From: a virus | IMG/VR virus record: IMGVR_UViG_3300008448_011290 | DNA length: 64,000 bases | Reading direction: 5' to 3' (one strand) | Made by a program: the position numbers and the translations under genes | Notes under the pieces: model-generated | Database searches by the model: none | The model's input: only the letters and a program-made list of their open reading frames with translations | What the model was told of the DNA's origin: nothing | In this document: in pieces, positions 1 through 64,000 of the stretch | Layout of the letters: every line of letters starts with the position of its first letter | Numbering within the stretch: the first letter of the stretch is position 1

Positions 1-891
1 ACAGCAGGCAAAGTTTTAGGTGTTATCGGCGGGGTTAATAAAGTTATCTCTTCCAATCCCACTTTAAATCGTTTATTTGGTGCAGGATTAGGCAGAGGCG
101 CCGAAGCGTCTGATCAATTAAACACACATGCTACGTGGACCACAAGAAACGGCCAAACAGATTTTAGAGTTAAGGTAACTTTACCATCAGAGAGTGATTT
201 AAATAATATATTCTTTGGAGGATCTCGACAGCAATTCAAAGACAATAAACAGAAATCACCAAACAATGTACTTTGGCCACTAGCTTCTGAAGGCGGAGTA
301 ATATTTCCTTTAACGCCAAGCATTATCATTCAACATGCTGCCAGTTACAATGCCATGGCATTGACGCACAGCAATTATCCTTTTTATGCCTATGGACACA
401 GTGAGGTACCTTCATTCACAGTGACAGGAGAATTTCCTGTACAAAATTATGAAGATGCTCAATATTGGGTAGCCATGTTACATTTCTTTAGATCAGTGAC
501 CAAAATGTTCTTTGGAGGACAGAACGATTCTTTAAAAGGAAATCCTCCACCGATTCTACAACTGAACGGATACGGCAGTTATGTATTCAATAATGTTCCT
601 GTGGTAGTTACTAATTTTAACGTGGACATGAGAGCCGACGTAGATTATATTTGTACCACACAAAGTTCTATGGTGGGCAAAGGTGGAGTAAATTTAAATT
701 CTTTGTATAGTGATTTAAGTGCAGGAGTAGTTGCCAATCCTGATAAGAACAACACCTGGGCTCCGGCTCTGAGCACAGTAACTCTACAATTACAACCGGT
801 ATATTCTAAAGAAACTATCAAGAAATTTAACATGAGAGATTTTGTTAATGGTCGTCTTAATGGCAGCAGCAAAGAGGTAGGATTTATCTAA
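1..891 (+). CDS. Baseplate/tail-tube junction-type structural protein (T4 gp48/gp54-like), 5'-truncated by the window edge
   Basis: Frame 1 is open from base 1 (TAGKVLGVIGG...DFRVKVTLP...GGVIFPLTPSI...HAASYNAMALTHSNY), so the 355 start in the track is internal. It is the first gene of the baseplate cluster; the family call is from context and motif resemblance. Confidence 0.55.
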   Translation, partial: TAGKVLGVIGGVNKVISSNPTLNRLFGAGLGRGAEASDQLNTHATWTTRNGQTDFRVKVTLPSESDLNNIFFGGSRQQFKDNKQKSPNNVLWPLASEGGVIFPLTPSIIIQHAASYNAMALTHSNYPFYAYGHSEVPSFTVTGEFPVQNYEDAQYWVAMLHFFRSVTKMFFGGQNDSLKGNPPPILQLNGYGSYVFNNVPVVVTNFNVDMRADVDYICTTQSSMVGKGGVNLNSLYSDLSAGVVANPDKNNTWAPALSTVTLQLQPVYSKETIKKFNMRDFVNGRLNGSSKEVGFI

Positions 892-1190
892 TGGCTCAAT
901 ACAGCAACACATCTCCTTATTTTAATACATTAGAGAATAATATTAGTTTGGATTTTTTAATCCCTAGGACTATAACAGCAGAAGCAGATGATATCTCTTA
1001 CACCATTGATAGAATTTATGCTTATAGGCCAGACCTATTAGCGTATGACTTGTATGGCACACCAAGATTATGGTGGGTATTTGCTCAAAGAAATCTAGAT
1101 ATTATTGAAGATCCTATCTATGATTTTTCTCCAGGCAAAGTAATACAGTTGCCTAAGTTAAGCAATTTAAAAAGTGATCTAGGCCTATAA
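891..1190 (+). CDS. Baseplate wedge protein, T4 gp53-like (LysM-like)
   Basis: Motif YAYRPDLLAYDLYGTPRLWWVFAQRN; 99 aa; position in the baseplate cluster. Confidence 0.8.
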   Translation: MAQYSNTSPYFNTLENNISLDFLIPRTITAEADDISYTIDRIYAYRPDLLAYDLYGTPRLWWVFAQRNLDIIEDPIYDFSPGKVIQLPKLSNLKSDLGL

Positions 1191-1193
1191 CAA

Positions 1194-3374
1194 ATGACGA
1201 TTAATTCAGATGCTATGCAAGGAGCTCCGATTGGTACTGCCAGATGGAAGACGGCAACCGAAGAGAATGTTCTAGATAGATATGCTTCATACAATTATAT
1301 TTTTACGTTATCCACAATACCTAGAGAGCAACTTTTAAATCCTACCAGCATAATTGCGAGCAGACCTCGCGATGTTATCGCTAAATCTGCAGGCATAGGA
1401 GATGAAGGTAATTATTCTCCATTCAATGAAAAAGGACAAGTTGCTACATCGTCAGCAGCACGTTCAGGATATGTGGATAGAATGATCAATACATTAAAAC
1501 CAGAAACAATAAAATCGTTAAATGAGTCCAACAAAATACTTCAAAGGGGACATGACATATTTTTTAAAAGTGTCACTATAGAAGGACTGAACGCCGCTAA
1601 TGAAGAAAGAAAATTAGTAAGTTTTAACTCGTTGAATATGACATTACAGGAACCATTTGGAATCACACTATTTGAAAAATTACGTGCTGCAGCTTTTAAT
1701 AATGGGTATAGAGATTATATAGATTGTCCTTATTTGATCAAGATAGAATTTCGAGGATTTGACACCAAAGGAAATCCTCTACAAGTTATAACTGCTAGGC
1801 ACATACCAATTAAAATTGCAAGAGTAGAAATGTCTATCGATGCCGGTGGGACGAATTACGATGTGCAAGCAATGGCGTGGAACGAGTATGCAATGACAGA
1901 TAAATTTTTATACACTAGAGGCACCGGCGGATCCTATACTAATTCAACAAAAGACAAAGAACTCACAGGAGTGGATAAGAGAGCACAAACTCTCAACGGA
2001 GCTCTAACACTCTTAGAAGAGAATTTAAATGAACAACAAAAGATAGAATTACGATACCAATTGCGAGACAACGAAGGAACACTGGATCGGTACATCATAG
2101 ATGCAGCACCCGGGGTGTATCAATTCACAGAATCTAGCGGAAACTCTAATTTTGATGAAACGAGTCCAGGACCGGGGTCTTATAAATTCACTATTAGGCC
2201 AAATCAAAGTATAGCACAAATTATACAAGACATTGTGCTACAAACCGAGGAATATAGAAATATAGACAAGATTGTAGAAAAGTATTGGAAAGATATAGGA
2301 AACGCACAGGAATTAGAAGGACAAATAACAAATGAAGAGCTCAAAACAATGATCCCAGATTTTATGGTGCCGTGGTTCAAAATTAAAACTTCTATATACA
2401 ACACCGAAGCGTTTGATAGAACAACTAAGATGCATGCTAAAATAATACATTTCCAAGTGATTCCATATAGAATACACATATTAAATTTTGCAGTGCCAGG
2501 CCTCAGTGGTAGTCCATCATGGAATAGGAAAGCATTAAAAGCCTACAAATACATTTACACAGGAGAAAATACTCAAATATTAGATTTAAAAATTAATTAC
2601 AATTATGGATTTTATCAGGCAGCATTATTGGATGGATCTAGGAAAGATGCTCAAACTGCTAGAGAGGTAAAAGATTTATCATTGGTACAATATGCTAGAC
2701 AATTTGGTAACAAATCACTAGACTACCCAGAGGAGATGTTGCCAATGAGGAAATATCCAACCACAGTGAAGAACGAAGACGTATCCACAGAAGACAGAGG
2801 CAGCAGGACACAGGTAGACGGATTCATGGAATATCTAACCAATCCTTTAGCAGACATGGTGAATGTAGAGATGACTATAATGGGAGATCCTGCATTCATA
2901 GGACAGGAAAACTATCTACCTATAGAAAGAAAAACCACGGCAACTGAGAACGGCGGAGGTCAAGTATCAGAGCAAGTGCCAAGATACAAAGGACTTTATT
3001 GGGATAAAAATTTAGGATGTTTTAATTATGATCAAGCAGAGGCATTCGTCACTTTAGATTTTAGATTTCCTACAGATATAAATGAAAAGAAGGGTGTAAT
3101 GGATTTTCAGTCAATGGAGAATGTATTTTTTAGTGGATTGTACAGAGTGACTAAAGTAACAAGTAATTTTGATCAAGGAAAATTTACACAAACACTAGCC
3201 CTAGTTAGATTTGACCAGCAAGGAAAAGAAATTAATGTTGTGGAAAATATAAAAATATTGTCAGATGCTAAAGAGAAACTGATAAATTCTTTGAGTGGAA
3301 CATACACATTGACCAACCAAGAGCTTGATGCCAAAACACAGGCAGATAATCAACTCGGAAGTGGAGGAGCATAA
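1194..3374 (+). CDS. Baseplate hub protein (gp27-like)
   Basis: 726 aa between the gp53-like and gp5-like genes; C-terminal MTIMGDP...FSGLYRVTKVTSNFDQGKFTQTL is typical of hub/late-control-D folds. Confidence 0.65.
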   Translation: MTINSDAMQGAPIGTARWKTATEENVLDRYASYNYIFTLSTIPREQLLNPTSIIASRPRDVIAKSAGIGDEGNYSPFNEKGQVATSSAARSGYVDRMINTLKPETIKSLNESNKILQRGHDIFFKSVTIEGLNAANEERKLVSFNSLNMTLQEPFGITLFEKLRAAAFNNGYRDYIDCPYLIKIEFRGFDTKGNPLQVITARHIPIKIARVEMSIDAGGTNYDVQAMAWNEYAMTDKFLYTRGTGGSYTNSTKDKELTGVDKRAQTLNGALTLLEENLNEQQKIELRYQLRDNEGTLDRYIIDAAPGVYQFTESSGNSNFDETSPGPGSYKFTIRPNQSIAQIIQDIVLQTEEYRNIDKIVEKYWKDIGNAQELEGQITNEELKTMIPDFMVPWFKIKTSIYNTEAFDRTTKMHAKIIHFQVIPYRIHILNFAVPGLSGSPSWNRKALKAYKYIYTGENTQILDLKINYNYGFYQAALLDGSRKDAQTAREVKDLSLVQYARQFGNKSLDYPEEMLPMRKYPTTVKNEDVSTEDRGSRTQVDGFMEYLTNPLADMVNVEMTIMGDPAFIGQENYLPIERKTTATENGGGQVSEQVPRYKGLYWDKNLGCFNYDQAEAFVTLDFRFPTDINEKKGVMDFQSMENVFFSGLYRVTKVTSNFDQGKFTQTLALVRFDQQGKEINVVENIKILSDAKEKLINSLSGTYTLTNQELDAKTQADNQLGSGGA

Positions 3375-5890
3375 TGCCAGGCGATACATCAACACCCAAT
3401 AGACAGAATAGAACTTCTACCTACACAGAGGTCAATCCTGGCCCCTATATCGGCATAGTGAAAGACAACGTGGATCCTTCTAAAATGGGAGGATTACGAG
3501 TGCTGATACCCAGTCTATCAGGAGTTAACGAAGGGTTTGCTGGGCAGCTCTATGATGTGCAATACCTTATGCCATTCTATGGTGCTAAGAGTACCAATGC
3601 ATTGTCTGGCAGCACAGCGGGTGACGTAGCCAAATATGAAGATGGAGCTCATTCTTATGGAATGTGGATGGTGCCCCCAGACATAGACAGTCGAGTGCTG
3701 GTTATATTTGTAGAAGGCAAAATTTCTCAGGGTTTTTGGTTTGGTTGTGTACAGGATCCTTTAACCAATCACATGATTCCAGGCATAGCAGCATCGAAAG
3801 ACACAGTGGGAGAAACATCATCAGAAGATACCACACAAGATCTTAAAAGAGAAATTTATGGCACAGATATAGTGCCAGCCGGAGAAATAAACAGGAAATT
3901 ATATAATTTTAGTGGAGGAGCAGGAGGCACCGATAGATTAAGGAAACCTATACATCCATTCGCAAATACTCTGAGAGAACAGGGATTGAGCCAAGACACA
4001 GTGAGAGGCACTACAACTAGCTCTGCACGTAGAGAGAGCCCTAGCGCCGTGTTTGGAATCAGCACACCAGGAAGAGTAGATCCTGAAAGAAGAAAAGCCA
4101 AATTAGGACCGGTAGATGCATTAGAAGACATACCAGTGGTAAGAAATGCTGGACACACTTTTGTAATGGATGACGGAGATGCAGTAGGAGACAATCAATT
4201 GATACGATTAAGGACCAGTTCTGGTCATCAGTTATTGATGCATGATACAGCAGGAGTGATGTACCTAGCCAATGCTAAAGGCACTGTATGGATGGAGTTT
4301 AGTAACGATGGTGCAGTGGATATCTATGCTCAAAAAGGTTATAACATAAGATCTGGGGGAGACATAAACTTTCACTCAGAAGGTGATATTAATATGTACG
4401 CCAATAGGAATATTAAAATTAAAGCCAACGAACATCTAGGAGAAGATCCATTAGATAGAACTATTAAAGGATTTGTCAGCATTGATGGTTCAATTATTAA
4501 TCAAATAGCCAGCCGAGCAATGAATGTGACAGTGGACAAAGGATACTACAGTCTGCGAACCGGTATGAGCATCTACACACAAGCAGCAGGTGGGCAACAA
4601 ATACATCAAGCATCAGGACAAGTGCACCTAGTGGGCAGTCAAGTCCATTTTAACAGTATGCCTGCAGATCCAAATCTAGTACAACCTTTGCAAAGAACTG
4701 CTTTCAATCAACCATATGGCACAGGAACTGGAGAAGTTCAAGTTCCCGATGTTACTCCTATTCTCAAAGGATCAGTTGGAGTGATGAAACAAGACAGAAG
4801 CATACCAGGCATGTCAGGCATGCGAGTGCCAACACATGAACCATTCCTATGGCACTATGACAATTTTAAAGCGTTTTCAGCATCTGGTAAGAGAGAAGAT
4901 GCCAATGTGCCAGGCACTCTTGGATATGCAGAACAAAGAAATAGAACCAGCACAGTACCTACGGTAAGATTAGGACAATATCAAGCCGACTTAGAAAAAT
5001 ATATTAAGAACACGGTTCCAGGTACCACAGATGTTGCGGCTATACAGAAAGCCACTGCTGATTTTACACAAAACTATTCAAGTATTTTCAACTTATCAGA
5101 CTCAGGACCACTGGCTATCAGACCATTACTGCCAGGAATCAGTGATGTTTCGAATCAAGTTATTAATAGAATCACAGGCATTGCAGGAGGAGAAGTAGGC
5201 AATCTATTCAAAGATCAAATATTTGTGAATCAAGCTGGCACATTGTATACACTTGGAGACATGGGTAAAGTTATTAATAATTTGCCAGGAGGCAATGTTG
5301 TTGGCAATCTTGCTGCCACAGCACAAAATGCAGTAAACGCCACTGTTGGAAATGTGATCAATAATGCGATCAGTAGCGGAGTTAACAGTGTAGCCAACAC
5401 TGTATTTTCTAATAGTAATGTATCTGCAGTTAAAGACTTTTTCCGAGGAGATGGTATAGACACGTATGCTCTCGCAAATGATATGTCTGTAAGCTCTTTT
5501 GTAGATCCTCAAGTATTTGGAGGAGGATTGCCAGACCTATTCAAAAATGTTGGAGATATATTTGGACAGGGAGCATTCGGAAACAATGTAATATCTGGTA
5601 TAAATTTAAGCAATCTATCTCCAGAAGGATTGATACAAGGACTGGGCACAGCAGCAATCAACACCGGCATAAGTATTGTGACAGATCAATTTAGAAATAT
5701 TATTGGAGGAGAGATTACTTCTTTAACTAATATAACAAGTGTACTGTCAGGAGGAATTGAAAACGTGCTAGGATCTGTGGCATCGAGTGTGGGAGATGTA
5801 TGGAGTTTTGCACAAGGTGGATTTGCTTTCAGTGATGGCGCTGATATTTTAACAGTAGCAGATTTTGGATTTGGAGGATTTGGGTGGTAG
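3374..5890 (+). CDS. Baseplate central spike, gp5/VgrG-like, with a long Gly/Asn-rich C-terminal extension
   Basis: N-terminal OB-fold motif GIVKDNVDPSKMGGLRVLIP...SYGMWMVPPDIDSRVLVIF; beta-helix region GHTFVMDDG/RLRTSSGHQLLMHD; RVPTHEPFLWH motif. Confidence 0.85.
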   Translation: MPGDTSTPNRQNRTSTYTEVNPGPYIGIVKDNVDPSKMGGLRVLIPSLSGVNEGFAGQLYDVQYLMPFYGAKSTNALSGSTAGDVAKYEDGAHSYGMWMVPPDIDSRVLVIFVEGKISQGFWFGCVQDPLTNHMIPGIAASKDTVGETSSEDTTQDLKREIYGTDIVPAGEINRKLYNFSGGAGGTDRLRKPIHPFANTLREQGLSQDTVRGTTTSSARRESPSAVFGISTPGRVDPERRKAKLGPVDALEDIPVVRNAGHTFVMDDGDAVGDNQLIRLRTSSGHQLLMHDTAGVMYLANAKGTVWMEFSNDGAVDIYAQKGYNIRSGGDINFHSEGDINMYANRNIKIKANEHLGEDPLDRTIKGFVSIDGSIINQIASRAMNVTVDKGYYSLRTGMSIYTQAAGGQQIHQASGQVHLVGSQVHFNSMPADPNLVQPLQRTAFNQPYGTGTGEVQVPDVTPILKGSVGVMKQDRSIPGMSGMRVPTHEPFLWHYDNFKAFSASGKREDANVPGTLGYAEQRNRTSTVPTVRLGQYQADLEKYIKNTVPGTTDVAAIQKATADFTQNYSSIFNLSDSGPLAIRPLLPGISDVSNQVINRITGIAGGEVGNLFKDQIFVNQAGTLYTLGDMGKVINNLPGGNVVGNLAATAQNAVNATVGNVINNAISSGVNSVANTVFSNSNVSAVKDFFRGDGIDTYALANDMSVSSFVDPQVFGGGLPDLFKNVGDIFGQGAFGNNVISGINLSNLSPEGLIQGLGTAAINTGISIVTDQFRNIIGGEITSLTNITSVLSGGIENVLGSVASSVGDVWSFAQGGFAFSDGADILTVADFGFGGFGW

Positions 5891-5893
5891 ATT

Positions 5894-6301
5894 ATGGCAT
5901 ACGAAGATAAAAATAGCAATAGCAACTTAAGACAAGTGTTCAAAGGTTTCAGTTCACGAGCCGATCAAAACAATTTTAGATTGTACGATTTTGAATTAAT
6001 CAAACAGGATCTTATCAATAGATTGAGTGTACGCAAAGGCGAGCGAGTGGAAAATCCTGAATTTGGCACTATAATCTATGATTGCATATTTGAACCTTTG
6101 ACCAATGCTCTAAAACAAGCCATAGCCGATGACATTACACAAAATTTAAATGCTGATCCACGTATTAGTTCATCTGATATCACTGTGAGCGAAACTGAAA
6201 AAGGCATTGCTGTACAAGCCACTATAACCTATGTACCCTACAATATTACCGAGAAATTAACATTCTCATTCGACGAAAACTCTCTTTTACGCCTGTCTTA
6301 A
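5894..6301 (+). CDS. Baseplate wedge subunit, gp25-like
   Basis: LIKQDLINRLSVRKGERVENPEFGTIIYDCIFEP...DPRI is the gp25/GPW signature. Confidence 0.9.
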   Translation: MAYEDKNSNSNLRQVFKGFSSRADQNNFRLYDFELIKQDLINRLSVRKGERVENPEFGTIIYDCIFEPLTNALKQAIADDITQNLNADPRISSSDITVSETEKGIAVQATITYVPYNITEKLTFSFDENSLLRLS

Positions 6302-6323
6302 TCTACGCACTTAATAATATCCA

Positions 6324-6329
6324 TAAATA
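6324..6329 (+). promoter_or_regulatory. Putative late-promoter core TAAATA upstream of the gp6-like gene
   Basis: ATAAATA in the short intergenic gap, resembling the T4 late promoter TATAAATA; the same core recurs before other structural genes. Confidence 0.55.
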
Positions 6330-6344
6330 TCCGTGTATTAAACT

Positions 6345-9300
6345 ATGTCCACTACTGATAGACAAAACCGATTGCTTGTAGCCGAAGATTGGCGCAAAAT
6401 CTATACCAGTTTCCAACAAGCTGATTTTAAATCCTACGATTTTGAGACACTGAGAAGGACCATGATTGCCTATCTTAGAGAAAATTATCCAGATGATTTC
6501 AATGATTTTGTTGAGAGTTCAGAATACATTGCGCTGATAGATCTTATTGCGTATATTGCTCAGAGTTTGAGTTTTCGAGTGGATTTAAATGCTCGAGAAA
6601 ACTTTTTAGAAACAGCTTCTAGAAGAAACAGCATACTGAGATTGGCACGATTAATCAATTACAATGCCAAAAGAAATCTTCCAGCCACAGGACTTTTAAA
6701 ATTTCAATCAGTGTCTACCACCCAGGATGTTCGAGACAGCGGTGGCAACAGTCTAGCCAACGTTACAATTGTGTGGAATGATTCTACCAATGCTAACGCT
6801 AGAGAACAATTTATTACTATATTGAATGCAGCCAATGTGTCCGGTCAATTAATTGGAAAACCCAAAGAGTCGGGCAACATTGGTGGAATTAAGACAGAGA
6901 CTTATATGGTGAATACCACTAATACAGACGTACCAGTATTCACATTCACTAGAGGCATAAGTGGAATAGCAAGAAACTTTGAAATAGTGCCAGCCACAAT
7001 ATCCGATTCAGAATCTATCTATGAACAAGCACCAGTGCCAGGCACAGGATTCACTTATGTTTATAGAAATGATGGAGCAGGTGACTCTAGTCCTAACACA
7101 GGATTTTTTGCTCTACTGAAACAAGGATCGTTGGCCAATCTTGAATTTTCTATAACTCAACCCACAACCAACTATGTTCAATCTATCAATGTTAACAACA
7201 TCAACAACATCGATGTGTGGTTGTATGAGTTAGATGATTTTGGACAGATAGAAAAATTTTGGACCAAGGTACCCGATCTCAGTGGTAACAATGTCATCTA
7301 TAACAGTTTAAATGCAGATGTTAGAGACATCTACAATGTTGTCACTAAAACCAATGACGCAGTGGATCTTGTGTTTGGAGATGGCAACTTTTCTAACATA
7401 CCATCGGGAAGATTTAGAGCATACTACAGAACCAGTGCCAATTCAAATTTCTCAGTTCAACCAGCCGACATGCAAGGCATATCATTCAGTATGTCCTACA
7501 CAGATGTCAATGGAGGAGAACAGACATTAACAGTCACAGCATCTCTACAACAGAGTATCTATAATGCTGCTGCAACAGAGAGCAACGACAGTATCAAAAC
7601 CAAAGCACCACAGGTATATTATTCTCAGAATAGAATGATCACAGCAGAAGATTATAATGTGGTTCCTCTATCAGCATCACAGGAAATTATTAAAATAAAA
7701 TCAGTAAACAGAAGTGCCAGCGGTATTAGTAGAGCCAAAGAGATCATAGATCCCACAGGAGCATACAGCAATGTATCAGTATTTGCTGATGACGGAATAC
7801 TTTACAGAGAAGAGAGCACACCAGAATTTACTTTTACATTTACAAATAGAAATGAGATATTAGACGTAATTAATCGATTGGTAGAACCAACATTGTCTTT
7901 ATCTTCTGCTAGACAATTTTATTATATCAAGTATGACAGAAGAGATCTTAGTGCTTTAAATGCCTCTTGGGTCAGCACAACCACAGGCACCAATACTAAC
8001 ACAGGTTATTTTACAGCTGGTGGACCATTAGCAGTGGGAGATTTTGCAACCACTAATTTAAAATATGCTAAACCAGGAGCTCTAATTAAATTTACATCGC
8101 CAGACACAAGAAAATTTTTAAACGGCAAATTAGTATCTGCAAGTACAAACCTAGCACAGGATAGACAGTGGAGTAAAATTGCTGCAGTGGTAGGAGATGG
8201 TGCTAACGGAGGAGCAGGCAATCTAGAAACAGGAATAGGACCAATTACATTAAATGATATAGTGCCTGAAGATGCTGAATTAGCATCAGTTATTCCTCAA
8301 TTCGTAACTGTATTTGATACTGCATTGAAAACAGATTTGCAAGATAGAATAGAAATTTATGAAGAGTTTGGTCTACGATTTGATGAAGAAAACTCTGAAT
8401 GGATAGTAATAACAGGTGCTAATTTAAATTCTTCTGAAGAATTTTCTTTGAACGATACAGGAGATAATACAAACACTAATCAAGATGCTAGTTGGTGGTT
8501 TAAATTTACCAACGACGGAAATACATACACAGTAACTTCTAGAGCATTGGATTATATTTTTGAATCAGAAGCAGATAATAAATTTCATTTTGATAGTCAA
8601 GAAAGAATATACGATTATATCACAGGAACATCAGTGAAGGACACTGTGAGAGTATTAAAAAGTAACACTGTGCCCAGCACAGGACTAGGCATAGGTTATC
8701 CAATTGATTGGCAGATTGTGGACACAGTGGAAGAATCAGATGGATATCAAGATAATAGAAAAGTTAAAGTCGGATTTTATGACAACGACGATGATGGAGT
8801 AGTTGATAATCCAGATATTTTTGATATTGTAGTAGAACCAGACGTATCTATCACAACAAAATTTGTATTTTTTGAAAAATATAACAGTTATGACAATATA
8901 GAAAGATACAGACCTTATTCAGCTACTAATTTTATAGTTACTTCTTTAGAATCTAATATTACAATACCGGGAGAGTACGAAGATGGACAACTATTTTATT
9001 TCTACACAGATGATGTGGTTAAAATCTACAACAGTGAAGCAATAACATTGAACACTACTACAGATTATTATGCTAGAAGAGGCAGAAGTGCTATAGAATT
9101 CCTATATAGACACAATGCTGGACAAGGCACTAGAATAGATCCTTCTCAAACCAATATTGTTGATATCTACATGTTAGAAAGATCTTATGATCAGTTATAT
9201 AGAACATGGTTATCTCAAGGTGGCACAGAACCTGCACCATCCACATCAGATCAATTAAGAATTTCTTACTCAGGAGTATTGAATCCATTAAAAGGATTAT

Positions 9301-9824
9301 CAGATCAAATAGTATACCATCCAGTGAAATACAAAATATTATTTGGATCCAAAGCAGAAGAACAATTCCAAGCCACATTCAAAGTGGTTAAAAACTCTCT
9401 AACCAATGTGACCAATGCAGTTATCAAAACTCGAGTTATACAGGCTATAAATGAATTTTTTGCTCTAAATAATTTTGATTTTGGAGATACTTTTTATTTC
9501 ACAGAGTTAGCTACTTACATACACAATCAATTAGCACCAGATCTATTAACAGTGGTTATAGTACCCAATCAAAACGAACAAGCATTTGGATCATTATTCC
9601 AAATCAGTGGTGCTGCAGATGAAATTTTTATCAGTGGAGCGACTGTGGATGATGTTGTAATCATTGATGCTATAGGTGCCAATCAGTTAGCAGCTAGCGG
9701 TACAGTTGTAACTAGTACTACTGGTACCACTACCAGCAATAGATCAACATCGGCAGTATCATCAGTTACCACAGGAAAATCTGGATCAAGATCCAACACA
9801 GGCAGTAGCGGAACAGGATACTAG
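6345..9824 (+). CDS. Baseplate wedge protein, gp6-like
   Basis: DFKSYDFETLRRTMIAYLRENYPDDFNDF...ENFLETASRRNSILRLARLINY, FGDGNF, and ESNDSIKTKAPQVYYSQNRMITAEDY are gp6/baseplate-J motifs. Confidence 0.9.
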   Translation: MSTTDRQNRLLVAEDWRKIYTSFQQADFKSYDFETLRRTMIAYLRENYPDDFNDFVESSEYIALIDLIAYIAQSLSFRVDLNARENFLETASRRNSILRLARLINYNAKRNLPATGLLKFQSVSTTQDVRDSGGNSLANVTIVWNDSTNANAREQFITILNAANVSGQLIGKPKESGNIGGIKTETYMVNTTNTDVPVFTFTRGISGIARNFEIVPATISDSESIYEQAPVPGTGFTYVYRNDGAGDSSPNTGFFALLKQGSLANLEFSITQPTTNYVQSINVNNINNIDVWLYELDDFGQIEKFWTKVPDLSGNNVIYNSLNADVRDIYNVVTKTNDAVDLVFGDGNFSNIPSGRFRAYYRTSANSNFSVQPADMQGISFSMSYTDVNGGEQTLTVTASLQQSIYNAAATESNDSIKTKAPQVYYSQNRMITAEDYNVVPLSASQEIIKIKSVNRSASGISRAKEIIDPTGAYSNVSVFADDGILYREESTPEFTFTFTNRNEILDVINRLVEPTLSLSSARQFYYIKYDRRDLSALNASWVSTTTGTNTNTGYFTAGGPLAVGDFATTNLKYAKPGALIKFTSPDTRKFLNGKLVSASTNLAQDRQWSKIAAVVGDGANGGAGNLETGIGPITLNDIVPEDAELASVIPQFVTVFDTALKTDLQDRIEIYEEFGLRFDEENSEWIVITGANLNSSEEFSLNDTGDNTNTNQDASWWFKFTNDGNTYTVTSRALDYIFESEADNKFHFDSQERIYDYITGTSVKDTVRVLKSNTVPSTGLGIGYPIDWQIVDTVEESDGYQDNRKVKVGFYDNDDDGVVDNPDIFDIVVEPDVSITTKFVFFEKYNSYDNIERYRPYSATNFIVTSLESNITIPGEYEDGQLFYFYTDDVVKIYNSEAITLNTTTDYYARRGRSAIEFLYRHNAGQGTRIDPSQTNIVDIYMLERSYDQLYRTWLSQGGTEPAPSTSDQLRISYSGVLNPLKGLSDQIVYHPVKYKILFGSKAEEQFQATFKVVKNSLTNVTNAVIKTRVIQAINEFFALNNFDFGDTFYFTELATYIHNQLAPDLLTVVIVPNQNEQAFGSLFQISGAADEIFISGATVDDVVIIDAIGANQLAASGTVVTSTTGTTTSNRSTSAVSSVTTGKSGSRSNTGSSGTGY

Positions 9825-9826
9825 AG

Positions 9827-12800
9827 ATGGCTGATTCACCTATCAACAGCACAACTAATTACGAAGTTGTTACAGACAGTAACGGTGTGACTCTGAGAAG
9901 ATCCATAGCTCATCTGCCATCGTTCTATAGAACAGACAATAATCATAGATTTTTAACCAGCACTTTAGATCAATTAATACAACCAGGCAAATTAACAAGA
10001 TTAGATGGCTATGTTGGTCGTCAATATTCTTATACTAGACAAGCAGCTGACAGTTATATCGAAGCAACCAGCGAGGACAGAGCCAATTATCAATTAGAAC
10101 CTGCTGTGACCTACACAGACAAAGATACATCTTCTATCAATCCAGAAGACCAAGTTAAATTCACAGCCACCTATGATGATTATATTAATCAAATAAAATT
10201 CTTTGGTGGCAATGTTGATAATCATGATAGACTTAATAAAGAGATAGTGTATGCATGGAATCCTGCAGTAGACTTTGACAAATTAATCAATTACAGAGAA
10301 TACTATTGGTTGCCAGAAGGTCCAAATCCCATTTTAGTTTCTAATAACGGTACAAATTCAGTTACTGAGATATCAGTGGATCATGTGGGCAACACTGCTT
10401 ATACTTTCAGCACATATGATGGTGTACAAAATCCCACAATAACATTATACAGAGGTAACACTTACAAATTTGTATTAGATGTAGACGGTCATCCTTTCTA
10501 TATTATGACCGAACCATTTACCACGGGCATAGCCGAGGATGGCAGCACATCAGTGATTTATTCTTCAGCTGTGTCAGGCAATGGCACTGAGGTTGGTATT
10601 TTAACTTTTACGGTACCATCAGATGCACCAGACATATTGTATTATCAGTGTGGCAATCACCAAGCAATGCAGGGTATTTTAACAATTAAAACTATCACTG
10701 CTGTAACAAAAATAGATGTAGAGCACGAGATAGTAGGCACAAAGAATTATATCATGTCTTCAGGAATAAAACTGAGCAATGGTATGAAATTAAAATTTAT
10801 TGATAATGTGACCAGTGCAACATATAAAAATAAAGAATTTTATGTGGAAGGAGTGGGCGATCATATTACTCTAACAGATACTGCTCGATTAATCACACCA
10901 GAATCTTATTCTGCAGAGACCACAGAATTGTATGACACAGTGACTTACGATAGTAGACCTTATGCAATCAGTTTTTATAGACCCGAAACACCCGATTATA
11001 TCACAATCAAAAGAGACAGTCCAGATAACAATGCATGGAGTAGATATAACCGATGGTTTCATAAATCAGTAATAAAAACATCAGACGATGTTAATGGTAA
11101 TATTACCGCTTTATTAGAAACAGCTAGAGCCAAAAGACCCATAATAGAATTTGACTCAGGCATACAATTATATGATCACGGAACAGAAGGATTAAACTCT
11201 GTGGCCTTGATTGACACAGTGACCACAGATGTGTTCTCCACAGTGGTCAACTCTTCAGGATACATTGTGGACGGTATTTCTTTAGCACATGGCATGAGAG
11301 TATTATTCACAGCAGACACCGATTCAATAGTTAAAAATAGAATTTATAAAGTGAATTTTGTCACAGTGGGAGGTAACTCAGTAATAAATCTTACGCAAGA
11401 AGCAGATGGCATACCACAAGATGGTCAAACTGTGTATGCAGAGTTAGGAGCAAACTACCAAGGAAAAACTTTTTATTACAGTGAGTCTGAAAATGCATGG
11501 CAGCAAGGACAGACAAAAACAGCTCTAAATCAAAAACCTTTATTTTCTTTACAGGATAATAATGATATAAAATTTAATGATCAAACAGTGTATCAAAATT
11601 CTTCTTTTGCAGGTGCTGCTGTTTTTGAATATAAAATTTCAGAAACTTCTCCTGTGGATACAGTGTTAGGATTGAGAGTAAAATACAACACTATCAATAA
11701 TGTGGGAGATATTACTTTTACTTCTGATCTTGGATCGGGATCATTCACTTATAAGAGTGGAGACAAAGTGATATCTAAAAATTTTGGCACAGGTCATGTG
11801 CATTATATTATCAGTAGAACAGAAAATGAAGCCAAAACATCTTGGATTAAACGACTTGAAGACAGCAAACAACGAGTAATAAGAACATTCATTGTTGAAG
11901 CTAATGAATTAAGATTATTTCCTATCGATGTATTTGCGAACAGTGTGGAATTGGAAGATTTAGATGTACATGTAGATGTTAACTCTAAAGTACAGAATCT
12001 AAACACAGATTATACATTAGTAGATGGAACCACAAACAAATATATAAAATTTTCATATGATCTTTTGGTGGGAGACATAGTTAAAATACAATGTTACAGT
12101 GCAGCCAAAAGAGTTGTCGGCAAAGGTTTATATGAAATACCAGAAAATTTATCAGTCAATCCGTTCAACGAGCAGTTGAAAGATTTTACCTTTGGACAAA
12201 TATTAAATCATGTGCATGATATAAATGAAAAGAATGTTGAACTAACAGGAGATATACCTGGAGACAGTAATTTACGAGATTTGCCTGATGTAAGAACCAA
12301 AGGTGGAACCATAATACAACATTCAGCACCATTGCCTCAAGCTATGTTCTCATTAATAGATCAGAATGCCAATGCGATTTCTGCTATAGAATATTGTTCT
12401 TTAGAATATCAAAAATTTAAAGAAGGATTTCAATCTAATATCGATATTGGACGGTCCTATGAAGGAGATCCTGCTGCAGCAGTGGACGAAATAATCAAAA
12501 CCATGCATGGTGATCGCGGAATCAGTTTTCCATTCTTCTATGAAGACATGATAGGTTACGGAGAAAAAGTCAGCACAAGAACATACACAGTACAAGACAG
12601 CACAGAAACAGAGTACGCTATTGACAGTCAGTTTGATATCAATGTTTCCAGCAATCGAGCAGTCTATGTTTACCTTAACAACACACAATTATTACAAGGT
12701 TACGATTACACTTTTAGTGAAACCGAAGATAGTGTGAATATAACTGCTGCTCTCGTTGAAGGAGATGTGATTAAAATTAAAGACTACAGTGATACCACAG

Positions 12801-15800
12801 GCAGTTTTGTGCCACTAACACCAACAAAGGTGGGAATATATCCTCGATTTAAACCAGAAAAAATTCTTGATGACACATATTTAGAATCAACCTACGTGAT
12901 AGTGGGACACGATGGCAGCAAGACAGTGGCGTATGGAGACTACAGAGACGATATCTTATTAGAATTAGAGAGAAGAATTTATAACAATTGTAAAATTGTT
13001 TATGATTCAGCGTTATTGCCAGAAACAGAGGTGAGACCTTCTGGATTTACACAGGGAGATTATACTATAGGTGAAATCAATAATATTTTAAGTTACGATT
13101 TCTATTCTTGGGCAGGTAGAAATGCTGTGGACTATCAAAAGAATGAGATATATGATGATTCTAATGCTTTTACTTTTAATTACAGCAGCAATAAAGATTC
13201 TGTAAACAGCGAATATCTACCAGGACACTGGAGAGGCATATACAATTATTTCTATGACACGGATCGACCACACACTCATCCTTGGGAAATGTTAGGACAC
13301 AGTGAAAAACCCACGTGGTGGGAAGATACCTATGGTCCAGGACCATACAGCTCGGGCAACGAATTGTTATGGAATGATCTAGCAGCAGGCTATGACAGCG
13401 GCAAAGAATCAGCTGATCCTAGATATGTCAGATCAGACTTGTTAAATTATCTACCAGTGGACGAGAATGGACAATTGCTATCACCTATAGATTCAGGATT
13501 GATAGACAATTACGTATCAGCAGGTATTAATAAAGTATGGAAATTTGGAGATCACTCGCCGACAGAAACTGCTTGGAGAAGAAGTGCTCAATATCCTTTT
13601 GCTGTAATAAAATTATTAGCATTAACTCGACCAGCAAAATTCTTTGGATTATTTTTTGATAACAGTAGATTGGGTTTGAATGTTTCAGGTAATGTTATTG
13701 ACAGTGACACAGAAGTGGCACAGAATATACGCACAGCCAAATATCATTTGGAAACATCAACAGATAATGAAACCGGCACAACCACTCGTTATATTACCGG
13801 AGGATATCAACCGTTTGTTGTGAACTATCTAATTAAAAATGGATTAGATCCAGCAGTATTTTTCTATGATAAAATGAAAAATCTCAATGTACAATTAGCA
13901 TACAAATTGGGAGGATTCACAGACAAACAAAATTTAAGAATATTAACAGACAGTGTTAGTCCAGGATCCACAGCTGGCTCACAGTTTATACCAGATGAGA
14001 ACTATAAAATACTATTTAGAATCAGTAATCCAATAAACACATTTGAATATTCAGGAGTGCTGATAGAATTAAACACAGCCACCACAGGAGATGGCAGCAC
14101 ACTGGAAGGCGGATACAAAGTTATTGGTTATAACACAATCAAACCATATTTTAAAATATTTGAACCATTAAAAAATGGCAACAGTTATTCCATTGAAGCA
14201 GGCAATGCTCGAGCAACCATTTACAAGGATTATGGAAATGTAGAAAAAGTTGTAACCTATGGCACAGTGTTCAAAGATGTCCAATCGGTAGTGAATTTCC
14301 TAACAGGATATGGAAAATATTTAGAATCACAGGGATTTGTTTTTGATAAATTTTCTAGAGAATTAAAAGAAATTGCCAATTGGGAGATGTCATCCAAAGA
14401 ATTCTTATATTGGACAAGACAAGGATGGGCTCCAGGATCGGCTATTACACTAAGTCCAGGAGCTGAAGGATTTCATCTCTCAACCAAAGACAGTGTGATA
14501 GGAAGATTAAAGAATCTACAGGGAGAATACACAGTATTAGATTCTGCTGGTAGTACAGTTAACAGCAAATCAATTAGTACAAAACGCATAGGAACCACTT
14601 TTGAAATAATCAGCAAATTTCCAGAATCAGGCATATACAATATCACAATGAATGCTGTACAGAAAGAACACATTCTATTATTTGACAATATCACAGTGTT
14701 TTCGGATATTTTATTACAGTTAGCAACAGGATTCCGTCAACAGAGATTCCGATTAATTGGTTGGAAAACTGGAGACTGGAACGGTGATTATTATTCTCCA
14801 GGATTTGTTTTTGATGAAGCTCAAGTAGCAGCATGGACAGCTAATACTGATTATCAAATTGGCGATACAGTAGAATACAATGCTAAATTTTACACTTCTA
14901 AAGTTAATCATAATTCTGGAAACACGTTCGAATCAGATAAATGGCAGAAGAAGAAAGAAAAACCTGCTGCACAATTAATACCTAATTTTGATTATAAAAT
15001 TTCTCAGTTTAATGATTTTTATAACTTAGAGAGCAATAATTTTGATGAAGGTCAACAGAGATTGGCTCAGCATCTTACAGGATATCAATCTAGAAGTTAT
15101 CTAGACAATCTTTTCCTTAACGACGTTTCTCAATACAAATTCTATCAAGGATTTATTAGAGAAAAAGGTACTCTTAATGCTATTAATAAATTGGTTAAAG
15201 CAAAATTTTATGGAGAAAATATTGATCTTACTATCTATCCTGAATGGATGATTCGAGTGGGAGAATTTGGAAACACAGATAATAAAAAATTTGTTCAGAT
15301 TCGTATGCCTGACGATACATTTACTAATAATATACAGAGCATAGAAATATTAGACAATGTATCAGACTCGTTGGATTGGGAAAAATCTGTTAGAGTACTT
15401 ACTTCTGAATTATATAATAAAACTATAGAATATAACAGTCAAGAAACTTTCTCTCTGTATGATTACACTGAAGAAGGTACAGATAAAGACACAGTTCAAA
15501 AATTTAAAACAGCAGGATATCCTAGATTACTTGATGTGGATCACACTGCTTTTACGTCTACGGATCTGCTGAATCTTGATGTATCTTCTATAACCAAAAA
15601 CGATCTAGTATGGGTAGCAAAAAAAGATAACAATGATTGGGACGTATTAAGATTGACATCCACAGTTTTAAAAATTATTGCCATGCGATCCATTAACAAT
15701 GCTACTCAATTAGAAGTGATACTAACTGGCAATCATGATTTTGTGGCAGGCGATTATTTCTCAATACTAAACAGTCAAAGCACACAATTAAATGGAGTGT

Positions 15801-18800
15801 ATAAAGTATACAGCACACCTACCACAGCATCATTGATATTCAATTACAACAAATCGAATAGAATATCCAGCACAGTGGTATTATCAGATCAATCTACTAT
15901 AAACACCTATGGTAACATTTACAAATGGGTCAGCGTGAGATTTGACAGCATGGACAATGTTAATGACCGAATACCTTATAGCGTTTACAGAGATGTGGAC
16001 ACAGCAAATTTTGTTAATGGTGATAGAGTGTTTGCTGACAACAGTACGGGCAAATGGGCAATATATGAAAAAACAGATCCATACGAAACAAAATTATTGT
16101 TATCCCCAGATTCTGTAAACGAGCAATATTTTGGTTATCAAATAGTTGCTAGAAATGATAGTAGAACATTAATAGTAGCATCGCCAGGTGAAGGTCAAGG
16201 ACATATACATTTTCTCTATAGAGCAGAAAATCAACCAGGAAATTTATTCTCTTCTACCAGCAGTTATGAAATGAATGACGGAAATGATGCTACATCTCGT
16301 TTGGGAGAAACTTTAACAATTAGCACTGATGAAAATTACATTGCAGCAGGAGCTCCTTACACTAATACATTAGCAAATGACGGCAGTACCAGACACGAAA
16401 ATGCTGGATTAATAAAGATTTTTGCATGGAATAATGTAGACAAAAATTATTCTTTCTACAACACTGTGTTACCACCCACTGATGATAGCTCTACATTGAT
16501 AGATATGAATTATGGATGGGCCTGTGCCATAGCAGAACCTTCAGATGCCAGCACAGTTTCAACTAGACCAAAATTTCTTTTTGCGTCAGCTCCTGGACTA
16601 AACAACAATTCAGGAGTGGTATATGTGCATACTCTACAAAAAGATCTAGCAGACAGTACCATACCTGTATGGAGACAAGATTCTGCGATATACAGTACAG
16701 AATCAGGATCAGGCAAAAGATTCGGTCACAGATTAGCAGTCAACGATAATGCAGATATAATAGCAATCAGTAGTGTTGCTCCAGGCACTGCTGGACAGGT
16801 AGAAATATTTACAAAGAATAGTGTGAATGATGATGGCAGCAGCATAGAAGATGGCAGTACCAAACATATTTTTACTCATAGACAAACATTGAAAGGTGTA
16901 AATGCAGATGGTAGCACTCTAAACACCGCGTTTGGAGAAAGTATTTCTATGAGCATCAACGGAGAATTGCTCGTAATATCTGCTCCTGGAAAAGATCAAG
17001 GAGAGCAAAATGATGCTGGAGCAATCTATATCTATAAATGGAACGCTGATGGATCAACAAATACCTATACTCTACAACAGACTATTGTAGCTCCAGAGTC
17101 TTCTACTAATATGAGATTTGGATCCACAGTGCAAATTAATAGAGCAAATAATAGAATAGTGATAGGAGCTGAAAAATTTGGAAATAATAGAAGTATGCTT
17201 TTTGATAACGGAGCCACAACGTTTGATTTAGGAGATACAGATATAGTGGATCTTAACATAGGATCTGGAGGAGTGTTTACTGCTACAAAATATGATACAG
17301 AATTTGTAATAGATGACAAATTAGTTACAACGAATGTAGATGCCAATGACGATTTTGGCAGAGGAATATTCATAACAGACACAACAGTGTTTGTAGGATC
17401 ACCTCAGGATGATGTTTTAACAAACGATGGCAGCACATATAGACTAGATGAAGGAACTGTAACAATATTTGATCTTAAAGTGAGAAATTCTTATGCATGG
17501 ACGGCATTGTCTACTGAAACAAATCTTGTTAATGATAAAAAAGTAGATTCTTCTTTTATTTTTGATAGTGCAAATAATGAAATAATTGATTATTTAGATT
17601 ACTATGATCCTGTCAAAGGCAGAATACTGGGTATAGCCGACAGAGAAATTAACTACAAAACTGAATGGGATCCAGCAATATACAATATCGGAACCAAAGA
17701 TAAAACTGTCAATACAAAAACAGCATGGGGTGAAGAGCATGTGGGTGAAGTTTGGTGGAATATGAGCACTGTAAGGTGGGTTTGGTATGAACAACACGGT
17801 TTAGAATATCAAACTAAAAATTGGGGCAAATTATTTCCAGGATCATCAGTGGACATATATGAGTGGGTAGAATCAACTCTGTTACCATCTGAATGGAATC
17901 TGAGAGCAGACACAGTGCCGGGATTATCACAAGGAGTCTCTGGAAAACCTCTACATCCAGACAATACAGTTTTTACAGTGAAACAAAAATACAACACTAT
18001 TTCTGATAGTTTTGTTAATTATTATTATTTCTGGATAAAAAATTCTGTATTTTTGCCGGCAAAAAATAAATCAGCCACAGAAAGAAAGAACACTACAGCA
18101 TACGTGTCCAATCTAATAGAGAATCCATTAGCATCAGGAATAAAATATTATGCTATCACAGGAACAAACTCATTAATAACTTTTAATGTTAAAAATAGTT
18201 TAACTAATGATAATACAGTTCTTAATATAAATTATAAAAATAATAATAATGAAGACACAGCACACAGTGTATGGAAATTAATTAGAGAAGGTGACAAAGA
18301 TGATAGTCCAAATGCATTATTAGAGAAAAAATGGTGGGACAGTCTTGTGGGCAAAGATACGTCAGGCAACGAAGTACCAGATCTAACATTGCCAATCAAC
18401 CAACGATACGGAAATAGTGTTAGACCTAGACAGAGCTGGTATGTGGATAGATTTGCTGCTCTAAAAGAAATCGTAGATTACAGTAACAGCGTACTAAAAA
18501 CAAAAGAATTAGCCAACAGTATCAGTTACGCAAATTTAAATTCAGCAGATCCAGAACCCACAGAAGCTTCAGGCGAATGGGATCGTAGAGTTGAAAGTTA
18601 CGCAGATTTAACATACATCGATACTAGAGATATCAGCGGCATAATTGATGTATTAGTAGCTAGCGATGAAGAAAACAGCAAAGGTTCTTGGGCAATCTAT
18701 AACTGGAATCTTACAGAATGGATAAGAACGAAAGTACAGACATATAAGACGAGCACTTATTATAGTCTAGCTGATTGGTATGCTGATGGATATGACACAA

Positions 18801-21800
18801 ACACTGTGATTGACAAACAGGTTAACTATCAGTATGAAGTTGAGACTATAGATTTAGAAATTGGAAGAATTGTAAAAGTATTAAGAGCCGACACAGGCGG
18901 TTGGAAATTATTTGAACAAACTGCAGAAGGATTAAAAAATGTTGCCACACAAAATGGTACAATACAATTATCCAAAGCTCTGTATGACTATACTATTAAG
19001 AACACAGGATTTGATGCTGATGATACATTTGATGCTAATTTCTTTGACCAAGAACCCACAATTGAAACCAGAAATATTTTAACAGCTCTAAGAGATGATA
19101 TATTTGTGGGAGATCTAAAAATAGAATACAATAATATATTCTTTATTGGATTAAGAAAAGTATTAGAAGAACAATTATACGTGGATTGGTTGAATAAATC
19201 TTCGTTTATAAACGTAACCAACAGTCTAAGACCATTAGATCAGCGTAAGACTTATAGAGTGGGTAACGAAAACTTTGTAGAAGATTACATCAATGAAGTG
19301 AAACCTTTTCATACCAAGATAAGAGAATATAGATTAGGATATACCACTACAGAAACACAAGATGGAATCAACACAGACTTTGATCTTCCAGCATTTTATG
19401 ATGGCACTCGCATTAGGAATGTAGACGTGTCGGCAGATGTAGCATTAATGGCAAGTTACCCTTACCGTTTCTGGAGAGACAATTATAAAAAATATGTGGA
19501 TTCTATTGTGGTAACCAAAGGTGGTAGTGGATATATCACTGCTCCTACAGTTACACTAGTTGGAGGAACAACCAAATCAGTGGGACCGTTCACAGTGTTG
19601 GGTAGAAGTAACAGTGGACCAACATCAGGACAATCAGGATATTTTTATCCATTGTACACAGCAGCCGCAGATGCTGATCTAGCAGACAGTCAAGAGGGCG
19701 GAACAGGTACTAGCTCATTATTCACATTCAATGAATACCCAAGCATAGAGTTTTATATGCCAGACTCTGATCAAAATACAGCCATCACAGATAGACCTAC
19801 AGGATATGAAGTTTATACCACAGCAGACAATACTCAAGCCACAGCAAGAGCGATAATACAGAATGGATCTGTGACAAGAATACAACTATTAACACCAGGC
19901 AGTAACTACACAGCCACACCACGAGTAGTATTAACAGGCGGAGGTTCTGGAGGAGTTACACCAGCAGATGCTGCTCGAGCCTATGCCAATTTAAGGAATG
20001 ATCTTGTGAGAGATATCTCTACCACAATCAAATTTGACCGAGTACAATCCACAGCCACAGTGTTGGATTGGGTAGCAAATACAGCCTATGCATACAATGA
20101 TCTAATTAGATATGAAGACGGATTCTATAAAGTTAACAGTGGATTTACCAGCACAGAAGATTTCGATAACGGATTAACATATCTAACAAAATTGCGAGGC
20201 GATGAACCTTACATTACTGCTGCTGAAAGAACTCTAGGATTGTACCAACCAGATGCTGGCATGCCAGGCAACGAGTTATCTCAAGTGATGACAGGAGTAG
20301 ACTACGGCGGAGTTATGGTTACAGGATTAGCATTCAACAGTGGACAGGGTTGGGATAGATCGCCATGGTACGATAATCCTTGGGACACATATGGTTTAAG
20401 CCGAGTGAAAACATTCTATGGAGATGGTAGCTCTACAGCATTTACATTTGCAACTGCTCCGAGTGCGACCGATGTATACACTGTATACATAAATGGTGTG
20501 AGACAAACGTCACTGGTATTCCGAGGCGATGGATCTACCAAAACTTTCACAGTTATACCTGATGACAGCTCTGTGGTTGGCAACGGCGATGAAATACAGT
20601 TTATACCTTTTGATGATGACGGAGTACTAACACCCACAGATGATAAAACTCTAGATTCATTGATCAGCGGTGGTCTTTTTGGATCAGCGGTGGGAATAGC
20701 ACCGTCGGATATTATATTAGAAGGAGATGGATTCATAACACCAGAAACCAGCTATGCTCCAGAAGAGAATGTGCCAGGTTCAATGTTTGACACTGTGGAT
20801 ATCAAAGTTTATACCACACCAGAGTCCGGCGTGCCGTTTATTGTGAACAAAAATTATATCGGTGATGGTTTAACTCTAACTTATAACATAGGACAATATC
20901 CAGGAACAGATGATTCAGTGATAGTGACTGTGGATGGTCAAACCATGAGGCAGAATGACGAATACACAGTAGATGCTGCTGCAAAAACTATTACTTTTTT
21001 ATCAACACCGGTAAGTGGCAGCAAGATATCTATCAAGAGTTTTGCTGTGTCTGGAAGTAATTACATGGTATTGAACACTTTCATTGGAGACGGATCCACA
21101 GCATCATTCACAACATCTGCTAGAGAGACTTTCCAATTGGACAGTGCGGCCAGCCAACTATATGTCACTGTAGATGGTCAACCCACAACAGCATACAATT
21201 ACACAGTATCAGGCAAATTAATCACAATAACATTACATACTGGTGATGGATCTACTCTGTTGCCTCCAGCAGCAGGCAAATTAATACAGATATCATCATT
21301 CAATCAACCTGCGGGCAGTGGTAGAGCTTATGCTGAAGTTAGAAGTGAGCAGTTGACACACGATGGTACCAACAGATATACTTTGACATATCCTGCAGGT
21401 GCTATTGGACCATATTCAGGATTGACGCTTTTAGAAGTAGGCGGAAAAATATTGAGAGGACCAGACAATACCTACTATGCAGGCGATGGCAGCACCACAA
21501 GTTACAGTCTAGGCACAGATCCTGCCAACACAGTAACAGTAGCCAATGAAGTAGAAGTTTATGTCAACGGTTCTAAAAAATATCAGTTCACAGATTACAC
21601 AGTGAATATCGGTACACAACAGATACAGTTTGTGTCTGCTCCAAGTGGTACAGATGTTATTGCTGTGTCTGTACTATTGGATAATCATTATTACAACGAA
21701 GGATCAGATGTGATATTAAAACCAACACAACTGGCTGCTGATGGAATATCTTTGTCATCTGGAGATATATTTGTGGCCATAACATTTAACAATGCTGTGG

Positions 21801-22699
21801 GAATGAATCAAAGAAGAGAAACGTTTGCTGGTGTTGTGTCAGGAGAATTCTATCTAGAATATACGCCTCTTAACAGTGATTATGTGTTTGTATGGTTAAA
21901 TGGAGAATCATTGACACAAGGATACAACTTCCTTTTAAATGGTAATAAAATAACCATAGGTGGAATTACTGTATCAACAACAGACAGAATAGACGTGATG
22001 TATTTTGCTGCGGAGAGTGCAGTTAATGCTACAGGATTCCGAATATTCAAAGATATGTTGAACAGAACCTTCTTCAAAAGAATCAGTGCTGATAATACCA
22101 CAACATTGGCTGCAGCACTGGCAGATGATGCTATATCAATTACAGTGGCAGATGGTAGCGTATTAGCATCTCCTCCGGGTGGATCGGTACCGGGAGTCAT
22201 ATTCATAGACAAAGAAAGGATTGAATACTTTATCAAATCCGGCAACACTCTATCTCAATTGAGAAGAGGCACACTAGGTACAGGTATAAAAGTACACGCA
22301 GCAGGCACACAAGTAGTGGATGCTTCAGGTTCTCAAACTGTGCCTTACGCAGAAACAGTTTACACAAAAACATCTATGGGAGATGGTAGCACCAGTATGT
22401 TCCCTACCACAATTGCAGCAGCAACACCATATGAATTGGATGTGTTTGTGGGAGGTCGAAGATTGCCATACATGAGCGAAGATGGCAGCACTGTGAACTA
22501 CACAGTGGATGGCAGTACTGCAAATGTGGCACTTACTGATGCACCAGCAGCAGATGTACAGGTAAAAATCGTACAAAAACGTGGAGTAGTATGGTATACT
22601 CAAGGAGCGGGCACTGCAGCCGATGGTAAAGGACTGCAAAAATCAACAACTAATCAAGCAAAATTCATAGCAGGAGAACCAACAAATGTACCTGAATAA
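9827..22699 (+). CDS. Giant (4290 aa) multidomain baseplate protein (gp7-like position) with cupredoxin-like, CBM5/12-like, FG-GAP beta-propeller and GDGST beta-sandwich repeat modules
   Basis: Follows gp6; N-terminal LPSFYRTDNNHRFL; FG-GAP-like blades (YFGYQIV, RLGETLTIS...AGAPY, RFGHRLAV, AFGESISMS...SAPG, DFGRGIF...VGSP); YINEVKPFHTKIRE; W-x3-T-x-Y-x2-(G/N)D-x-(V/I)-x-Y modules. Confidence 0.8.
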   Translation: MADSPINSTTNYEVVTDSNGVTLRRSIAHLPSFYRTDNNHRFLTSTLDQLIQPGKLTRLDGYVGRQYSYTRQAADSYIEATSEDRANYQLEPAVTYTDKDTSSINPEDQVKFTATYDDYINQIKFFGGNVDNHDRLNKEIVYAWNPAVDFDKLINYREYYWLPEGPNPILVSNNGTNSVTEISVDHVGNTAYTFSTYDGVQNPTITLYRGNTYKFVLDVDGHPFYIMTEPFTTGIAEDGSTSVIYSSAVSGNGTEVGILTFTVPSDAPDILYYQCGNHQAMQGILTIKTITAVTKIDVEHEIVGTKNYIMSSGIKLSNGMKLKFIDNVTSATYKNKEFYVEGVGDHITLTDTARLITPESYSAETTELYDTVTYDSRPYAISFYRPETPDYITIKRDSPDNNAWSRYNRWFHKSVIKTSDDVNGNITALLETARAKRPIIEFDSGIQLYDHGTEGLNSVALIDTVTTDVFSTVVNSSGYIVDGISLAHGMRVLFTADTDSIVKNRIYKVNFVTVGGNSVINLTQEADGIPQDGQTVYAELGANYQGKTFYYSESENAWQQGQTKTALNQKPLFSLQDNNDIKFNDQTVYQNSSFAGAAVFEYKISETSPVDTVLGLRVKYNTINNVGDITFTSDLGSGSFTYKSGDKVISKNFGTGHVHYIISRTENEAKTSWIKRLEDSKQRVIRTFIVEANELRLFPIDVFANSVELEDLDVHVDVNSKVQNLNTDYTLVDGTTNKYIKFSYDLLVGDIVKIQCYSAAKRVVGKGLYEIPENLSVNPFNEQLKDFTFGQILNHVHDINEKNVELTGDIPGDSNLRDLPDVRTKGGTIIQHSAPLPQAMFSLIDQNANAISAIEYCSLEYQKFKEGFQSNIDIGRSYEGDPAAAVDEIIKTMHGDRGISFPFFYEDMIGYGEKVSTRTYTVQDSTETEYAIDSQFDINVSSNRAVYVYLNNTQLLQGYDYTFSETEDSVNITAALVEGDVIKIKDYSDTTGSFVPLTPTKVGIYPRFKPEKILDDTYLESTYVIVGHDGSKTVAYGDYRDDILLELERRIYNNCKIVYDSALLPETEVRPSGFTQGDYTIGEINNILSYDFYSWAGRNAVDYQKNEIYDDSNAFTFNYSSNKDSVNSEYLPGHWRGIYNYFYDTDRPHTHPWEMLGHSEKPTWWEDTYGPGPYSSGNELLWNDLAAGYDSGKESADPRYVRSDLLNYLPVDENGQLLSPIDSGLIDNYVSAGINKVWKFGDHSPTETAWRRSAQYPFAVIKLLALTRPAKFFGLFFDNSRLGLNVSGNVIDSDTEVAQNIRTAKYHLETSTDNETGTTTRYITGGYQPFVVNYLIKNGLDPAVFFYDKMKNLNVQLAYKLGGFTDKQNLRILTDSVSPGSTAGSQFIPDENYKILFRISNPINTFEYSGVLIELNTATTGDGSTLEGGYKVIGYNTIKPYFKIFEPLKNGNSYSIEAGNARATIYKDYGNVEKVVTYGTVFKDVQSVVNFLTGYGKYLESQGFVFDKFSRELKEIANWEMSSKEFLYWTRQGWAPGSAITLSPGAEGFHLSTKDSVIGRLKNLQGEYTVLDSAGSTVNSKSISTKRIGTTFEIISKFPESGIYNITMNAVQKEHILLFDNITVFSDILLQLATGFRQQRFRLIGWKTGDWNGDYYSPGFVFDEAQVAAWTANTDYQIGDTVEYNAKFYTSKVNHNSGNTFESDKWQKKKEKPAAQLIPNFDYKISQFNDFYNLESNNFDEGQQRLAQHLTGYQSRSYLDNLFLNDVSQYKFYQGFIREKGTLNAINKLVKAKFYGENIDLTIYPEWMIRVGEFGNTDNKKFVQIRMPDDTFTNNIQSIEILDNVSDSLDWEKSVRVLTSELYNKTIEYNSQETFSLYDYTEEGTDKDTVQKFKTAGYPRLLDVDHTAFTSTDLLNLDVSSITKNDLVWVAKKDNNDWDVLRLTSTVLKIIAMRSINNATQLEVILTGNHDFVAGDYFSILNSQSTQLNGVYKVYSTPTTASLIFNYNKSNRISSTVVLSDQSTINTYGNIYKWVSVRFDSMDNVNDRIPYSVYRDVDTANFVNGDRVFADNSTGKWAIYEKTDPYETKLLLSPDSVNEQYFGYQIVARNDSRTLIVASPGEGQGHIHFLYRAENQPGNLFSSTSSYEMNDGNDATSRLGETLTISTDENYIAAGAPYTNTLANDGSTRHENAGLIKIFAWNNVDKNYSFYNTVLPPTDDSSTLIDMNYGWACAIAEPSDASTVSTRPKFLFASAPGLNNNSGVVYVHTLQKDLADSTIPVWRQDSAIYSTESGSGKRFGHRLAVNDNADIIAISSVAPGTAGQVEIFTKNSVNDDGSSIEDGSTKHIFTHRQTLKGVNADGSTLNTAFGESISMSINGELLVISAPGKDQGEQNDAGAIYIYKWNADGSTNTYTLQQTIVAPESSTNMRFGSTVQINRANNRIVIGAEKFGNNRSMLFDNGATTFDLGDTDIVDLNIGSGGVFTATKYDTEFVIDDKLVTTNVDANDDFGRGIFITDTTVFVGSPQDDVLTNDGSTYRLDEGTVTIFDLKVRNSYAWTALSTETNLVNDKKVDSSFIFDSANNEIIDYLDYYDPVKGRILGIADREINYKTEWDPAIYNIGTKDKTVNTKTAWGEEHVGEVWWNMSTVRWVWYEQHGLEYQTKNWGKLFPGSSVDIYEWVESTLLPSEWNLRADTVPGLSQGVSGKPLHPDNTVFTVKQKYNTISDSFVNYYYFWIKNSVFLPAKNKSATERKNTTAYVSNLIENPLASGIKYYAITGTNSLITFNVKNSLTNDNTVLNINYKNNNNEDTAHSVWKLIREGDKDDSPNALLEKKWWDSLVGKDTSGNEVPDLTLPINQRYGNSVRPRQSWYVDRFAALKEIVDYSNSVLKTKELANSISYANLNSADPEPTEASGEWDRRVESYADLTYIDTRDISGIIDVLVASDEENSKGSWAIYNWNLTEWIRTKVQTYKTSTYYSLADWYADGYDTNTVIDKQVNYQYEVETIDLEIGRIVKVLRADTGGWKLFEQTAEGLKNVATQNGTIQLSKALYDYTIKNTGFDADDTFDANFFDQEPTIETRNILTALRDDIFVGDLKIEYNNIFFIGLRKVLEEQLYVDWLNKSSFINVTNSLRPLDQRKTYRVGNENFVEDYINEVKPFHTKIREYRLGYTTTETQDGINTDFDLPAFYDGTRIRNVDVSADVALMASYPYRFWRDNYKKYVDSIVVTKGGSGYITAPTVTLVGGTTKSVGPFTVLGRSNSGPTSGQSGYFYPLYTAAADADLADSQEGGTGTSSLFTFNEYPSIEFYMPDSDQNTAITDRPTGYEVYTTADNTQATARAIIQNGSVTRIQLLTPGSNYTATPRVVLTGGGSGGVTPADAARAYANLRNDLVRDISTTIKFDRVQSTATVLDWVANTAYAYNDLIRYEDGFYKVNSGFTSTEDFDNGLTYLTKLRGDEPYITAAERTLGLYQPDAGMPGNELSQVMTGVDYGGVMVTGLAFNSGQGWDRSPWYDNPWDTYGLSRVKTFYGDGSSTAFTFATAPSATDVYTVYINGVRQTSLVFRGDGSTKTFTVIPDDSSVVGNGDEIQFIPFDDDGVLTPTDDKTLDSLISGGLFGSAVGIAPSDIILEGDGFITPETSYAPEENVPGSMFDTVDIKVYTTPESGVPFIVNKNYIGDGLTLTYNIGQYPGTDDSVIVTVDGQTMRQNDEYTVDAAAKTITFLSTPVSGSKISIKSFAVSGSNYMVLNTFIGDGSTASFTTSARETFQLDSAASQLYVTVDGQPTTAYNYTVSGKLITITLHTGDGSTLLPPAAGKLIQISSFNQPAGSGRAYAEVRSEQLTHDGTNRYTLTYPAGAIGPYSGLTLLEVGGKILRGPDNTYYAGDGSTTSYSLGTDPANTVTVANEVEVYVNGSKKYQFTDYTVNIGTQQIQFVSAPSGTDVIAVSVLLDNHYYNEGSDVILKPTQLAADGISLSSGDIFVAITFNNAVGMNQRRETFAGVVSGEFYLEYTPLNSDYVFVWLNGESLTQGYNFLLNGNKITIGGITVSTTDRIDVMYFAAESAVNATGFRIFKDMLNRTFFKRISADNTTTLAAALADDAISITVADGSVLASPPGGSVPGVIFIDKERIEYFIKSGNTLSQLRRGTLGTGIKVHAAGTQVVDASGSQTVPYAETVYTKTSMGDGSTSMFPTTIAAATPYELDVFVGGRRLPYMSEDGSTVNYTVDGSTANVALTDAPAADVQVKIVQKRGVVWYTQGAGTAADGKGLQKSTTNQAKFIAGEPTNVPE

Positions 22700-22702
22700 A
22701 TA
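22697..22702 (+). promoter_or_regulatory. Putative late-promoter core TAAATA overlapping the upstream stop codon, 7 nt before ATG 22710
   Basis: Sequence gaaTAAATAcaacgcaATG; no Shine-Dalgarno between the motif and the ATG. Confidence 0.5.
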
Positions 22703-22709
22703 CAACGCA

Positions 22710-23372
22710 ATGACAGAACAAGAAAATAACAAAAATACTCAGCAAGAGCAGAACAATAAAAAGCCACAGGATCATTCCGGCATTAAAATGGAAGGACATA
22801 TTAAAATATGGGATCCTTCTACAGGTGAAGTTATTGTGGACAAAAGAAATGCTATTCATTATGAGAACATGAGCATAGCATTGGCTAACAGTCTTGCAAA
22901 TAAGAGCACAGGATTCGTTCATGAAATGGCATTCGGTAACGGTGGAACCACAGTGGATCCCACAGGTATTATAACATATCTAACACCCAACACCACAGGA
23001 ACCAATGCATCACTGTATAATCAAACCTATTACAAAGTTGTGGATGATAATTCAGCTACCAACAAAGACACTACCAGAAACAAAATGGAGATTCGTCACA
23101 CTGCGGGAAACAAATACACAGACATAGTGGTAACTTGCACACTGGATTACGGTGAACCCACAGGACAAGAAGCATTTGATAACACAACCAATTTTAATGG
23201 TGATTTCGTATTTGACGAGTTAGGATTAAAATCTTGGGAAGGCACAGAAAATGGAACATCTAATAAATTATTGACTCATGTGATATTCCATCCTGTACAA
23301 AAAAGTTTAAACAGACTGATACAAATTGATTATACTTTAAGGATACAATCGTTAACAACATTTACGGAATAA
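22710..23372 (+). CDS. Baseplate/tail structural protein
   Basis: VDKRNAIHYENMSIALA...FDELGL...LLTHVIFHPVQKSLNRLIQIDYTLRI; start moved from 22686 to ATG 22710 to remove the overlap with the upstream gene. Confidence 0.65.
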   Translation: MTEQENNKNTQQEQNNKKPQDHSGIKMEGHIKIWDPSTGEVIVDKRNAIHYENMSIALANSLANKSTGFVHEMAFGNGGTTVDPTGIITYLTPNTTGTNASLYNQTYYKVVDDNSATNKDTTRNKMEIRHTAGNKYTDIVVTCTLDYGEPTGQEAFDNTTNFNGDFVFDELGLKSWEGTENGTSNKLLTHVIFHPVQKSLNRLIQIDYTLRIQSLTTFTE

Positions 23373-23377
23373 AATAA

Positions 23378-24598
23378 ATGGCTTATACAGTTAACAAATC
23401 TAATACTGCAGCATCGCCCAATCAGTACACAGTACAAGATTCTATTTTGAATACACAAACAGATCTAGAATTTGTGGGCAAAGGTTATGCTGGATACGGA
23501 GAAGTAATTGCAGAAAATTTTCTACACCTACTAGAAAACTTTTCTAACACTTCAGCTCCAGGAAAACCCATCAAAGGTCAGTTATGGTATGATGAATCAT
23601 CTGCAAAAATAAAAGTTTACACAGGATCTTCGTTTCAACCAGTGGGTGGAGCAACCTATTCATCAGTGGCACCGGCAGGATTGAATGCAGGAGACCTTTG
23701 GATTGACAGCGACACGCAACAATTATTCTTTAATAATGGAGCTGCAAACGTACTGGTAGGACCACCAGCTTCTTCAGGAACAATAAACGGTTTCGTTTAC
23801 AGCACCATATCAGACAGCAGTGACAATGAAAGAAACATCACTAGAGTTTTCAACAGTGATGTGCAGGTAGCCATAATCAGTGATACCAGCTTCACACCCA
23901 AAGTGGCAATATCAGGTTTCGCTACTATTACAAAAGGTATAAATTTATCTACTGTTGTAACAGGATCAAAATTTACAGGCACAGCCACAAACTCAGATGC
24001 ATTGGGAGGAGAAGCTGCTGGATCATATCTTAGAATTGACGGCGCAAGTACCAGCTCCACTACAAGATCTTTATCAATAATAAATGATGTAGGATTGACC
24101 ATAGGAGCAGACAGTGATTTTAGAATATTGATAGATCCGCTAGGAGTTCACATGCAGAATAACACAGTGGACGAAGACATAATATTTAGAGTGAACGATG
24201 GTGGAGTCGTTACCACAGTAATGACACTAGATGGAACCACAGCTCGAGTAGGAATTGGAACCAGTTCTCCTACAACTAAATTAGATGTAGTAGGCACAGT
24301 GAATGCTACTGCCTTCACAGGACCTATCACCGGAACAGTAAATTCTTCTGAAATTAATATTCTAGCTTCTGGTACATTGGTATTTGAAGGATCTTCGGAT
24401 GATATCTATGAAACTACACTAACAGTGGCAGATCCCACAGCTGACAGAACAATAACTTTACCAAATAGATCAGGCACAGTGATAACGTCAGGAGATTCAG
24501 GCACTGTAACTGCTGCAATGTTAGCCAGTACGGTAACTTTGCAAATATTAGATTCTACAGGAACGGTATTAAAAACCATCTACGGCGCGGGTGCTTAA
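23378..24598 (+). CDS. Tail fibre/baseplate-attached fibre protein, paralog 1
   Basis: Shares the N-terminal module MAYTVNK...GKGYAGYGE..AENFLHLLENF...P.KGQLWYD with 30607 and 34605; RVGIGTSSP fibre repeat. Confidence 0.7.
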   Translation: MAYTVNKSNTAASPNQYTVQDSILNTQTDLEFVGKGYAGYGEVIAENFLHLLENFSNTSAPGKPIKGQLWYDESSAKIKVYTGSSFQPVGGATYSSVAPAGLNAGDLWIDSDTQQLFFNNGAANVLVGPPASSGTINGFVYSTISDSSDNERNITRVFNSDVQVAIISDTSFTPKVAISGFATITKGINLSTVVTGSKFTGTATNSDALGGEAAGSYLRIDGASTSSTTRSLSIINDVGLTIGADSDFRILIDPLGVHMQNNTVDEDIIFRVNDGGVVTTVMTLDGTTARVGIGTSSPTTKLDVVGTVNATAFTGPITGTVNSSEINILASGTLVFEGSSDDIYETTLTVADPTADRTITLPNRSGTVITSGDSGTVTAAMLASTVTLQILDSTGTVLKTIYGAGA

Positions 24599-24623
24599 TA
24601 CTGTATGGAAAATATTGTATTAA

Positions 24624-24652
24624 TTGACAGCAATAACAAATACATTTATAAT
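24624..24652 (+). promoter_or_regulatory. Perfect sigma70-type promoter TTGACA-N17-TATAAT
   Basis: TTGACA 24624-24629, 17-nt spacer, TATAAT 24647-24652, 20 nt upstream of ATG 24673. Confidence 0.8.
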
Positions 24653-24672
24653 ATTATAGAGAGACTATAAAA

Positions 24673-25650
24673 ATGGCAGTTCGTAAACCTTTATATTATG
24701 ATAGCGGAAATCTAAGAGAGATGACCGATGAGCAGATAGCTCAAATCAAAGCTAGAATGTTCTGGTCATACGTGTCAAATCCTTCTGTGGCACTAACAGT
24801 GGTTAACTCAGGTGGCACTCTAGGCACTATAACAGATACTAGATTACAAGCGGGAGCAGTCAGTACAAGTGCTTCTTCAACTCCAACAGAAGCAGAGACG
24901 GCTGAACCCAGCATAGTGAATGTGGCAATTGCTAGAATACAACAGACCATAGCATCAGATCCAAATCCTGCTACCACGCCCACACAATACCCTGCCTACT
25001 ACACAGCAGATGGCAACGTTAGAGCAATGAATCTACAGGACATGTATGATACTTTTGCTATAGAAGTTTTCGACGGTGGATGGACGGCTGCAGATGGATC
25101 CACAGTATTTCCTTCATTGCTTGCTGCAGAAATATACACCATACATACAACCACTTCCTTAACAGGTTACACAGCAGTGCCAGGACCAGATGGCAGCACC
25201 ATAATACCGATATTCTCAGACACTCGAGCTGATGTAGCAGCTTATGATGCAGGAAACATACCTGAAGATCAAGACCAACCAACCACCATACAAGATTATT
25301 ATTTGTTAAAAAAAGATATTCCTGCTCTACCTGCTCTGCCTTCAATGGTTAGAGTCAATACTGACGGCAACGTGGTTGCCATGACAGGTGCAGCCATAGA
25401 CACTGCTATAGGAGCAGCAATTAGATATTTGATACAGGCTGAAACAGGATATAAAATACGTTACGAGTATGGAGTGAATGGGTCAGGCACAGGTACACCA
25501 GTTGGGTCGGCCATGACTGACAGTCGTTTGGATGGTTCAGGCAATTATCAAACTCTATATGTTGGAGCAGATGATTACAGAGCTCAAGAATTTCCTGATG
25601 GTTCTCAACAGGTAATCAATGTATACACTTTAAAAGCAAGAGTGGATTAA
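24673..25650 (+). CDS. Probable virion structural protein (325 aa)
   Basis: Thr/Ala/Asp-rich, with internally repeated Y...GNLREM / Y...GNVRAM motifs and two DGST motifs; lies in the fibre region. Confidence 0.55.
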   Translation: MAVRKPLYYDSGNLREMTDEQIAQIKARMFWSYVSNPSVALTVVNSGGTLGTITDTRLQAGAVSTSASSTPTEAETAEPSIVNVAIARIQQTIASDPNPATTPTQYPAYYTADGNVRAMNLQDMYDTFAIEVFDGGWTAADGSTVFPSLLAAEIYTIHTTTSLTGYTAVPGPDGSTIIPIFSDTRADVAAYDAGNIPEDQDQPTTIQDYYLLKKDIPALPALPSMVRVNTDGNVVAMTGAAIDTAIGAAIRYLIQAETGYKIRYEYGVNGSGTGTPVGSAMTDSRLDGSGNYQTLYVGADDYRAQEFPDGSQQVINVYTLKARVD

Positions 25651-26138
25651 TGAATTTAGATAAAGGAAAGTTTATTAATGCAGTATTTGCCAGCAGCAAA
25701 AAGAAATTAATTCTAGCAATTTGGCAAGACATCGAAACCAAACAACAGCACGAAATAGCAATAGAAACAGATCTTAACAATAAAATGTATGTTAAATTAT
25801 TAGAAACTTTCACCACAGACGAGATTTCTACAATGACAGATCAAAAACGCAAACATGCAGCAAAAAGTTGGGAATTAATAGTGAAAGATATTGCTGAAAA
25901 ATATGGTTTAATATATGATCCTTCAGCAACTAATCCTCAAGACAAATTGGTTATAGATCATTTATTCAATCCTCCAGAGGGAGAAGCAGGTATGGAATTA
26001 TTATTCAATACTAAATTAAAAATATTTGATCTTCCACAAGTAACTCAATCCACTAATTCTGAATTAAAGAAAAAACTTAGAGAAGCAAAAACTCCTTTAG
26101 AATCTCTATATATTGCCGGAAAATTTCTATACGAATAG
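25650..26138 (+). CDS. Hypothetical protein
   Basis: 162-aa ORF translationally coupled (TAATG) to the upstream gene. Confidence 0.6.
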   Translation: MNLDKGKFINAVFASSKKKLILAIWQDIETKQQHEIAIETDLNNKMYVKLLETFTTDEISTMTDQKRKHAAKSWELIVKDIAEKYGLIYDPSATNPQDKLVIDHLFNPPEGEAGMELLFNTKLKIFDLPQVTQSTNSELKKKLREAKTPLESLYIAGKFLYE

Positions 26139-26825
26139 ATTATATTTTGCCCAATCATGAGGATGATTATCCATGTGGGTAAAATGAACAAATTTAATTT
26201 CAGGATAAAATTCATTGCCTAAGAACATATAAGGATTACCGGTTACTTCGTTATAGCGACGATTTAACATAGTTAATGTATGACGTGCAAAATGTCTTTC
26301 TCGAGCTTCCATTCTACAGAACCATGCTTTCGGCAGTGTTACTAGTTTTAATTGTTCTCTCACAGAATCTTCTATAAAATGCTGTTCGCCATTAACTGGT
26401 CCAGATGTATAACCTTCTTCGATATATTTCTTTTGCCAATGTATAGGGTCTTTTATAAACTTTTTATAAATGTAATGACAATCACGAGGATAGTATTTGT
26501 AGAATCCACCATTGATAGTAAATCTTTCTTTTTCTTCACCTTTAAGATCTCTCCACCAACCGGGTGCAGCTAAGAATTCTCCAGGCTGTATGGGATATTC
26601 AAATATTTTTTTATAATCATTGATTAATAGTATATCAATATCTATGACACAAATAGGTTCATCTTGTTCCAGAGTCATGCCATACATTTTGTTCCATTGT
26701 AATTTAATGTTGTCAGACATAGGAGATCTGATCCAATGAAACTCATATTCGGGTAATTTAGATTCCAAATATTTCTCATATTCAGGTCCGTATCTATCAC
26801 CAATTCTAACTGCTATTATTTTCAT
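26127..26825 (-). CDS. Glycosyltransferase-like protein (GT-A, DxD)
   Basis: IIAVRIGDRYGPEY, WNKM, IDID, NGGFY, GEQHFI, FVHF; paralog of 28006-28674. Confidence 0.65.
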   Translation of the reverse strand: MKIIAVRIGDRYGPEYEKYLESKLPEYEFHWIRSPMSDNIKLQWNKMYGMTLEQDEPICVIDIDILLINDYKKIFEYPIQPGEFLAAPGWWRDLKGEEKERFTINGGFYKYYPRDCHYIYKKFIKDPIHWQKKYIEEGYTSGPVNGEQHFIEDSVREQLKLVTLPKAWFCRMEARERHFARHTLTMLNRRYNEVTGNPYMFLGNEFYPEIKFVHFTHMDNHPHDWAKYNLFV

Positions 26826-28018
26826 TATATTTTTTTGATAGCCATTTGATTATTTTTTGGTAAATTTAATATCTCTATGTTTTTAGAATATTTTTTTAAG
26901 AAATTGTCCACAGCAGGTTTAGGAGTTAAGTTAATATCTTCGTTGATTTCATTAGTATTAAAATTTTTAGATTGCCAACCATGTGCATCATCAATTAAGA
27001 TTATTCCGTTTGTTGATAACATGTTATAACTTAATTCGAGATCATTACTCACAGTGTTTGATCGATGATCACCATCGATGTAAACAAAATCAAACTGTCT
27101 TTTAATTTCAATCATATGATTTAATGTTTCTAAGGATGAAAGTTTGTGGAAACATATATTTTTTTTATTTTTGCATATAGATAAATTGTTTCGCCAATTT
27201 TTTTCTACTTGATCAAAGTAATTCTGTTCAAGATCATAGACCGAGCTATTAAATGGATCTATTGTGTCTATTTTTAAATCAGCATAGTGATCTGCCAACC
27301 AAAGTGTATATCTTCCTTCAAATGTACCTATTTCTAAAACGTTCTTAGGAAGTCCGTGATTTTTAAAAAGATATTTGGTATTTTCTATCGCTGATTTGGT
27401 CCAATCTGTGTTAAAAACATATTGATTAAATTTAGCAACATATTCTTGTATGGACATTCTTGGTCTGTCAAAGTTTTTTATATCACCTCTGTAATAAATG
27501 TATCTCCAGCTGTAAGGGTCTTCAGGTCTTTTCCCTACCAAATACAGCATAGGATCATCATTTATCCATCCAGACTGTTTAGGGAATAAAGTTTTAGATA
27601 TGTTTTCTCCTGGATTTCTAGAGATAAAATAAAAATCATATTTTTTCATTTCTTTGCAATCATTATTGAAAAGTATATTTGAAGCATCAAGATAAATTTT
27701 TTTTAGTAACCACCATGGTGTGAGTTTGGAGTATTTTGGGTTTGCAAAAAATTTAGTGCAACATCTTATTACATTCTCTTTGTATTTGCCACCATTAACT
27801 GCAGTGCATGAATAAGCTGGTTCCCCATTGATAATAGCACACATAAAATATTCATCATCATTGGATCGAATAGCTTTGTCTGCTTTTTTTTGTTTAGCGA
27901 TGTGTTGCAGATATTCAAACTCGTTATATAATTGATCTCCAACCATGTATGTTACGTCAAATTTTAAGTTATTTTTTTCAATTTGATAATTCTGTTCAAA
28001 ATACATTATTCTACCCAA
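26825..28018 (-). CDS. Two-domain protein: unknown N-terminal domain plus class I SAM-dependent methyltransferase (Methyltransf_24-like)
   Basis: C-terminal half has VLEIGTFEGRYT, IDPF, FDFVYIDGDH and GIILIDD. Confidence 0.75.
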   Translation of the reverse strand: MGRIMYFEQNYQIEKNNLKFDVTYMVGDQLYNEFEYLQHIAKQKKADKAIRSNDDEYFMCAIINGEPAYSCTAVNGGKYKENVIRCCTKFFANPKYSKLTPWWLLKKIYLDASNILFNNDCKEMKKYDFYFISRNPGENISKTLFPKQSGWINDDPMLYLVGKRPEDPYSWRYIYYRGDIKNFDRPRMSIQEYVAKFNQYVFNTDWTKSAIENTKYLFKNHGLPKNVLEIGTFEGRYTLWLADHYADLKIDTIDPFNSSVYDLEQNYFDQVEKNWRNNLSICKNKKNICFHKLSSLETLNHMIEIKRQFDFVYIDGDHRSNTVSNDLELSYNMLSTNGIILIDDAHGWQSKNFNTNEINEDINLTPKPAVDNFLKKYSKNIEILNLPKNNQMAIKKI

Positions 28019-28674
28019 TAGTCTTTAATCCAAGAATTAATTTCTTGCTGTTTGCTGCCATGATTCAATATACATACCTCATACTCTTTTCTCAATTTCT
28101 CAGGAGTGGTATCTTTGCCAAATCTAACACCTTGCCAATAAGAATAAGCAATGGAGGTAGGCAATAAGTCTACCTGCACAGGTTCATTGAAAAGATATCT
28201 GTCTATACCTTGATATTTGAACAATATCATGTCTTTATTTTTTTGAAAATAATCGTGTACTTCTAAACCTTGATTATCTTGCCATTTCATTATAGAGGAG
28301 TTATACAATGTTGGAAATTTTTCTGTAGCTCTGGGAGAAACATACCCTTCTTTCCATTGTGAATATAAAACAGATAGTGTTCTTGTTTTTACTGAGAACA
28401 AACGTTCTAAGGGATTGAGTATTAATACATCAAGATCAAATAGTATATTTTCTCCTTGATTGAATAATTTTAAAAGATCTAACTTTAACCACCAATGTGT
28501 AAGATCAGTTTTAATTTTTACAATGTTAACTTCTTTTCTAATATCCGTAGAATTTTCAGTGTAACAATAGAAATTAAATGGTTCTCCATGAGAATTTTTT
28601 AATACCATGGAATACAACCTATTCACGTATTCAGCAGAATACTTGTCTCCCCATTTCACGCACACTATATTCAT
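28006..28674 (-). CDS. Glycosyltransferase-like protein (GT-A, DxD)
   Basis: MNIVCVKWGDKYSAEYVNRLYSMV, FYCYTE, WWLKLDL, FDLDV, YNSSIMKW, GIDRYL. Confidence 0.7.
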   Translation of the reverse strand: MNIVCVKWGDKYSAEYVNRLYSMVLKNSHGEPFNFYCYTENSTDIRKEVNIVKIKTDLTHWWLKLDLLKLFNQGENILFDLDVLILNPLERLFSVKTRTLSVLYSQWKEGYVSPRATEKFPTLYNSSIMKWQDNQGLEVHDYFQKNKDMILFKYQGIDRYLFNEPVQVDLLPTSIAYSYWQGVRFGKDTTPEKLRKEYEVCILNHGSKQQEINSWIKDYWVE

Positions 28675-28680
28675 GAATAT

Positions 28681-28689
28681 ATTATAGCA
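28681..28689 (-). promoter_or_regulatory. Extended -10 promoter (TGcTATAAT) 6 nt upstream of ATG 28674; probable leaderless transcript
   Basis: Minus strand reads TAATTAatcaaacTGcTATAATatattcATG. Confidence 0.6.
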
Positions 28690-28699
28690 GTTTGATTAA

Positions 28700-29494
28700 T
28701 TAATTAAAAGAATATTTTGTTATATCGCTAATTTTTGCTTGAGAAAATGCTTTTTTTCTTTCTTGGCAATTTCTACAATTACCACAATGATCTTCATTTT
28801 CTGAAACATCACAAGATTTTGTTTGGTATAACTCATTTAATAAATTCATTTTATCATATAACTGTATGATTTCCATGTCATTTAAATTGCGAAATGGCCG
28901 AACCATAGAATAAAAACTTTTTTGTAGCTCATTGAATTCTACCATGCTGTTTGTAAAAGGTATAGGAAGATTAAAATTCTCTATGGCATAATTTAATGTT
29001 TCGTATTTTTTTGCATTGTCTTTGACATATACAGGTAATTGTCCTCGAGTAATTAATCCTTTGCTCCATCCACTCTCCGTCAGCATCTCCATGGTTTCTT
29101 CGTGTATCTTGCTGTATCCTGCAATGCTATATTTTACGGAAGGAAATCTATTTAAAATTTTTTTACTTTGTTCTAGATGCATTTGTTTATGTATAGTGAA
29201 TGATTCATTGCCAATTTCAAACTTGTGTATACCACCTAATCTTTTGAAGCTATCCTCATGATTTTTTTTACTATATAATTTTTTAGAATTATTTTTAAAA
29301 TTTCCATATGCGTCCATAGATATAAATCCAAATATTATATTTTTAATGCCATAAAGCTCTTTAGCAATCAAAGCCACTAGAGTAGATTTTATACCTCCAC
29401 TGAACAGGACTACTATTTTGTCCTCAGTATTGATTTGTGGGAACTCTGCAAGATCAAATATCTTTTTATTTTTTAATTTATAAGAACTATCCAT
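28700..29494 (-). CDS. QueC-like PP-loop ATPase (7-cyano-7-deazaguanine synthase fold), divergent
   Basis: KIVVLFSGGIKSTL (PP-loop with D>K) and C-terminal TKSC...HCGNCRNCQERKKAF zinc motif; the start is probably ATG 29494 (MDSSYK), overlapping the radical SAM stop. Confidence 0.65.
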   Translation of the reverse strand: MDSSYKLKNKKIFDLAEFPQINTEDKIVVLFSGGIKSTLVALIAKELYGIKNIIFGFISMDAYGNFKNNSKKLYSKKNHEDSFKRLGGIHKFEIGNESFTIHKQMHLEQSKKILNRFPSVKYSIAGYSKIHEETMEMLTESGWSKGLITRGQLPVYVKDNAKKYETLNYAIENFNLPIPFTNSMVEFNELQKSFYSMVRPFRNLNDMEIIQLYDKMNLLNELYQTKSCDVSENEDHCGNCRNCQERKKAFSQAKISDITKYSFN

Positions 29495-30503
29495 TGTCAA
29501 CTTTCTCTTCAGTGTGATGCCACAGTGTTTTTTGTGGTATCTTCTTTCCTTTTGATTCAATTACGTGAACCTGTGATCCTGTGCATCTCTGATGACATAT
29601 AGATCCTAAATCTTCGTACATTGTTTTTAACCAATCATTGAACACTTCATCATTTAATATTTCAAAAATGCCTCTATGATGCAATGATATAGTGTATTTA
29701 TCTTTGTGTATTTTCCAATTATTTGATTTGTAAAATTTTGATGCAGTCCAACAGCAAGGGAATAATCTACCCCATGAATCCACATAAATCTCTTTTCTGT
29801 GTTTGTGAAGACAGATCAGTGGTCCTCGGTGTTGCATGTGTTCTATATTAAATCTATCTGCTGTGGGAGGATAGATTGATTTCTTTTTATTGTTTTTATC
29901 TTCATATAAAAAGGGTTTTTTAAAATCTTTAAATCGAGCAGATATTTTTAAAACAAAATCAGAGAAGCCCATTTCTTTAGCGATATTTTCAGCTTCTTCC
30001 ACTTGATGTTCATTATGAAAAAAAGGTATAAAAAACCATTTGGCATTAGCACCGGTGCTTATGAATGCTCGAGCATTATCCATTAGTTTATTCCATTTTA
30101 CTCCTATACGATATAGATGATTGGTATCTTCTAATCCATCGATGTGAAATTCCACAAAAGATTTAGGAGTTTTTTTATAAATTTCTCCCAGCTCTTGCCA
30201 AAATTCTGTAGTTCTTATACCTCCATTAGTGCTGAGTGTTATCAATATATCGGGATTAGATTCTAGAACGTATCGATGTATCTTTAAGAGATCTGTTGCC
30301 ACTGCTGGATCACCAAAATTGCCACAAAATTTAATTTTTTTTAATTGAGCAATAAAATCTGATGAAAAGAATTTTTTAAAATCATTGAATGAAATCTCCG
30401 ACTGATTATCCAGTATAATAGGGTTATTGGTTCTAGAACACATAGGACATTTAGCGTTGCAACGGCTGGTTAATTCTATGTGTACTGAGTCTATTTTATC
30501 CAT
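29487..30503 (-). CDS. Radical SAM protein with C-terminal SPASM/twitch-like domain
   Basis: IELTSRCNAKCPMC, FCGNFGDP, STNGG, IDG; C-terminal C...GRLFPCCW...CHQRC. Start placed at MDKIDS (30503) because a promoter -10 box lies just upstream. Confidence 0.85.
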   Translation of the reverse strand: MDKIDSVHIELTSRCNAKCPMCSRTNNPIILDNQSEISFNDFKKFFSSDFIAQLKKIKFCGNFGDPAVATDLLKIHRYVLESNPDILITLSTNGGIRTTEFWQELGEIYKKTPKSFVEFHIDGLEDTNHLYRIGVKWNKLMDNARAFISTGANAKWFFIPFFHNEHQVEEAENIAKEMGFSDFVLKISARFKDFKKPFLYEDKNNKKKSIYPPTADRFNIEHMQHRGPLICLHKHRKEIYVDSWGRLFPCCWTASKFYKSNNWKIHKDKYTISLHHRGIFEILNDEVFNDWLKTMYEDLGSICHQRCTGSQVHVIESKGKKIPQKTLWHHTEEKVDNG

Positions 30504-30509
30504 GCTTAT

Positions 30510-30538
30510 ATTATACATTTATATATGGACAACAGCAA
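30510..30538 (-). promoter_or_regulatory. sigma70-type promoter TTGCTG-N17-TATAAT, 6 nt before ATG 30503, with TATAAAT inside the spacer
   Basis: Minus strand TTGCTG ttgtccatatataaatg TATAAT ataagc ATG. Confidence 0.6.
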
Positions 30539-30596
30539 GGGTCTATTGGACTAATATGCTCATATAAACTAAAAGACCCAATCTACGGAAAGACAA

Positions 30597-30602
30597 TAAA
30601 TA
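30597..30602 (+). promoter_or_regulatory. Putative late-promoter core TAAATA, 4 nt before ATG 30607
   Basis: Sequence caaTAAATAcggtATG; no Shine-Dalgarno. Confidence 0.55.
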
Positions 30603-30606
30603 CGGT

Positions 30607-32109
30607 ATGGCTTATATTGTTAACAAAACAGACGGTACAGTACTCACAACAATCGTAGATGGTACAATTGATAACACCACTTCATTAACACTTTTTGGTA
30701 AGAGTTATTCAGGATTTGGAGAATTATTAAACGAAGATTTAGTAAGATTATTAGAGAATTCAGCATCTACATCTAGTCCAGCAGCACCATTGAGAGGTGA
30801 GCTTTGGTTTGATACGTCAACCAATCAATTAAAAGTTTATGATGGTTCTTCATTTAAACCAGCCAGTGGAGCCAAATCACAAGCTACAGCACCAACATCT
30901 CCTACAGCAGGAGATCTTTGGGTGGACAGTGATGACAAACAATTATTTTTCTACACAGGATCTGCATGGCAGTTGGCAGGACCAGTTTACACAGATGGAC
31001 AACAATTATCAGGATTCAAAATTGAAACGGTGGGCAGTTCAGGCGGAGATAAAGTTATTGCTTCTATGTATTCTGGTACAATTAGAGTCGCAGTACTGAG
31101 TGCCAGTGCATTCACACCATCAGCAGGTTCACCATCAAGCACTCCATTATTAACCAATGGCTTTGCACAAATATATCCAGGTATAACATTAAATTCAAAC
31201 ATCAGTGCTGAGTTCTCAGGCACAACAACCACAGCAACTAATTTAAATATTTCTGGAACATCAAATCCATCAGGCACAGTGATTGCCGGCGGCAACTTCA
31301 TGAGAAAAGATACAGCACAAACCACTCAAGGTGCTATCACAATCGATGACAATGCTGGTATTATCGTTGGAGAGAATCAAGAAGGTGAGATCAATGTCAG
31401 CTCAAATAATTTAATAATTGCCAACACATCAGAAGACAAAAATATTTCTTTAAAAGTTAACAATGGTGGTTCCGCAGTGGAAGCCATCACAATAGATGGT
31501 GATAACAGCAGAGTGGGTATTTTTACAACATCACCTACTGTACCGTTAGAGATCACAGGTAACGTTAAGATCACAGGTAACCTATCAGTATCAGGAGAGT
31601 ATGATACCACTTCTACAACTAATGTGTTGATGAATGATGTATTTGTTAAATTAAACAATGGCAATAATTCAAATGTTGATTCTGGAATAGTAGTAGAGAG
31701 AGATTCTAGCAGAGAATCAAAACTTTATTACAATGCCACAGCAGGTTATTGGGTAGCAGGCAAAAGCGAGAGTGGAACATATTCGCAAATCATTCGAGAT
31801 GAAGACACAGTTACAGATGGCAATGCTAACACAGGAAAAGTTTTAAAGACCACAGCTGGTGGTAATGTTAAAGTAACCACGCTAACACTGGCAGCGGTAG
31901 GATCAGTTTCAGCCACAGACACATCAAATTTAAATGTACCAACCACAGGAGCAGTAGCAGAATCTATCAAAAAATGGGGAGGTAGTTATATTACACCTGA
32001 TGCTGGTTCCACAGGAAACACTGTTGCTGGCAATAGATATGTTGAGACAGTAGCCCCAACTAGTGGTCAAGGCGCAGACGGGGATCTTTGGTTCGTTAGG
32101 GAGGCATAA
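30607..32109 (+). CDS. Tail fibre/baseplate-attached fibre protein, paralog 2
   Basis: Same N-terminal module (MAYIVNKTDG...GKSYSGFGELLNE...LLEN...PLRGELWFD); RVGIFTTSP; ends in APTSGQGADGDLWF. Confidence 0.7.
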   Translation: MAYIVNKTDGTVLTTIVDGTIDNTTSLTLFGKSYSGFGELLNEDLVRLLENSASTSSPAAPLRGELWFDTSTNQLKVYDGSSFKPASGAKSQATAPTSPTAGDLWVDSDDKQLFFYTGSAWQLAGPVYTDGQQLSGFKIETVGSSGGDKVIASMYSGTIRVAVLSASAFTPSAGSPSSTPLLTNGFAQIYPGITLNSNISAEFSGTTTTATNLNISGTSNPSGTVIAGGNFMRKDTAQTTQGAITIDDNAGIIVGENQEGEINVSSNNLIIANTSEDKNISLKVNNGGSAVEAITIDGDNSRVGIFTTSPTVPLEITGNVKITGNLSVSGEYDTTSTTNVLMNDVFVKLNNGNNSNVDSGIVVERDSSRESKLYYNATAGYWVAGKSESGTYSQIIRDEDTVTDGNANTGKVLKTTAGGNVKVTTLTLAAVGSVSATDTSNLNVPTTGAVAESIKKWGGSYITPDAGSTGNTVAGNRYVETVAPTSGQGADGDLWFVREA

Positions 32110-32114
32110 TCACC

Positions 32115-33566
32115 ATGCCAATTATTACTAAAACATTCACATACACAGGAACAACTCAGCAGGCCACAATTCCAGCTGGAGCATCTTCAGTAACTTTTTA
32201 TATCTGGGGAGGAGCAGGTGGTGGCGGCGGTGGAGACAGTGCTGGCCCAGGTAGAGCAGGAGCAGCAGGACATTATGCTACAGGTACTATAGATCTTACA
32301 TCACACGTGGGATCAACTTTAACGTTGGGAGTAGGCGGAGGAGCTGGTGGAAAAAGTAATGGTAGAAGTTTAACAGGATATTCAGGCGGTATAGGTGGAA
32401 CACAAGGACCTTCTGGATCATCAGGTGCTGGTGGAGGTGGAGGTGGAGCCACAGTAATAAGAATTGGAGCTACAGATATGGCCATAGCAGGTGGTGGCGG
32501 TGGTGGCGGAGGAGATGGACAACACAGTACAGGAACAGACGGAATTAACAGTAACGATCCTACTCTAGCATCACCAGGCACACTAGGAGAAAACGGAGCC
32601 GACCACTCGGGAGATGGTGCAGGAGCTGGAGCTGGTGGTGGTGGAACAGATGGCGGAAGAAGCGGCAACGGACCAGGAGGAGATGATGGAGCCACAGGAG
32701 GATATTCAGGTTCAAATTTAATACCAGTCGGAGGCACACAAAATAATGGTTCAGGCACAGTGCCATATACAGGTTCAGGATATTATCAATCAGGAGTAGC
32801 TGTGGGAGGAACGTCAGGTTCTGCAGGCGGAAATGGACTGGCAATATTGGTATTCAATGTTAGTGTAGAATCAAAAATTAAAGTAAGCAATGCATGGAAA
32901 TCTATAACTGCAATGAAATTTAAAAAAGCAGGAGTATGGAAAGATATCACAGCAGCCTATGTTAAAATAAACGGTGTATGGAAAGCTATATTCAATTCAG
33001 GAATAAATTTTGCAAGCACTGCTGCAGGATTTGGAGATAATACAGGCAATCCTTCTTCAGGCACACCAGGATCAGGTGGAACAAGTGGGGGTGGAGGAGG
33101 TGGATGCTCTATTATCTGCACTAAATTACACGAATTAGGTTATCTATCAGATGAGATCTATCAAGCAGATGAGCTTTTTGGACACTGGCTAAGACAGACA
33201 GATCCTGATGCTTATTATGGATATTTAAAATGGGCACGAGTAGTTGTGGATTGGATGAGCAACGAAGGTCCACAATGTATGTTCTGGATTCAAAATAAAG
33301 CCCAAAGAAATGCTCGTCAAAGAGAAATGGCTGTGAGATGGGCAAGAAGAATTGCCACTCCATGGGCTCAGCACATGGCTTACAAAATGGGAGTGTTAAA
33401 AGAAGATAATCGAGCAGGCAGATGGATAATGAATATTGGAATCTCTGTAAGCAGAATTGTGGGAAAATTTGTTAAACATACTAACCAGCCTACAAAAAAT
33501 GTAGCCATAGGTTATACTATGTGGGCAATGTTTGGATTATTATACATAATAGCAGGAGTAAAATAA
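32115..33566 (+). CDS. Glycine-rich fibre/receptor-binding-type protein with an appended C-terminal Cys (IICT) domain and hydrophobic terminal helix
   Basis: TFTYTG...WGGAGGGGG glycine-rich domain; K..(G/A).WK repeats; then GGGGGGCSIICTKLHELG...; C-terminus VAIGYTMWAMFGLLYIIAGVK. Confidence 0.65.
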   Translation: MPIITKTFTYTGTTQQATIPAGASSVTFYIWGGAGGGGGGDSAGPGRAGAAGHYATGTIDLTSHVGSTLTLGVGGGAGGKSNGRSLTGYSGGIGGTQGPSGSSGAGGGGGGATVIRIGATDMAIAGGGGGGGGDGQHSTGTDGINSNDPTLASPGTLGENGADHSGDGAGAGAGGGGTDGGRSGNGPGGDDGATGGYSGSNLIPVGGTQNNGSGTVPYTGSGYYQSGVAVGGTSGSAGGNGLAILVFNVSVESKIKVSNAWKSITAMKFKKAGVWKDITAAYVKINGVWKAIFNSGINFASTAAGFGDNTGNPSSGTPGSGGTSGGGGGGCSIICTKLHELGYLSDEIYQADELFGHWLRQTDPDAYYGYLKWARVVVDWMSNEGPQCMFWIQNKAQRNARQREMAVRWARRIATPWAQHMAYKMGVLKEDNRAGRWIMNIGISVSRIVGKFVKHTNQPTKNVAIGYTMWAMFGLLYIIAGVK

Positions 33567-34399
33567 TGGGAATATCAGTTGAACAATATCTACATGACAG
33601 ACAGGCCTGTGCTCAATGTCGAGAGCATGGCGATGAAGAACATTGTGTCTCTACACTATTGAGCAGAGAAGACAATTGTATTTTTTACAATGCTATACTG
33701 GCATATCATCTTCCAACAAGATCTCGAGATGCAGCATTTACCCCAGAAGAAGGCAACTTAAATGCACAAAGAGATTTCGTGCTGTTGCAAGGATTGAGAG
33801 ACAGTGTGTATGAAGATAAGATGATAGAATACTATGTGAGATCAGAAAAAATAGTAACACAAATTAAAGGCATACACAAAAATGATCAAACTGTGTGGAG
33901 TGGTTATTATGAGAGATATGTGAGAGCTATTCTAAATTCTTTAAGAAATGGTAATAAGAGTGAGGCTATTGTAAAAACAGCTGAAATGTTGGAAGCACTG
34001 GAATATACTAATGGACGAGTAATCTGCACTTGGTTAAGGAATAATGGTTTATTTTCTGCAGAAGATCTTGCAATTGATACCGAATTTAGTGTACAATATT
34101 TGAGTGACAATACCAAAATAGGTTATTGGTTATGGGCATGCCCACTGGTACAATATATGGAAAGAAATTATAGAAACAATATTGATTCTCTGTTTGTAAA
34201 AACTGTTAGAATCATTGCTCAAGCTAGAGCTAATGAGATTTCTCATCAAGTAGGATCTAGATCTAGAGGTGATATGCTGGGTAAAATAGTTAGAATAATA
34301 GGAGAGAGTGCTTGTTTTGTGTTGGGTTCTATCGCTAGACCTTTTACAGAAGAGAAATTTAAACATTGGCTGTCTATGTACAGCTCAAAAATAGGATAA
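33566..34399 (+). CDS. Hypothetical protein with two Cys-initiated helical domains (CFI-box-like and IICT-like)
   Basis: Start at ATG 33566 (TAATG coupling, GGAG upstream); CIFYNA...LLQGLRD...IEYYVRSEKIV, then VICTWLRNNGL...GYWLWACPLVQYM. Confidence 0.6.
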   Translation: MGISVEQYLHDRQACAQCREHGDEEHCVSTLLSREDNCIFYNAILAYHLPTRSRDAAFTPEEGNLNAQRDFVLLQGLRDSVYEDKMIEYYVRSEKIVTQIKGIHKNDQTVWSGYYERYVRAILNSLRNGNKSEAIVKTAEMLEALEYTNGRVICTWLRNNGLFSAEDLAIDTEFSVQYLSDNTKIGYWLWACPLVQYMERNYRNNIDSLFVKTVRIIAQARANEISHQVGSRSRGDMLGKIVRIIGESACFVLGSIARPFTEEKFKHWLSMYSSKIG

Positions 34400-34418
34400 T
34401 TAATAAGGAGATACAACA

Positions 34419-34598
34419 ATGGCAATAACAAAACAACAGGTGGCAGATTATATCAATGCCAATTATCAAACTGCTCTTTCAGAAGAAGATCTAGTTAAAA
34501 TAGATCAAGCATTAACGCCTGAGCTGGCAGCGATTTTAATCAAGTTACTAGGAGATGTAAGTTTCTTAGTGCATGTGAGAGATAACGAAAGCAATTAA
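34419..34598 (+). CDS. Small hypothetical protein (59 aa), absent from the ORF track
   Basis: AAGGAG Shine-Dalgarno, then MAITKQQVADYINANYQTALSEEDLVKIDQALTPELAAILIKLLGDVSFLVHVRDNESN*; fills the gap exactly. Confidence 0.75.
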   Translation: MAITKQQVADYINANYQTALSEEDLVKIDQALTPELAAILIKLLGDVSFLVHVRDNESN

Positions 34599-34604
34599 AA
34601 AAGA

Positions 34605-36230
34605 ATGTCTTATACCATAAACAAAACCGATGGAACTAAACTAGTAGTACTGAAAGACGGTACAGTGGATATCACCACTACGGATTTGGCTCTATTCGGA
34701 AAAAGTTATGCAGGATTTGGTGAAAGATTAAACGAAAACTTCGTTAAAATGTTGGAAAATTTTGCCAACACCACAGCACCTGCTAATAAAATTCGAGGTC
34801 AATTATGGTATGACACTCTAACCAATCAAATCAAAGTTTGGAATGGCAATAAATTTAAACCAGTAGGATCCAGCACTAATGCTAGCAGTGCTCCAACCAA
34901 TGCCAATCTAGGAGACACATGGTTTGATACCAATAATCTTCAGCTGTATGTTTATAATGGCACTGCATGGACTTTGATTGGTCCTACCACAGTGGCAGGT
35001 TCAGGCAATACATCAGTGGTATCAGATTCTATCAGAGACAACGTAGGTGTATTCAAGTCGGTTCTAAAATTTGTAACCAATGACATTATAGTGGCCATGG
35101 TGAGTGCAGAAGAATTTATACCTCTCACAGCTATCACAGGATTTGCCACAATATATAAAGGTATCACACTTTCAACATCAGTGAGTCAGGCTAGATTCAA
35201 AGGTATAGCTACCACAGCACAGAATTTAATATTAGCGGATTTAACCACAGTGGTACCAGCAGATAATTTTGTAAGAGCTGATGTCAATGACACTATGGCA
35301 GGTACACTGACTATATTCAATGATGGCGGAATGAGTTTAGGAGCAGGAGCAGATTTAACAGTCAGCGTGTCAGGTGGACAGGATGTGGTTTTTCAGAACA
35401 ATACACTAAACGGAGACATAATTTTCAAAGTCAATGATGGCGGAGTGACCAAAACTGTGCTAACCATGGATGGCAGCGAAGGTGTAATCAAAGACCTTGT
35501 GGTGCAAAATTTAACAGTAACAGGAACAGAAACAATATTCAATACCACCACACTGGCAGTGGAAGACAACTTTATAGAATTAAACCTTGGCATATCTGGT
35601 GCGGCTTTCATGCCCAATTACACAGGATTAAAAGTCAACCGAGGAGAAACATCCACAGCTCTCGAATCAGATCTGTATTGGGTATGGGATGAAACATTTG
35701 CAGACGATTTTACAACCATATATGGCAACACTGGCGGAGCATGGACAGCATTCCGATCACAGGGCAACATCAATGACTCGGCTCCAACACTGGTAGATAT
35801 TCGAGCCAACATAGTGCATGGTCGAGCTACCACAGCACAGTACGCAGATCTTGCAGAAAGATACGCAGCAGACATGCTATTAGAAGCAGGCGATGTAGTG
35901 ATACTTGGAGGCTCACAAGAAGTAACCAAATCTACACAAGAGTTAGATACTCGAGTATTTGGAGTGGTATCAGAATCTCCAGCATTTTTAATGAACAACG
36001 ACGCAGGCAACAATGATTCACACCCTATGATAGCATTAAAAGGCAGAGTACGAGTAAAGGTAGAGGGTGTTGGTAAAGCAGGAGATCGTATTGTAAGCAG
36101 CAGTACGGCTGGTATAGCTAGAGTGGCAGATCTAGCAGAATGCACTGCTTTTAATGTATTAGGACGACTAATTCAAGATAAATACTCGCAACAGACACAA
36201 TTAACAGAGTGTGCAATAGGAGTTAAGTAA
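34605..36230 (+). CDS. Tail fibre protein, paralog 3, with a C-terminal intramolecular-chaperone/autocleavage (Peptidase_G2-like) domain
   Basis: Shared N-terminal module; C-terminal YADLAERY...GDVV...RVFGVVS..PAFLMN...IALKGRVRVKV.G...GDRIVSS. Confidence 0.75.
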   Translation: MSYTINKTDGTKLVVLKDGTVDITTTDLALFGKSYAGFGERLNENFVKMLENFANTTAPANKIRGQLWYDTLTNQIKVWNGNKFKPVGSSTNASSAPTNANLGDTWFDTNNLQLYVYNGTAWTLIGPTTVAGSGNTSVVSDSIRDNVGVFKSVLKFVTNDIIVAMVSAEEFIPLTAITGFATIYKGITLSTSVSQARFKGIATTAQNLILADLTTVVPADNFVRADVNDTMAGTLTIFNDGGMSLGAGADLTVSVSGGQDVVFQNNTLNGDIIFKVNDGGVTKTVLTMDGSEGVIKDLVVQNLTVTGTETIFNTTTLAVEDNFIELNLGISGAAFMPNYTGLKVNRGETSTALESDLYWVWDETFADDFTTIYGNTGGAWTAFRSQGNINDSAPTLVDIRANIVHGRATTAQYADLAERYAADMLLEAGDVVILGGSQEVTKSTQELDTRVFGVVSESPAFLMNNDAGNNDSHPMIALKGRVRVKVEGVGKAGDRIVSSSTAGIARVADLAECTAFNVLGRLIQDKYSQQTQLTECAIGVK

Positions 36231-36231
36231 A

Positions 36232-37257
36232 ATGGGTTATGTAGCAGGCGATAGAATTACCGTAACAGAATACAATCAGCAATTATTAAGTAATGCTACA
36301 CTTGGAGGATATGGTATCAATCATATCATAGGACAAGGAGAATTGTATCATGGTTTAGGAGAAGTAGGAGTAACCGCAATATCCCAAGGACAAGAAGTCA
36401 CTGCCACTCAATGGAATTCACTGTTCACTGCTATGGATAACCTAGCCAACCATACCAATGACACTCTAACTTCCACAAGTCAAAGATCCGCAGGTGACCT
36501 TATCGAAGTTAAATCCGCTCTAATAGCAGATCTACAAACTCTAGCAGCATCGGTACAGGCAGGTTGTCCCAATGCCACAGCATTAACTACCACAGCAGCT
36601 CAGCAGACCACAGCAGCATCGGCTCGTTGGAACGTGTCTCATATCGTAGAGCAATCAATCACATTTAATGCTCCTGATGCAATGAGATGGTTTTTTAATG
36701 CGGGAGGAAAAATACAGATCAACGTGACCAGAACCAGTAACTCAGGCAACGTAGCATCTGCAAAAGACCAAGCCATTGATGACTTAATCGATTCACTGGG
36801 AGATTTTAAAATCAAATCTCAATCATCAGAATATTCCAATGATGGATCAACTAATACAAACACCCTAGGAGACGGCAGCTCAGCCTATGATTTAAACATT
36901 GGTTTTTACGATCTTACTACCAACTATCAAACCATACTGATATTAAGACAAGACTGGCAGACCTATGAGTTTATGAACATTAAAATTGAAGCAAAATTAG
37001 ATGCTGCTCCAGGCACAGCAATGACAATGACTGTGAGAACCTCTCTGTTAGATCCATTTATTGATGGATCATCAGCTGCAACAGCAGACAACACATATAC
37101 CTCAGGCAACACAGCATCGGTAGATCAGTATGCCAACTGGATTGGTGTTACCAACGTAGTTTTATACTTTGTAAATCCTACCACAGCAGAAGGATTGAAC
37201 ACAGTATACACACCTGCCTCATCAGCAGTGATTTCCAACAATATCGTTACAATATAA
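36232..37257 (+). CDS. Probable virion structural/fibre-associated protein
   Basis: Thr/Ala-rich; VTATQWNSL; MRWFFNAGGKI; IGFYDLTTNYQ; carries one DGST and two DGSS. Confidence 0.6.
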   Translation: MGYVAGDRITVTEYNQQLLSNATLGGYGINHIIGQGELYHGLGEVGVTAISQGQEVTATQWNSLFTAMDNLANHTNDTLTSTSQRSAGDLIEVKSALIADLQTLAASVQAGCPNATALTTTAAQQTTAASARWNVSHIVEQSITFNAPDAMRWFFNAGGKIQINVTRTSNSGNVASAKDQAIDDLIDSLGDFKIKSQSSEYSNDGSTNTNTLGDGSSAYDLNIGFYDLTTNYQTILILRQDWQTYEFMNIKIEAKLDAAPGTAMTMTVRTSLLDPFIDGSSAATADNTYTSGNTASVDQYANWIGVTNVVLYFVNPTTAEGLNTVYTPASSAVISNNIVTI

Positions 37258-37271
37258 AATATTTTACCAGG

Positions 37272-37300
37272 TTGATTTTTTCCATAATTAGCTGTACAAT
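37272..37300 (+). promoter_or_regulatory. sigma70-type promoter TTGATT-N17-TACAAT, 6 nt before ATG 37307, with TAATTA nested in the spacer
   Basis: TTGATT 37272-37277, TAATTA 37285-37290, TACAAT 37295-37300; heads the modification cluster. Confidence 0.6.
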
Positions 37301-37306
37301 TGAGCT

Positions 37307-37621
37307 ATGGATATACGATCCCTCAAACAGCAATCTGATCACAGTTTTAATCTAGCAGTGGCTAAAAAGAATGCTCTAGAACGAGCAAAAAGTCGACAAC
37401 TGTTTGCTTATAAAGATCATCTATTTCGTGCTGATGCTGATACCATAAATCTTGTGCATGCCTTGAAGCAGAACAATAGGAAGTTTTTTCTTCTAGATGC
37501 TAACGACAATCCTTGTGAAATTGCTAATCCAGAAGAATTCTTACAGTTGTTAATAGAACGTAATCAAGAGACTCTTAATCAATATCATCAATTGCAAGAG
37601 CAATTAAAGAGCAAGGAGTAA
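37307..37621 (+). CDS. Hypothetical protein (possibly fibre-assembly related)
   Basis: 104-aa ORF, first gene behind the promoter; no recognisable catalytic motif. Confidence 0.55.
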   Translation: MDIRSLKQQSDHSFNLAVAKKNALERAKSRQLFAYKDHLFRADADTINLVHALKQNNRKFFLLDANDNPCEIANPEEFLQLLIERNQETLNQYHQLQEQLKSKE

Positions 37622-37622
37622 T

Positions 37623-38381
37623 ATGTCCACAGGAGCATTAATCTATTGTTTTAACTCTGAACAAGTACAGTATCATAGAACGACTAATTTTTGTATCGAA
37701 TTAATAAAAAAGAATCTATCGTTACCTGTGACTGTAGTCACTAACAATGCAACCAAAGAACATATTAAAGGTACAGATTCGTTAGTCGTAATAGATAATC
37801 AAAAGAACAATCAACGTTTTTATAAAGATAGAACGATACCTTGGTACAATCTTGAGAGATCTCATTCTTATGATTATTCACCCTATGATACTACTGCACT
37901 GTTAGATTCTGATTATTTTGTTTATACTAAGAACTTATTAGAAACAATCAACAGCAGTTACGAATTTCTTCTGCATGACCGAGTGCATGATTTAACTGGT
38001 CGAGGCAGTTTTGAATACAATAATAGAAGTATGATACCGTTGGTATGGGCCACAGTAACCGTTTTTAAAAAAACACAGAGAGTAAAAAAAATATTTGATA
38101 TGATCAAACACATACAACAAAATTATAGGTATTTCTGTAAACTATACAGAATAGATTTTGCTAATTTTAGGAATGATTATGCTTTTGCCATGGCATTAAA
38201 TCAGCTGGATGGATTCAATCAACAGTATTTCATGCCCACTGCTATGAGCATGATACCCACAGATACCAAAGTTTTAAAAATAGATCACACAGGCATTATA
38301 TTTCAATACGATAAATTTGTTAATCTAGTCACAGAACAGGATGTGCATGTGTTAGACAAGGAGATTCCGATTAATGTCTAA
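37623..38381 (+). CDS. Nucleotide-diphospho-sugar transferase-like (GT-A) protein
   Basis: G(A)LIYCFN...SPYDTTALLDSDY...WATVTVF...RNDYAFAMA. Confidence 0.65.
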   Translation: MSTGALIYCFNSEQVQYHRTTNFCIELIKKNLSLPVTVVTNNATKEHIKGTDSLVVIDNQKNNQRFYKDRTIPWYNLERSHSYDYSPYDTTALLDSDYFVYTKNLLETINSSYEFLLHDRVHDLTGRGSFEYNNRSMIPLVWATVTVFKKTQRVKKIFDMIKHIQQNYRYFCKLYRIDFANFRNDYAFAMALNQLDGFNQQYFMPTAMSMIPTDTKVLKIDHTGIIFQYDKFVNLVTEQDVHVLDKEIPINV

Positions 38382-39171
38382 AGGTTTTCTATGGTTTGCA
38401 CAGAACAATGCTACCACTGATTATGCTAAAATTAGTGTGGAGTTAGCTAAATCTATTAAACTCATTAATAGAGATAATAATATTTGTGTAATAGTAGATA
38501 AGAATACTGCTTTGAACAGTGAATATATAGATCAAGTTGTTGTATTAAAAGATGATGCCAGTGCAAACGCTGAAACTAAATTTGCCAATGAGCACAAGGC
38601 TTTTCGATTATCTCCATTTACTCACACTATAAAACTTGAAGCAGACATGTTGTTCACTGCCAATACTGACTGGTGGTGGCATCATCTATGTCAGCACGAT
38701 CTTGTGTTTGCAGTCAATTGTAGAAATTATAAAGATAAGATAGTTAAAAATACACCTTATAGAAGACTATTTCAATTGAATCATCTGCCTGATATCTACA
38801 ACGGATTAACATATTTTAGACGCAGTCAACGAGCTATGAAATTTTTTGATATTTGCCAATCAATCACAGAAAATTGGACTGCTGTACGAGAACAATTATT
38901 AATAAATTGTCATGATCTATACCCCACCACCGACGTAGTCTATGCTCTAGCATATAGAATAATGGATCCTTTTAATCACAATTTAATAGATTATCCATGG
39001 TTTAAATTTATACATGGAAAATCTTCTGTGAATGAGATAACTGTAGCTGCTGATCAGTACAACTATCTTTATCCCGTAAAGTTAGCAGACAGAATCTATC
39101 TTGGAGGTAAGAGATTGGACAGAATTTGGCATTATCATGACAAAAAACTAATGGACACTATAAATGGATGA
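38374..39171 (+). CDS. Nucleotide-diphospho-sugar transferase-like (GT-A) protein, paralog of 37623
   Basis: GFLWFAQN...SPFTHTIKLEADM...IYNGLTYF...TDVVYALA...FIHGK. Confidence 0.65.
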   Translation: MSKGFLWFAQNNATTDYAKISVELAKSIKLINRDNNICVIVDKNTALNSEYIDQVVVLKDDASANAETKFANEHKAFRLSPFTHTIKLEADMLFTANTDWWWHHLCQHDLVFAVNCRNYKDKIVKNTPYRRLFQLNHLPDIYNGLTYFRRSQRAMKFFDICQSITENWTAVREQLLINCHDLYPTTDVVYALAYRIMDPFNHNLIDYPWFKFIHGKSSVNEITVAADQYNYLYPVKLADRIYLGGKRLDRIWHYHDKKLMDTING

Positions 39172-39502
39172 AATATTCAAAGCATTAAATAGTTTTAAAT
39201 CAACATCTGTTAATGATAACTTTTATATCGAAGTTAGAAACAAAGAAATAATAACTCTATGCAGAGAACCAAACGATAATACTGTTAAAATTTCACAACA
39301 GGACTATAAATTTCTATTAGACAAAGGTATAGAACGTTTCGTATACGATCATGGAATCGTAAAAAAACCTAAAAAGAAAACACAAAGAGTTTTTGAAACC
39401 TTAAAAAAAGATATGCAAGGATACAATTTACAAGACAATGATCCTTATTGGCCTATAGAGATAGTGAAAGGAGGTTATACATGGCAAACACCGTGCGAGT
39501 AA
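39164..39502 (+). CDS. Hypothetical protein
   Basis: 112-aa ORF overlapping both neighbours. Confidence 0.55.
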   Translation: MDEIFKALNSFKSTSVNDNFYIEVRNKEIITLCREPNDNTVKISQQDYKFLLDKGIERFVYDHGIVKKPKKKTQRVFETLKKDMQGYNLQDNDPYWPIEIVKGGYTWQTPCE

Positions 39503-40377
39503 CTGATTTAGATTTTGTTTTTATTAGCTACAGAGAGCCCAATGCTGATGAAAATTATGCTGATCTATTGAACATAGTGCCATGGGCAAAAAGAATACAC
39601 GGAGTTAAGGGATTTGATAATGCTCATAAGGCTGCTGCTGAACTAGCAGAGACAGATTTCTTTATCAGTATTGATGGAGACAATAGAATAGATCCTTTAT
39701 TCCTATTACAAACTCTAGACTGGACTAAAACTAATCCTGCTGCTGTGCATCGTTGGAGAGCAAGAAACATTATTAATGGATTAGTGTATGGCAATGGAGG
39801 TATTGTGGGATGGCCTCGCAAAACCTGTTTGAACATGCGTACTCACGAAAATGCTGTGGATGAACGAGCCAAAATAGATTTTTGTTGGACTGTGCCACAT
39901 GAGAATTTGCACAATGTATATTCTACAACACACATTAACCATACTCCTGAACAGGCTTTTATTGCAGGATGGAGAGAAGGTGTAAAAATGAGTCTCAACA
40001 ATGGACAGAAAGTGGATCCCGGCCTGTTCATGCAAACAATTCCTCAAAACAATCTAAGAAATTTAGTCACATGGATGAGTGTGGGTGCTGATGTGGACAA
40101 CGGACGATGGGCTATGTTGGGTGCTAGATGTGGCTGTTATATGGCCACAATAGATTCAAACTATGATGTTACACTGGTTAGAGATTTAGAATTCATGAGC
40201 GACAAATTTTCCCGCATGATGTATGATATAGAATCTGATATTATAGCTCATGGCAACTCTTTACGACAGAGATTGGGATTGCCTGTGGCAGATTTTGATG
40301 CAGAACAGAGTCGATTCTATAAGTTTTGTCAACAACCTTACAGAAACAAAGGAGTACAAGATCGTGAAAGCAAGTGA
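39481..40377 (+). CDS. Glycosyltransferase-like protein (GT-A/GT2-like)
   Basis: DFVFISYREPNADENY...HGVKGFDNAHKAAA...FISIDGDN...YGNGG; start at ATG 39481 after GGAGG. Confidence 0.65.
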   Translation: MANTVRVTDLDFVFISYREPNADENYADLLNIVPWAKRIHGVKGFDNAHKAAAELAETDFFISIDGDNRIDPLFLLQTLDWTKTNPAAVHRWRARNIINGLVYGNGGIVGWPRKTCLNMRTHENAVDERAKIDFCWTVPHENLHNVYSTTHINHTPEQAFIAGWREGVKMSLNNGQKVDPGLFMQTIPQNNLRNLVTWMSVGADVDNGRWAMLGARCGCYMATIDSNYDVTLVRDLEFMSDKFSRMMYDIESDIIAHGNSLRQRLGLPVADFDAEQSRFYKFCQQPYRNKGVQDRESK

Positions 40378-41746
40378 TTACAAACACAATGCTGATCAAG
40401 CACAGAAAAAATTAAACACAGTTAGCCCAAGTTTCTGTCTTGCGAAATGGAATCAGGTATCATTGCACCTGCCTACAGGATTAACCAACTCTTGTTATCA
40501 TCCTCCACTGCATGAAATAGATGCAGGAGCATTGGCTCAAAATCCTGCTGCTCTGCACAACACTGCACAGAAGATTGTAGAGAGACGACAGATGATTGCG
40601 GGAGAACGACCCGAAGGATGCTCCTATTGTTGGAAACTCGAAGACGCTGGAGAGATGAGTGATCGCCACTATCGTAGTGGAGAACCATGGGCCATGCAGG
40701 ATTTTGACAAGATAACGCAAGATCCTCTCAATGTTCAGCACACACCTTCGTATGTGGAAGTGAATTTTAACAATGCTTGCAATCTAAAATGCAGCTATTG
40801 TTCACCACAATTCAGCACCACGTGGGGCAAAGAGATAGATATCTATGGAGAATATCCTACCCATCCAGCACACAATGCACCCGAACACTTCATGGGTCGT
40901 AGAAAACCCATACCCAACAGAGAAAACAATCCCTATGTGGAAGCATTTTGGCGATGGTGGCCCGAATTGTATAAGAATTTAAAACATTTTCGCATGACTG
41001 GTGGAGAACCCATGATGGATAACAACACTTATCGAGTGTTTGATTATATTATATCACATCCAAAACCTGATCTACATTTGAATGTTACATCTAATATGTG
41101 TCCACCCACAGACAAATTAAAGAATCAGTATTTTGATGCTGTCAAAAGAATGTGTTTAGATGAGAGCATCGAGCATTTCATGCAATTTGTATCTGTGGAT
41201 GCTCATGGACCTCGTGCTGAATATATCCGACATGGTATGAATTACAATCGTTTAATGGATAATGTGGATGAATTTTTAACTCGCATACCTGGACGCAACA
41301 GTGTGAGCTTTATTATAACCTATAATAATCTCAGTGTAACATCACTGGATCGATTATTAGTGGATATTCGTCAATTGAGACAGAAACATTCTTCTACCTA
41401 TCAGCGAGTGTGGTTCGACATACCTCTACTGCGTCAGCCAGCATGGCAGCAGATCACTCTGCTTCCGGAAAGTTATCAAAGTATACACGAGAAAAACATA
41501 GAGTATATGAAACAGTACCAAGAGAACACTGATTCAGACAAGAAAGATTATGCTGTGTTTAAGGACTTTGAGATTCAAAAAATGCTGCGCAATCTTGCTT
41601 ACTGGCGCAAACACACAGAAACAAATAATACGCAAAAAAAGAATTTTTACGCATTTTTTGCAGAACATGATCGCAGGAGAGGTACGAGCTTTGAAAGAAC
41701 ATTTCCTGAGATGCAGGAATTTTGGCAGGAGTGTAAGAGTTTATGA
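40364..41746 (+). CDS. Radical SAM protein with N-terminal twitch-like domain
   Basis: FCLAKW...SCYHPP...CSYCW, then NACNLKCSYC and TGGEP; GTG start at 40364 with AAGGAG upstream. Confidence 0.85.
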   Translation: MKASDYKHNADQAQKKLNTVSPSFCLAKWNQVSLHLPTGLTNSCYHPPLHEIDAGALAQNPAALHNTAQKIVERRQMIAGERPEGCSYCWKLEDAGEMSDRHYRSGEPWAMQDFDKITQDPLNVQHTPSYVEVNFNNACNLKCSYCSPQFSTTWGKEIDIYGEYPTHPAHNAPEHFMGRRKPIPNRENNPYVEAFWRWWPELYKNLKHFRMTGGEPMMDNNTYRVFDYIISHPKPDLHLNVTSNMCPPTDKLKNQYFDAVKRMCLDESIEHFMQFVSVDAHGPRAEYIRHGMNYNRLMDNVDEFLTRIPGRNSVSFIITYNNLSVTSLDRLLVDIRQLRQKHSSTYQRVWFDIPLLRQPAWQQITLLPESYQSIHEKNIEYMKQYQENTDSDKKDYAVFKDFEIQKMLRNLAYWRKHTETNNTQKKNFYAFFAEHDRRRGTSFERTFPEMQEFWQECKSL

Positions 41747-42393
41747 AAACAATAGGATTCTTTGGAGATAGTTTCTGTGCCGGCAGAGAACCCGAGAGCT
41801 GGTGTGTATTATTAGCCAATCAATTAAATGCTCGAATAGTGCATTGGGGAGAACCTGGACGAAGTATATGGACTACTTTCTTTAAATTTAATCAATTGAA
41901 CAAAACAAATAGATTACCTGATATCTGTGTTTTGTGTTATACAGAACCTTATAGATTGTATCATCCATCTTTAATACTTTCTGCTAATACTGCTCCTATG
42001 AAAGGAGTAGATCCTAAAATTTATGAAGCTCTAGAACAATATTTTATACATTTACACAGCTATGACAAAGATGAATTGTGTTATGAATATGCTCTAAAAT
42101 GGTTTGATCATGATGTTCTATCTAAAATAAAGAATAAAACAATTGTACAAACGTGGAGTTTTCGACCATTTGAACAATCAAAAAAAGATGCTGGTATAAA
42201 ATTAAACAGTGGAATATTCGTTGATGAGAGCATGTATGCTCTATCATTGAATCATGAATTAAATTTTTTACCTGGCAGAGGTGCTACCATGCCATGGGGC
42301 AAAGGCATAATCAACCATATGAGTGCTGAACAAAATAAACTTTGGGCTGATAAAGTTTATACAGCAATTAAAAACAATGAATCCAGATCTTGA
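41743..42393 (+). CDS. SGNH/GDSL-like protein
   Basis: FFGDSF block I, G..G.S block II, C-terminal NHMS. Confidence 0.55.
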   Translation: MKTIGFFGDSFCAGREPESWCVLLANQLNARIVHWGEPGRSIWTTFFKFNQLNKTNRLPDICVLCYTEPYRLYHPSLILSANTAPMKGVDPKIYEALEQYFIHLHSYDKDELCYEYALKWFDHDVLSKIKNKTIVQTWSFRPFEQSKKDAGIKLNSGIFVDESMYALSLNHELNFLPGRGATMPWGKGIINHMSAEQNKLWADKVYTAIKNNESRS

Positions 42394-43726
42394 ATATCGT
42401 AAACAAATATTAGATTCTCTATCTCCCAGTTTCTGTGGAGCCAAATGGTACAATGCTACCATATGGTTGGGATCTGGCATGACTACCAGTTGTCATCATC
42501 CACCTGCACATCGAGTGGATGTAGAAAAATTAAAAGATAATCCTCGATTATTGCACAACACTCCTCAAAAGAAACAGGATCGTGCTAAAATGATTGCTGG
42601 TGAAAGACCTGCAGGTTGTGAATATTGCTGGAAAATAGAAGACATGGGCAGAGATGCTGTGAGTGATAGAGTATATAAAAGTAAAATTTATCCAGATGCA
42701 GAATTAGAAAGAGCATTCAATACTCCTATCACAGAAGACATTAATCTCAAAACTCTAGAGATTGCTTTTGATAGAACATGTAATTTTGCTTGTTCTTATT
42801 GTAATCCTGCATTTAGTACCACATGGGTAAGAGATATAAAACAAAATGGTCCTTATAAAGATTTAATATCAGATGGTAGAAATCATTTTACTCATCCTCA
42901 TGATGGTGCACAATTGTACAAAGACACAGAAGAAAATCCCTATGTGGAAGCATTCTTTCGATGGTGGGAGACAGATTTACACAAAACTCTAGATGAATTA
43001 AGAATCACAGGCGGAGAGCCCATGATGAGTCCTTCTTTGTGGAGATTATTAGATTGGTTTGAAACACAGGGAGAACGAATTAATCCCAATATGAGATTGG
43101 CCATTAACTCTAACTTAGTACCCAAGGCAGAATTATTTGAAAAATTTGTAGATAAATGTAAAAAAATAAAAAATTTACATATCTATACTTCCAATGAATC
43201 AACGTATGCTCATTCAGATTATATTAGAGATGGAATGAATTATACTAATTGGTATGTAAATTTTGTTAATGTAATTAATCAAATAAGACCTGCAGGACTG
43301 CACAACATGTGTACAGTAAATGCTCTGTGTCTAGAATCATTACCTCAGTTTTTAGATGTTATTATAAGAAATAAATTAGATGCTAAAAGAGTTTATGGAG
43401 TAGATGTAAACTTTACTTTAAACATACTGAGATTTCCTAGTTTTCAATCGCCTTTAGTATTGCCAGATTATCTAAGAACAGAATTCAAAGACAATTTATC
43501 ACAATGGCTAGACACAAATATAGCTCATTGCGAGTTTATGGAAGTATCTCATGTGCAAAGATTAATAGATTATCTAGATGTGGTTAAAACACCTCATTCT
43601 GAAGCATTTGATTTACCAAGACTAAGGTCTGATTTCAAAAATTTCTATAAACAATACGATGTAAGAAGAGGCAAAGATTTTGCAAAAACATTCACAAGAA
43701 TAGGAGAGTGGTACCGTGGCTTATGA
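42377..43726 (+). CDS. Radical SAM protein with N-terminal twitch-like domain
   Basis: FCGAKW...SCHHPP...CEYCW, then TCNFACSYC and TGGEP; likely start MNPDLEY at 42377. Confidence 0.85.
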   Translation: MNPDLEYRKQILDSLSPSFCGAKWYNATIWLGSGMTTSCHHPPAHRVDVEKLKDNPRLLHNTPQKKQDRAKMIAGERPAGCEYCWKIEDMGRDAVSDRVYKSKIYPDAELERAFNTPITEDINLKTLEIAFDRTCNFACSYCNPAFSTTWVRDIKQNGPYKDLISDGRNHFTHPHDGAQLYKDTEENPYVEAFFRWWETDLHKTLDELRITGGEPMMSPSLWRLLDWFETQGERINPNMRLAINSNLVPKAELFEKFVDKCKKIKNLHIYTSNESTYAHSDYIRDGMNYTNWYVNFVNVINQIRPAGLHNMCTVNALCLESLPQFLDVIIRNKLDAKRVYGVDVNFTLNILRFPSFQSPLVLPDYLRTEFKDNLSQWLDTNIAHCEFMEVSHVQRLIDYLDVVKTPHSEAFDLPRLRSDFKNFYKQYDVRRGKDFAKTFTRIGEWYRGL

Positions 43727-45008
43727 GTATGGGGCTAAAGAGCCTGAAAAATTAAAAATTAAGGACATGACTGAACGTCAGAAAGAGTTATTGTTAGATA
43801 GTAAAACTTTCTGTATGCTGCCTTGGATGCATATACATTCGTATCCGGATGGTCGAGCCTATCCTTGTTGTTTTGCATTAGATTCTTATCCTATTGGTGA
43901 TTTGAATAAGAGTTCTATGGAAGAAGTATTCAACGGAGAAGCAATGAAAGAGATGAGAACGAACATGTTAGAGAATAAAACTTCTAAGCAATGTGCAAAA
44001 TGTTATGATCAAGAAAAAGCCGGTTTCTTCAGTATGAGATTGAGTTCAAATAAACATTTTGGACACAATATAGGATTAACAGATGCTACACAGCCAGACG
44101 GTACTGCTGATTTTATAATCAAATATTGGGATATAAGATTTAGTAATCTTTGTAATTTTGCTTGTAGAAGTTGTGGCACGTGGTTTAGTTCTAATTGGTA
44201 CGAGGATCATAAAAAACTCACAGGAGCTCCTCCCCCACATGCAAAAATTATGCGAGTAGGCAGATCAGAGAATGATATATGGGAACAGTTATTGCCACAA
44301 ATAGATCATATGGAACAGATTTATTTTGCTGGAGGAGAACCCCTGATCATGGAAGAACATTATAGAATTTTAAAAGAATTAGATCGTAGAAAGTTATATC
44401 ACGTGAGATTAACTTACAATACAAATTTTAGTAAATTAACTTTTAAAGATATGGATGTCTTAGAATTATGGAACAAATTTCACACAGTATCAATAGGTGC
44501 TAGTTTAGATGCTGAAGGGGAAAGAGCCGAAGTTATAAGAAAAGGCACAGTATGGAAGGATATTGTAGAAAATAGAAAAAGAATGATAGAAGTTTGTCCA
44601 AAGGTAGATTTCTATATCAGTGCTACAGTTAGCATGATCAATGCATTACATATTCCAGACTTTCATAGAAGTTGGGTTGAACAAGGTCTTATTAAACCTC
44701 AAGATTTTAATTTTAATCTATTACAAATGCCAAAATGGCAAAGAATGGATAATTTACCCAAGGAATATAAAGAACGTATTGAAAAGAAATATCTTGCACA
44801 TATAGAATGGTTAAAAGACAAAGATCATTTAACTAGAGCAACCAAAGGTTTTGAGAGTGCATTAAAATGGATGAACATGACCGACAATACAAAAAATTTA
44901 CCTATGTTTTTTGAATTATCAAAAAAATATGATAATATCAGAGGAGAAAGTTTAGTAAAAACATTTCCAGAGCTGACAGAATTATTCGAAAAATATGAAA
45001 AAAATTAA
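43716..45008 (+). CDS. Radical SAM protein with N-terminal twitch-like domain
   Basis: FCMLPW...YPCC...CAKCY, then NLCNFACRSC, AGGEP and YNTN. Confidence 0.9.
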   Translation: MAYEYGAKEPEKLKIKDMTERQKELLLDSKTFCMLPWMHIHSYPDGRAYPCCFALDSYPIGDLNKSSMEEVFNGEAMKEMRTNMLENKTSKQCAKCYDQEKAGFFSMRLSSNKHFGHNIGLTDATQPDGTADFIIKYWDIRFSNLCNFACRSCGTWFSSNWYEDHKKLTGAPPPHAKIMRVGRSENDIWEQLLPQIDHMEQIYFAGGEPLIMEEHYRILKELDRRKLYHVRLTYNTNFSKLTFKDMDVLELWNKFHTVSIGASLDAEGERAEVIRKGTVWKDIVENRKRMIEVCPKVDFYISATVSMINALHIPDFHRSWVEQGLIKPQDFNFNLLQMPKWQRMDNLPKEYKERIEKKYLAHIEWLKDKDHLTRATKGFESALKWMNMTDNTKNLPMFFELSKKYDNIRGESLVKTFPELTELFEKYEKN

Positions 45009-46299
45009 ACCTACAGAAGGTAACCGAACGTTTTGTATGGCGCCTTGGACACATACCTATCTCTCTCCGCAAACAGAGAGAAGAATGTGTTGTGCTTCTA
45101 GAGAACCAGCTCAAAGTTTTCGTCAATACATCGACAGAGAAGGTGATTTAAAAGAATATAATCCTGAAACACTGGAACAGCATTGGAACAACGAGCATAT
45201 GCGTAGTGTGCGAAAAAGAATGATGGCAGGAGAAACTCTGCCAGAATGTCAGGTATGCAATGATAAACTACTCAATACTGATGTTTATAGAGATTACTTT
45301 AATAATCTTTTCCGTCACAAGATAGATGATGCTTTTGAAAAGACCGATAATACAGGTTATACAGAGATGAAGACTGTGAGTTTTGATTATCGTTTCAATA
45401 ATCTTTGTAATTTTAAATGCCGTCAATGCGGAGATATGCTAAGTTCTAGTTGGGAATCAGAACAAAGAAACTATGATATGTGGTCACCAGAACGTCAACC
45501 TTGGATGGCATCTCCACTAAGACAACAAATTTCTTTCTTTCAAGACAGCACAGTAGTCATGGAATTTATGAATGCCATAGAAGAAAAACGTATGGAAGAG
45601 ATTTATTGGGTAGGCGGAGAACCTTTAATGTGGGATATACACTGGAACGCTATGGCTAGAATCATTGATTTAAAATTCAGCGATAAAGTTTATGTAAGAT
45701 ACAATACCAATTTAAGTCGTACAGAATTTAAAGGTAAAAAACTCTTTGAATTATTAAGACAATTCCGCGATTGGCAAGTGTGTGCTTCTATTGATGGTAC
45801 AGGAGAGATTGGAGAGTACATTAGAACAGGATTAAACTACAAAAAATTTATAGAAAATTTTAAAGAAGGATTAGCTGTAGCTCGTAACAAAAGACAGATG
45901 CAATTAGACTTTACAATTACAATGCCTGGCCTACAAGAAATTCCTAATATGTTTGATCTATCTCAACAATTAAATGCTAAACTTTTAACCAAAGTTACAT
46001 TTGCATTTGATTCTCAGCAGATAATGAGTCCAATGTGTCTGCCAAAAACTTTATTAAATGAAATTATAGATGAAAATCTAGCTTATATTCGACCTAGAGC
46101 AACTCCTCTACAACAAAGTTTAATAGATGTATTGGAGAATATGAAAACTCGTCCTACATTTTGGGAAGAATACCCCAAAGCAGAAATAGGTATTCGCAGC
46201 GGCAAAACAAGATGTGAACGAATTGATGCTATTCGAAGCACAGATATTAAAAAAATATTAACGGATAAAAGATTATTAGAATGGTGGAAAAATATATAA
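44995..46299 (+). CDS. Radical SAM protein with N-terminal twitch-like domain
   Basis: FCMAPW...MCC...CQVC, then NLCNFKCRQC, VGGEP and YNTN. Confidence 0.9.
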   Translation: MKKIKPTEGNRTFCMAPWTHTYLSPQTERRMCCASREPAQSFRQYIDREGDLKEYNPETLEQHWNNEHMRSVRKRMMAGETLPECQVCNDKLLNTDVYRDYFNNLFRHKIDDAFEKTDNTGYTEMKTVSFDYRFNNLCNFKCRQCGDMLSSSWESEQRNYDMWSPERQPWMASPLRQQISFFQDSTVVMEFMNAIEEKRMEEIYWVGGEPLMWDIHWNAMARIIDLKFSDKVYVRYNTNLSRTEFKGKKLFELLRQFRDWQVCASIDGTGEIGEYIRTGLNYKKFIENFKEGLAVARNKRQMQLDFTITMPGLQEIPNMFDLSQQLNAKLLTKVTFAFDSQQIMSPMCLPKTLLNEIIDENLAYIRPRATPLQQSLIDVLENMKTRPTFWEEYPKAEIGIRSGKTRCERIDAIRSTDIKKILTDKRLLEWWKNI

Positions 46300-47453
46300 A
46301 ATCTAATATGTGTGTGCTGCCATGGACACATCTAGAAGTAGATGTTAATGGTTCCGCATCGCCTTGCTGTCTTTATAAAGGAGAAATAGGAGATTATAAA
46401 GTTTATCGAGATAATCTTGATACTATACAGAATTCAGAATATATGAATGATTTAAGAGCTCAATTCCGCCGAGGTGAACGTCCTGCAGGTTGCAGTAATT
46501 GTTGGCAGGAGGAAGACGCTGGCAAAATCAGTAAAAGAATGAATTCTATCTATAAAATGAAAAATAGTTTACAAAATTGGACACCAGAAACAACGCCCAC
46601 TTTAAAATTTATTGATTTTAAACTAGGCAATGTGTGTAATTTAAAATGTCGTATATGCGGCAGTTGGAGCAGTTCAAAATGGGCTCAGGAAGAGATTGCC
46701 TATGGTCCAAATCCTCTAGCAAAGAAACAATTAGATGAAGGACAATGGCCCAAACGAAATCCTGCTTTCTTTGAAGATATTAAACCTGTATTAAAAGATG
46801 TAGAATATTTTGAGTTTACAGGTGGTGAGCCTTTTATGATAGAAAATCATTTTAAAATATTAGAACACTGTGTGGAACAAGGTTATGCTCGCAATCAAGA
46901 TATACATTATAATACCAATGGCACACAATTGCCTGATCGAAGAGTGTTTTGGTTATGGAGCCAATTTAAACATGTAGAAATTGCATTCAGTATTGACGAC
47001 ACAGGAGCAGCGTTTGAATATCAACGTCATCCTGCTAAGTGGGAACAAGTCAAAGAGAATTTAAAAGAATTTAATATAAGATCCACACTTACAGGCAATA
47101 CTGATTTTCAAATCTGTTCCACAATTAATATCTTTAATATATTAAATTTAGACACTTTAGTCGAATGGGTTAAAGAATTTAATCCTAAATTCCTATATAT
47201 TAATACTCTATTTGATCCTGAATATTTTAATGTACAAACACTACCTATAGAACTAAAAAAGATAGTAACAGAAAAATATAAAAATATAAAAGAATTAGAT
47301 ACTATAATCGGTTATATGAATAGTGCAGATCGATATTCTGATACTATACACGAACAAAGAAAGAAAAGAATACTGCAAGCAGATCGATACAGAGAAGAAA
47401 ATTTTGCTGAGGTTTTTCCAGAGTTAAATAATTTTTTAAAGATATATGAGTAA
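46281..47453 (+). CDS. Radical SAM protein with N-terminal twitch-like domain
   Basis: MCVLPW...PCC...CSNCW, then NVCNLKCRIC, TGGEP and YNTNG. Confidence 0.9.
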   Translation: MVEKYIKSNMCVLPWTHLEVDVNGSASPCCLYKGEIGDYKVYRDNLDTIQNSEYMNDLRAQFRRGERPAGCSNCWQEEDAGKISKRMNSIYKMKNSLQNWTPETTPTLKFIDFKLGNVCNLKCRICGSWSSSKWAQEEIAYGPNPLAKKQLDEGQWPKRNPAFFEDIKPVLKDVEYFEFTGGEPFMIENHFKILEHCVEQGYARNQDIHYNTNGTQLPDRRVFWLWSQFKHVEIAFSIDDTGAAFEYQRHPAKWEQVKENLKEFNIRSTLTGNTDFQICSTINIFNILNLDTLVEWVKEFNPKFLYINTLFDPEYFNVQTLPIELKKIVTEKYKNIKELDTIIGYMNSADRYSDTIHEQRKKRILQADRYREENFAEVFPELNNFLKIYE

Positions 47454-48255
47454 AATTTTCTTATCAGGTGGTTGCAGTTTTACATATGGACACGAGTTGT
47501 CTGATGATAAAAACGGAAAAATACCTTCTCAAAAGACTTGGGCAGCACTATTGGCTAAAAATATTCCAGCAGATTATAAAACAGTAGCATGGGCAGGATC
47601 AGGTAATGCAGGCATAGCAAGACGAGTATTTGAATATATTTCACAAAACAAAGAACAAGATATATTTGTTTCTATTATGTGGACTTTTGTTTCACGCTAT
47701 GATTGGGCAATGCCTAGGAATGCAGTATTAGAAAAAACAAGATGGGCTACAATTACTCCCTGGGACACATCAGATAATCAAGCAGAAGTACAAAAAACAT
47801 TGGCTGCTAGTGAACCACAATTGGAAATATGGAAAACAAGAAGAGAAACTTTAAGAAATACAGGAGTAGGACCATTTGCTGATGCTCTTTATAAACATGC
47901 AGCTAATCAATATCATGAAGCTTATCTCAGTTGGAAGAGTATCGTTTGGTTACAAAATATACTGGAAAAAAAGAAAATAAAATATATGTTTACTCTAGCT
48001 GATAATACTCTATTTTACAATGAGCTGGAACCATTGAATAGAGTTGATCCTTTATTAAATGCGTTGTATAATGAAATAGACTTCAGTCGATGGTTTGTAT
48101 TTGGAGAAAGACATATGGGATTCAATCAATGGGCAGTATTGAATGATTATCCACGTGGTACCACACATCCTTTGGATGAAGCACATAGAGATTCAGCAAA
48201 ATTAATGAAAGATAAATTTTTTGAAATTTATACTAAAAAACAGGAGGCACTATGA
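47446..48255 (+). CDS. SGNH-like protein
   Basis: GGCSFTYG, AWAGSGN, C-terminal THPLDEAH. Confidence 0.55.
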   Translation: MSKIFLSGGCSFTYGHELSDDKNGKIPSQKTWAALLAKNIPADYKTVAWAGSGNAGIARRVFEYISQNKEQDIFVSIMWTFVSRYDWAMPRNAVLEKTRWATITPWDTSDNQAEVQKTLAASEPQLEIWKTRRETLRNTGVGPFADALYKHAANQYHEAYLSWKSIVWLQNILEKKKIKYMFTLADNTLFYNELEPLNRVDPLLNALYNEIDFSRWFVFGERHMGFNQWAVLNDYPRGTTHPLDEAHRDSAKLMKDKFFEIYTKKQEAL

Positions 48256-48356
48256 TACAATGGATAAAAAATTTAATAAACAAAATTCGATTAGAGCGAC
48301 AATATCGTAAGAGATTGAAAGAGTTAAAAAAGAAAGATCCTTTCATCTACAAATAA
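48252..48356 (+). CDS. Small basic protein (34 aa), absent from the ORF track
   Basis: GGAGG Shine-Dalgarno and ATGA overlap; MIQWIKNLINKIRLERQYRKRLKELKKKDPFIYK*; ends 1 nt before the carbamoyltransferase ATG. Confidence 0.7.
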   Translation: MIQWIKNLINKIRLERQYRKRLKELKKKDPFIYK

Positions 48357-48357
48357 A

Positions 48358-49848
48358 ATGAGAATATTAGGAATTAATTGTCTAAATCACGATGCTGCTA
48401 TGGCTGTGGTTGAAGATGGAGAAATCCTATGGGCGGCACATGCAGAAAGATACAGCAAAGATAAGAATGATCACTATCTCAATTGGCAAATAGTAAATGA
48501 AGCTCGCGAATACGGACCATGGGACAAAGTGGTTTATTATGAAAGACCTCTGTTAAAGAAAACTCGACAAGCCCGTGCTGGTCAATGGTCAGAAGTTTTT
48601 TCTCGAACAAATATACCACAAAATTATTTAGATGCGTTTGGAATACGAATAGATGAATATGTGAGTCATCACGAATCTCATGCTGCTGCAGGATTTTTTA
48701 CATCTCCGTTCTATGATGCAATGGTACTAACAGTGGATGCCATAGGAGAATGGGATACCACTTCGATATGGCAAGCTCAAGGCAAACGATTAGATCTATG
48801 CTACAAAATCAAATATCCTCATTCATTGGGTTTACTCTATTCAGCGTTTACACAGAGAGTAGGACTCAAACCTGCTGAAGAAGAATATATTCTAATGGGC
48901 ATGGCAGCATATGGAGAACCTAGATATGTGGCAGAAATCTATAGAGACCTTGTGGATAGAGATGGAGATTTTGCATTAAAGAAAAATTTACATAAAGGAT
49001 TGGGCAATTGGTTACCAGAAGCTGATCCTATGGACCTAGCAGCCAGTATACAAAAAGTTACGGAACGAGAATTAGAAAAATTATGGCGTAAGACTCGACA
49101 GTACATACCTGCAAGTCAAATAGCAGTTAGTCGATACGGCAACAAAAGAAATCTAGTGTATGGTGGTGGTGTGGCTCTTAATTGTGTGGCCAACAGTAAA
49201 TTGGCCAATCTAGGATTATTTGACAACATATGGATCATGCCTAACCCAGGTGATGCCGGCAGTTCCATTGGTTGTATTGCAGCCGCTGAACGAAAACATA
49301 TCCATTGGCGTCATCCTTTCCTAGGACACAACATAGAAGGGGAATATCCTGTGGATCACTTAATAAAAGAATTAGAAAAAAATCGTATGGTAGGAGTAGC
49401 GAATGGCAGAGCTGAATTTGGACCACGAGCACTTGGTAATAGATCATTGCTGGCAGATCCACGTGGCAATGATATCAAAGATTTGGTAAATCGTATCAAA
49501 CAAAGACAGGAATTTCGACCATTTGCACCCGCTATACTAGAGGAGGATTTACATGAATATTTTGAGGTGCCTAAGTGCGTTGTAAACACCCCTTATATGC
49601 AATTTATAGGCATTTGTAAGCATGGTAAAGACTTTCCTGCCATTGTGCATCATGACGGTACAAGTCGTGTGCAAACAGTGAATAAAACGCAGAATCCAGG
49701 CTTTTACCAACTGTTAAAAACATGGAAGGAAAAAACCGGATGTCCAATGCTGTTAAACACATCACTGAATATCAAAGGTGAACCCATAGTGAATGATATC
49801 AAGGATGCGGAACGCTTCGAAACCAAGTATAATGTAAGAGTATGTTAA
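48358..49848 (+). CDS. O-carbamoyltransferase (NodU/CmcH/TobZ family)
   Basis: ILGIN..NHDAA, HHESHAA, VDAIGE, GGVALNC, GRAEFGPRALGNRSLLADP, FRPFAP, LLNTSLN. Confidence 0.95.
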   Translation: MRILGINCLNHDAAMAVVEDGEILWAAHAERYSKDKNDHYLNWQIVNEAREYGPWDKVVYYERPLLKKTRQARAGQWSEVFSRTNIPQNYLDAFGIRIDEYVSHHESHAAAGFFTSPFYDAMVLTVDAIGEWDTTSIWQAQGKRLDLCYKIKYPHSLGLLYSAFTQRVGLKPAEEEYILMGMAAYGEPRYVAEIYRDLVDRDGDFALKKNLHKGLGNWLPEADPMDLAASIQKVTERELEKLWRKTRQYIPASQIAVSRYGNKRNLVYGGGVALNCVANSKLANLGLFDNIWIMPNPGDAGSSIGCIAAAERKHIHWRHPFLGHNIEGEYPVDHLIKELEKNRMVGVANGRAEFGPRALGNRSLLADPRGNDIKDLVNRIKQRQEFRPFAPAILEEDLHEYFEVPKCVVNTPYMQFIGICKHGKDFPAIVHHDGTSRVQTVNKTQNPGFYQLLKTWKEKTGCPMLLNTSLNIKGEPIVNDIKDAERFETKYNVRVC

Positions 49849-50786
49849 AAATATTGGTAACAGGTGGTGAAGGTTTTATAGGCGGTTGGATTGTGGAAAA
49901 ATTGTCTCAGATGGGACATAGAGTTACTACTCTAGATTCTGGAGAAACCTATGATGTGATTGAAAGGCAAGATCTAGATAGATTATGCCGTTGGAGACAG
50001 AGGAATTGGAAACGAGTTACAAAAATATCAGGCAATGTGACCATGCCTTTGGATCGTGTGTGGTTGAAAAAACAAGATATTGTGATACATCTAGCATCTT
50101 ATCCCAGAGCTAGAATAGTGCATGATCATCCAGAAATGGGAGTAGAGAACATAGTGGTAGGTACCACAGGAATGTTACAAGATTGTGTGGAGTATGGTGT
50201 AAAAAGATTTGTTTATGTTTCTTCCAGTATGATATATGGAGATTTTGCAGATGGAGCAGATGAAAAAACTGCACCAAATCCTATCAATATCTACGGAGAA
50301 GCCAAGTTAACAGGAGAAAGATTAACGCAACAATTTAATAGATCATTTGGATTGGAATATGTGATAGCAAGGCCCAGCGGAGTATACGGAGCAGGTGATA
50401 TTCCAGATAGAGTATTAAGTAAATTTTTTGATGCTGCTATGAATAATCAAAATATTTCAGTGCATGGTGCTGATAATCGAGTGGACTTTACCTACGTAGA
50501 AGATGCAGCAGACGGTATTATTCGTTGTGCTCTAGAAAAACAAGCAGCCAATAAAATTTTTAATATTACAGCAGGCAGTGCAAACAGTTTAGGAGAAGCA
50601 GCCAAAAAAATTATTCAATTAACAGGTAGTAAGAGTCAGATTAAAGACACAGGAAAAAATAAATTATATCCCAATAGAGGCACGTTAGATGTATCTCAAG
50701 CACAACAATTATTAGGATATAGGCCTCAACACAGTTTTGATCAAGGTATTGCAAAGTATTATGAGTGGTTACAAAATAAAATTTAA
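49842..50786 (+). CDS. NAD-dependent NDP-sugar epimerase/dehydratase (extended SDR)
   Basis: TGGEGFIG, SSSMIYG, YGEAK. Confidence 0.9.
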   Translation: MLKILVTGGEGFIGGWIVEKLSQMGHRVTTLDSGETYDVIERQDLDRLCRWRQRNWKRVTKISGNVTMPLDRVWLKKQDIVIHLASYPRARIVHDHPEMGVENIVVGTTGMLQDCVEYGVKRFVYVSSSMIYGDFADGADEKTAPNPINIYGEAKLTGERLTQQFNRSFGLEYVIARPSGVYGAGDIPDRVLSKFFDAAMNNQNISVHGADNRVDFTYVEDAADGIIRCALEKQAANKIFNITAGSANSLGEAAKKIIQLTGSKSQIKDTGKNKLYPNRGTLDVSQAQQLLGYRPQHSFDQGIAKYYEWLQNKI

Positions 50787-51855
50787 CGGATTAGATAGAA
50801 TCTATTCTCACTATAAAACAGAGCTGGATGCAGCAGCCAAAGAAGTGTGGCGCACAGGCAATGTATTAATAGGTAGAAAAAAAGAAGATTCAGAATTGGG
50901 TATATTTGAAGATTTAATAGCCAACTATGTGGGCAGAGAATATGCTGTGGGAGTACAGAGCTGTACAGATGCTCTTTATTTTGCTCTAAGAGCTCATGAC
51001 ATAGGATCAGGTAAAACAGTAATATGTCCAGCATTATCTTTCCTGAGCACAGCAACAGCTATTAAACGTACAGGTGCTGCAGTTGAGTTTGTTGATGTTG
51101 GAGAAGATGGTCAGATTGGTGAGCTTGGAGATATCAAAGCCGATGCTCTAGTGTATGTAAATCTATATGGTAATCTAGCCGACTATGATAGATTGAAACA
51201 GCATTGTCGTAAAAATAAAATATTATTGATAGAAGATGCTGCTCAGTCTTTAGGAGCATATTATAAAAAATCACAATCTGGCAATCTAGGAGATATCAGT
51301 GTGCTAAGTTTCTCTCCTGTAAAAAATCTTCCAGCATTCGGCAACGGTGGCATGATATTAACAGATGATAAAAAAATAGCAGAAAAATGTCTAGCTCTGA
51401 GATATCATGGAGTAAATGGAGAAGATGTAGAGCATGGGTATAATTCTGTAATGTCAGAAAGCCAAGCTGCACAATTGAATGTATTAATGATGGATTTTAA
51501 TACTTTGCAAGACAGAAGACAGCAAGTTAGAGATCAATATAATCAGCATTTAAAAAAATTATTAAATGTTAAAACTATCGATACACAAACAAACACAATA
51601 GGTTCTAATCACAAATTAGTAATATTATGCAAAGATAGAGATAGTTTAAAAGAATTTCTCTCTAACAAAGGCATAGAAACACAAATACACTATAATGAAA
51701 TATTGCCTCACACAAAATACTTCAATAATAAAAATTCTTTCCCTAATGCTGAAAGAATTTCAAAAGAATGTTTGAGTCTTCCAATCTATCCACATTTAAA
51801 AAAGAATGAGATCAAATATATTTGTGATATGATAGGAGAATTTTATGGCTTTTGA
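50761..51855 (+). CDS. DegT/DnrJ/EryC1/StrS PLP-dependent sugar aminotransferase
   Basis: SCTDAL, EDAAQSLG, SFSPVKNLPAFGNGG, LSLPIYP; likely start ATG 50761. Confidence 0.92.
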   Translation: MSGYKIKFNGLDRIYSHYKTELDAAAKEVWRTGNVLIGRKKEDSELGIFEDLIANYVGREYAVGVQSCTDALYFALRAHDIGSGKTVICPALSFLSTATAIKRTGAAVEFVDVGEDGQIGELGDIKADALVYVNLYGNLADYDRLKQHCRKNKILLIEDAAQSLGAYYKKSQSGNLGDISVLSFSPVKNLPAFGNGGMILTDDKKIAEKCLALRYHGVNGEDVEHGYNSVMSESQAAQLNVLMMDFNTLQDRRQQVRDQYNQHLKKLLNVKTIDTQTNTIGSNHKLVILCKDRDSLKEFLSNKGIETQIHYNEILPHTKYFNNKNSFPNAERISKECLSLPIYPHLKKNEIKYICDMIGEFYGF

Positions 51856-53173
51856 TTGTATCTGTATAGATTTTAAAAATAATAAAAGTGAACAAAATAT
51901 AAAGAATATTAAAAAAGTATTTCCTTATGCGAGAGTTATACCATTCCTACAGAGCTATTACGAAATAATACAATCTCAAATCTCATCTTGCAGCACAAGA
52001 TATCTATGGTTGCTTTCTAGTTTAATTGATTATCGAGATTTTGATTTTGGATTTATACCTGAACAATTCCAAGAAAAACAAATTCATGTTTGGTCAATAG
52101 AAGGACAGAAAGAAGGTGATACATTCTTAATACCAAAAAAATTTACAGAACAACAAATAGAGTATCTACGAGATTATAAAGATATTAACTATCATACAGC
52201 AAATAACATACACTATGATTATGATATTGCAGAATCTCCTTACGATTTAAGTAATAACATTGATTGTTTAGAAAGAGTATCAGGACCTGCTGGCAAATAT
52301 GTTAAACATTTTGAAAAGAAAAATGATAAAAAAATATATCCTTCTTATTGGGAAGATCTAAAAATTTATATTGATGGTACTACATTCTATGTACCAAATG
52401 CAGCCGTAGATAAGATTCATACACAAATATATGACTATCATCTATTGTATCGATTGCAAAATAATCTAGAAAAAGATTGTTTTGATATTGCCTTTATATC
52501 TAATAGAGAACCATTTGAAGAAGACAATTACAATCTATTAAAAGAGCATCTACAAAAGAATAATTTAAAAAATAGATTATATTGGGTGCGAGGAGTAGAT
52601 GGAAGAACAGCAGCATATAAACAAGCAGCCGAACAATCCAGCCAAGAATATTTTTATGCTGTATTTGCAAAAAGCCAAGTGGACAAAAATTTTATGTTTA
52701 ATTACACTGTAGATAGAGCAAAAAATAAAAGACATTATATATTTCACGCAAGATTATGCGAACTTGGATTAGAATATGGTACATTTAATATCAATCTTTT
52801 TTCTCGATCTTTATGTCTCGATACTCCAGATACTCCAGGCCTGGATTTTACTCTTTATAGCAAACATGAAGTTGTACCTATAGTGGCAAACACAGCATTA
52901 TTGTGCCCAGACAACTATACAGCATGGAAAAATGCTTTTAGAGAAGTTAGCAAATTAATATTATGGAATAAGCAACGTCCTACAGTGGAAACAGGATATA
53001 GAATTGAAAAATGGTTGTCTACAGATAATACATGGCTAAAACGAGGAGCACATGATGCTAAAAAATTTGTGGAAGATTCTAATTTCGATATTGTAAAGAT
53101 AGAAGAGACTTATTCTTGGAAGTTCACTAAAGAAACTTTTTCTAAATTATATCCTGCAGAGCAGAGCTATTAA
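51845..53173 (+). CDS. Two-domain glycosyltransferase-like protein (C-terminal half paralogous to 39481; DxD absent)
   Basis: FDIAFISNREP..E.NY...VRGVDGRTAAYKQAA...YAVFAKS...AWKNAFREV. Confidence 0.55.
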   Translation: MAFDCICIDFKNNKSEQNIKNIKKVFPYARVIPFLQSYYEIIQSQISSCSTRYLWLLSSLIDYRDFDFGFIPEQFQEKQIHVWSIEGQKEGDTFLIPKKFTEQQIEYLRDYKDINYHTANNIHYDYDIAESPYDLSNNIDCLERVSGPAGKYVKHFEKKNDKKIYPSYWEDLKIYIDGTTFYVPNAAVDKIHTQIYDYHLLYRLQNNLEKDCFDIAFISNREPFEEDNYNLLKEHLQKNNLKNRLYWVRGVDGRTAAYKQAAEQSSQEYFYAVFAKSQVDKNFMFNYTVDRAKNKRHYIFHARLCELGLEYGTFNINLFSRSLCLDTPDTPGLDFTLYSKHEVVPIVANTALLCPDNYTAWKNAFREVSKLILWNKQRPTVETGYRIEKWLSTDNTWLKRGAHDAKKFVEDSNFDIVKIEETYSWKFTKETFSKLYPAEQSY

Positions 53174-54141
53174 AAATTAAGATTATCGCGGTAAAATTTT
53201 TGTTTTAGGAACCAATCAATATATTCTGGTATGCCTTGCTCAATATCAATCATTGGTTGAAATCTTAAAAGATTAACTGCTTTGTCGCTGTTTAATGTAT
53301 CTCTATTAGGATAAAATTCATCATGTGGTTTAGTATTAATTTTAACACTGCCTATTTTTGATTGGATTATTTCTGCAGCTTCCATTATTCGACGACCGCG
53401 TCCTCTAGTGCAATTAAAAATTTCATCCACTACATCTGATAGAGTAGCTCTAACAAAATACTCTGCCACATCTTCTACGTGAGAAAAATCTAATTTATTG
53501 TCCGGTCCTTGCACAGTCATTTCTTTTTTAGTTAATGCGTTTTTAACTAACTGACTTATTACTCTCACAATCATATCAGGACAGCCATATAAAGCCGAAG
53601 GTCTCATTATTACATAGTTTAATCCGTGTAATCTTCTCCAAACTTTACACATGAGTTCTCCTTGATACTTGTAAGAACCATATAGAGTATTAGGACTTGG
53701 AGTGACAGTTTCATCTGGTATCTGTTCTTTAAAATCTCCATAAACCATGCTGCTGGAAGAAAATACAATTTTTTTTACTTGATGCTTAACACATAAATCT
53801 AAAATATTTGCTGTGGCTGTAATCATATTGCCTGTAGCATCATCAATATTACTTTGCACCATTTTAGCATTGGGATAAGTGCCTAAATGTATTACTCTTT
53901 CTGGTTGAAATTCTGCGAAAGTTTTTTCCATGAATTCTTTGTCTTCTATTCTTCCTACAAATGTACGATCGTTGGCTGCAATAGTTTTTCTTAAATCTAA
54001 TATTGGAAAGTATTCCCAATCAGGAAAAGCATTATATTGATGATAACAATCTACCACACCAACCATGTGTCCTTCTTTTTTTAATCGTTGGCTAACTCTA
54101 CTGCCAATAAAACCATGTCCTCCAAGTATTAGAATGTTCAT
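53170..54141 (-). CDS. NAD-dependent NDP-sugar epimerase/dehydratase, paralog of 49842
   Basis: LGGHGFIG, SSSSMVYG, YGSYK, YPNRDTL. Confidence 0.9.
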   Translation of the reverse strand: MNILILGGHGFIGSRVSQRLKKEGHMVGVVDCYHQYNAFPDWEYFPILDLRKTIAANDRTFVGRIEDKEFMEKTFAEFQPERVIHLGTYPNAKMVQSNIDDATGNMITATANILDLCVKHQVKKIVFSSSSMVYGDFKEQIPDETVTPSPNTLYGSYKYQGELMCKVWRRLHGLNYVIMRPSALYGCPDMIVRVISQLVKNALTKKEMTVQGPDNKLDFSHVEDVAEYFVRATLSDVVDEIFNCTRGRGRRIMEAAEIIQSKIGSVKINTKPHDEFYPNRDTLNSDKAVNLLRFQPMIDIEQGIPEYIDWFLKQKFYRDNLNF

Positions 54142-54785
54142 GCTATCAGTTGATATTGTATAGAGAATGTTTCTGCTATTTTATTCTCTCCTAAAAAAGA
54201 TCCTCTATATCGATTGTAGTTTATAATTTGTTCTATATTCTGTTGCGAAAAATAAGACTTATAACATCTTAGAGCTTGTTGTTTTTGTTCTAAATGTTCT
54301 GTTATATCCACATATAGATTTGTTTTAAAATTACTGTAGTGCAGATTATAAGGAGTTTGATCCATACACCAAAATTCTTTAAAAAATTTTCGAGACAAAC
54401 TCTGTGCTAATTCATAACATATTCTATGTTCTTGATGAGAATCTTCTCGCCAATGAGATATTAATACATCATATCCTTTGGATATTCCTTCCACTGCTGT
54501 TATTAAATTATTGTTTAATGTTAAATTAGGACGACCATTACTGTGTAGAGGAGTGTTATAAAATTCAACAGTATGTTTTAAAACTTTTTGACTATTTTCT
54601 AATTCGGATTTTACAACGGTTTCATTCCTGTTTTTGTTAATTTCTACAGAAGGTCTTATCATGATACAGTTGGTTACTGTACCACTATTTTGTATGATTT
54701 TAGATATTAAACCGCCGCAGGCAGATTCTGCATCGTCTGGGTGAGCTGTGAGTATAAAGAATTTTCTTTTGTAAAATTCATTCAT
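54138..54785 (-). CDS. PIG-L/LmbE family N-deacetylase
   Basis: AHPDDAE and DSHQEH metal motifs; VDIT...K..AL.CY.S. Confidence 0.88.
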   Translation of the reverse strand: MNEFYKRKFFILTAHPDDAESACGGLISKIIQNSGTVTNCIMIRPSVEINKNRNETVVKSELENSQKVLKHTVEFYNTPLHSNGRPNLTLNNNLITAVEGISKGYDVLISHWREDSHQEHRICYELAQSLSRKFFKEFWCMDQTPYNLHYSNFKTNLYVDITEHLEQKQQALRCYKSYFSQQNIEQIINYNRYRGSFLGENKIAETFSIQYQLIA

Positions 54786-55126
54786 TTAAAAGTTTTATCC
54801 AACAACTTGTTAGTCTTTGATTCCATGTCTGCTTTTAATTTAGGAATATCAAATTTAAGATCCACATGTTTAACGTTGGCATAATTGCTATTAATATATC
54901 TTTTTAGAGTTTCAGCAATTTTAGATTCAGTTTTTTTTGATTGTAGCTCTTTTTCTACGTCATAATGTATGGTGACATTATTTTTTAATGTAATGTCACA
55001 CCATTTAACATAGCCTATAGGCATGTTGCTGTATTTGATGCCTTCTAGAACTTCTGGCCACTCTTTAACAAATTCTGATGTTAATTGAACCCAAGTTTGT
55101 TTAGTTCTTGGCAGTTTCCTTGCCAT
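54782..55126 (-). CDS. Hypothetical protein
   Basis: 114-aa ORF in the overlapping minus-strand operon. Confidence 0.55.
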   Translation of the reverse strand: MARKLPRTKQTWVQLTSEFVKEWPEVLEGIKYSNMPIGYVKWCDITLKNNVTIHYDVEKELQSKKTESKIAETLKRYINSNYANVKHVDLKFDIPKLKADMESKTNKLLDKTFK

Positions 55127-55625
55127 TGGATTTTTTATTAGGTTTAGGTTTTTTACTGATAACTATATCTTCTTTAACTGCTAACTCGCTTACTGATATT
55201 TTTAAATCATCAGCAATCATTTGATTCAGCTTATCCAAAGGAATTTTACCCTCATCTCCTGCACCATAAGTTACAATAATATCTTTAGTAGGCATTTTTT
55301 TAAGATAGTTTTCTATATGTAATAGTGCTAGCATATTCGGACCATCTGGAAAAGCTAACCTAGCAATATGAGTTCCTAATTCAAAACTAGCTTGTCCTTC
55401 AGGACTTTCTAATGCTCTCATTAGAGATTCGCGATGAATATCTGACAAGAATTTAGGACCTATCACCAAACAAGACTCTGGTTCTTTTGGCAATGTTCTA
55501 AAAATTATTGCCACTTGAGCTCCATCTTGTTTTAGGACTCCCAGATGTTTAAGATTTTTGACAGCCTGGGTTTTCGCACCTGTGTTAGCAGCATCCATTA
55601 CTAACTTATCGTATAAGTTTAGCAT
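55101..55625 (-). CDS. Hypothetical protein
   Basis: 174-aa ORF; no recognised motif. Confidence 0.6.
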   Translation of the reverse strand: MLNLYDKLVMDAANTGAKTQAVKNLKHLGVLKQDGAQVAIIFRTLPKEPESCLVIGPKFLSDIHRESLMRALESPEGQASFELGTHIARLAFPDGPNMLALLHIENYLKKMPTKDIIVTYGAGDEGKIPLDKLNQMIADDLKISVSELAVKEDIVISKKPKPNKKSNGKETAKN

Positions 55626-55628
55626 TAT

Positions 55629-55940
55629 CTATTTTCCTGCGGCTGCTGGTGCTTCCGCTGTTTTGTTTTCTTCTGGTTTGGTTTCTGGTGCTACTTTAGC
55701 AAGAAACATTTGAAGTTTATTATACACAAGTCCAACAGTGGCCATTTCGTTGGCTCTGAATGCGCCTCTTGTAGATGCCACATCAATGATTGTACCAATG
55801 TTTTTTAAATCAGCAATAGTTAAATCATTAGCTGGTTGTCCTTGTGGTGGTGTTGTTTGTGTTGTTGATGCTGATTGAGTTGCGGCAGCCGCTTTTGGCG
55901 CTTTAACTTCAGCTTCTTTTTTAGTTTTTTTTGTTGTCAT
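55629..55940 (-). CDS. Hypothetical protein
   Basis: AGGAG Shine-Dalgarno; core LTIADL..I..IIDVASTRGAFRANEM..VG..YNKL..FL. Confidence 0.65.
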   Translation of the reverse strand: MTTKKTKKEAEVKAPKAAAATQSASTTQTTPPQGQPANDLTIADLKNIGTIIDVASTRGAFRANEMATVGLVYNKLQMFLAKVAPETKPEENKTAEAPAAAGK

Positions 55941-55969
55941 TTTTTCTCCTAAATTGCAATTAGACTAAT

Positions 55970-55998
55970 ATTGTAACAAAATTAGTTAGCGAGGTCAA
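55970..55998 (-). promoter_or_regulatory. sigma70-type promoter TTGACC-N17-TACAAT with TAACTA in the spacer
   Basis: Minus strand TTGACC tcgctaactaattttgt TACAAT, upstream of 55940. Confidence 0.65.
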
Positions 55999-56007
55999 CA
56001 ACCAAAT

Positions 56008-56271
56008 CTATGAGTTCTGAGCCATACCACTCAATACAAATAGTGTAAGATCGCTGGGCTCTTCAAAAGCAATTGTGGTAAAGATATCCACTCTGTCACC
56101 TGTGTGTTTAATATCATTTACCAATGCAAATCGTCCTGCACAGTTGGAATAAATCCAACGAGCCAATTTTTGACTTTGGTATTCGTGTTGATTTGGTAAA
56201 GAAATAGATTTAAAATGTGGAGGTATTCGATCTAGTTTTCTTGGATGAAAGTTTTTAGCATTAATCCTCAT
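56008..56271 (-). CDS. Hypothetical protein
   Basis: 87-aa ORF overlapping the stop of the VWA gene. Confidence 0.55.
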   Translation of the reverse strand: MRINAKNFHPRKLDRIPPHFKSISLPNQHEYQSQKLARWIYSNCAGRFALVNDIKHTGDRVDIFTTIAFEEPSDLTLFVLSGMAQNS

Positions 56272-57511
56272 AATTCACCGTCATTCCAAATGGTGCTTGT
56301 ATGTTTCTTTCGTAACTGTTATTAATTAAGAATATAGTATCGCAATAATCTTTGTCACCCCAGCTGTCAAATGGCCAACCATCTGTAAACATGATGAATT
56401 TTTTAGGTTCAATACCTTCTTCTTTCATGAAATCCCAATTACACATAAAATCAGTACCACCACCTGAACCTATCACATAATCTGTAAGTTCATCCATATT
56501 GTCTGGTGTGAATATTTTAGGATTGAATACTTTGGTATCAAACGACCAAAGATGTATTTTAAAGTCTTTGTATTGTTCCATTATGCCGCGAATCTCGCCT
56601 AAGAAATCTCTACATTGTTGTTCACTAATAGAACCTGAAGCATCAATGGCCAAACATATATCAATAGAATCAGTATTGATCATGCCTGGCAACACAGCAT
56701 CCATGTGCCAGCTTCTTCTGCTGGGTTTCATGAATGTGTAATCACTCTTCATTGTGCTCAATATTTGTTGTTGAATAATTTCTCTCCAGTTTAATTTAGG
56801 TTCTGTAAGATCAGCAATCATTCTTTGAATACTGCCTGGTAGATTACCTGCACCTGTGCTCTGTGCTGCTGACATCATGGCTTCTTTGATCTCATCTTTG
56901 ATTTTTTTAAGTTCTTCTTTGGTATACACAGGTTTTCCACTTTGTCCTTGACCTTGACCCTCTTTGTTCTTGTCTTTGCTTTCTCCTTCGCCCTGTCCTT
57001 GACCTTTGCCCCAATCAATATGTTCGTCTAATAATTCACCTAATTTTTTAAGATCCACTTTGTTCTTTTTAACCTGTTTCATTAGATCATCATAGATCTT
57101 TTCTGAAGCCCAATCTTTGTATTTGTCGTCTTGGAAACCTTTATTCTCACCTTTTTTACCTTTGGGCATTTCACCAATTCTATAATCCACTAGTATTTGG
57201 TTCACAGCATAGTCACAGGCAATATTCCAAATCTGTGGATCTCTACCTTCAGATCTCAACATCATATGTTCAAATACATTGTGTAGCACTTCATGTCCAA
57301 ATAGGAATTCAGTTTCTTTGGGAGTTAGACTGTCTATGAATTTGATGTTGTAAAAAAAGTGTCTGCCATCAGTGGCTGCTGTAGGACACCAATCATCAGC
57401 ATTCACTATTTTAAGTCTTGTAGCAAGATTGCCAAAGAAAGGATGTTTCAATAGCAGTGCAATTCTTGCAGTGACTAGTTTGTCTAGAATTTTTTGATCT
57501 GTGGCAGCCAT
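56261..57511 (-). CDS. Putative metallopeptidase plus VWA-like domain protein (DUF2201-type)
   Basis: TAATDG, HEVLH (HExxH), WNIACDYAVN; C-terminal IDASGSI (MIDAS-like), GGGTDF, FTDG. Confidence 0.85.
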   Translation of the reverse strand: MAATDQKILDKLVTARIALLLKHPFFGNLATRLKIVNADDWCPTAATDGRHFFYNIKFIDSLTPKETEFLFGHEVLHNVFEHMMLRSEGRDPQIWNIACDYAVNQILVDYRIGEMPKGKKGENKGFQDDKYKDWASEKIYDDLMKQVKKNKVDLKKLGELLDEHIDWGKGQGQGEGESKDKNKEGQGQGQSGKPVYTKEELKKIKDEIKEAMMSAAQSTGAGNLPGSIQRMIADLTEPKLNWREIIQQQILSTMKSDYTFMKPSRRSWHMDAVLPGMINTDSIDICLAIDASGSISEQQCRDFLGEIRGIMEQYKDFKIHLWSFDTKVFNPKIFTPDNMDELTDYVIGSGGGTDFMCNWDFMKEEGIEPKKFIMFTDGWPFDSWGDKDYCDTIFLINNSYERNIQAPFGMTVNYED

Positions 57512-58614
57512 TATTTAGACTCCATTGCAGTTATGACATACTTGCCAAACTTTTTATGGAATCTATCAAATGATTTTAATTTACTTGGATCAAATGGCAG
57601 TTTGTAATTTGTAAGAGCAATCTTCGCACCCATAACAACTAACTCTGTTTCAAAGTTATCCATCATATAGTTGAAGAATCTATCTGCCATATCGTTCCAA
57701 TTTTTTTCTTTGTTGATGTGTGCCTGTTGTAATTCATAGCACAGACTCACAGTCAACGAATACATTGCTGATATTTCTTTAGTCTTAAGATCTTTGACCT
57801 TGCCGCTCAATATGTCGGATGGGTTAGGTAGCTGACCGCTAATTTTACGATGATTCATAAATTTAACGGCCAGACCCTCTCCTACTGCGCCTGCCACGAG
57901 GTCAGTGAGCGTACTTTCAGGCAAGCTGTCCGATAGAAGTTGGCTAACGAAACTCCATGATCTAGGAGTTGCGAAAGAACGTGATGATCCCTTGGGATCA
58001 AAATCGTACAAATCTTGTTTGGCAAATGTTACATAACCTACCACATCAGGATGTACTCTGTTTAGAGTTGCCCATTGCATCCAATCTTCGTAGTCTACTC
58101 GTAATTCAATGTGAACGAATCTGTTCGCTAATGGTGCTGGCATTCTGTAAGTAACGCCTTTGTCAGCATCTCTGTTACCGGCTGCCACAATTGCAACACC
58201 TTCTGGTAGATGATATTGTCCTACTCTACGATTTAAGATTAATTGATAAGCCGCTGCCTGAACAGCAGGAGCCGCTGAGTTTAATTCATCTAAGAATATG
58301 ATTGCTGTGGATTCGGGATCTGTAGGCAATTCTGCTGGAGGAGCCCAAACCATGTTGTTTTCTTTAGAATTGTAATAAGGAATACCTTTAATGTCTGTGG
58401 GTTCCCACAATGGCAACCTAATATCAATCACCTGTCTTTTTTGTTCTTCTGCAACCTGTTTAACGATATCAGATTTACCAATACCAGGTGCACCCCACAT
58501 CATTAGTGGTCTTTGTAATTGCAGACAATGTGCTAATGCTGCCTTTGCTTCATTTGGAGTTACGGTTCTATTTTGAGAACCAACCGCTGTGCTTTTTTCT
58601 TTTTTGCTCACCAT
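57511..58614 (-). CDS. MoxR-like AAA+ ATPase
   Basis: Walker A GAPGIGKS, Walker B IIFLDE, AAGN, PLANRF, TPRSW. Confidence 0.9.
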   Translation of the reverse strand: MVSKKEKSTAVGSQNRTVTPNEAKAALAHCLQLQRPLMMWGAPGIGKSDIVKQVAEEQKRQVIDIRLPLWEPTDIKGIPYYNSKENNMVWAPPAELPTDPESTAIIFLDELNSAAPAVQAAAYQLILNRRVGQYHLPEGVAIVAAGNRDADKGVTYRMPAPLANRFVHIELRVDYEDWMQWATLNRVHPDVVGYVTFAKQDLYDFDPKGSSRSFATPRSWSFVSQLLSDSLPESTLTDLVAGAVGEGLAVKFMNHRKISGQLPNPSDILSGKVKDLKTKEISAMYSLTVSLCYELQQAHINKEKNWNDMADRFFNYMMDNFETELVVMGAKIALTNYKLPFDPSKLKSFDRFHKKFGKYVITAMESK

Positions 58615-58647
58615 TTTTAGACCTCTCTAAAATTTGTTTATAGTATC

Positions 58648-58675
58648 ATTATAACATAAAACGATATAAGGTCAA
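58648..58675 (-). promoter_or_regulatory. sigma70-type promoter TTGACC-N16-TATAAT with extended -10 (TGt)
   Basis: Minus strand TTGACC ttatatcgttttaTGt TATAAT, upstream of the AAA gene (GAGG Shine-Dalgarno). Confidence 0.65.
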
Positions 58676-58682
58676 CTGGGTA

Positions 58683-58695
58683 TAAGTCACTGATT
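58683..58695 (-). promoter_or_regulatory. IHF-consensus-like site AATCAGTGACTTA
   Basis: Matches WATCARnnnnTTR, 7 nt upstream of the -35 box and flanked by an A/T tract. Confidence 0.4.
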
Positions 58696-58706
58696 TTATT
58701 AACTTT

Positions 58707-59825
58707 TTAAAAATAATCGTAAAAAGTTGGAATATAATCAGTTATTTTTATATTTCTTTTTTGATCTAGATCTTTTATAAAAATTAATAGATTATCTTGT
58801 TCATTTTTTTCACTATTACATAAATTTTTGATTAAACTCTGTATTTCTAAATTAAACTTTAAATCAAAAGTTGATTTATGTTCATTAATGAATCTTTTTA
58901 AATCTTCTATAAATTTGTTTTTAAGTTTTATTGGTGCAAGATTAGGATTGAACATCGTAGGAAAATTTACTTTACTCAAATTTACACCAAGTTTTTTATT
59001 ATTGTCTTTAAATATTTTTACCATTTTATTAATCCATACTAGAAAATCATAAAAATTGTACATAGAAAGAGTTTGTAAAGATATTTGTAGATTTATTTGA
59101 TGTTTGCTTTTGGACATTTTAATTAAATTTTCTTCTATTTTATTGAATTTGCTAGGATATCTTATGTAATCGTTACTTAATTCGTAAGAATCAATGCTTA
59201 CATCTATGTTTACTTGTTTAAAATCATTCAAAATTTCATAGAATCTATTATTAATGTTTGTGAGATTAGTGATACAATCTAGAGTTATGTTAGAGATTGT
59301 TCCATCTTTTTTTAAAAGATCAAAATAATATAGATATTCTGGTATAAGGCTAGGCTCTCCACCTTGTATAGTTAGATGTTTTAAATTTTTTGATATGCTG
59401 TAAAGATCATCTATTTTGTCTGTTGATATAGATAATACTCCGTTTGTCTCTTTATTTTTATTGAGATCTTTAGCCCACTGAGAACTTCTATCGGCATTAC
59501 ACATTATGCATTTTAAATTACATAGATTACTGAAATCTAAATCTGCAACAGAGGGTAATTCTTCTGTATTATATTGTTTAAAAATAGAATTATAGTGTTG
59601 TCGAAGACTTAATGCATTAATTTTTTCTGTTTTATAACAATTATTACATTCTTTTAATTCTGTTCCTGCAGCCATTTTTTCTCTAACTTGTTTTAGATAT
59701 TGATCACTCCAAAACTCTGTTGGTTTATCTTGTGAGAATTTATAGGAATTACAACACAATCTATTTCCTCTCGCATTGATTTGGAATCCATTGAATGGAA
59801 ATTTACAATAGGTTTTATTATGCAT
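58707..59825 (-). CDS. Radical SAM protein with N-terminal twitch-like domain (AT-rich, isolated copy)
   Basis: YCKFPF...LCC...CNNCY, then NLCNLKCIMC, QGGEP and ITN. Confidence 0.88.
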   Translation of the reverse strand: MHNKTYCKFPFNGFQINARGNRLCCNSYKFSQDKPTEFWSDQYLKQVREKMAAGTELKECNNCYKTEKINALSLRQHYNSIFKQYNTEELPSVADLDFSNLCNLKCIMCNADRSSQWAKDLNKNKETNGVLSISTDKIDDLYSISKNLKHLTIQGGEPSLIPEYLYYFDLLKKDGTISNITLDCITNLTNINNRFYEILNDFKQVNIDVSIDSYELSNDYIRYPSKFNKIEENLIKMSKSKHQINLQISLQTLSMYNFYDFLVWINKMVKIFKDNNKKLGVNLSKVNFPTMFNPNLAPIKLKNKFIEDLKRFINEHKSTFDLKFNLEIQSLIKNLCNSEKNEQDNLLIFIKDLDQKRNIKITDYIPTFYDYF

Positions 59826-60213
59826 TTTTCTGTTCGTCCATTTTGCTCATTGCACGAGCTAGGCCATATTTGGTGACATCTCCAGCAAACATCATCAATT
59901 GCAGAGCCATTTTTTCCATTGTGACCACAATCTGTTTTTTATCCACATAGTATGGACAATCTACAAACTCATCTAACCATAGAAAAGTTTGCGGTGTAAA
60001 AATGATTTTGTCAGGGAATTTAATAGTGTAGGTTTTGATTTCTAATCGGTTTATGATGTCTAATCCTTGTTTGGTCAATCGCAATGATCTTGCTTGATAG
60101 CTCTCTCTTACATTCTGCCACCAAGTGTAATAACAGCTCTTTAGAGTTTCTTCATGATCAGGCTGATTTAACAATTGCATGAAGGTGCGAGTATAGGCGG
60201 TCTTAACGTCCAT
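59818..60213 (-). CDS. Hypothetical protein
   Basis: 131 aa; WWQN...SLRLTKQG...CPYY; TAATTA 5 nt upstream of the ATG. Confidence 0.6.
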   Translation of the reverse strand: MDVKTAYTRTFMQLLNQPDHEETLKSCYYTWWQNVRESYQARSLRLTKQGLDIINRLEIKTYTIKFPDKIIFTPQTFLWLDEFVDCPYYVDKKQIVVTMEKMALQLMMFAGDVTKYGLARAMSKMDEQKNA

Positions 60214-60221
60214 ACTGTTAA

Positions 60222-60509
60222 TTATCTTTTAAATTTTTCGCCAGTCTTTAATAGGTATACACCAAACTTATCAGTTTTGTGCATGGTGTTTAACTTTTTA
60301 GCTAGATTTTCCGCATGTCCTGGGTTGGAAAAAGAAACTTTCTTGTACTTAGGACCCGGATAATTAGAAACCAAACTAGATGATTTTAGATTGATTGGTT
60401 TACCATCGTAAAACACTGCCCAAATTCCCACTGCCGCAAGCACTTCCTCTTGCTTGTAAGTGTCTTTATTGCTGATTGTTAACAGCACTGTAGGCTTTGG
60501 TCTTGACAT
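60222..60509 (-). CDS. Hypothetical protein
   Basis: 95 aa, MSRPKPTVLL...KYKKVSFSNPGHA; TAAATA at 60522-60527 upstream. Confidence 0.65.
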   Translation of the reverse strand: MSRPKPTVLLTISNKDTYKQEEVLAAVGIWAVFYDGKPINLKSSSLVSNYPGPKYKKVSFSNPGHAENLAKKLNTMHKTDKFGVYLLKTGEKFKR

Positions 60510-60546
60510 AATCTATCATAGTATTTACCAATTTTTACCAGATAAA

Positions 60547-60795
60547 CTATTTAGAAAAGTTGCCGCCGTCCATTTCAATGTTGATCGTTTGCGACTGTTG
60601 TGCTGTTTTTAGCGCCTCGATTATTTCTTCCTGTACAGATACTAACCTTGTCATGGTTTGACTTAAACTGCCTGCCAAACGATCAGCATCCTGTATGGTT
60701 AGGGTAATATTTTTATCCTGTTTTGACTTAGCAGTTCTTACTCTTGCTATGAAGTCTTCAATGGGTTGTGTCTGTATTTTGTTCTTTGATTGCAT
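60547..60795 (-). CDS. Hypothetical protein
   Basis: 82 aa, ends in MDGGNF. Confidence 0.55.
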   Translation of the reverse strand: MQSKNKIQTQPIEDFIARVRTAKSKQDKNITLTIQDADRLAGSLSQTMTRLVSVQEEIIEALKTAQQSQTINIEMDGGNFSK

Positions 60796-61270
60796 TGTTT
60801 AATATCTGTTGCATTTCTATTTTGGTTTTGATAGGTCCTTTATATGGATATCGCTGTAGTGTAATTACCTTAGGACAGTAGGCTTTCCTCCATCCTTTGG
60901 GGAAATCTATGATATAATAGCCTGCACAAAATAGACTTCGGCTTTTGGGTGTTTTGGTGTAAATGGGCAGTTGTTTTTGCACATCAAACATGGCATTATA
61001 CGGCTGTTGTGAGCAAGGGAATCCATGCACGTGCCACTCACTCTCTTCTAATTTAGTCTCATTCTCCGGCACTGAGATATCTGATGCAAATATACCCGAT
61101 CCAAATCGAGCATATAGACTTTCTTGTGTAGGGTATTCCTGTCTCTGGTCTTTCTTACCTAAGAAGATCCAACCATCGTTGTCTTTTTTCTGCAGTGTAC
61201 CTAATTTCTGACCATTTTCTTCTATGATCCAAAATTTATCTTTTACTAATATTTTTGCTCGCATGGTCAT
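60758..61270 (-). CDS. Hypothetical protein
   Basis: 170 aa; LPIYTKTPKSRSLFCAGYY...CPKVITL. Confidence 0.6.
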   Translation of the reverse strand: MTMRAKILVKDKFWIIEENGQKLGTLQKKDNDGWIFLGKKDQRQEYPTQESLYARFGSGIFASDISVPENETKLEESEWHVHGFPCSQQPYNAMFDVQKQLPIYTKTPKSRSLFCAGYYIIDFPKGWRKAYCPKVITLQRYPYKGPIKTKIEMQQILNNAIKEQNTDTTH

Positions 61271-62250
61271 ACTAATCTTGCATTAAATGGTTCTACATAT
61301 AACTGTGCTTGTTCTGTAATCTTTTGTAGATCATACTTGGCACAAAATTTCATGAATCTTATGCCCACTTGTGATATCTGTTTGTTTTCTGCTTTGGCTT
61401 GAGCAATTGTTTGATCTAATTCTTGCACAATAGCTTCTGGTTGTGCATGTAAATCAACCAGTAATCTATTACGCTCATAATCGTCCATAACTCTATGTTC
61501 TACACCTTCCGGATCCATCCATTTACTTAACATTAGATTATTCCAAGCATAACCTTTATTGGTTCTATCTTCGAATGCTTCCAATAAGCCCACTTTGTTT
61601 TTAGTACCTTTTTTACGCACACCTGGGTATGCTGAAAATATATTATCAGATGGATCTCCTCTCATGGCTTTTTCAAATATGGTCCATTCTGCACTCTCTG
61701 TTTTTCTATGCTCTTTGGTTTTATTGTCTATAACAGGATTGCCTTTTTTATCGAAATAGCCATCCACAGTTATGGTTTCCTCAGTAACACCGTTGTATTG
61801 TCGCACATTGGGTGCTATTAATTGATTGAGATCCTTATCTGTACTAATGATTACGTGCTGTTGATCAGGATGCTTGTCAATCCAACGAGCTATTAGATCA
61901 TCTGCTTCACATCTGCCATTCTGTAGCACTGTGACATTAGTCTTGGTTCGAATAAAATCAACAAAATCATCATAGCACTCCCAAAATAATTTATTCTCTT
62001 CTTGCTCAGTTGCTGTCATTGCCTGCACTGTTTCTGCTCTATTTCTTTTATAAGGAGCATAGTGGTCTTTCCTCCAACTACGACCTTCCAAACAGAATAT
62101 CACATGAGTACCATCAAAATCATTCCAGGCTTTTTTAATAGAATTTAAAGTGATATGTATAGCCATACCGATCTTTTCTGATGCATCACCACGTATCACG
62201 TGTCTTGCTCGGAAAAAAGTATTAGCAGTATCGACCAATATATGGGTCAT
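61267..62250 (-). CDS. rnh: T4 RNase H-like 5'-3' exonuclease/flap nuclease
   Basis: ILVDTAN, SWRKDHYAPYKRNR, EADDLIA, ISTDKDLNQL, MRGDPSDNI, RNRLLVDL. Confidence 0.88.
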   Translation of the reverse strand: MTHILVDTANTFFRARHVIRGDASEKIGMAIHITLNSIKKAWNDFDGTHVIFCLEGRSWRKDHYAPYKRNRAETVQAMTATEQEENKLFWECYDDFVDFIRTKTNVTVLQNGRCEADDLIARWIDKHPDQQHVIISTDKDLNQLIAPNVRQYNGVTEETITVDGYFDKKGNPVIDNKTKEHRKTESAEWTIFEKAMRGDPSDNIFSAYPGVRKKGTKNKVGLLEAFEDRTNKGYAWNNLMLSKWMDPEGVEHRVMDDYERNRLLVDLHAQPEAIVQELDQTIAQAKAENKQISQVGIRFMKFCAKYDLQKITEQAQLYVEPFNARLV

Positions 62251-62253
62251 ACT

Positions 62254-62556
62254 CTAAGATACCTCAGTCTTGCCGTCGTTTCGTCTATTGATTTGTACAT
62301 AACCTGCACCAGTTATGTCTATGCCTTGCTCATTGCCGATGGTCTTGCACAGGCTTTGAAACCAACGATCCACAATCTCTTCTTCAGATTCTCCTGTGTA
62401 GCCGTTCTGTTTCAACATATTAACAAATTCATCATTCCAGTCTAATTCAAAGAATCCATTTCTTGGGTTTTCTGGATTTACATTCACTTGTAAAACTTTA
62501 ACCATTGGCTCTTCGCTCTTTTGAACTTTTGTATTTTTAGTTTTTTTAACTTTCAT
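62254..62556 (-). CDS. Hypothetical protein
   Basis: 100 aa; GFFELDWNDEFV...GY.GESEEEIVDRWF. Confidence 0.6.
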   Translation of the reverse strand: MKVKKTKNTKVQKSEEPMVKVLQVNVNPENPRNGFFELDWNDEFVNMLKQNGYTGESEEEIVDRWFQSLCKTIGNEQGIDITGAGYVQINRRNDGKTEVS

Positions 62557-62563
62557 AAAATAT

Positions 62564-62592
62564 ATTATACTTTATTTTCCATTTTTATGCAA
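62564..62592 (-). promoter_or_regulatory. sigma70-type promoter TTGCAT-N17-TATAAT, 7 nt before ATG 62556
   Basis: The -35 box (62587-62592) lies in the last codons of the upstream gene; -10 box at 62564-62569. Confidence 0.6.
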
Positions 62593-63543
62593 ATAAAAAG
62601 GATTAGGAATACCATTAAAAGTTGGTAAATTAGGATTCATTGCTTGGTAATGTTGAGGATACCAGTCTAGATATTCTAATAATTCATTTACGTCTTTAAA
62701 AAAAGAATTTGTATTAGGTATAATTTTAAATTTAAAATTTGATTCTATCCATGCCGAAAGATAACCTTCTTCAAATACATCTAATGTGGTAAGATCATAA
62801 TTCTGCCGATTTTTTATGCAATCAATGATTGTTTTTATTCGATCTTTAGAGTTATAATCTTTTCTTGTATTTAAAAATTGTTTATGTAGATCTTTTGCTT
62901 GATCATTTATTTCTATTTGTAAATTAAATTTTTGATTTATTTTTTGTATATTTTTAAAAAAATTATCGAATTCCCAAAATGCAGAAATTGGAAAAAAAAG
63001 AGTGTTATTAGGAGCTTTTTTTTTAAAAGACAGATTATCTTGCAAGACCTCATCGTCTTTTATATTCAAAAAATTTAATTTTATAAGATCTCTAAAAATA
63101 AATTTTGGGATAACCAATTTGTTATTAGTATTATAATTATATATGTTTTGTATTTTTTTAGAATAAAGTTTTTCAAGATATGGAGAAAAAATAACTTTTT
63201 CATTTTCCACTTTAATACGAATATCTGGTCGATCTATCTCTTCTACTTGACGTGTGTGTAAACATCTATATAGATATAAAAGATCTTTTTCTTCGATTGT
63301 TATAAAAATATGGGGTTGATCCTCATTTTTAAATTTGTAATTTTCTCTAATTGGATGATATATTATTATTAATTTAGAATATTTAATTTTATTGTTATGA
63401 GAATTTCCACTTTCTACAAAAGGAGTTTCTGTAATTGCAGGTGTTAATGCACTAAATCTATCTAAAAAATATCGTAAATAATTTCCATGAAATCCTGGTT
63501 GATAGGCAATGTTTAAAGGATTATTTTTAAGTTCCCCAGGCAT
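62572..63543 (-). CDS. AT-rich hypothetical protein
   Basis: Likely start MPGELK at 63543, overlapping the queE stop; N-terminal IAYQPGFHGNYL loop; very Lys/Asn/Ile-rich. Confidence 0.55.
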   Translation of the reverse strand: MPGELKNNPLNIAYQPGFHGNYLRYFLDRFSALTPAITETPFVESGNSHNNKIKYSKLIIIYHPIRENYKFKNEDQPHIFITIEEKDLLYLYRCLHTRQVEEIDRPDIRIKVENEKVIFSPYLEKLYSKKIQNIYNYNTNNKLVIPKFIFRDLIKLNFLNIKDDEVLQDNLSFKKKAPNNTLFFPISAFWEFDNFFKNIQKINQKFNLQIEINDQAKDLHKQFLNTRKDYNSKDRIKTIIDCIKNRQNYDLTTLDVFEEGYLSAWIESNFKFKIIPNTNSFFKDVNELLEYLDWYPQHYQAMNPNLPTFNGIPNPFYLHKNGK

Positions 63544-64000
63544 TCTTAAACAGTGGCACTTGTAATCTATCACTATATCTATAACCCATTCGCATAGCTA
63601 ACTCTGCCACTCTCCTATTATTCAAGTGATAAACACTCTCTACTCCACCCACAGGCATCAGATATACTGATCCCGAGAATCCTGCTGCTCGATAATCTGC
63701 CACTGCTTGAATTGCTTCTTCGGCATCTTCGTTGGTAGCCACTACAAATTTTAAATACACATGACCTACTTCACTATATTCTGCCACCACTTCAGGCAGT
63801 ATGGCTTCTTCTCTTTTCTCTCCACTCACACTCAATTTTGCACTCACAGAGAATGTTATAGATTCTTTGCTTCTACCGTTCTTCTGACTCCATTCAGTGA
63901 GATATTTTCTAAAATCTGCATGTAATTTTTGTGTGCCGTTGGTTTCAAAAGTGATCTCTTTTAAACCTTGCATCTTGGCATGTTCCAACACATCTGGATA
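63527..64000 (-). CDS. queE: 7-carboxy-7-deazaguanine synthase QueE-like radical SAM protein, C-terminal part (5' end outside the window)
   Basis: ITFETNGTQ, SVSAKLS.SGE, LKFVV, VYLMPVGG, YSDRLQV; the frame is open to base 64000. The CxxxCxxC motif is not visible in the window. Confidence 0.75.
   Translation of the reverse strand, partial: YPDVLEHAKMQGLKEITFETNGTQKLHADFRKYLTEWSQKNGRSKESITFSVSAKLSVSGEKREEAILPEVVAEYSEVGHVYLKFVVATNEDAEEAIQAVADYRAAGFSGSVYLMPVGGVESVYHLNNRRVAELAMRMGYRYSDRLQVPLFKNAWGT

What the first reader, a model, noticed from the sequence alone, without database searches (positions are those of the whole stretch)
10538..37074. Tetrapeptide D-G-S-T occurs 17 times in three virion proteins, in unrelated contexts and codons: candidate modification sequon
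Seen: DGST occurs 14 times in the 4290-aa protein (codon starts 10538, 14090, 16379, 16850, 16907, 17048, 17426, 20528, 21089, 21245, 21485, 22382, 22481, 22508). It also occurs twice in the 325-aa protein (25093, 25189) and once in the 341-aa protein (36841), with near-variants DGSS, DDSS, DAST and DQST. I found no DGST in gp6, the hub, gp5, the three fibre paralogs or the enzymes. A rough composition estimate gives well under 1 expected copy in 4290 aa. About four copies are starts of GDGSTxxF/Y repeat domains. The rest look like loop insertions in non-homologous modules (cupredoxin-like domain, propeller blades, e.g. NDDGSSIEDGSTKH, WNADGSTNTY). Ser is encoded by both AGY and TCN codons, so this is not a DNA repeat and points to protein-level selection. 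Inference: a surface-exposed acceptor motif for the neighbouring glycosyltransferase/radical-SAM machinery. Alternatives are a favoured xDG(S/T) beta-hairpin turn or a metal-binding loop.
Basis: partly seen in the sequence, partly recalled or inferred. Interest (0 to 1): 0.85.

Follow-up and report, generated by a model that had tools for sequence, protein, structure and literature searches.

The report
DGST hairpin-tip motif on phage baseplate
An uncultured freshwater jumbo phage and over 100 relatives keep the four-residue motif Asp-Gly-Ser-Thr at the tips of many unrelated surface hairpins of a giant baseplate protein, which looks like a tag read by a modifying enzyme, though no modification has been shown.

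Summary
DGST occurs 14 times in the 4290-aa protein, twice in the 325-aa protein and once in the 341-aa protein, at the stated codons, and in none of the other 47 ORFs. Composition predicts 0.19 copies in the giant, and no shuffle gave any 4-mer more than 5 copies.

DGST is the commonest 4-mer in all 120 listed homologs (54-100% identity, 6-19 copies). Six cultured orthologs have none. Every site in the two structure models is the tip of a beta-hairpin.

About seven C-terminal sites descend from the generic GDGxTxxF hairpin of T7-tail-fibre-like domains. The N-terminal and propeller sites are lineage-specific, and some are insertions. Ser and Thr in the motif are conserved far more than other Ser/Thr, or than residues after other DG turns. 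Subclade-specific loop insertions often carry DGST.

This favours a motif read in trans, most likely a Ser/Thr modification sequon (about 0.42). A self-stabilising hairpin staple is the close rival (about 0.35).

The link to an enzyme is weak. The only confident GT-like gene is absent from close relatives that keep 14 DGST, and no glycosyltransferase is confirmed in the conserved sugar/radical-SAM cluster.

First readers of this scan noted the same enrichment in related genomes.

The parts
9827..22699 (+). 4290-aa giant virion protein in the slot after the gp6-like wedge protein. It is the ortholog of PA5oct gp355, Atu_ph07 gp180 and RaK2 gp465, and carries 14 DGST.
10538..10549 (+). DGST site aa 238. 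DGST in 101/114 homologs. Not conserved in relatives at 30-39% identity.
14090..14101 (+). DGST site aa 1422. DGST in 89/114 homologs. It lies in a loop that is a gap in 47/57 distant relatives and in most cultured orthologs.
16079..17551 (+). Integrin-alpha-like seven-blade FG-GAP beta-propeller (aa 2085-2575). It carries DGST at aa 2185, 2342, 2361, 2408 and 2534, plus DDSS 2219, ADST 2275 and DGSS 2336, which are DGST in many homologs.
16379..16390 (+). DGST aa 2185. Tip of a mini-hairpin between blade strands, at the same blade position as aa 2534.
16850..16861 (+). DGST aa 2342. In a 12-residue hairpin loop (pLDDT about 54), next to the subclade insertion NDDGSS.
16907..16918 (+). DGST aa 2361. 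In the loop that leads into the next blade's FG strand. Homologs have DGSS (58) or DGST (41).
17048..17059 (+). DGST aa 2408. Tip of a blade hairpin. Ser is invariant in 114 homologs. The position is a gap in 26/53 distant relatives.
17426..17437 (+). DGST aa 2534. Mini-hairpin tip. Homologs switch between Ser codons AGC and TCA.
20369..22696 (+). C-terminal array of small beta-sandwich domains (aa 3515-4290) that begin with a GDGxTxxF hairpin. They resemble the T7 tail-fibre N-terminal domain, DUF2460 and XD domains.
20528..20539 (+). DGST aa 3568. Domain-start hairpin tip. DG-x-T in distant relatives.
21089..21100 (+). DGST aa 3755. Domain-start hairpin tip. DG-x-T in distant relatives.
21245..21256 (+). 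DGST aa 3807. Lies in a short insertion present in only about 20 of 114 homologs, 18 of which read DGST there.
21485..21496 (+). DGST aa 3887. Domain-start hairpin tip. DGST in 97/114 homologs.
22382..22393 (+). DGST aa 4186. Domain start. DGST in 100/114 homologs. Not modelled.
22481..22492 (+). DGST aa 4219. Lineage-specific and not conserved in distant relatives. Not modelled.
22508..22519 (+). DGST aa 4228. Lineage-specific. Not modelled.
24673..25650 (+). 325-aa protein of unknown family in the baseplate/fibre gene block. It has DGST at 25093-25104 and 25189-25200, conserved in 105/106 and 98/106 homologs.
36232..37257 (+). 341-aa last protein of the fibre gene block. Its single DGST (36841-36852) lies in a variable loop and is not conserved in the four relatives found.
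25650..30518 (.). Variable cassette: p162 on the + strand, then on the - strand GT-like p232, a methyltransferase, GT-like p222, a QueC-like protein and a radical SAM enzyme. Only a diverged QueC-like gene remains in relatives L012/L014, which keep 14 DGST. The cassette is therefore not the reader of the motif.
37307..54785 (.). Conserved sugar-tailoring/radical-SAM cluster directly after the last fibre gene. It holds DxD-containing candidate GT-A proteins, five radical SAM/SPASM enzymes, a carbamoyltransferase, SDR epimerases, a DegT aminotransferase and a PIG-L deacetylase. It is the candidate source of a modifying group, and the link to DGST is only inferred.

Best explanation
DGST is a recognition motif displayed on the tips of exposed beta-hairpins of the outer baseplate protein and of at least one partner protein (325 aa). 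A trans-acting phage enzyme reads it and modifies the Ser (or Thr) hydroxyl. The most likely modification is O-glycosylation in the cytoplasm during late gene expression, using an unusual amino sugar made by the conserved cluster after the fibre genes. In this reading, Asp-Gly forms the tight turn that presents Ser-Thr. The lineage first used the pre-existing GDGxTxxF hairpin of its T7-tail-fibre-like domains by fixing x as Ser. It then created further sites by converting or inserting loops elsewhere.

Shown: the enrichment, its conservation, the hairpin-tip location, the lineage-specific gains, and the restriction to proteins of the baseplate/fibre gene block within the 70 kb available. Inferred: that anything reads the motif, that the modification is a glycan, and which enzyme does it.
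For: (1) The giant has 14 copies against 0.19 expected. DGST is the commonest 4-mer in all 120 listed homologs, with 6-19 copies.
(2) Motif positions are conserved at D .93, G .85, S .90 and T .87 (+S .10). In the query, motif Ser and Thr are retained at .88/.81, against .47/.59 for other Ser/Thr and .48/.52 for the two residues after other DG turns. The flanks are free.
(3) The six cultured orthologs have 0 DGST, and their DG turns show no preference for S/T afterwards.
(4) In relatives at 30-39% identity with the same propeller and core, the N-terminal and propeller sites are variable or gapped. The exact motif is therefore not required by the fold.
(5) At the ancestral domain-start hairpins, distant relatives have DG-x-T with a free x (Ser 30-47%). 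This lineage fixes Ser.
(6) Of the 18 subclade-specific insertion segments listed, six contain DGST in at least one member. One of these is a whole-domain duplication. Parsimony needs at least 313 gains or losses over 35 sites.
(7) A second, unrelated protein keeps two DGST in 98-105 of 106 homologs.
(8) D.ST occurs 0 times in 9,995 aa of non-structural proteins (1.7 expected, not significant), 7 times in other structural proteins and 19 times in the giant.
(9) The 17.5-kb sugar/radical-SAM cluster follows the last fibre gene on the same strand with no terminator-like site between them. It is conserved in all three related contigs that also hold a giant (G004, G005, G006), and also in G003, where no giant was found.
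Against: - No modification has been observed.
- Every modelled site has the same local geometry (strand, x-D-G-S-T-x, strand). Asp-Gly is a classic tight-turn pair, and Gly is replaced mainly by Asp, which also tolerates that conformation. A purely structural optimum could therefore be reached repeatedly (turn preferences from my own knowledge).
- D, G and T at domain starts are ancestral and structural.
- The five fibre-like proteins, gp6 and the hub have no DGST.
- The 341-aa site is not conserved.
- The only confident GT-like gene is dispensable.
- No GT in the conserved cluster passes any threshold.
- RsoM2USA has homologs of p265 and of a radical SAM enzyme, yet shows no DGST in the 1343 C-terminal residues of its giant ortholog or in 15 neighbouring proteins.
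- All DGST-rich proteins belong to one clade, so co-occurrence with the cluster is a single evolutionary event.
Confidence: 0.42

Rival explanations
1. DGST is a self-contained structural 'hairpin staple'. Asp-Gly makes a tight turn, and the Asp carboxylate and the Ser/Thr hydroxyls cap each other and the backbone. This gives rigid, fast-folding, protease-resistant loop tips in a 4290-aa all-beta protein. Nothing reads it. It would be comparable to the Asp-box of sialidase-type propellers.
For: All 13 modelled motif positions (9 DGST and 4 near-variants) are hairpin tips with the same six-residue non-strand segment. Hydrophobic residues are preferred at -3 and Phe/Tyr at +6, as expected for flanking strands. 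Gly is replaced mainly by Asp. The GDGxTxxF hairpin is generic to the T7 tail-fibre N-terminal and DUF2460 domains: 32 and 42 of 48 homolog segments match PF03906 and PF09343. DGST is already the commonest variant at these sites in distant relatives. No reader enzyme was identified.
Against: Relatives with the same folds use unrelated or no loops at the non-C-terminal sites. DG turns in six orthologs are not followed by S/T. Ser is strongly preferred over Thr at position 3 (.90 against .05), and Thr over Val/Ile/Ser at position 4. Beta propensity alone does not predict this. The trait is shared by a whole lineage and spreads across unrelated loops and a second protein.
Confidence: 0.35
2. DGST loops are small ligand sites. 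They would bind a metal ion (Ca2+ or Mg2+) or a host surface sugar through the Asp carboxylate and the Ser/Thr hydroxyls, giving the baseplate periphery many weak adhesion or stabilisation points.
For: The propeller is integrin-alpha-like, and in integrins the propeller loops bind Ca2+. The conserved side chains are all oxygen donors. A CBM_5_12-like segment elsewhere in the protein suggests glycan contact.
Against: There is only one acidic residue per motif. The integrin DxDxDGxxD pattern is absent, and the loop equivalent to the integrin Ca2+ site is a short DGTT/NGEL turn. Isolated hairpin tips do not form a pocket. Nothing could be tested directly.
Confidence: 0.08
3. DGST hairpins are docking points for other virion proteins, for example the conserved N-terminal domains of the fibre paralogs. 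This would resemble the XD domains of CBA120 TSP2/TSP4, which hold other tailspikes.
For: The C-terminal domains resemble the CBA120 TSP4 N-terminal region and a Klebsiella phage baseplate protein. The fibre paralogs share an N-terminal module (phrog_15511/14394).
Against: The motif also sits on three loop classes of the propeller, in N-terminal insertions and in the 325-aa protein. Site numbers fluctuate between 6 and 19 among close relatives, which is hard to reconcile with fixed stoichiometric docking.
Confidence: 0.05
4. The repeats reflect a DNA-level feature, either a duplicated oligonucleotide or a sequence motif, rather than protein-level selection.
For: There is a perfect association of Gly and Ser codon classes within the 14 copies.
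Against: The same codon-pair rule holds for all other Gly-Ser dipeptides in the window (GGA-TCN 46 against GGA-AGY 2; Fisher p=2e-8). Eleven different 12-mers encode the 14 copies. There is synonymous variation, and a switch of Ser codon class, among homologs.
Confidence: 0.01

Closest known systems
Virion O-glycosylation of mycobacteriophages by phage-encoded glycosyltransferases (Freeman et al. 2023, as summarised in PMC12619734)
   Same: Phage-encoded sugar enzymes lie next to structural genes. The proposed targets are Ser/Thr of virion proteins.
   Different: There the glycans sit on the C-termini of the capsid and tail-tube subunits, and the summary I read names no sequence motif. Here a strict tetrapeptide sits on hairpin tips of a baseplate protein, no glycan has been shown, and no GT is confirmed.
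Bacteroidota general O-glycosylation sequon D-(S/T)-(A/L/V/I/M/T) (PMC12871550)
   Same: It is a short motif with an essential Asp upstream of the acceptor Ser/Thr, enriched above chance in the target proteins. The paper calls it the only known bacterial O-glycosylation motif.
   Different: There Asp directly precedes the acceptor, and the system acts only on non-cytoplasmic proteins, in the periplasm. DGST has Gly between Asp and Ser and sits on cytoplasmically assembled virion proteins. Only the minor variants xDST fit that sequon.
Asp-box (S-x-D-x-G-x-T-W) of sialidase-type beta-propellers (from my own knowledge)
   Same: It is a recurrent beta-hairpin motif with conserved Asp, Gly and Thr. 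It occurs repeatedly in propellers and in other folds, is surface-exposed, and has no known catalytic role.
   Different: The spacing differs (D-x-G-x-T-W against D-G-S-T) and there is no Trp. Asp-boxes occupy one equivalent position per blade. Here three loop classes, non-propeller domains and a second protein carry the motif.
GDGxTxxF N-terminal hairpin of T7 tail-fibre N-terminal (PF03906), DUF2460 and XD-type domains
   Same: About seven C-terminal positions, four of them DGST in the query, are this hairpin. D, G and T are conserved in relatives at 30-39% identity.
   Different: In the wider family x is free. In this lineage it is Ser at about 90%, and the full tetrapeptide has spread to loops outside this domain.
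Integrin alpha FG-GAP propeller Ca2+ loops (DxDxDGxxD)
   Same: The propeller fold is the same (Foldseek E 3.5e-15, TM 0.6), and the loops contain Asp-Gly.
   Different: The multi-Asp calcium pattern is absent, and the motif occupies different loops.

Membership tests
Statistically enriched, conserved sequence motif (real feature rather than chance) | Count far above the composition and shuffle expectation | tested here: met
   14 against 0.19 expected; the largest count of any 4-mer in 1000 shuffles was 5
Statistically enriched, conserved sequence motif (real feature rather than chance) | Conserved across homologs beyond background | tested here: met
   Commonest 4-mer in all 120 listed homologs; motif Ser/Thr retained at .88/.81 against .47/.59 for other Ser/Thr
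T7 tail-fibre N-terminal / DUF2460-type domain with GDGxTxxF hairpin | Profile match to PF03906 / PF09343 | tested here: inconclusive
   32/48 and 42/48 homolog segments match at E<=0.1 (best 4.5e-10 and 8.7e-10). The query segment itself matches only DUF2460 at E 8e-4, below the curated cut-off
T7 tail-fibre N-terminal / DUF2460-type domain with GDGxTxxF hairpin | D-G-x-T at the first hairpin of each domain, kept in distant relatives | tested here: met
FG-GAP / integrin-alpha beta-propeller | FG-GAP profile match and seven-blade propeller fold | tested here: met
   PF14312 E 4e-13; AF2 pLDDT 86; integrin alpha chains as top PDB hits, E 3.5e-15
FG-GAP / integrin-alpha beta-propeller | DxDxDGxxD calcium loops | tested here: not met
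   The pattern is not present in aa 2050-2620
Asp-box | S-x-D-x-G-x-T-W spacing with a terminal Trp | tested here: not met
   The motif is x-x-D-G-S-T-x. Position +4 is variable and not Trp. S/T at -2 occurs in only 37%
Bacteroidota O-glycosylation sequon | Asp immediately before the acceptor Ser/Thr, followed by A/L/V/I/M/T | tested here: not met
   Gly separates Asp and Ser in 85% of cases; motif definition from PMC12871550
Bacteroidota O-glycosylation sequon | The target is a non-cytoplasmic protein | not tested
   I did not look for signal peptides. Tailed-phage virion proteins are assembled in the cytoplasm (established knowledge)
N-glycosylation sequons (N-x-S/T; D/E-x-N-x-S/T) | An Asn acceptor | tested here: not met
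   The motif has no Asn
Phage virion glycosylation system | A phage-encoded glycosyltransferase that co-occurs with the targets | tested here: inconclusive
   p222 is GT-like (phrog_1962, E 4e-8) but absent from DGST-rich relatives. The cluster candidates reach only GT2 E 0.14
Phage virion glycosylation system | A glycan detected on the virion protein | not testable with these tools
   Needs mass spectrometry or glycan staining; the phage is uncultured
PKD domain (WxFGDGS) | A PKD profile match | tested here: not met
   No PKD family among the Pfam hits

The most novel reading that the evidence does not exclude
DGST is the first defined sequence-and-structure sequon for a post-translational modification of a phage virion. 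A cytoplasmic phage transferase recognises the Asp-Gly hairpin tip and attaches to Ser an unusual, aminoglycoside-like sugar built by the five radical-SAM enzymes, the carbamoyltransferase, the aminotransferase and the deacetylase of the adjacent cluster. The lineage then tunes the density of this coat by gaining and losing DGST loops. Earlier notes of this scan report that other jumbo-phage lineages carry different Ser/Thr-Gly motifs. If so, this would be one dialect of a widespread, undescribed virion-decoration code.
Probability: 0.3. Interest if true: 0.88.

Novelty: new variant of a known kind. Interest (0 to 1): 0.66.

Why it matters
O-glycosylation in bacteria generally has no sequence motif, and the Bacteroidota system is described as the only exception (PMC12871550). 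The account of phage virion glycosylation that I read names no sequence motif (PMC12619734). If DGST is read by an enzyme, sites on phage virions could be predicted from sequence, and the question would become directly testable. One could express a single 90-aa DGST domain, or the 325-aa protein, with the candidate genes and weigh it.

It would also assign a substrate to a striking radical-SAM/amino-sugar cluster in an abundant freshwater jumbo-phage lineage. If the motif is purely structural, it is a new Asp-box-like hairpin staple, useful for protein design and for annotating giant phage proteins. Either way it is a robust marker of this lineage.

Tried and rejected
- **DNA-level repeat:** rejected.
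- **[S/T]-G-x-T motif reported by this scan for other lake jumbo phages:** not enriched here, at 1.2-1.3x in structural proteins.
- **Co-occurrence test in more distant relatives with 0-7 DGST:** failed, because their contigs are only 17-20 kb.
- **Proteome-wide test (capsid, sheath and so on):** not possible. The genome held is a 70.8-kb fragment, and only a limited amount of any one metagenome record may be fetched.
- **Confirming GT-A identity of the cluster proteins:** Pfam, PHROGs, NCBIfam, the Atlas and a PDB profile search gave at best GT2 E=0.14.
- **PDB profile search with the C-terminal domains:** only spurious hits.
- **Literature search for 'DGST' with 'phage':** no papers.
- **'Moraphages' (PMC12619734):** an aquatic jumbo-phage lineage with Bacteroidota hosts. 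I could not establish that this phage belongs to it.
- **Independent test case, RsoM2USA:** homologs of p265 and of a radical SAM enzyme, but no DGST in the region examined. Only the last 1343 aa of its giant ortholog were read.
- **Solvent exposure:** not computed, because no model coordinates are available.
Full report
**Observation**

There are 14 DGST in the 4290-aa ORF (9827-22699), two in the 325-aa ORF (24673-25650) and one in the 341-aa ORF (36232-37257). There are none in the other 47 ORFs or in the 6.5 kb upstream.

From the giant's own composition 0.19 copies are expected. The next 4-mer that does not overlap DGST has 3 copies. In 1000 shuffles no 4-mer exceeded 5 copies.

Eleven different 12-mers encode the 14 copies. 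Ser is AGY at 10 sites and TCN at 4. The perfect Gly/Ser codon-class pairing within the motif is a window-wide codon-pair bias of all Gly-Ser dipeptides. Homologs vary synonymously and even switch Ser codon class at one site. The signal therefore lies at the protein level.

**What the protein is**

The giant follows a gp6-like wedge protein. It is the ortholog (24-30% identity over about two thirds of its length) of the 'virion structural protein' of PA5oct, Atu_ph07, RaK2, CBB, SCTP-2 and a Vibrio jumbo phage, in the same gene position. The PA5oct protein is annotated as detected by ESI-MS/MS.

Residues 2085-2575 model with pLDDT 86 as a seven-blade, integrin-alpha-like FG-GAP propeller. Residues 3515-4290 are an array of small beta-sandwich domains. 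Each starts with x-G-D-G-x-T-x-x-F/Y. Their homolog segments match the T7 tail-fibre N-terminal domain and DUF2460. The best structural matches are the N-terminal region of CBA120 TSP4 and a Klebsiella phage baseplate protein.

**Conservation**

A database search gave 408 relatives, of which the best 120 (54-100% identity, all metagenomic) were listed. DGST is the commonest 4-mer in every one of these, with 6-19 copies against about 0.2 expected.

An alignment of the 114 full-length members shows about 20 positionally conserved sites. Position frequencies are D .93, G .85, S .90 and T .87 (plus S .10). The flanks are free, with a hydrophobic preference at -3 and Phe/Tyr at +6.

Motif Ser and Thr of the query are retained at .88/.81. 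Other Ser/Thr are retained at .47/.59, and the two residues after the 24 other DG dipeptides at .48/.52. Gly is replaced mainly by Asp (DDST), and less often by Glu, Gln, Ala or Asn.

The two sites of the 325-aa protein are DGST in 105 and 98 of 106 homologs. The 341-aa site lies in a variable loop and is not conserved.

**Where the motif came from**

The six cultured orthologs have no DGST, and their DG dipeptides show no preference for S/T afterwards. An exhaustive search with the C-terminal 791 residues found about 980 relatives. Full-length ones at 30-39% identity carry 0-7 DGST.

In these relatives the domain-start hairpins read DG-x-T, with a free x (Ser 30-47%). D, G and T there are therefore ancestral and structural. 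By contrast, sites 3807, 4219 and 4228, and all N-terminal and propeller sites, are unconserved or fall in gaps. Site 1422 is a gap in 47 of 57 relatives, and site 2408 in 26 of 53.

Within the lineage, six of the 18 listed subclade-specific insertion segments contain DGST in at least one member, one of them a duplicated domain. Parsimony on a maximum-likelihood tree needs at least 313 gains or losses over 35 sites, and many sites were gained repeatedly.

**Local structure**

In both models every DGST or near-variant lies in a six-residue non-strand segment, x-D-G-S-T-x, between two strands. That is the tip of a beta-hairpin.

In the propeller the copies occupy three loop classes at blade-equivalent positions:
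- 2275, 2342 and 2408
- 2185 and 2534
- 2219 and 2361

In the C-terminal array the copies occupy the first hairpin of each domain, plus one inserted loop. Sites 238, 1422, 4186-4228 and those of the 325-aa protein were not modelled. Solvent exposure could not be computed because coordinates are not returned.

**Neighbourhood**

Two enzyme blocks lie nearby.

The first is a cassette at 25650-30518. It holds two GT-like DxD proteins (p222 matches phrog_1962 'glycosyltransferase' at E 4e-8), a methyltransferase, a QueC-like protein and a radical SAM enzyme. It is present in some relatives (L009, L015). It is missing from L012/L014 apart from a diverged QueC-like gene, and the giant there still has 14 DGST.

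The second is a 17.5-kb cluster at 37307-54785, directly after the last fibre gene on the same strand, with no terminator-like site between them. It holds three pairs of DxD-containing paralogs or candidates, five radical SAM/SPASM enzymes, a carbamoyltransferase, two SDR epimerases, a DegT aminotransferase and a PIG-L deacetylase. It is conserved at 67-83% DNA identity in all four related contigs that reach that far.

None of its candidate transferases passes a threshold in Pfam, PHROGs, NCBIfam, the Atlas or a PDB profile search; the best result is GT2 at E 0.14.

The DGST-free isolates lack p222. Ralstonia phage RsoM2USA has homologs of p265 and of one radical SAM enzyme, in a similar gene order. 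It shows no DGST in the 1343 C-terminal residues of its giant ortholog or in the 15 neighbouring proteins.

**Interpretation**

Two readings remain close.

For a motif that is read in trans:
- The fold does not require the exact tetrapeptide, since relatives differ.
- Ser at position 3 and Thr at position 4 are held much more tightly than turn geometry or beta propensity would explain.
- The trait belongs to a whole lineage. It has spread over unrelated loops, new insertions and a second protein.
- In the DNA available it is confined to proteins of the baseplate/fibre gene block.

For a purely structural staple:
- The hairpin-tip geometry is identical at every modelled site.
- Asp-Gly is a classic turn pair, and the main substitute for Gly is Asp.
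- The GDGxT hairpin is ancestral.
- The fibre proteins lack the motif.
- No reader enzyme has been identified.

I put a Ser/Thr modification sequon, most likely O-glycosylation fed by the conserved cluster, at about 0.42. The structural staple is at about 0.35, a small ligand site at 0.08, protein docking at 0.05, and a DNA-level cause at 0.01 or less.

**Comparison with what is known**

- The Bacteroidota sequon needs Asp directly before the acceptor and acts on non-cytoplasmic proteins (PMC12871550). DGST fails the first of these.
- It is not an Asp-box (different spacing, no Trp). It is not an integrin calcium loop, an N-glycosylation sequon or a PKD motif.
- Mycobacteriophage virion glycosylation is the nearest functional precedent, but it sits on C-termini, and the summary I read names no sequence motif (PMC12619734).

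**Relation to other notes of this scan**

First readers noted the same DGST enrichment in related genomes. My homolog counts confirm it. Follow-up reports describe different Ser/Thr-Gly motifs in other jumbo-phage lineages. The [S/T]-G-x-T motif is not enriched here. These notes are leads only, not evidence.

Noticed in passing
whole window (all ORFs): There is a strong codon-pair rule for Gly-Ser dipeptides. GGA is followed by TCN (47 against 2 AGY) and GGC by AGY (30 against 2 TCN). This suggests avoidance of particular junction sequences.
   Followed up: partly
window 25650-30518; L012 15560-17136; L014: The cassette between the 325-aa gene and the first fibre gene is a variable island. It holds p162, two GT-like proteins, a methyltransferase, a QueC-like protein and a radical SAM enzyme. 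Two close relatives carry only a 193-aa ORF and a QueC-like gene at 35% identity there.
   Followed up: yes
window 40250-47453: Five tandem radical SAM genes. Three of them have a Pfam SPASM match N-terminal to the radical SAM core, the reverse of the usual order. The other two show only the radical SAM core in Pfam.
   Followed up: no
L024 (Ralstonia phage RsoM2USA, MG752970.1 208277-233080): This cultured 344-kb phage has the same layout: a giant structural protein, then fibre-sized genes, then an overlapping operon containing a homolog of p265 (29% identity). A radical SAM homolog lies elsewhere in its genome. It is a possible experimental model for the cluster.
   Followed up: partly
window 37623-40377, 51845-53173, 26127-28674: There are three pairs of paralogs with conserved DxD-like motifs: p252/p265, p309 with the C-terminal half of p442, and p222/p232. 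All lack family assignment. p309 has 6691 metagenomic homologs, all labelled hypothetical.
   Followed up: partly
homologs P0015-P0021, P0024, P0028, P0029 (alignment columns 4320-4673): One subclade of the giant carries a roughly 350-aa insertion in the C-terminal array. The insertion contains no DGST, and these proteins have fewer DGST overall (6-11).
   Followed up: no
window 1194-3374: The 726-aa virion-type protein (phrog_11190) has a weak match to the colicin/pyocin DNase domain (E 9e-4, below the cut-off).
   Followed up: no
P0197, P0121 (homologs of the 325-aa protein): Identical or near-identical copies of this gene lie on contigs of 335.8 kb and 164.7 kb. Complete genomes of this lineage (about 336 kb) therefore probably exist in public assemblies.
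   Followed up: no

Follow-up and report, generated by a model that had tools for sequence, protein, structure and literature searches.

We confirm a phage-borne tailoring operon in the window, by which we mean the whole 64,000-nucleotide stretch of viral DNA that was analysed. Its enzyme genes are closely packed at positions 37623-54785, with a baseplate and fibre module upstream. This biosynthetic operon is conserved in uncultured jumbo phages from aquatic sources, which form a large group. The core that stays fixed consists of two glycogenin-like GT8 genes, one GT-A gene, five radical SAM paralogues, an SGNH/DUF6071 gene, a carbamoyltransferase gene and the gene of a 34-aa peptide, which is a candidate scaffold or precursor peptide. 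The periphery of SDR, DegT and PIG-L genes is variable, with other cassettes in relatives. The arrangement is non-random: in 80 IMG/VR contigs, the genes follow the same fibre genes in the same order. Counts given out of 71 refer to loci with enough flank, those out of 59 to loci that are complete downstream. Our literature search found no paper characterising the operon. A preliminary description of this DNA had placed the cluster at 37307-54785. The gene families it named are all present according to Pfam, NCBIfam, structure models and hhalign, but the enzymes start at 37623, the first ORF (37307-37621) being non-enzyme-like, and the conserved 34-aa ORF at 48252-48356 had been overlooked.

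The peptide gene (48252..48356, plus strand) lies between the SGNH gene o269 and the carbamoyltransferase gene, and its product ends in DPFIYK. A strong Shine-Dalgarno sequence, AGGAGG, is found 4 nt before the ATG. The ORF overlaps the o269 stop in ATGA and runs into the carbamoyltransferase start in TAAAATG. The peptide is present in 73 of 82 sequences, including the cultured Ralstonia phage RsoM2USA, which is every locus covering the spot. In 52 distinct nucleotide versions, DPFIYK shows zero replacements; synonymous change is free, every synonymous codon and each of the three stops being used. No enzyme, and no other element of the locus, is as strongly conserved as the peptide. In ~186,000 species genomes, a degenerate DNA scan returned 14 more copies, located in MAG contigs; all are true peptides, and each has a carbamoyltransferase gene beside it wherever the flank allows. 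The most divergent case is contig L092, where the peptide lies between primase and helicase together with a protein that represents no more of the carbamoyltransferase than its Kae1-like N domain. In a 335-kb jumbo-phage-like contig, ~140 kb separate the peptide from the radical SAM genes of N-twitch type. It is absent near the carbamoyltransferases (28-36% identical) of cyanophage S-SSM5, pelagiphage HTVC008M and phage C48C1.

RsoM2USA is the only cultured phage that we found with the core cassette. The cassette is located at 123-129 kb among DNA-metabolism genes, with the structural genes at ~240-285 kb, and has the order carbamoyltransferase, DUF6071, peptide, DUF6071, radical SAM, DUF6071. 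DPFIYK is identical in the two phages, while the carbamoyltransferase is 45%, the radical SAM enzyme rS2 (RsoM2USA ORF202) 50% and the SGNH protein 23% identical. The cassette contains no glycosyltransferase, and the conserved minimum is therefore peptide, radical SAM, SGNH and carbamoyltransferase. As to the acceptor, virion proteins had been favoured; no result names them, and in RsoM2USA more than 100 kb separate the cassette from structural genes. The preliminary description had asked whether the cluster is always next to the fibres, and had named genes unlinked to structural genes in relatives as weakening the virion model. Linkage is kept in 65 of 71 loci, and RsoM2USA has precisely the weakening pattern.

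By their sequences, the five radical SAM enzymes are of an uncharacterised N-terminal-twitch type, the twitch domain being an auxiliary-cluster domain. All exceed the cut-off of 170 bits of NCBIfam model NF033640 (N_Twi_rSAM, N-terminal twitch domain) with 286-419 bits, and each has a four-Cys twitch motif at the N-terminus followed by CX3CX2C. The genes follow one another on the plus strand as rS1 (40250..41746, 322 bits, 71/71 loci), rS2 (42323..43726, 286 bits), rS3 (43716..45008, 419 bits), rS4 (44995..46299, 307 bits) and rS5 (46281..47453, 377 bits). A phmmer search against the PDB gave no relative except a marginal match to Tes (E 0.13). The carbamoyltransferase (48358..49848, plus strand; 57/59 loci) is of the carbamoyl-adenylate kind and the NodU/CmcH/TobZ type, with a Kae1-like N domain and a YrdC-like C domain, both of which match in Pfam (E 3.5e-47 and 2e-54). 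Support for a model of its complex with the peptide is weak. In some relatives, a P-loop kinase, a nucleotidyltransferase-like and an HhH-GPD-like protein are encoded between peptide and carbamoyltransferase.

Immediately 5' of the peptide gene we always find o269 (47446..48255, plus strand), a putative hydrolase or acyltransferase with SGNH fold (DUF6071-like). Its AF2 model (pLDDT 91) reaches a Foldseek probability of 1.00, a Z of 14.8 to TesA (VIA) and a TM of 0.86 to a viral DUF6071 cluster (Atlas), and Ser11, Gly51, Asn54 and His247 are invariant. A second SGNH-like protein had been reported, the accessory o216 (41743..42393, plus strand; 14/71 loci). The assignment holds for o269 and is unproven for o216, which resembles the family through its GDS motif (FFGDSFCAG) only and aligns to o269 with an hhalign probability of only 6%.

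The four GT-A-like genes of the preliminary description correspond to two GT8-like genes, one gene with GT-A fold and its degenerate paralogue. The plus-strand genes o252 (37623..38381, invariant D95-x-D97) and o265 (38374..39171, invariant E89-x-D91) are each found in 69 of 71 loci and are paralogues (hhalign probability 98.6%). No Pfam model matches them; the sole PDB match of their joint profile is glycogenin-1 (GT8), a weak match of E 0.003 with the DxD motifs aligned, which suggests GT8-like (glycogenin-like) nucleotide-sugar transferases. For o309 (39448..40377, plus strand; 70/71 loci, invariant D76-G77-D78), the AF2 model (pLDDT 87) shows a GT-A / NDP-sugar-transferase fold at residues 15-165 and a helical C-terminal domain. 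It aligns to B4GALNT1 (VIA) over 143 residues with Z 10.2 and rmsd 3.0, and Foldseek gives a probability of 0.99 to SunS, WrtF, K4CP and RmlT. The two-domain o442 (51845..53173, plus strand; 43/59 loci) has as its C-terminal half a paralogue of o309 that has lost the DxD (residues 210-382, hhalign probability 96.5%).

The amino-sugar genes are accessory, being found in 19-53% of relatives. SDR1 (49842..50786, plus strand; 28/59 loci) is an extended SDR of NDP-sugar 4,6-dehydratase/epimerase type (Pfam Epimerase E 7.6e-42), and the DegT/DnrJ/EryC1 sugar aminotransferase (50737..51855, plus strand; 31/59 loci) matches its Pfam family with E 1.3e-79. The top NCBIfam models are RmlB and LegB for SDR1 and PseC for DegT, all below cut-off. 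SDR2 (53170..54141; 16/59 loci), an extended SDR of GalE/RmlB type (Pfam Epimerase E 4.8e-40), is the last-but-one gene of a converging minus-strand unit. On the same strand, the PIG-L de-N-acetylase (54138..54785; 11/59 loci) scores 43.9 bits in Pfam with a cut-off of 28.2, its top NCBIfam model BshB1 staying below cut-off. All four of these proteins score above their Pfam cut-offs. The families behind the proposed carbamoylated, deacetylated amino-sugar glycan were correctly recognised, but its amino-sugar part belongs to the accessory genes. Family profile searches matched no 2-deoxy-scyllo-inosose synthase, exporter, flippase or polymerase in any cluster ORF, in line with the preliminary description for the first two.

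On the fibre side, the position directly behind the fibre genes proved to be kept in relatives. The tail-fibre/spike gene fibD (34605..36230, plus strand), which lies outside the enzyme set, has a phage fibre N-terminus and an intramolecular-chaperone-like C-terminal region, with matches to PHROG fibre and virion families and a weak Peptidase_G2 IMC match; an orthologue precedes the cluster in 58 of 71 loci. The last structural-type gene of the fibre module is f341 (36232..37257, plus strand), a Ser/Thr/Asn-rich candidate acceptor for which PHROG and domain profile searches gave no family match. In 65 of 71 loci it directly precedes the cluster, with identity down to 23-30%; these loci include a clade with enzymes only ~50% identical. 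f341 holds the sole DPFI string in a fibre protein, and this string is not conserved. The small o104 (37307..37621, plus strand; 55/71 loci) matches nothing in Pfam, PHROG or NCBIfam; as a lead, 27 of its 30 named Atlas feature matches are DUF4376 (top score 0.90), so that it is probably a non-enzymatic fibre-assembly helper of the DUF4376 fibre-chaperone type. A second enzyme island (26127-30518) with a methyltransferase and a radical SAM enzyme lies between fibre genes, and homologues of its radical SAM are found inside the cluster in distant relatives.

As a plausible but tentative reading, we prefer a RiPP-like glycoconjugate pathway centred on the peptide. Peptides are common substrates of SPASM/twitch radical SAM enzymes (PqqE, MftC, sactisynthases). 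The carbamoyltransferase HypF, which has the same two-domain build, modifies the C-terminal residue of its target HypE by carbamoylation. Glycogenin, a GT8 enzyme, glucosylates Tyr, and mycofactocin originates from a C-terminal Val-Tyr by radical SAM chemistry followed by GT-A glycosylation. In the phage, the 34-aa peptide would act as the scaffold for the chemistry, with a basic, helical N-terminal part as handle. The radical SAM enzymes would edit its invariant C-terminal D-P-F-I-Y-K, to which the carbamoyltransferase would add a carbamoyl group. Where the operon is complete, glycosylation of the peptide would fall to the GT8-like and GT-A enzymes, and the analogy to glycogenin and mycofactocin makes the Tyr-OH the obvious acceptor. 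Lineage-specific enzymes would then tailor the sugars, and the SGNH protein may remove or transfer an acyl group or release the product. This product would be a glycopeptide or peptide-derived glycoconjugate in the infected cell, destined for the virion, a host target or a cofactor pool. The peptide might also serve the carbamoyltransferase as a small subunit or regulator, and not as a substrate.

Several observations speak against the peptide-centred pathway. Five radical SAM paralogues are many for a six-residue core, the GT8 assignment is weak (E 0.003, Pfam silent), peptide and radical SAM genes are far apart in the 335-kb contig, and neither a RiPP recognition element nor a leader peptidase or exporter was identified. 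Furthermore, the full operon always adjoins the fibre genes, and the variable sugar cassettes resemble surface-glycan diversification, fitting an exposed product such as a decorated virion. Decoration of virion proteins (f341, fibD, the 4290-aa protein), glycosylated and tailored by the enzymes with the peptide as accessory subunit, is a serious though rather unlikely alternative. It draws on the fibre genes and DUF4376-like helper in front of the operon in 65 of 71 relatives, across clades with enzymes ~50% identical, on the radical SAM shared with the island between fibre genes, on enzymes that all look soluble with lipid-carrier machinery unmatched in the cluster, and on cassettes suiting an exposed structure under diversifying selection. 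Mycobacteriophage virion glycosylation, as cited in PMC12619734, is a precedent. However, fibre-adjacent regions are hypervariable cargo sites in T4-like phages (PMC7029224), so that cluster position alone is weak evidence. The core cassettes of RsoM2USA, distant from structural genes, and of L092, between primase and helicase, as well as the non-conserved DPFI string of f341, argue against decoration, which also leaves the invariant peptide unexplained.

Alternatively, the glycosyltransferases and sugar enzymes might change the O-antigen or capsule of the infected host, for instance so that competing phages are excluded. Such remodelling was proposed for the pelagimyophage host recognition cluster, a fibre-linked hypervariable cluster with radical SAM cassettes and with glycosyltransferases, among which GT8 is the most frequent family; O-chain modification was favoured for it (PMC7029224). 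Pathways for surface-glycan sugars typically include SDR, DegT and PIG-L enzymes. We consider host remodelling improbable here, as no initiating phosphoglycosyltransferase, flippase, polymerase, ligase, signal peptide or membrane protein was matched in the cluster, and as both the peptide and the glycosyltransferase-free RsoM2USA cassette stay unexplained. Twitch radical SAM enzymes, DegT, PIG-L and TobZ-type carbamoyltransferases tailor aminoglycosides, and Kae1-family enzymes often pair with small partner subunits. Both facts, together with the soluble appearance of the enzymes, would agree with a soluble carbamoylated, radical-edited (amino)glycoside or nucleoside-like metabolite acting on the host, the peptide being a carbamoyltransferase subunit. 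The aminoglycoside-like enzymology proposed earlier is borne out only for the families as such: here the twitch domain sits at the N-terminus, in BtrN at the C-terminus, and the best models of DegT and SDR1 are of PseC/LegB/RmlB type and sub-cut-off. With the amino-sugar genes accessory and no scaffold enzyme (2-DOI synthase, cyclitol or nucleoside core), exporter or self-resistance gene matched in the cluster, a free glycoside seems quite improbable. Phages are known to glycosylate their DNA and to hypermodify thymidine with radical-SAM steps, and the glycosyltransferases, radical SAM enzymes and carbamoyltransferase could decorate a modified base in phage DNA. The minimal cassettes of RsoM2USA and L092 among ligase, helicase and primase genes would fit, as would the kinase, nucleotidyltransferase-like and HhH-GPD-like proteins of some relatives; on phage DNA modification, Pyle 2024 is cited in PMC12619734. 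Nevertheless, profile searches found no hydroxymethylase, TGT/DpdA or DNA-binding enzyme in the cluster. We know of no role for an invariant peptide in known DNA-modification pathways and regard this explanation as very improbable.

Within the operon, the small o112 (39164..39502, plus strand) is poorly conserved; it was detected in 32 of 71 loci with 25-64% identity and has no family match in Pfam, PHROG or NCBIfam. rS3 has relatives in at least 7400 clusters with E <= 1e-10 among 8000 candidates scored.

Between the SGNH gene o269 (47446..48255, +) and the carbamoyltransferase gene (48358..49848, +) lies an ORF for a 34-residue peptide (48252..48356, +). An AGGAGG stands 4 nt 5' of its ATG, its ATGA overlaps the o269 stop codon, and TAAAATG leads into the carbamoyltransferase start. 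The last six residues are DPFIYK. No replacement is found in this end among 52 distinct nucleotide versions, and all synonymous codons and three stop codons are used. As judged from these sequences, the peptide is translated and under very strong selection. Wherever a locus covers the spot, the peptide stands directly 3' of the SGNH gene (73 of 82 sequences). A second peptide, with the ending DPYEYK, DPYLYR or DPYVYK, occurs in three loci (four sequences), where it stands immediately 3' of the SGNH gene and precedes the canonical DPFIYK peptide (L033, 14573-15353; L038/L039, 14525-15324; L055, 15167-16442). It is followed by a class I methyltransferase-like ORF in L033 and L038/L039 and by an unrelated 397-aa ORF in L055. 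Because of these second endings, we write the motif as D-P-[FY]-x-Y-[KR]-COOH.

A degenerate DNA pattern retrieved 14 more copies from a species-genome collection, all of them real peptides, on contigs of aquatic MAGs whose taxonomic labels vary widely. A carbamoyltransferase gene adjoins each copy where the flank allows, and four MAGs that were searched contain 5-18 N-twitch radical SAM matches each. Of practical importance, the cassette appears in bins of many phyla and one archaeon; these contigs, some of them 150-335 kb long, are most likely mis-binned jumbo-phage DNA. The species-representative MAGs concerned (loci L084-L097) are labelled Haliscomenobacter, Legionellales, Rickettsiales, Polynucleobacter, Neomarinimicrobiota and Pacearchaeota. 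A tblastn search of cultured phages with the 34-aa peptide gave no match even though the cultured Ralstonia phage RsoM2USA carries it, as the low-complexity filter blinds this search. A DPFI string in the fibre-module protein f341 (36232..37257, +) is not conserved among its orthologues and was dismissed as chance. Complex prediction for carbamoyltransferase and peptide gave a median ipSAE of 0.60 (runs of 0.64, 0.60 and 0.48; best of three controls 0.00), with a partner pLDDT of at least 61 and at least 69% of contacts shared between runs. The mark was reached by 58 of 80 solved complexes and by 2 of 110 mismatched pairs in the calibration, but only 7 of those solved complexes lie at or below 0.60, as against both mismatches. 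This model, graded as weak support, is not counted as evidence.

The linkage of the peptide extends beyond the full operon. RsoM2USA, a jumbo phage, has a reduced cassette with a carbamoyltransferase (45% identical; ORF199), three DUF6071 proteins, an orthologue of the second radical SAM, rS2 (50%; ORF202), and a 36-aa peptide with an identical DPFIYK, encoded between ORF200 and ORF201; this cassette is without a glycosyltransferase. It is neighboured by DNA ligase and helicase genes, and more than 100 kb separate it from the structural genes (PMC8504454). On a 335-kb phage-like contig, a peptide that likewise ends in DPFIYK but is extended by a hydrophobic stretch at its N-terminus is encoded between the genes of a Toprim primase and of a DnaB-like helicase. 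The protein adjoining it consists of the Kae1-like N domain of the carbamoyltransferase only, and N-twitch radical SAMs are encoded ~140 kb from the peptide. This extended peptide exists in identical copies on two contigs of one MAG (L092, 1-5159, and L089; PBPT01000082.1, PBPT01000016.1), and its neighbours further include a PsiE-like membrane protein and a methyltransferase-like protein. No such peptide lies near the carbamoyltransferases of cyanophage S-SSM5, pelagiphage HTVC008M and phage C48C1, which are more distant. From the comparison of full operon and minimal cassettes it follows that the persistent association is that of the peptide with the carbamoyltransferase, and then with SGNH and radical SAM proteins. 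Glycosyltransferases and sugar genes are an elaboration in aquatic lineages.

The full operon was compared by scanning IMG/VR with the third radical SAM, rS3, which returned 80 loci at 48-82% identity, and by mapping all window proteins onto these loci. The recurring order is fibD (34605..36230, +), f341, o104 (37307..37621, +), o252 (37623..38381, +), o265 (38374..39171, +), optionally o112 (39164..39502, +), o309 (39448..40377, +), rS1, optionally o216 (41743..42393), rS2 to rS5 (rS1-rS5 together spanning 40250-47453), o269 and the carbamoyltransferase. Among the 71 upstream-complete loci, rS1 and rS2 are present in all, o309 in 70, o252 and o265 in 69 each and f341 in 65. The 59 downstream-complete loci all contain rS4 and rS5, and 57 have the carbamoyltransferase and 51 o269. 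Further downstream, conservation decays: o442 (51845..53173, +) is found in 43 of these 59, the DegT aminotransferase (50737..51855, +) in 31, SDR1 (49842..50786, +) in 28, SDR2 (53170..54141, -) in 16 and the PIG-L deacetylase (54138..54785, -) in 11. The amino-sugar genes are therefore a variable periphery, and the amino-sugar cluster that the preliminary description had proposed at 37307-54785 drew on accessory genes. Its left boundary also shifts, as o104, the first ORF, looks like a DUF4376 fibre-helper protein (a lead) and the enzyme run begins at 37623. Relatives have cassettes inserted between peptide and carbamoyltransferase, encoding an FkbM methyltransferase, an APS-kinase-like P-loop protein, a cytidylyltransferase-like protein, an HhH-GPD-like protein, a thioredoxin-reductase-like flavoprotein or a GFO/IDH/MocA oxidoreductase. 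Jumbo phages that are abundant in marine and fresh waters carry the operon; megablast with the cluster found no nucleotide-level relative among cultured phages.

All five radical SAM paralogues match the full length of the N-terminal-twitch model NF033640, with 322, 286, 419, 307 and 377 bits for rS1 to rS5 against a curated cut-off of 170, which none of 14 control genomes exceeded. In 15 sequences from all five paralogue groups and two clades, C33, C51, C93 and C96 are invariant, followed by C146, C150 and C153 (CX3CX2C) and by GGEP. This order of Cys motifs places an auxiliary-cluster domain N-terminal to the radical SAM core, in agreement with Pfam SPASM matches at residues 11-97, ahead of Radical_SAM. 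The paralogues thus share with NF033640 both the score and the N-terminal four-Cys motif; the difference is that five of them are fixed in one operon here, while the family itself is a catalogue entry. With rS3 as query, phmmer returned nothing from the PDB but Tes at E 0.13, and literature searches for NF033640, DUF6071 and DPFIYK found no paper. As these searches brought up neither a paper naming the entry nor, by sequence, a solved relative, membership gives neither reaction nor substrate. For rS3, 7400 relatives (90%-identity clusters) were counted at E ≤ 1e-10 among 8000 candidates scored. When cultured phages were searched by tblastn with rS3, the sole matches were to RsoM2USA and two Vibrio phages (22-24% identity).

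The glycosyltransferase-like and SGNH-like genes were not named by sequence models, and PDB profile searches with the o269 and o309 alignments gave noise only, so the folds of these two proteins had to be predicted. The o309 model (pLDDT 87) shows a GT-A/NDP-sugar-transferase fold over residues 15-165, with a VIA Z of 10.2 to B4GALNT1 (rmsd 3.0, 143 residues) and Foldseek probabilities of 0.99-1.00 to GT2-type enzymes. Its matches include SunS/ThuS, WrtF and the capsid glycosyltransferase of PBCV-1. Its DxD motif, D76-G77-D78, is invariant; transferase chemistry is nevertheless only probable, because the scores of nucleotidyltransferases with this fold are almost as high. The paralogues o252 and o265 (hhalign 98.6%) form a separate GT-like family, as o309 and o265 have no similarity (hhalign 1%). 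Their joint profile matches 17 glycogenin-1 sequences in the PDB and nothing else below E 0.1 (best E 0.003), with their DaD aligned to the DAD of glycogenin. Their nearest named Atlas clusters are GT8 and Nucleotid_trans, a language-model lead that agrees with the glycogenin match, and a Pfam scan of 45 members produced only scattered chance matches, with no model matched. Four GT-A-like genes had been proposed; o309 is borne out by its fold, the glycogenin match of o252/o265 is weak, and o442 qualifies by half, since it is paralogous to o309 in its C-terminal half, where the DxD motif is lost. For o269 the predicted structure (pLDDT 91) is an SGNH fold (Z 14.8 to TesA over 166 aligned residues, Foldseek probability 1.00) and resembles viral DUF6071 clusters with a TM of 0.86. 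S11, G51, N54 and H247 are invariant in 18 sequences, and in our reading of the alignment they probably correspond to the block I Ser, II Gly, III Asn and V His of SGNH enzymes. Of the two SGNH-like proteins proposed earlier, o269 thus stands; o216 has a GDS motif at residues 8-10, reaches 6% in hhalign to the o269 profile and may be SGNH-like by this motif only.

The carbamoyltransferase combines Carbam_trans_N (Kae1-like) and Carbam_trans_C (YrdC-like) with 161.9 and 184.2 bits against Pfam cut-offs of 24 and 27, and at 154 bits against a cut-off of 1000 it is not a NodU equivalog. DegT scores 268.5 bits for PF01041 (cut-off 19.8) and lies below the cut-offs of the PseC, LegC and WecE equivalogs. 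PIG-L reaches 43.9 bits for PF02585 (cut-off 28.2), and SDR1 and SDR2 are both above their Pfam cut-offs. Every enzyme family named in the preliminary description is consequently present, by NF033640 and Pfam cut-offs or, for o309 and o269, by predicted fold.

Enzyme families, a conserved core and a translated, invariant peptide with its linkage are demonstrated here, and for the locus as a whole we tentatively favor a peptide-centered, RiPP-like glycoconjugate pathway. The conserved translated peptide is encoded beside auxiliary-cluster radical SAMs and accompanies an N-twitch radical SAM even in RsoM2USA. Auxiliary-cluster radical SAM enzymes commonly modify peptides, and mycofactocin is a Tyr-derived product made by a SPASM/twitch radical SAM and then glycosylated by a GT-A enzyme. 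The phage operon resembles the mycofactocin and PQQ systems in joining a short ribosomal peptide with a Tyr near its C-terminus to auxiliary-cluster radical SAMs and GT-A-type transferases, and the D-x-x-x-Y of the peptide recalls the E-x-x-x-Y spacing of PqqA. It differs in its N-terminal twitch, the penultimate position of the Tyr (Y-K), five radical SAM paralogues, and a carbamoyltransferase and an SGNH protein among the core members. Family searches of the cluster for recognition elements and leader peptidases matched no PqqD, MftB-type or peptidase family, MftE-type included, and no MftD-type oxidase.

Two further comparisons concern the peptide as acceptor. GT8 glycogenin glucosylates Tyr, and glycogenin is the sole PDB match of the o252/o265 profile; the glycocin transferases SunS and ThuS are among the best Foldseek and VIA matches of o309. 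The operon also encodes a peptide that is a candidate acceptor. These matches are weak or at fold level (SunS/ThuS Z 8.8-9.2; glycogenin E 0.003), many unrelated GT-A/nucleotidyltransferase structures score alike, and in contrast to glycocins the phage peptide has no Cys. HypF carbamoylates the C-terminal residue of its protein partner HypE. The phage enzyme shares the two-domain Kae1-like and YrdC-like architecture of HypF and TobZ/NodU, and its gene is translationally coupled to that of a peptide whose C-terminus is invariant; HypE, however, ends in Cys and the phage peptide in Tyr-Lys. A scheme in which, in abundant aquatic jumbo phages, N-twitch radical SAMs edit the DPFIYK C-terminus, the HypF/TobZ-like enzyme carbamoylates and GT8 enzymes O-glycosylate the Tyr is possible but doubtful in this detail. 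The peptide-scaffold chemistry is drawn from the established enzymology of peptide-acting radical SAMs, HypF, glycogenin and mycofactocin. From the full operon one would expect a glycopeptide made by the phage, or else a glycosylated effector or cofactor akin to mycofactocin, with sugars that differ between lineages. If true, the RiPP-like reading would give NF033640 its first reaction and substrate and would add a new class to the natural products of phages.

Decoration of the virion is rather unlikely in our estimate, even though the full operon always follows the fibre genes and a second enzyme island among the fibre genes encodes a radical SAM with homologues inside the cluster in distant relatives. 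The linkage to fibres expected from the preliminary description is found for the full operon, with f341 upstream in most loci, but minimal cassettes are unlinked to structural genes. Fibre-adjacent regions are moreover known cargo hotspots: PMC7029224 describes the pelagimyophage/cyanomyophage host recognition cluster as a hypervariable fibre-region island of aquatic T4-like phages, in which glycosyltransferases, most often of GT8, occur with LPS-type sugar genes and cassettes of radical SAM genes. That source mentions the radical SAM cassettes in passing and favors modification of the host O-chain. Host-envelope remodelling as proposed there is improbable for the present locus, as the cluster has no membrane or lipid-carrier component; family searches of the cluster and of variable cassettes sampled from relatives matched no initiating phosphoglycosyltransferase, Wzx/Wzy or ABC transporter. 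A term search of PMC7029224 found no carbamoyltransferase, and neither PMC7029224 nor PMC5332604, the latter with a T4-like environmental genome of 12 radical SAM genes, names the N-twitch family or the conserved core order. The phage described here also differs from these in its baseplate, which is nearest to Atu_ph07, Phosso, SCTP-2 and RaK2-type phages (33-37%).

A free glycoside is quite improbable, with neither a scaffold enzyme nor an exporter in the cluster. No 2-deoxy-scyllo-inosose synthase, exporter or resistance-gene family was matched by any ORF of 37307-55625, which upholds the absence of synthase and exporter noted earlier. The suggested parallel to BtrN, BtrR, BtrD and TobZ holds at the level of the broad families twitch radical SAM, DegT, PIG-L and carbamoyltransferase. 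It breaks down in the lack of a 2-DOI synthase and in the twitch, which is C-terminal in BtrN and thus at the opposite protein end, and the PDB phmmer search with rS3 detected no BtrN similarity. DegT, SDR and PIG-L, accessory here, resemble surface-glycan sugar enzymes at least as well as aminoglycoside ones. DNA hypermodification gains a little from the replication genes next to minimal cassettes and from some inserted cassettes of relatives; with no nucleic-acid enzyme in the cluster, we consider it very improbable. Whether the outcome is a glycopeptide of the phage, decoration of the tail fibre or a novel modification of DNA or envelope, it would be a first and would give a function to a large orphan enzyme family, that of rS3, which stands at the center of the operon and has thousands of relatives in public data. 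The operon unites radical SAM editing, glycosylation and carbamoylation, chemistries seldom combined in one operon. The invariant ribosomal peptide offers a testable handle, and RsoM2USA is available as a cultured phage.

The window comprises bases 6558-70557 of a 70.8-kb IMG/VR virus record, which is a jumbo-phage fragment given its CheckV completeness of 20%. Upstream of the cluster are a baseplate hub, a wedge protein (phrog_10646, E 2e-298) closest to Atu_ph07, Phosso, SCTP-2 and RaK2/121Q-type jumbo phages (33-37% identity), a 4290-aa ORF and several fibre-like proteins with an N-terminal module in common. The 4290-aa ORF is a single frame at 9827-22699, 3' of the wedge gene. A low-GC island at 26127-30518 (-) (0.30 as against 0.37-0.43 around it) places five minus-strand genes between fibre genes, including a Methyltransf_24 protein (26825-28018) and a non-twitch radical SAM (29487-30518). 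Homologues of this radical SAM lie between rS3 and rS5 in a distant clade (e.g. L061, L072-L077). At 56261-59825 (-), a DUF2201 metallopeptidase/VWA protein is paired with a MoxR-type AAA ATPase, followed by a seventh radical SAM (58707-59825), whose tblastn matches to the RsoM2USA N-twitch enzyme are weak.

The T4 late-promoter octamer TATAAATA has no copy in the whole AT-rich 64-kb window, for an expectation of 9.05 ± 2.99 from dinucleotide shuffles, none of the 100 being stated to reach 0. Its absence reflects either strong avoidance or a different late-promoter system. Sigma-70-like sites are not more frequent in the window than in shuffles, and with the octamer absent the timing of expression is therefore unreadable from sequence. 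A 9-of-12 sigma-70-like site at 37272-37300, 5' of o104, was given no weight. A perfect sigma-70 consensus (TTGACA, 17 nt, TATAAT; 12/12) is located at 24624-24652, in the 74-nt gap 5' of the structural-module gene at 24673.
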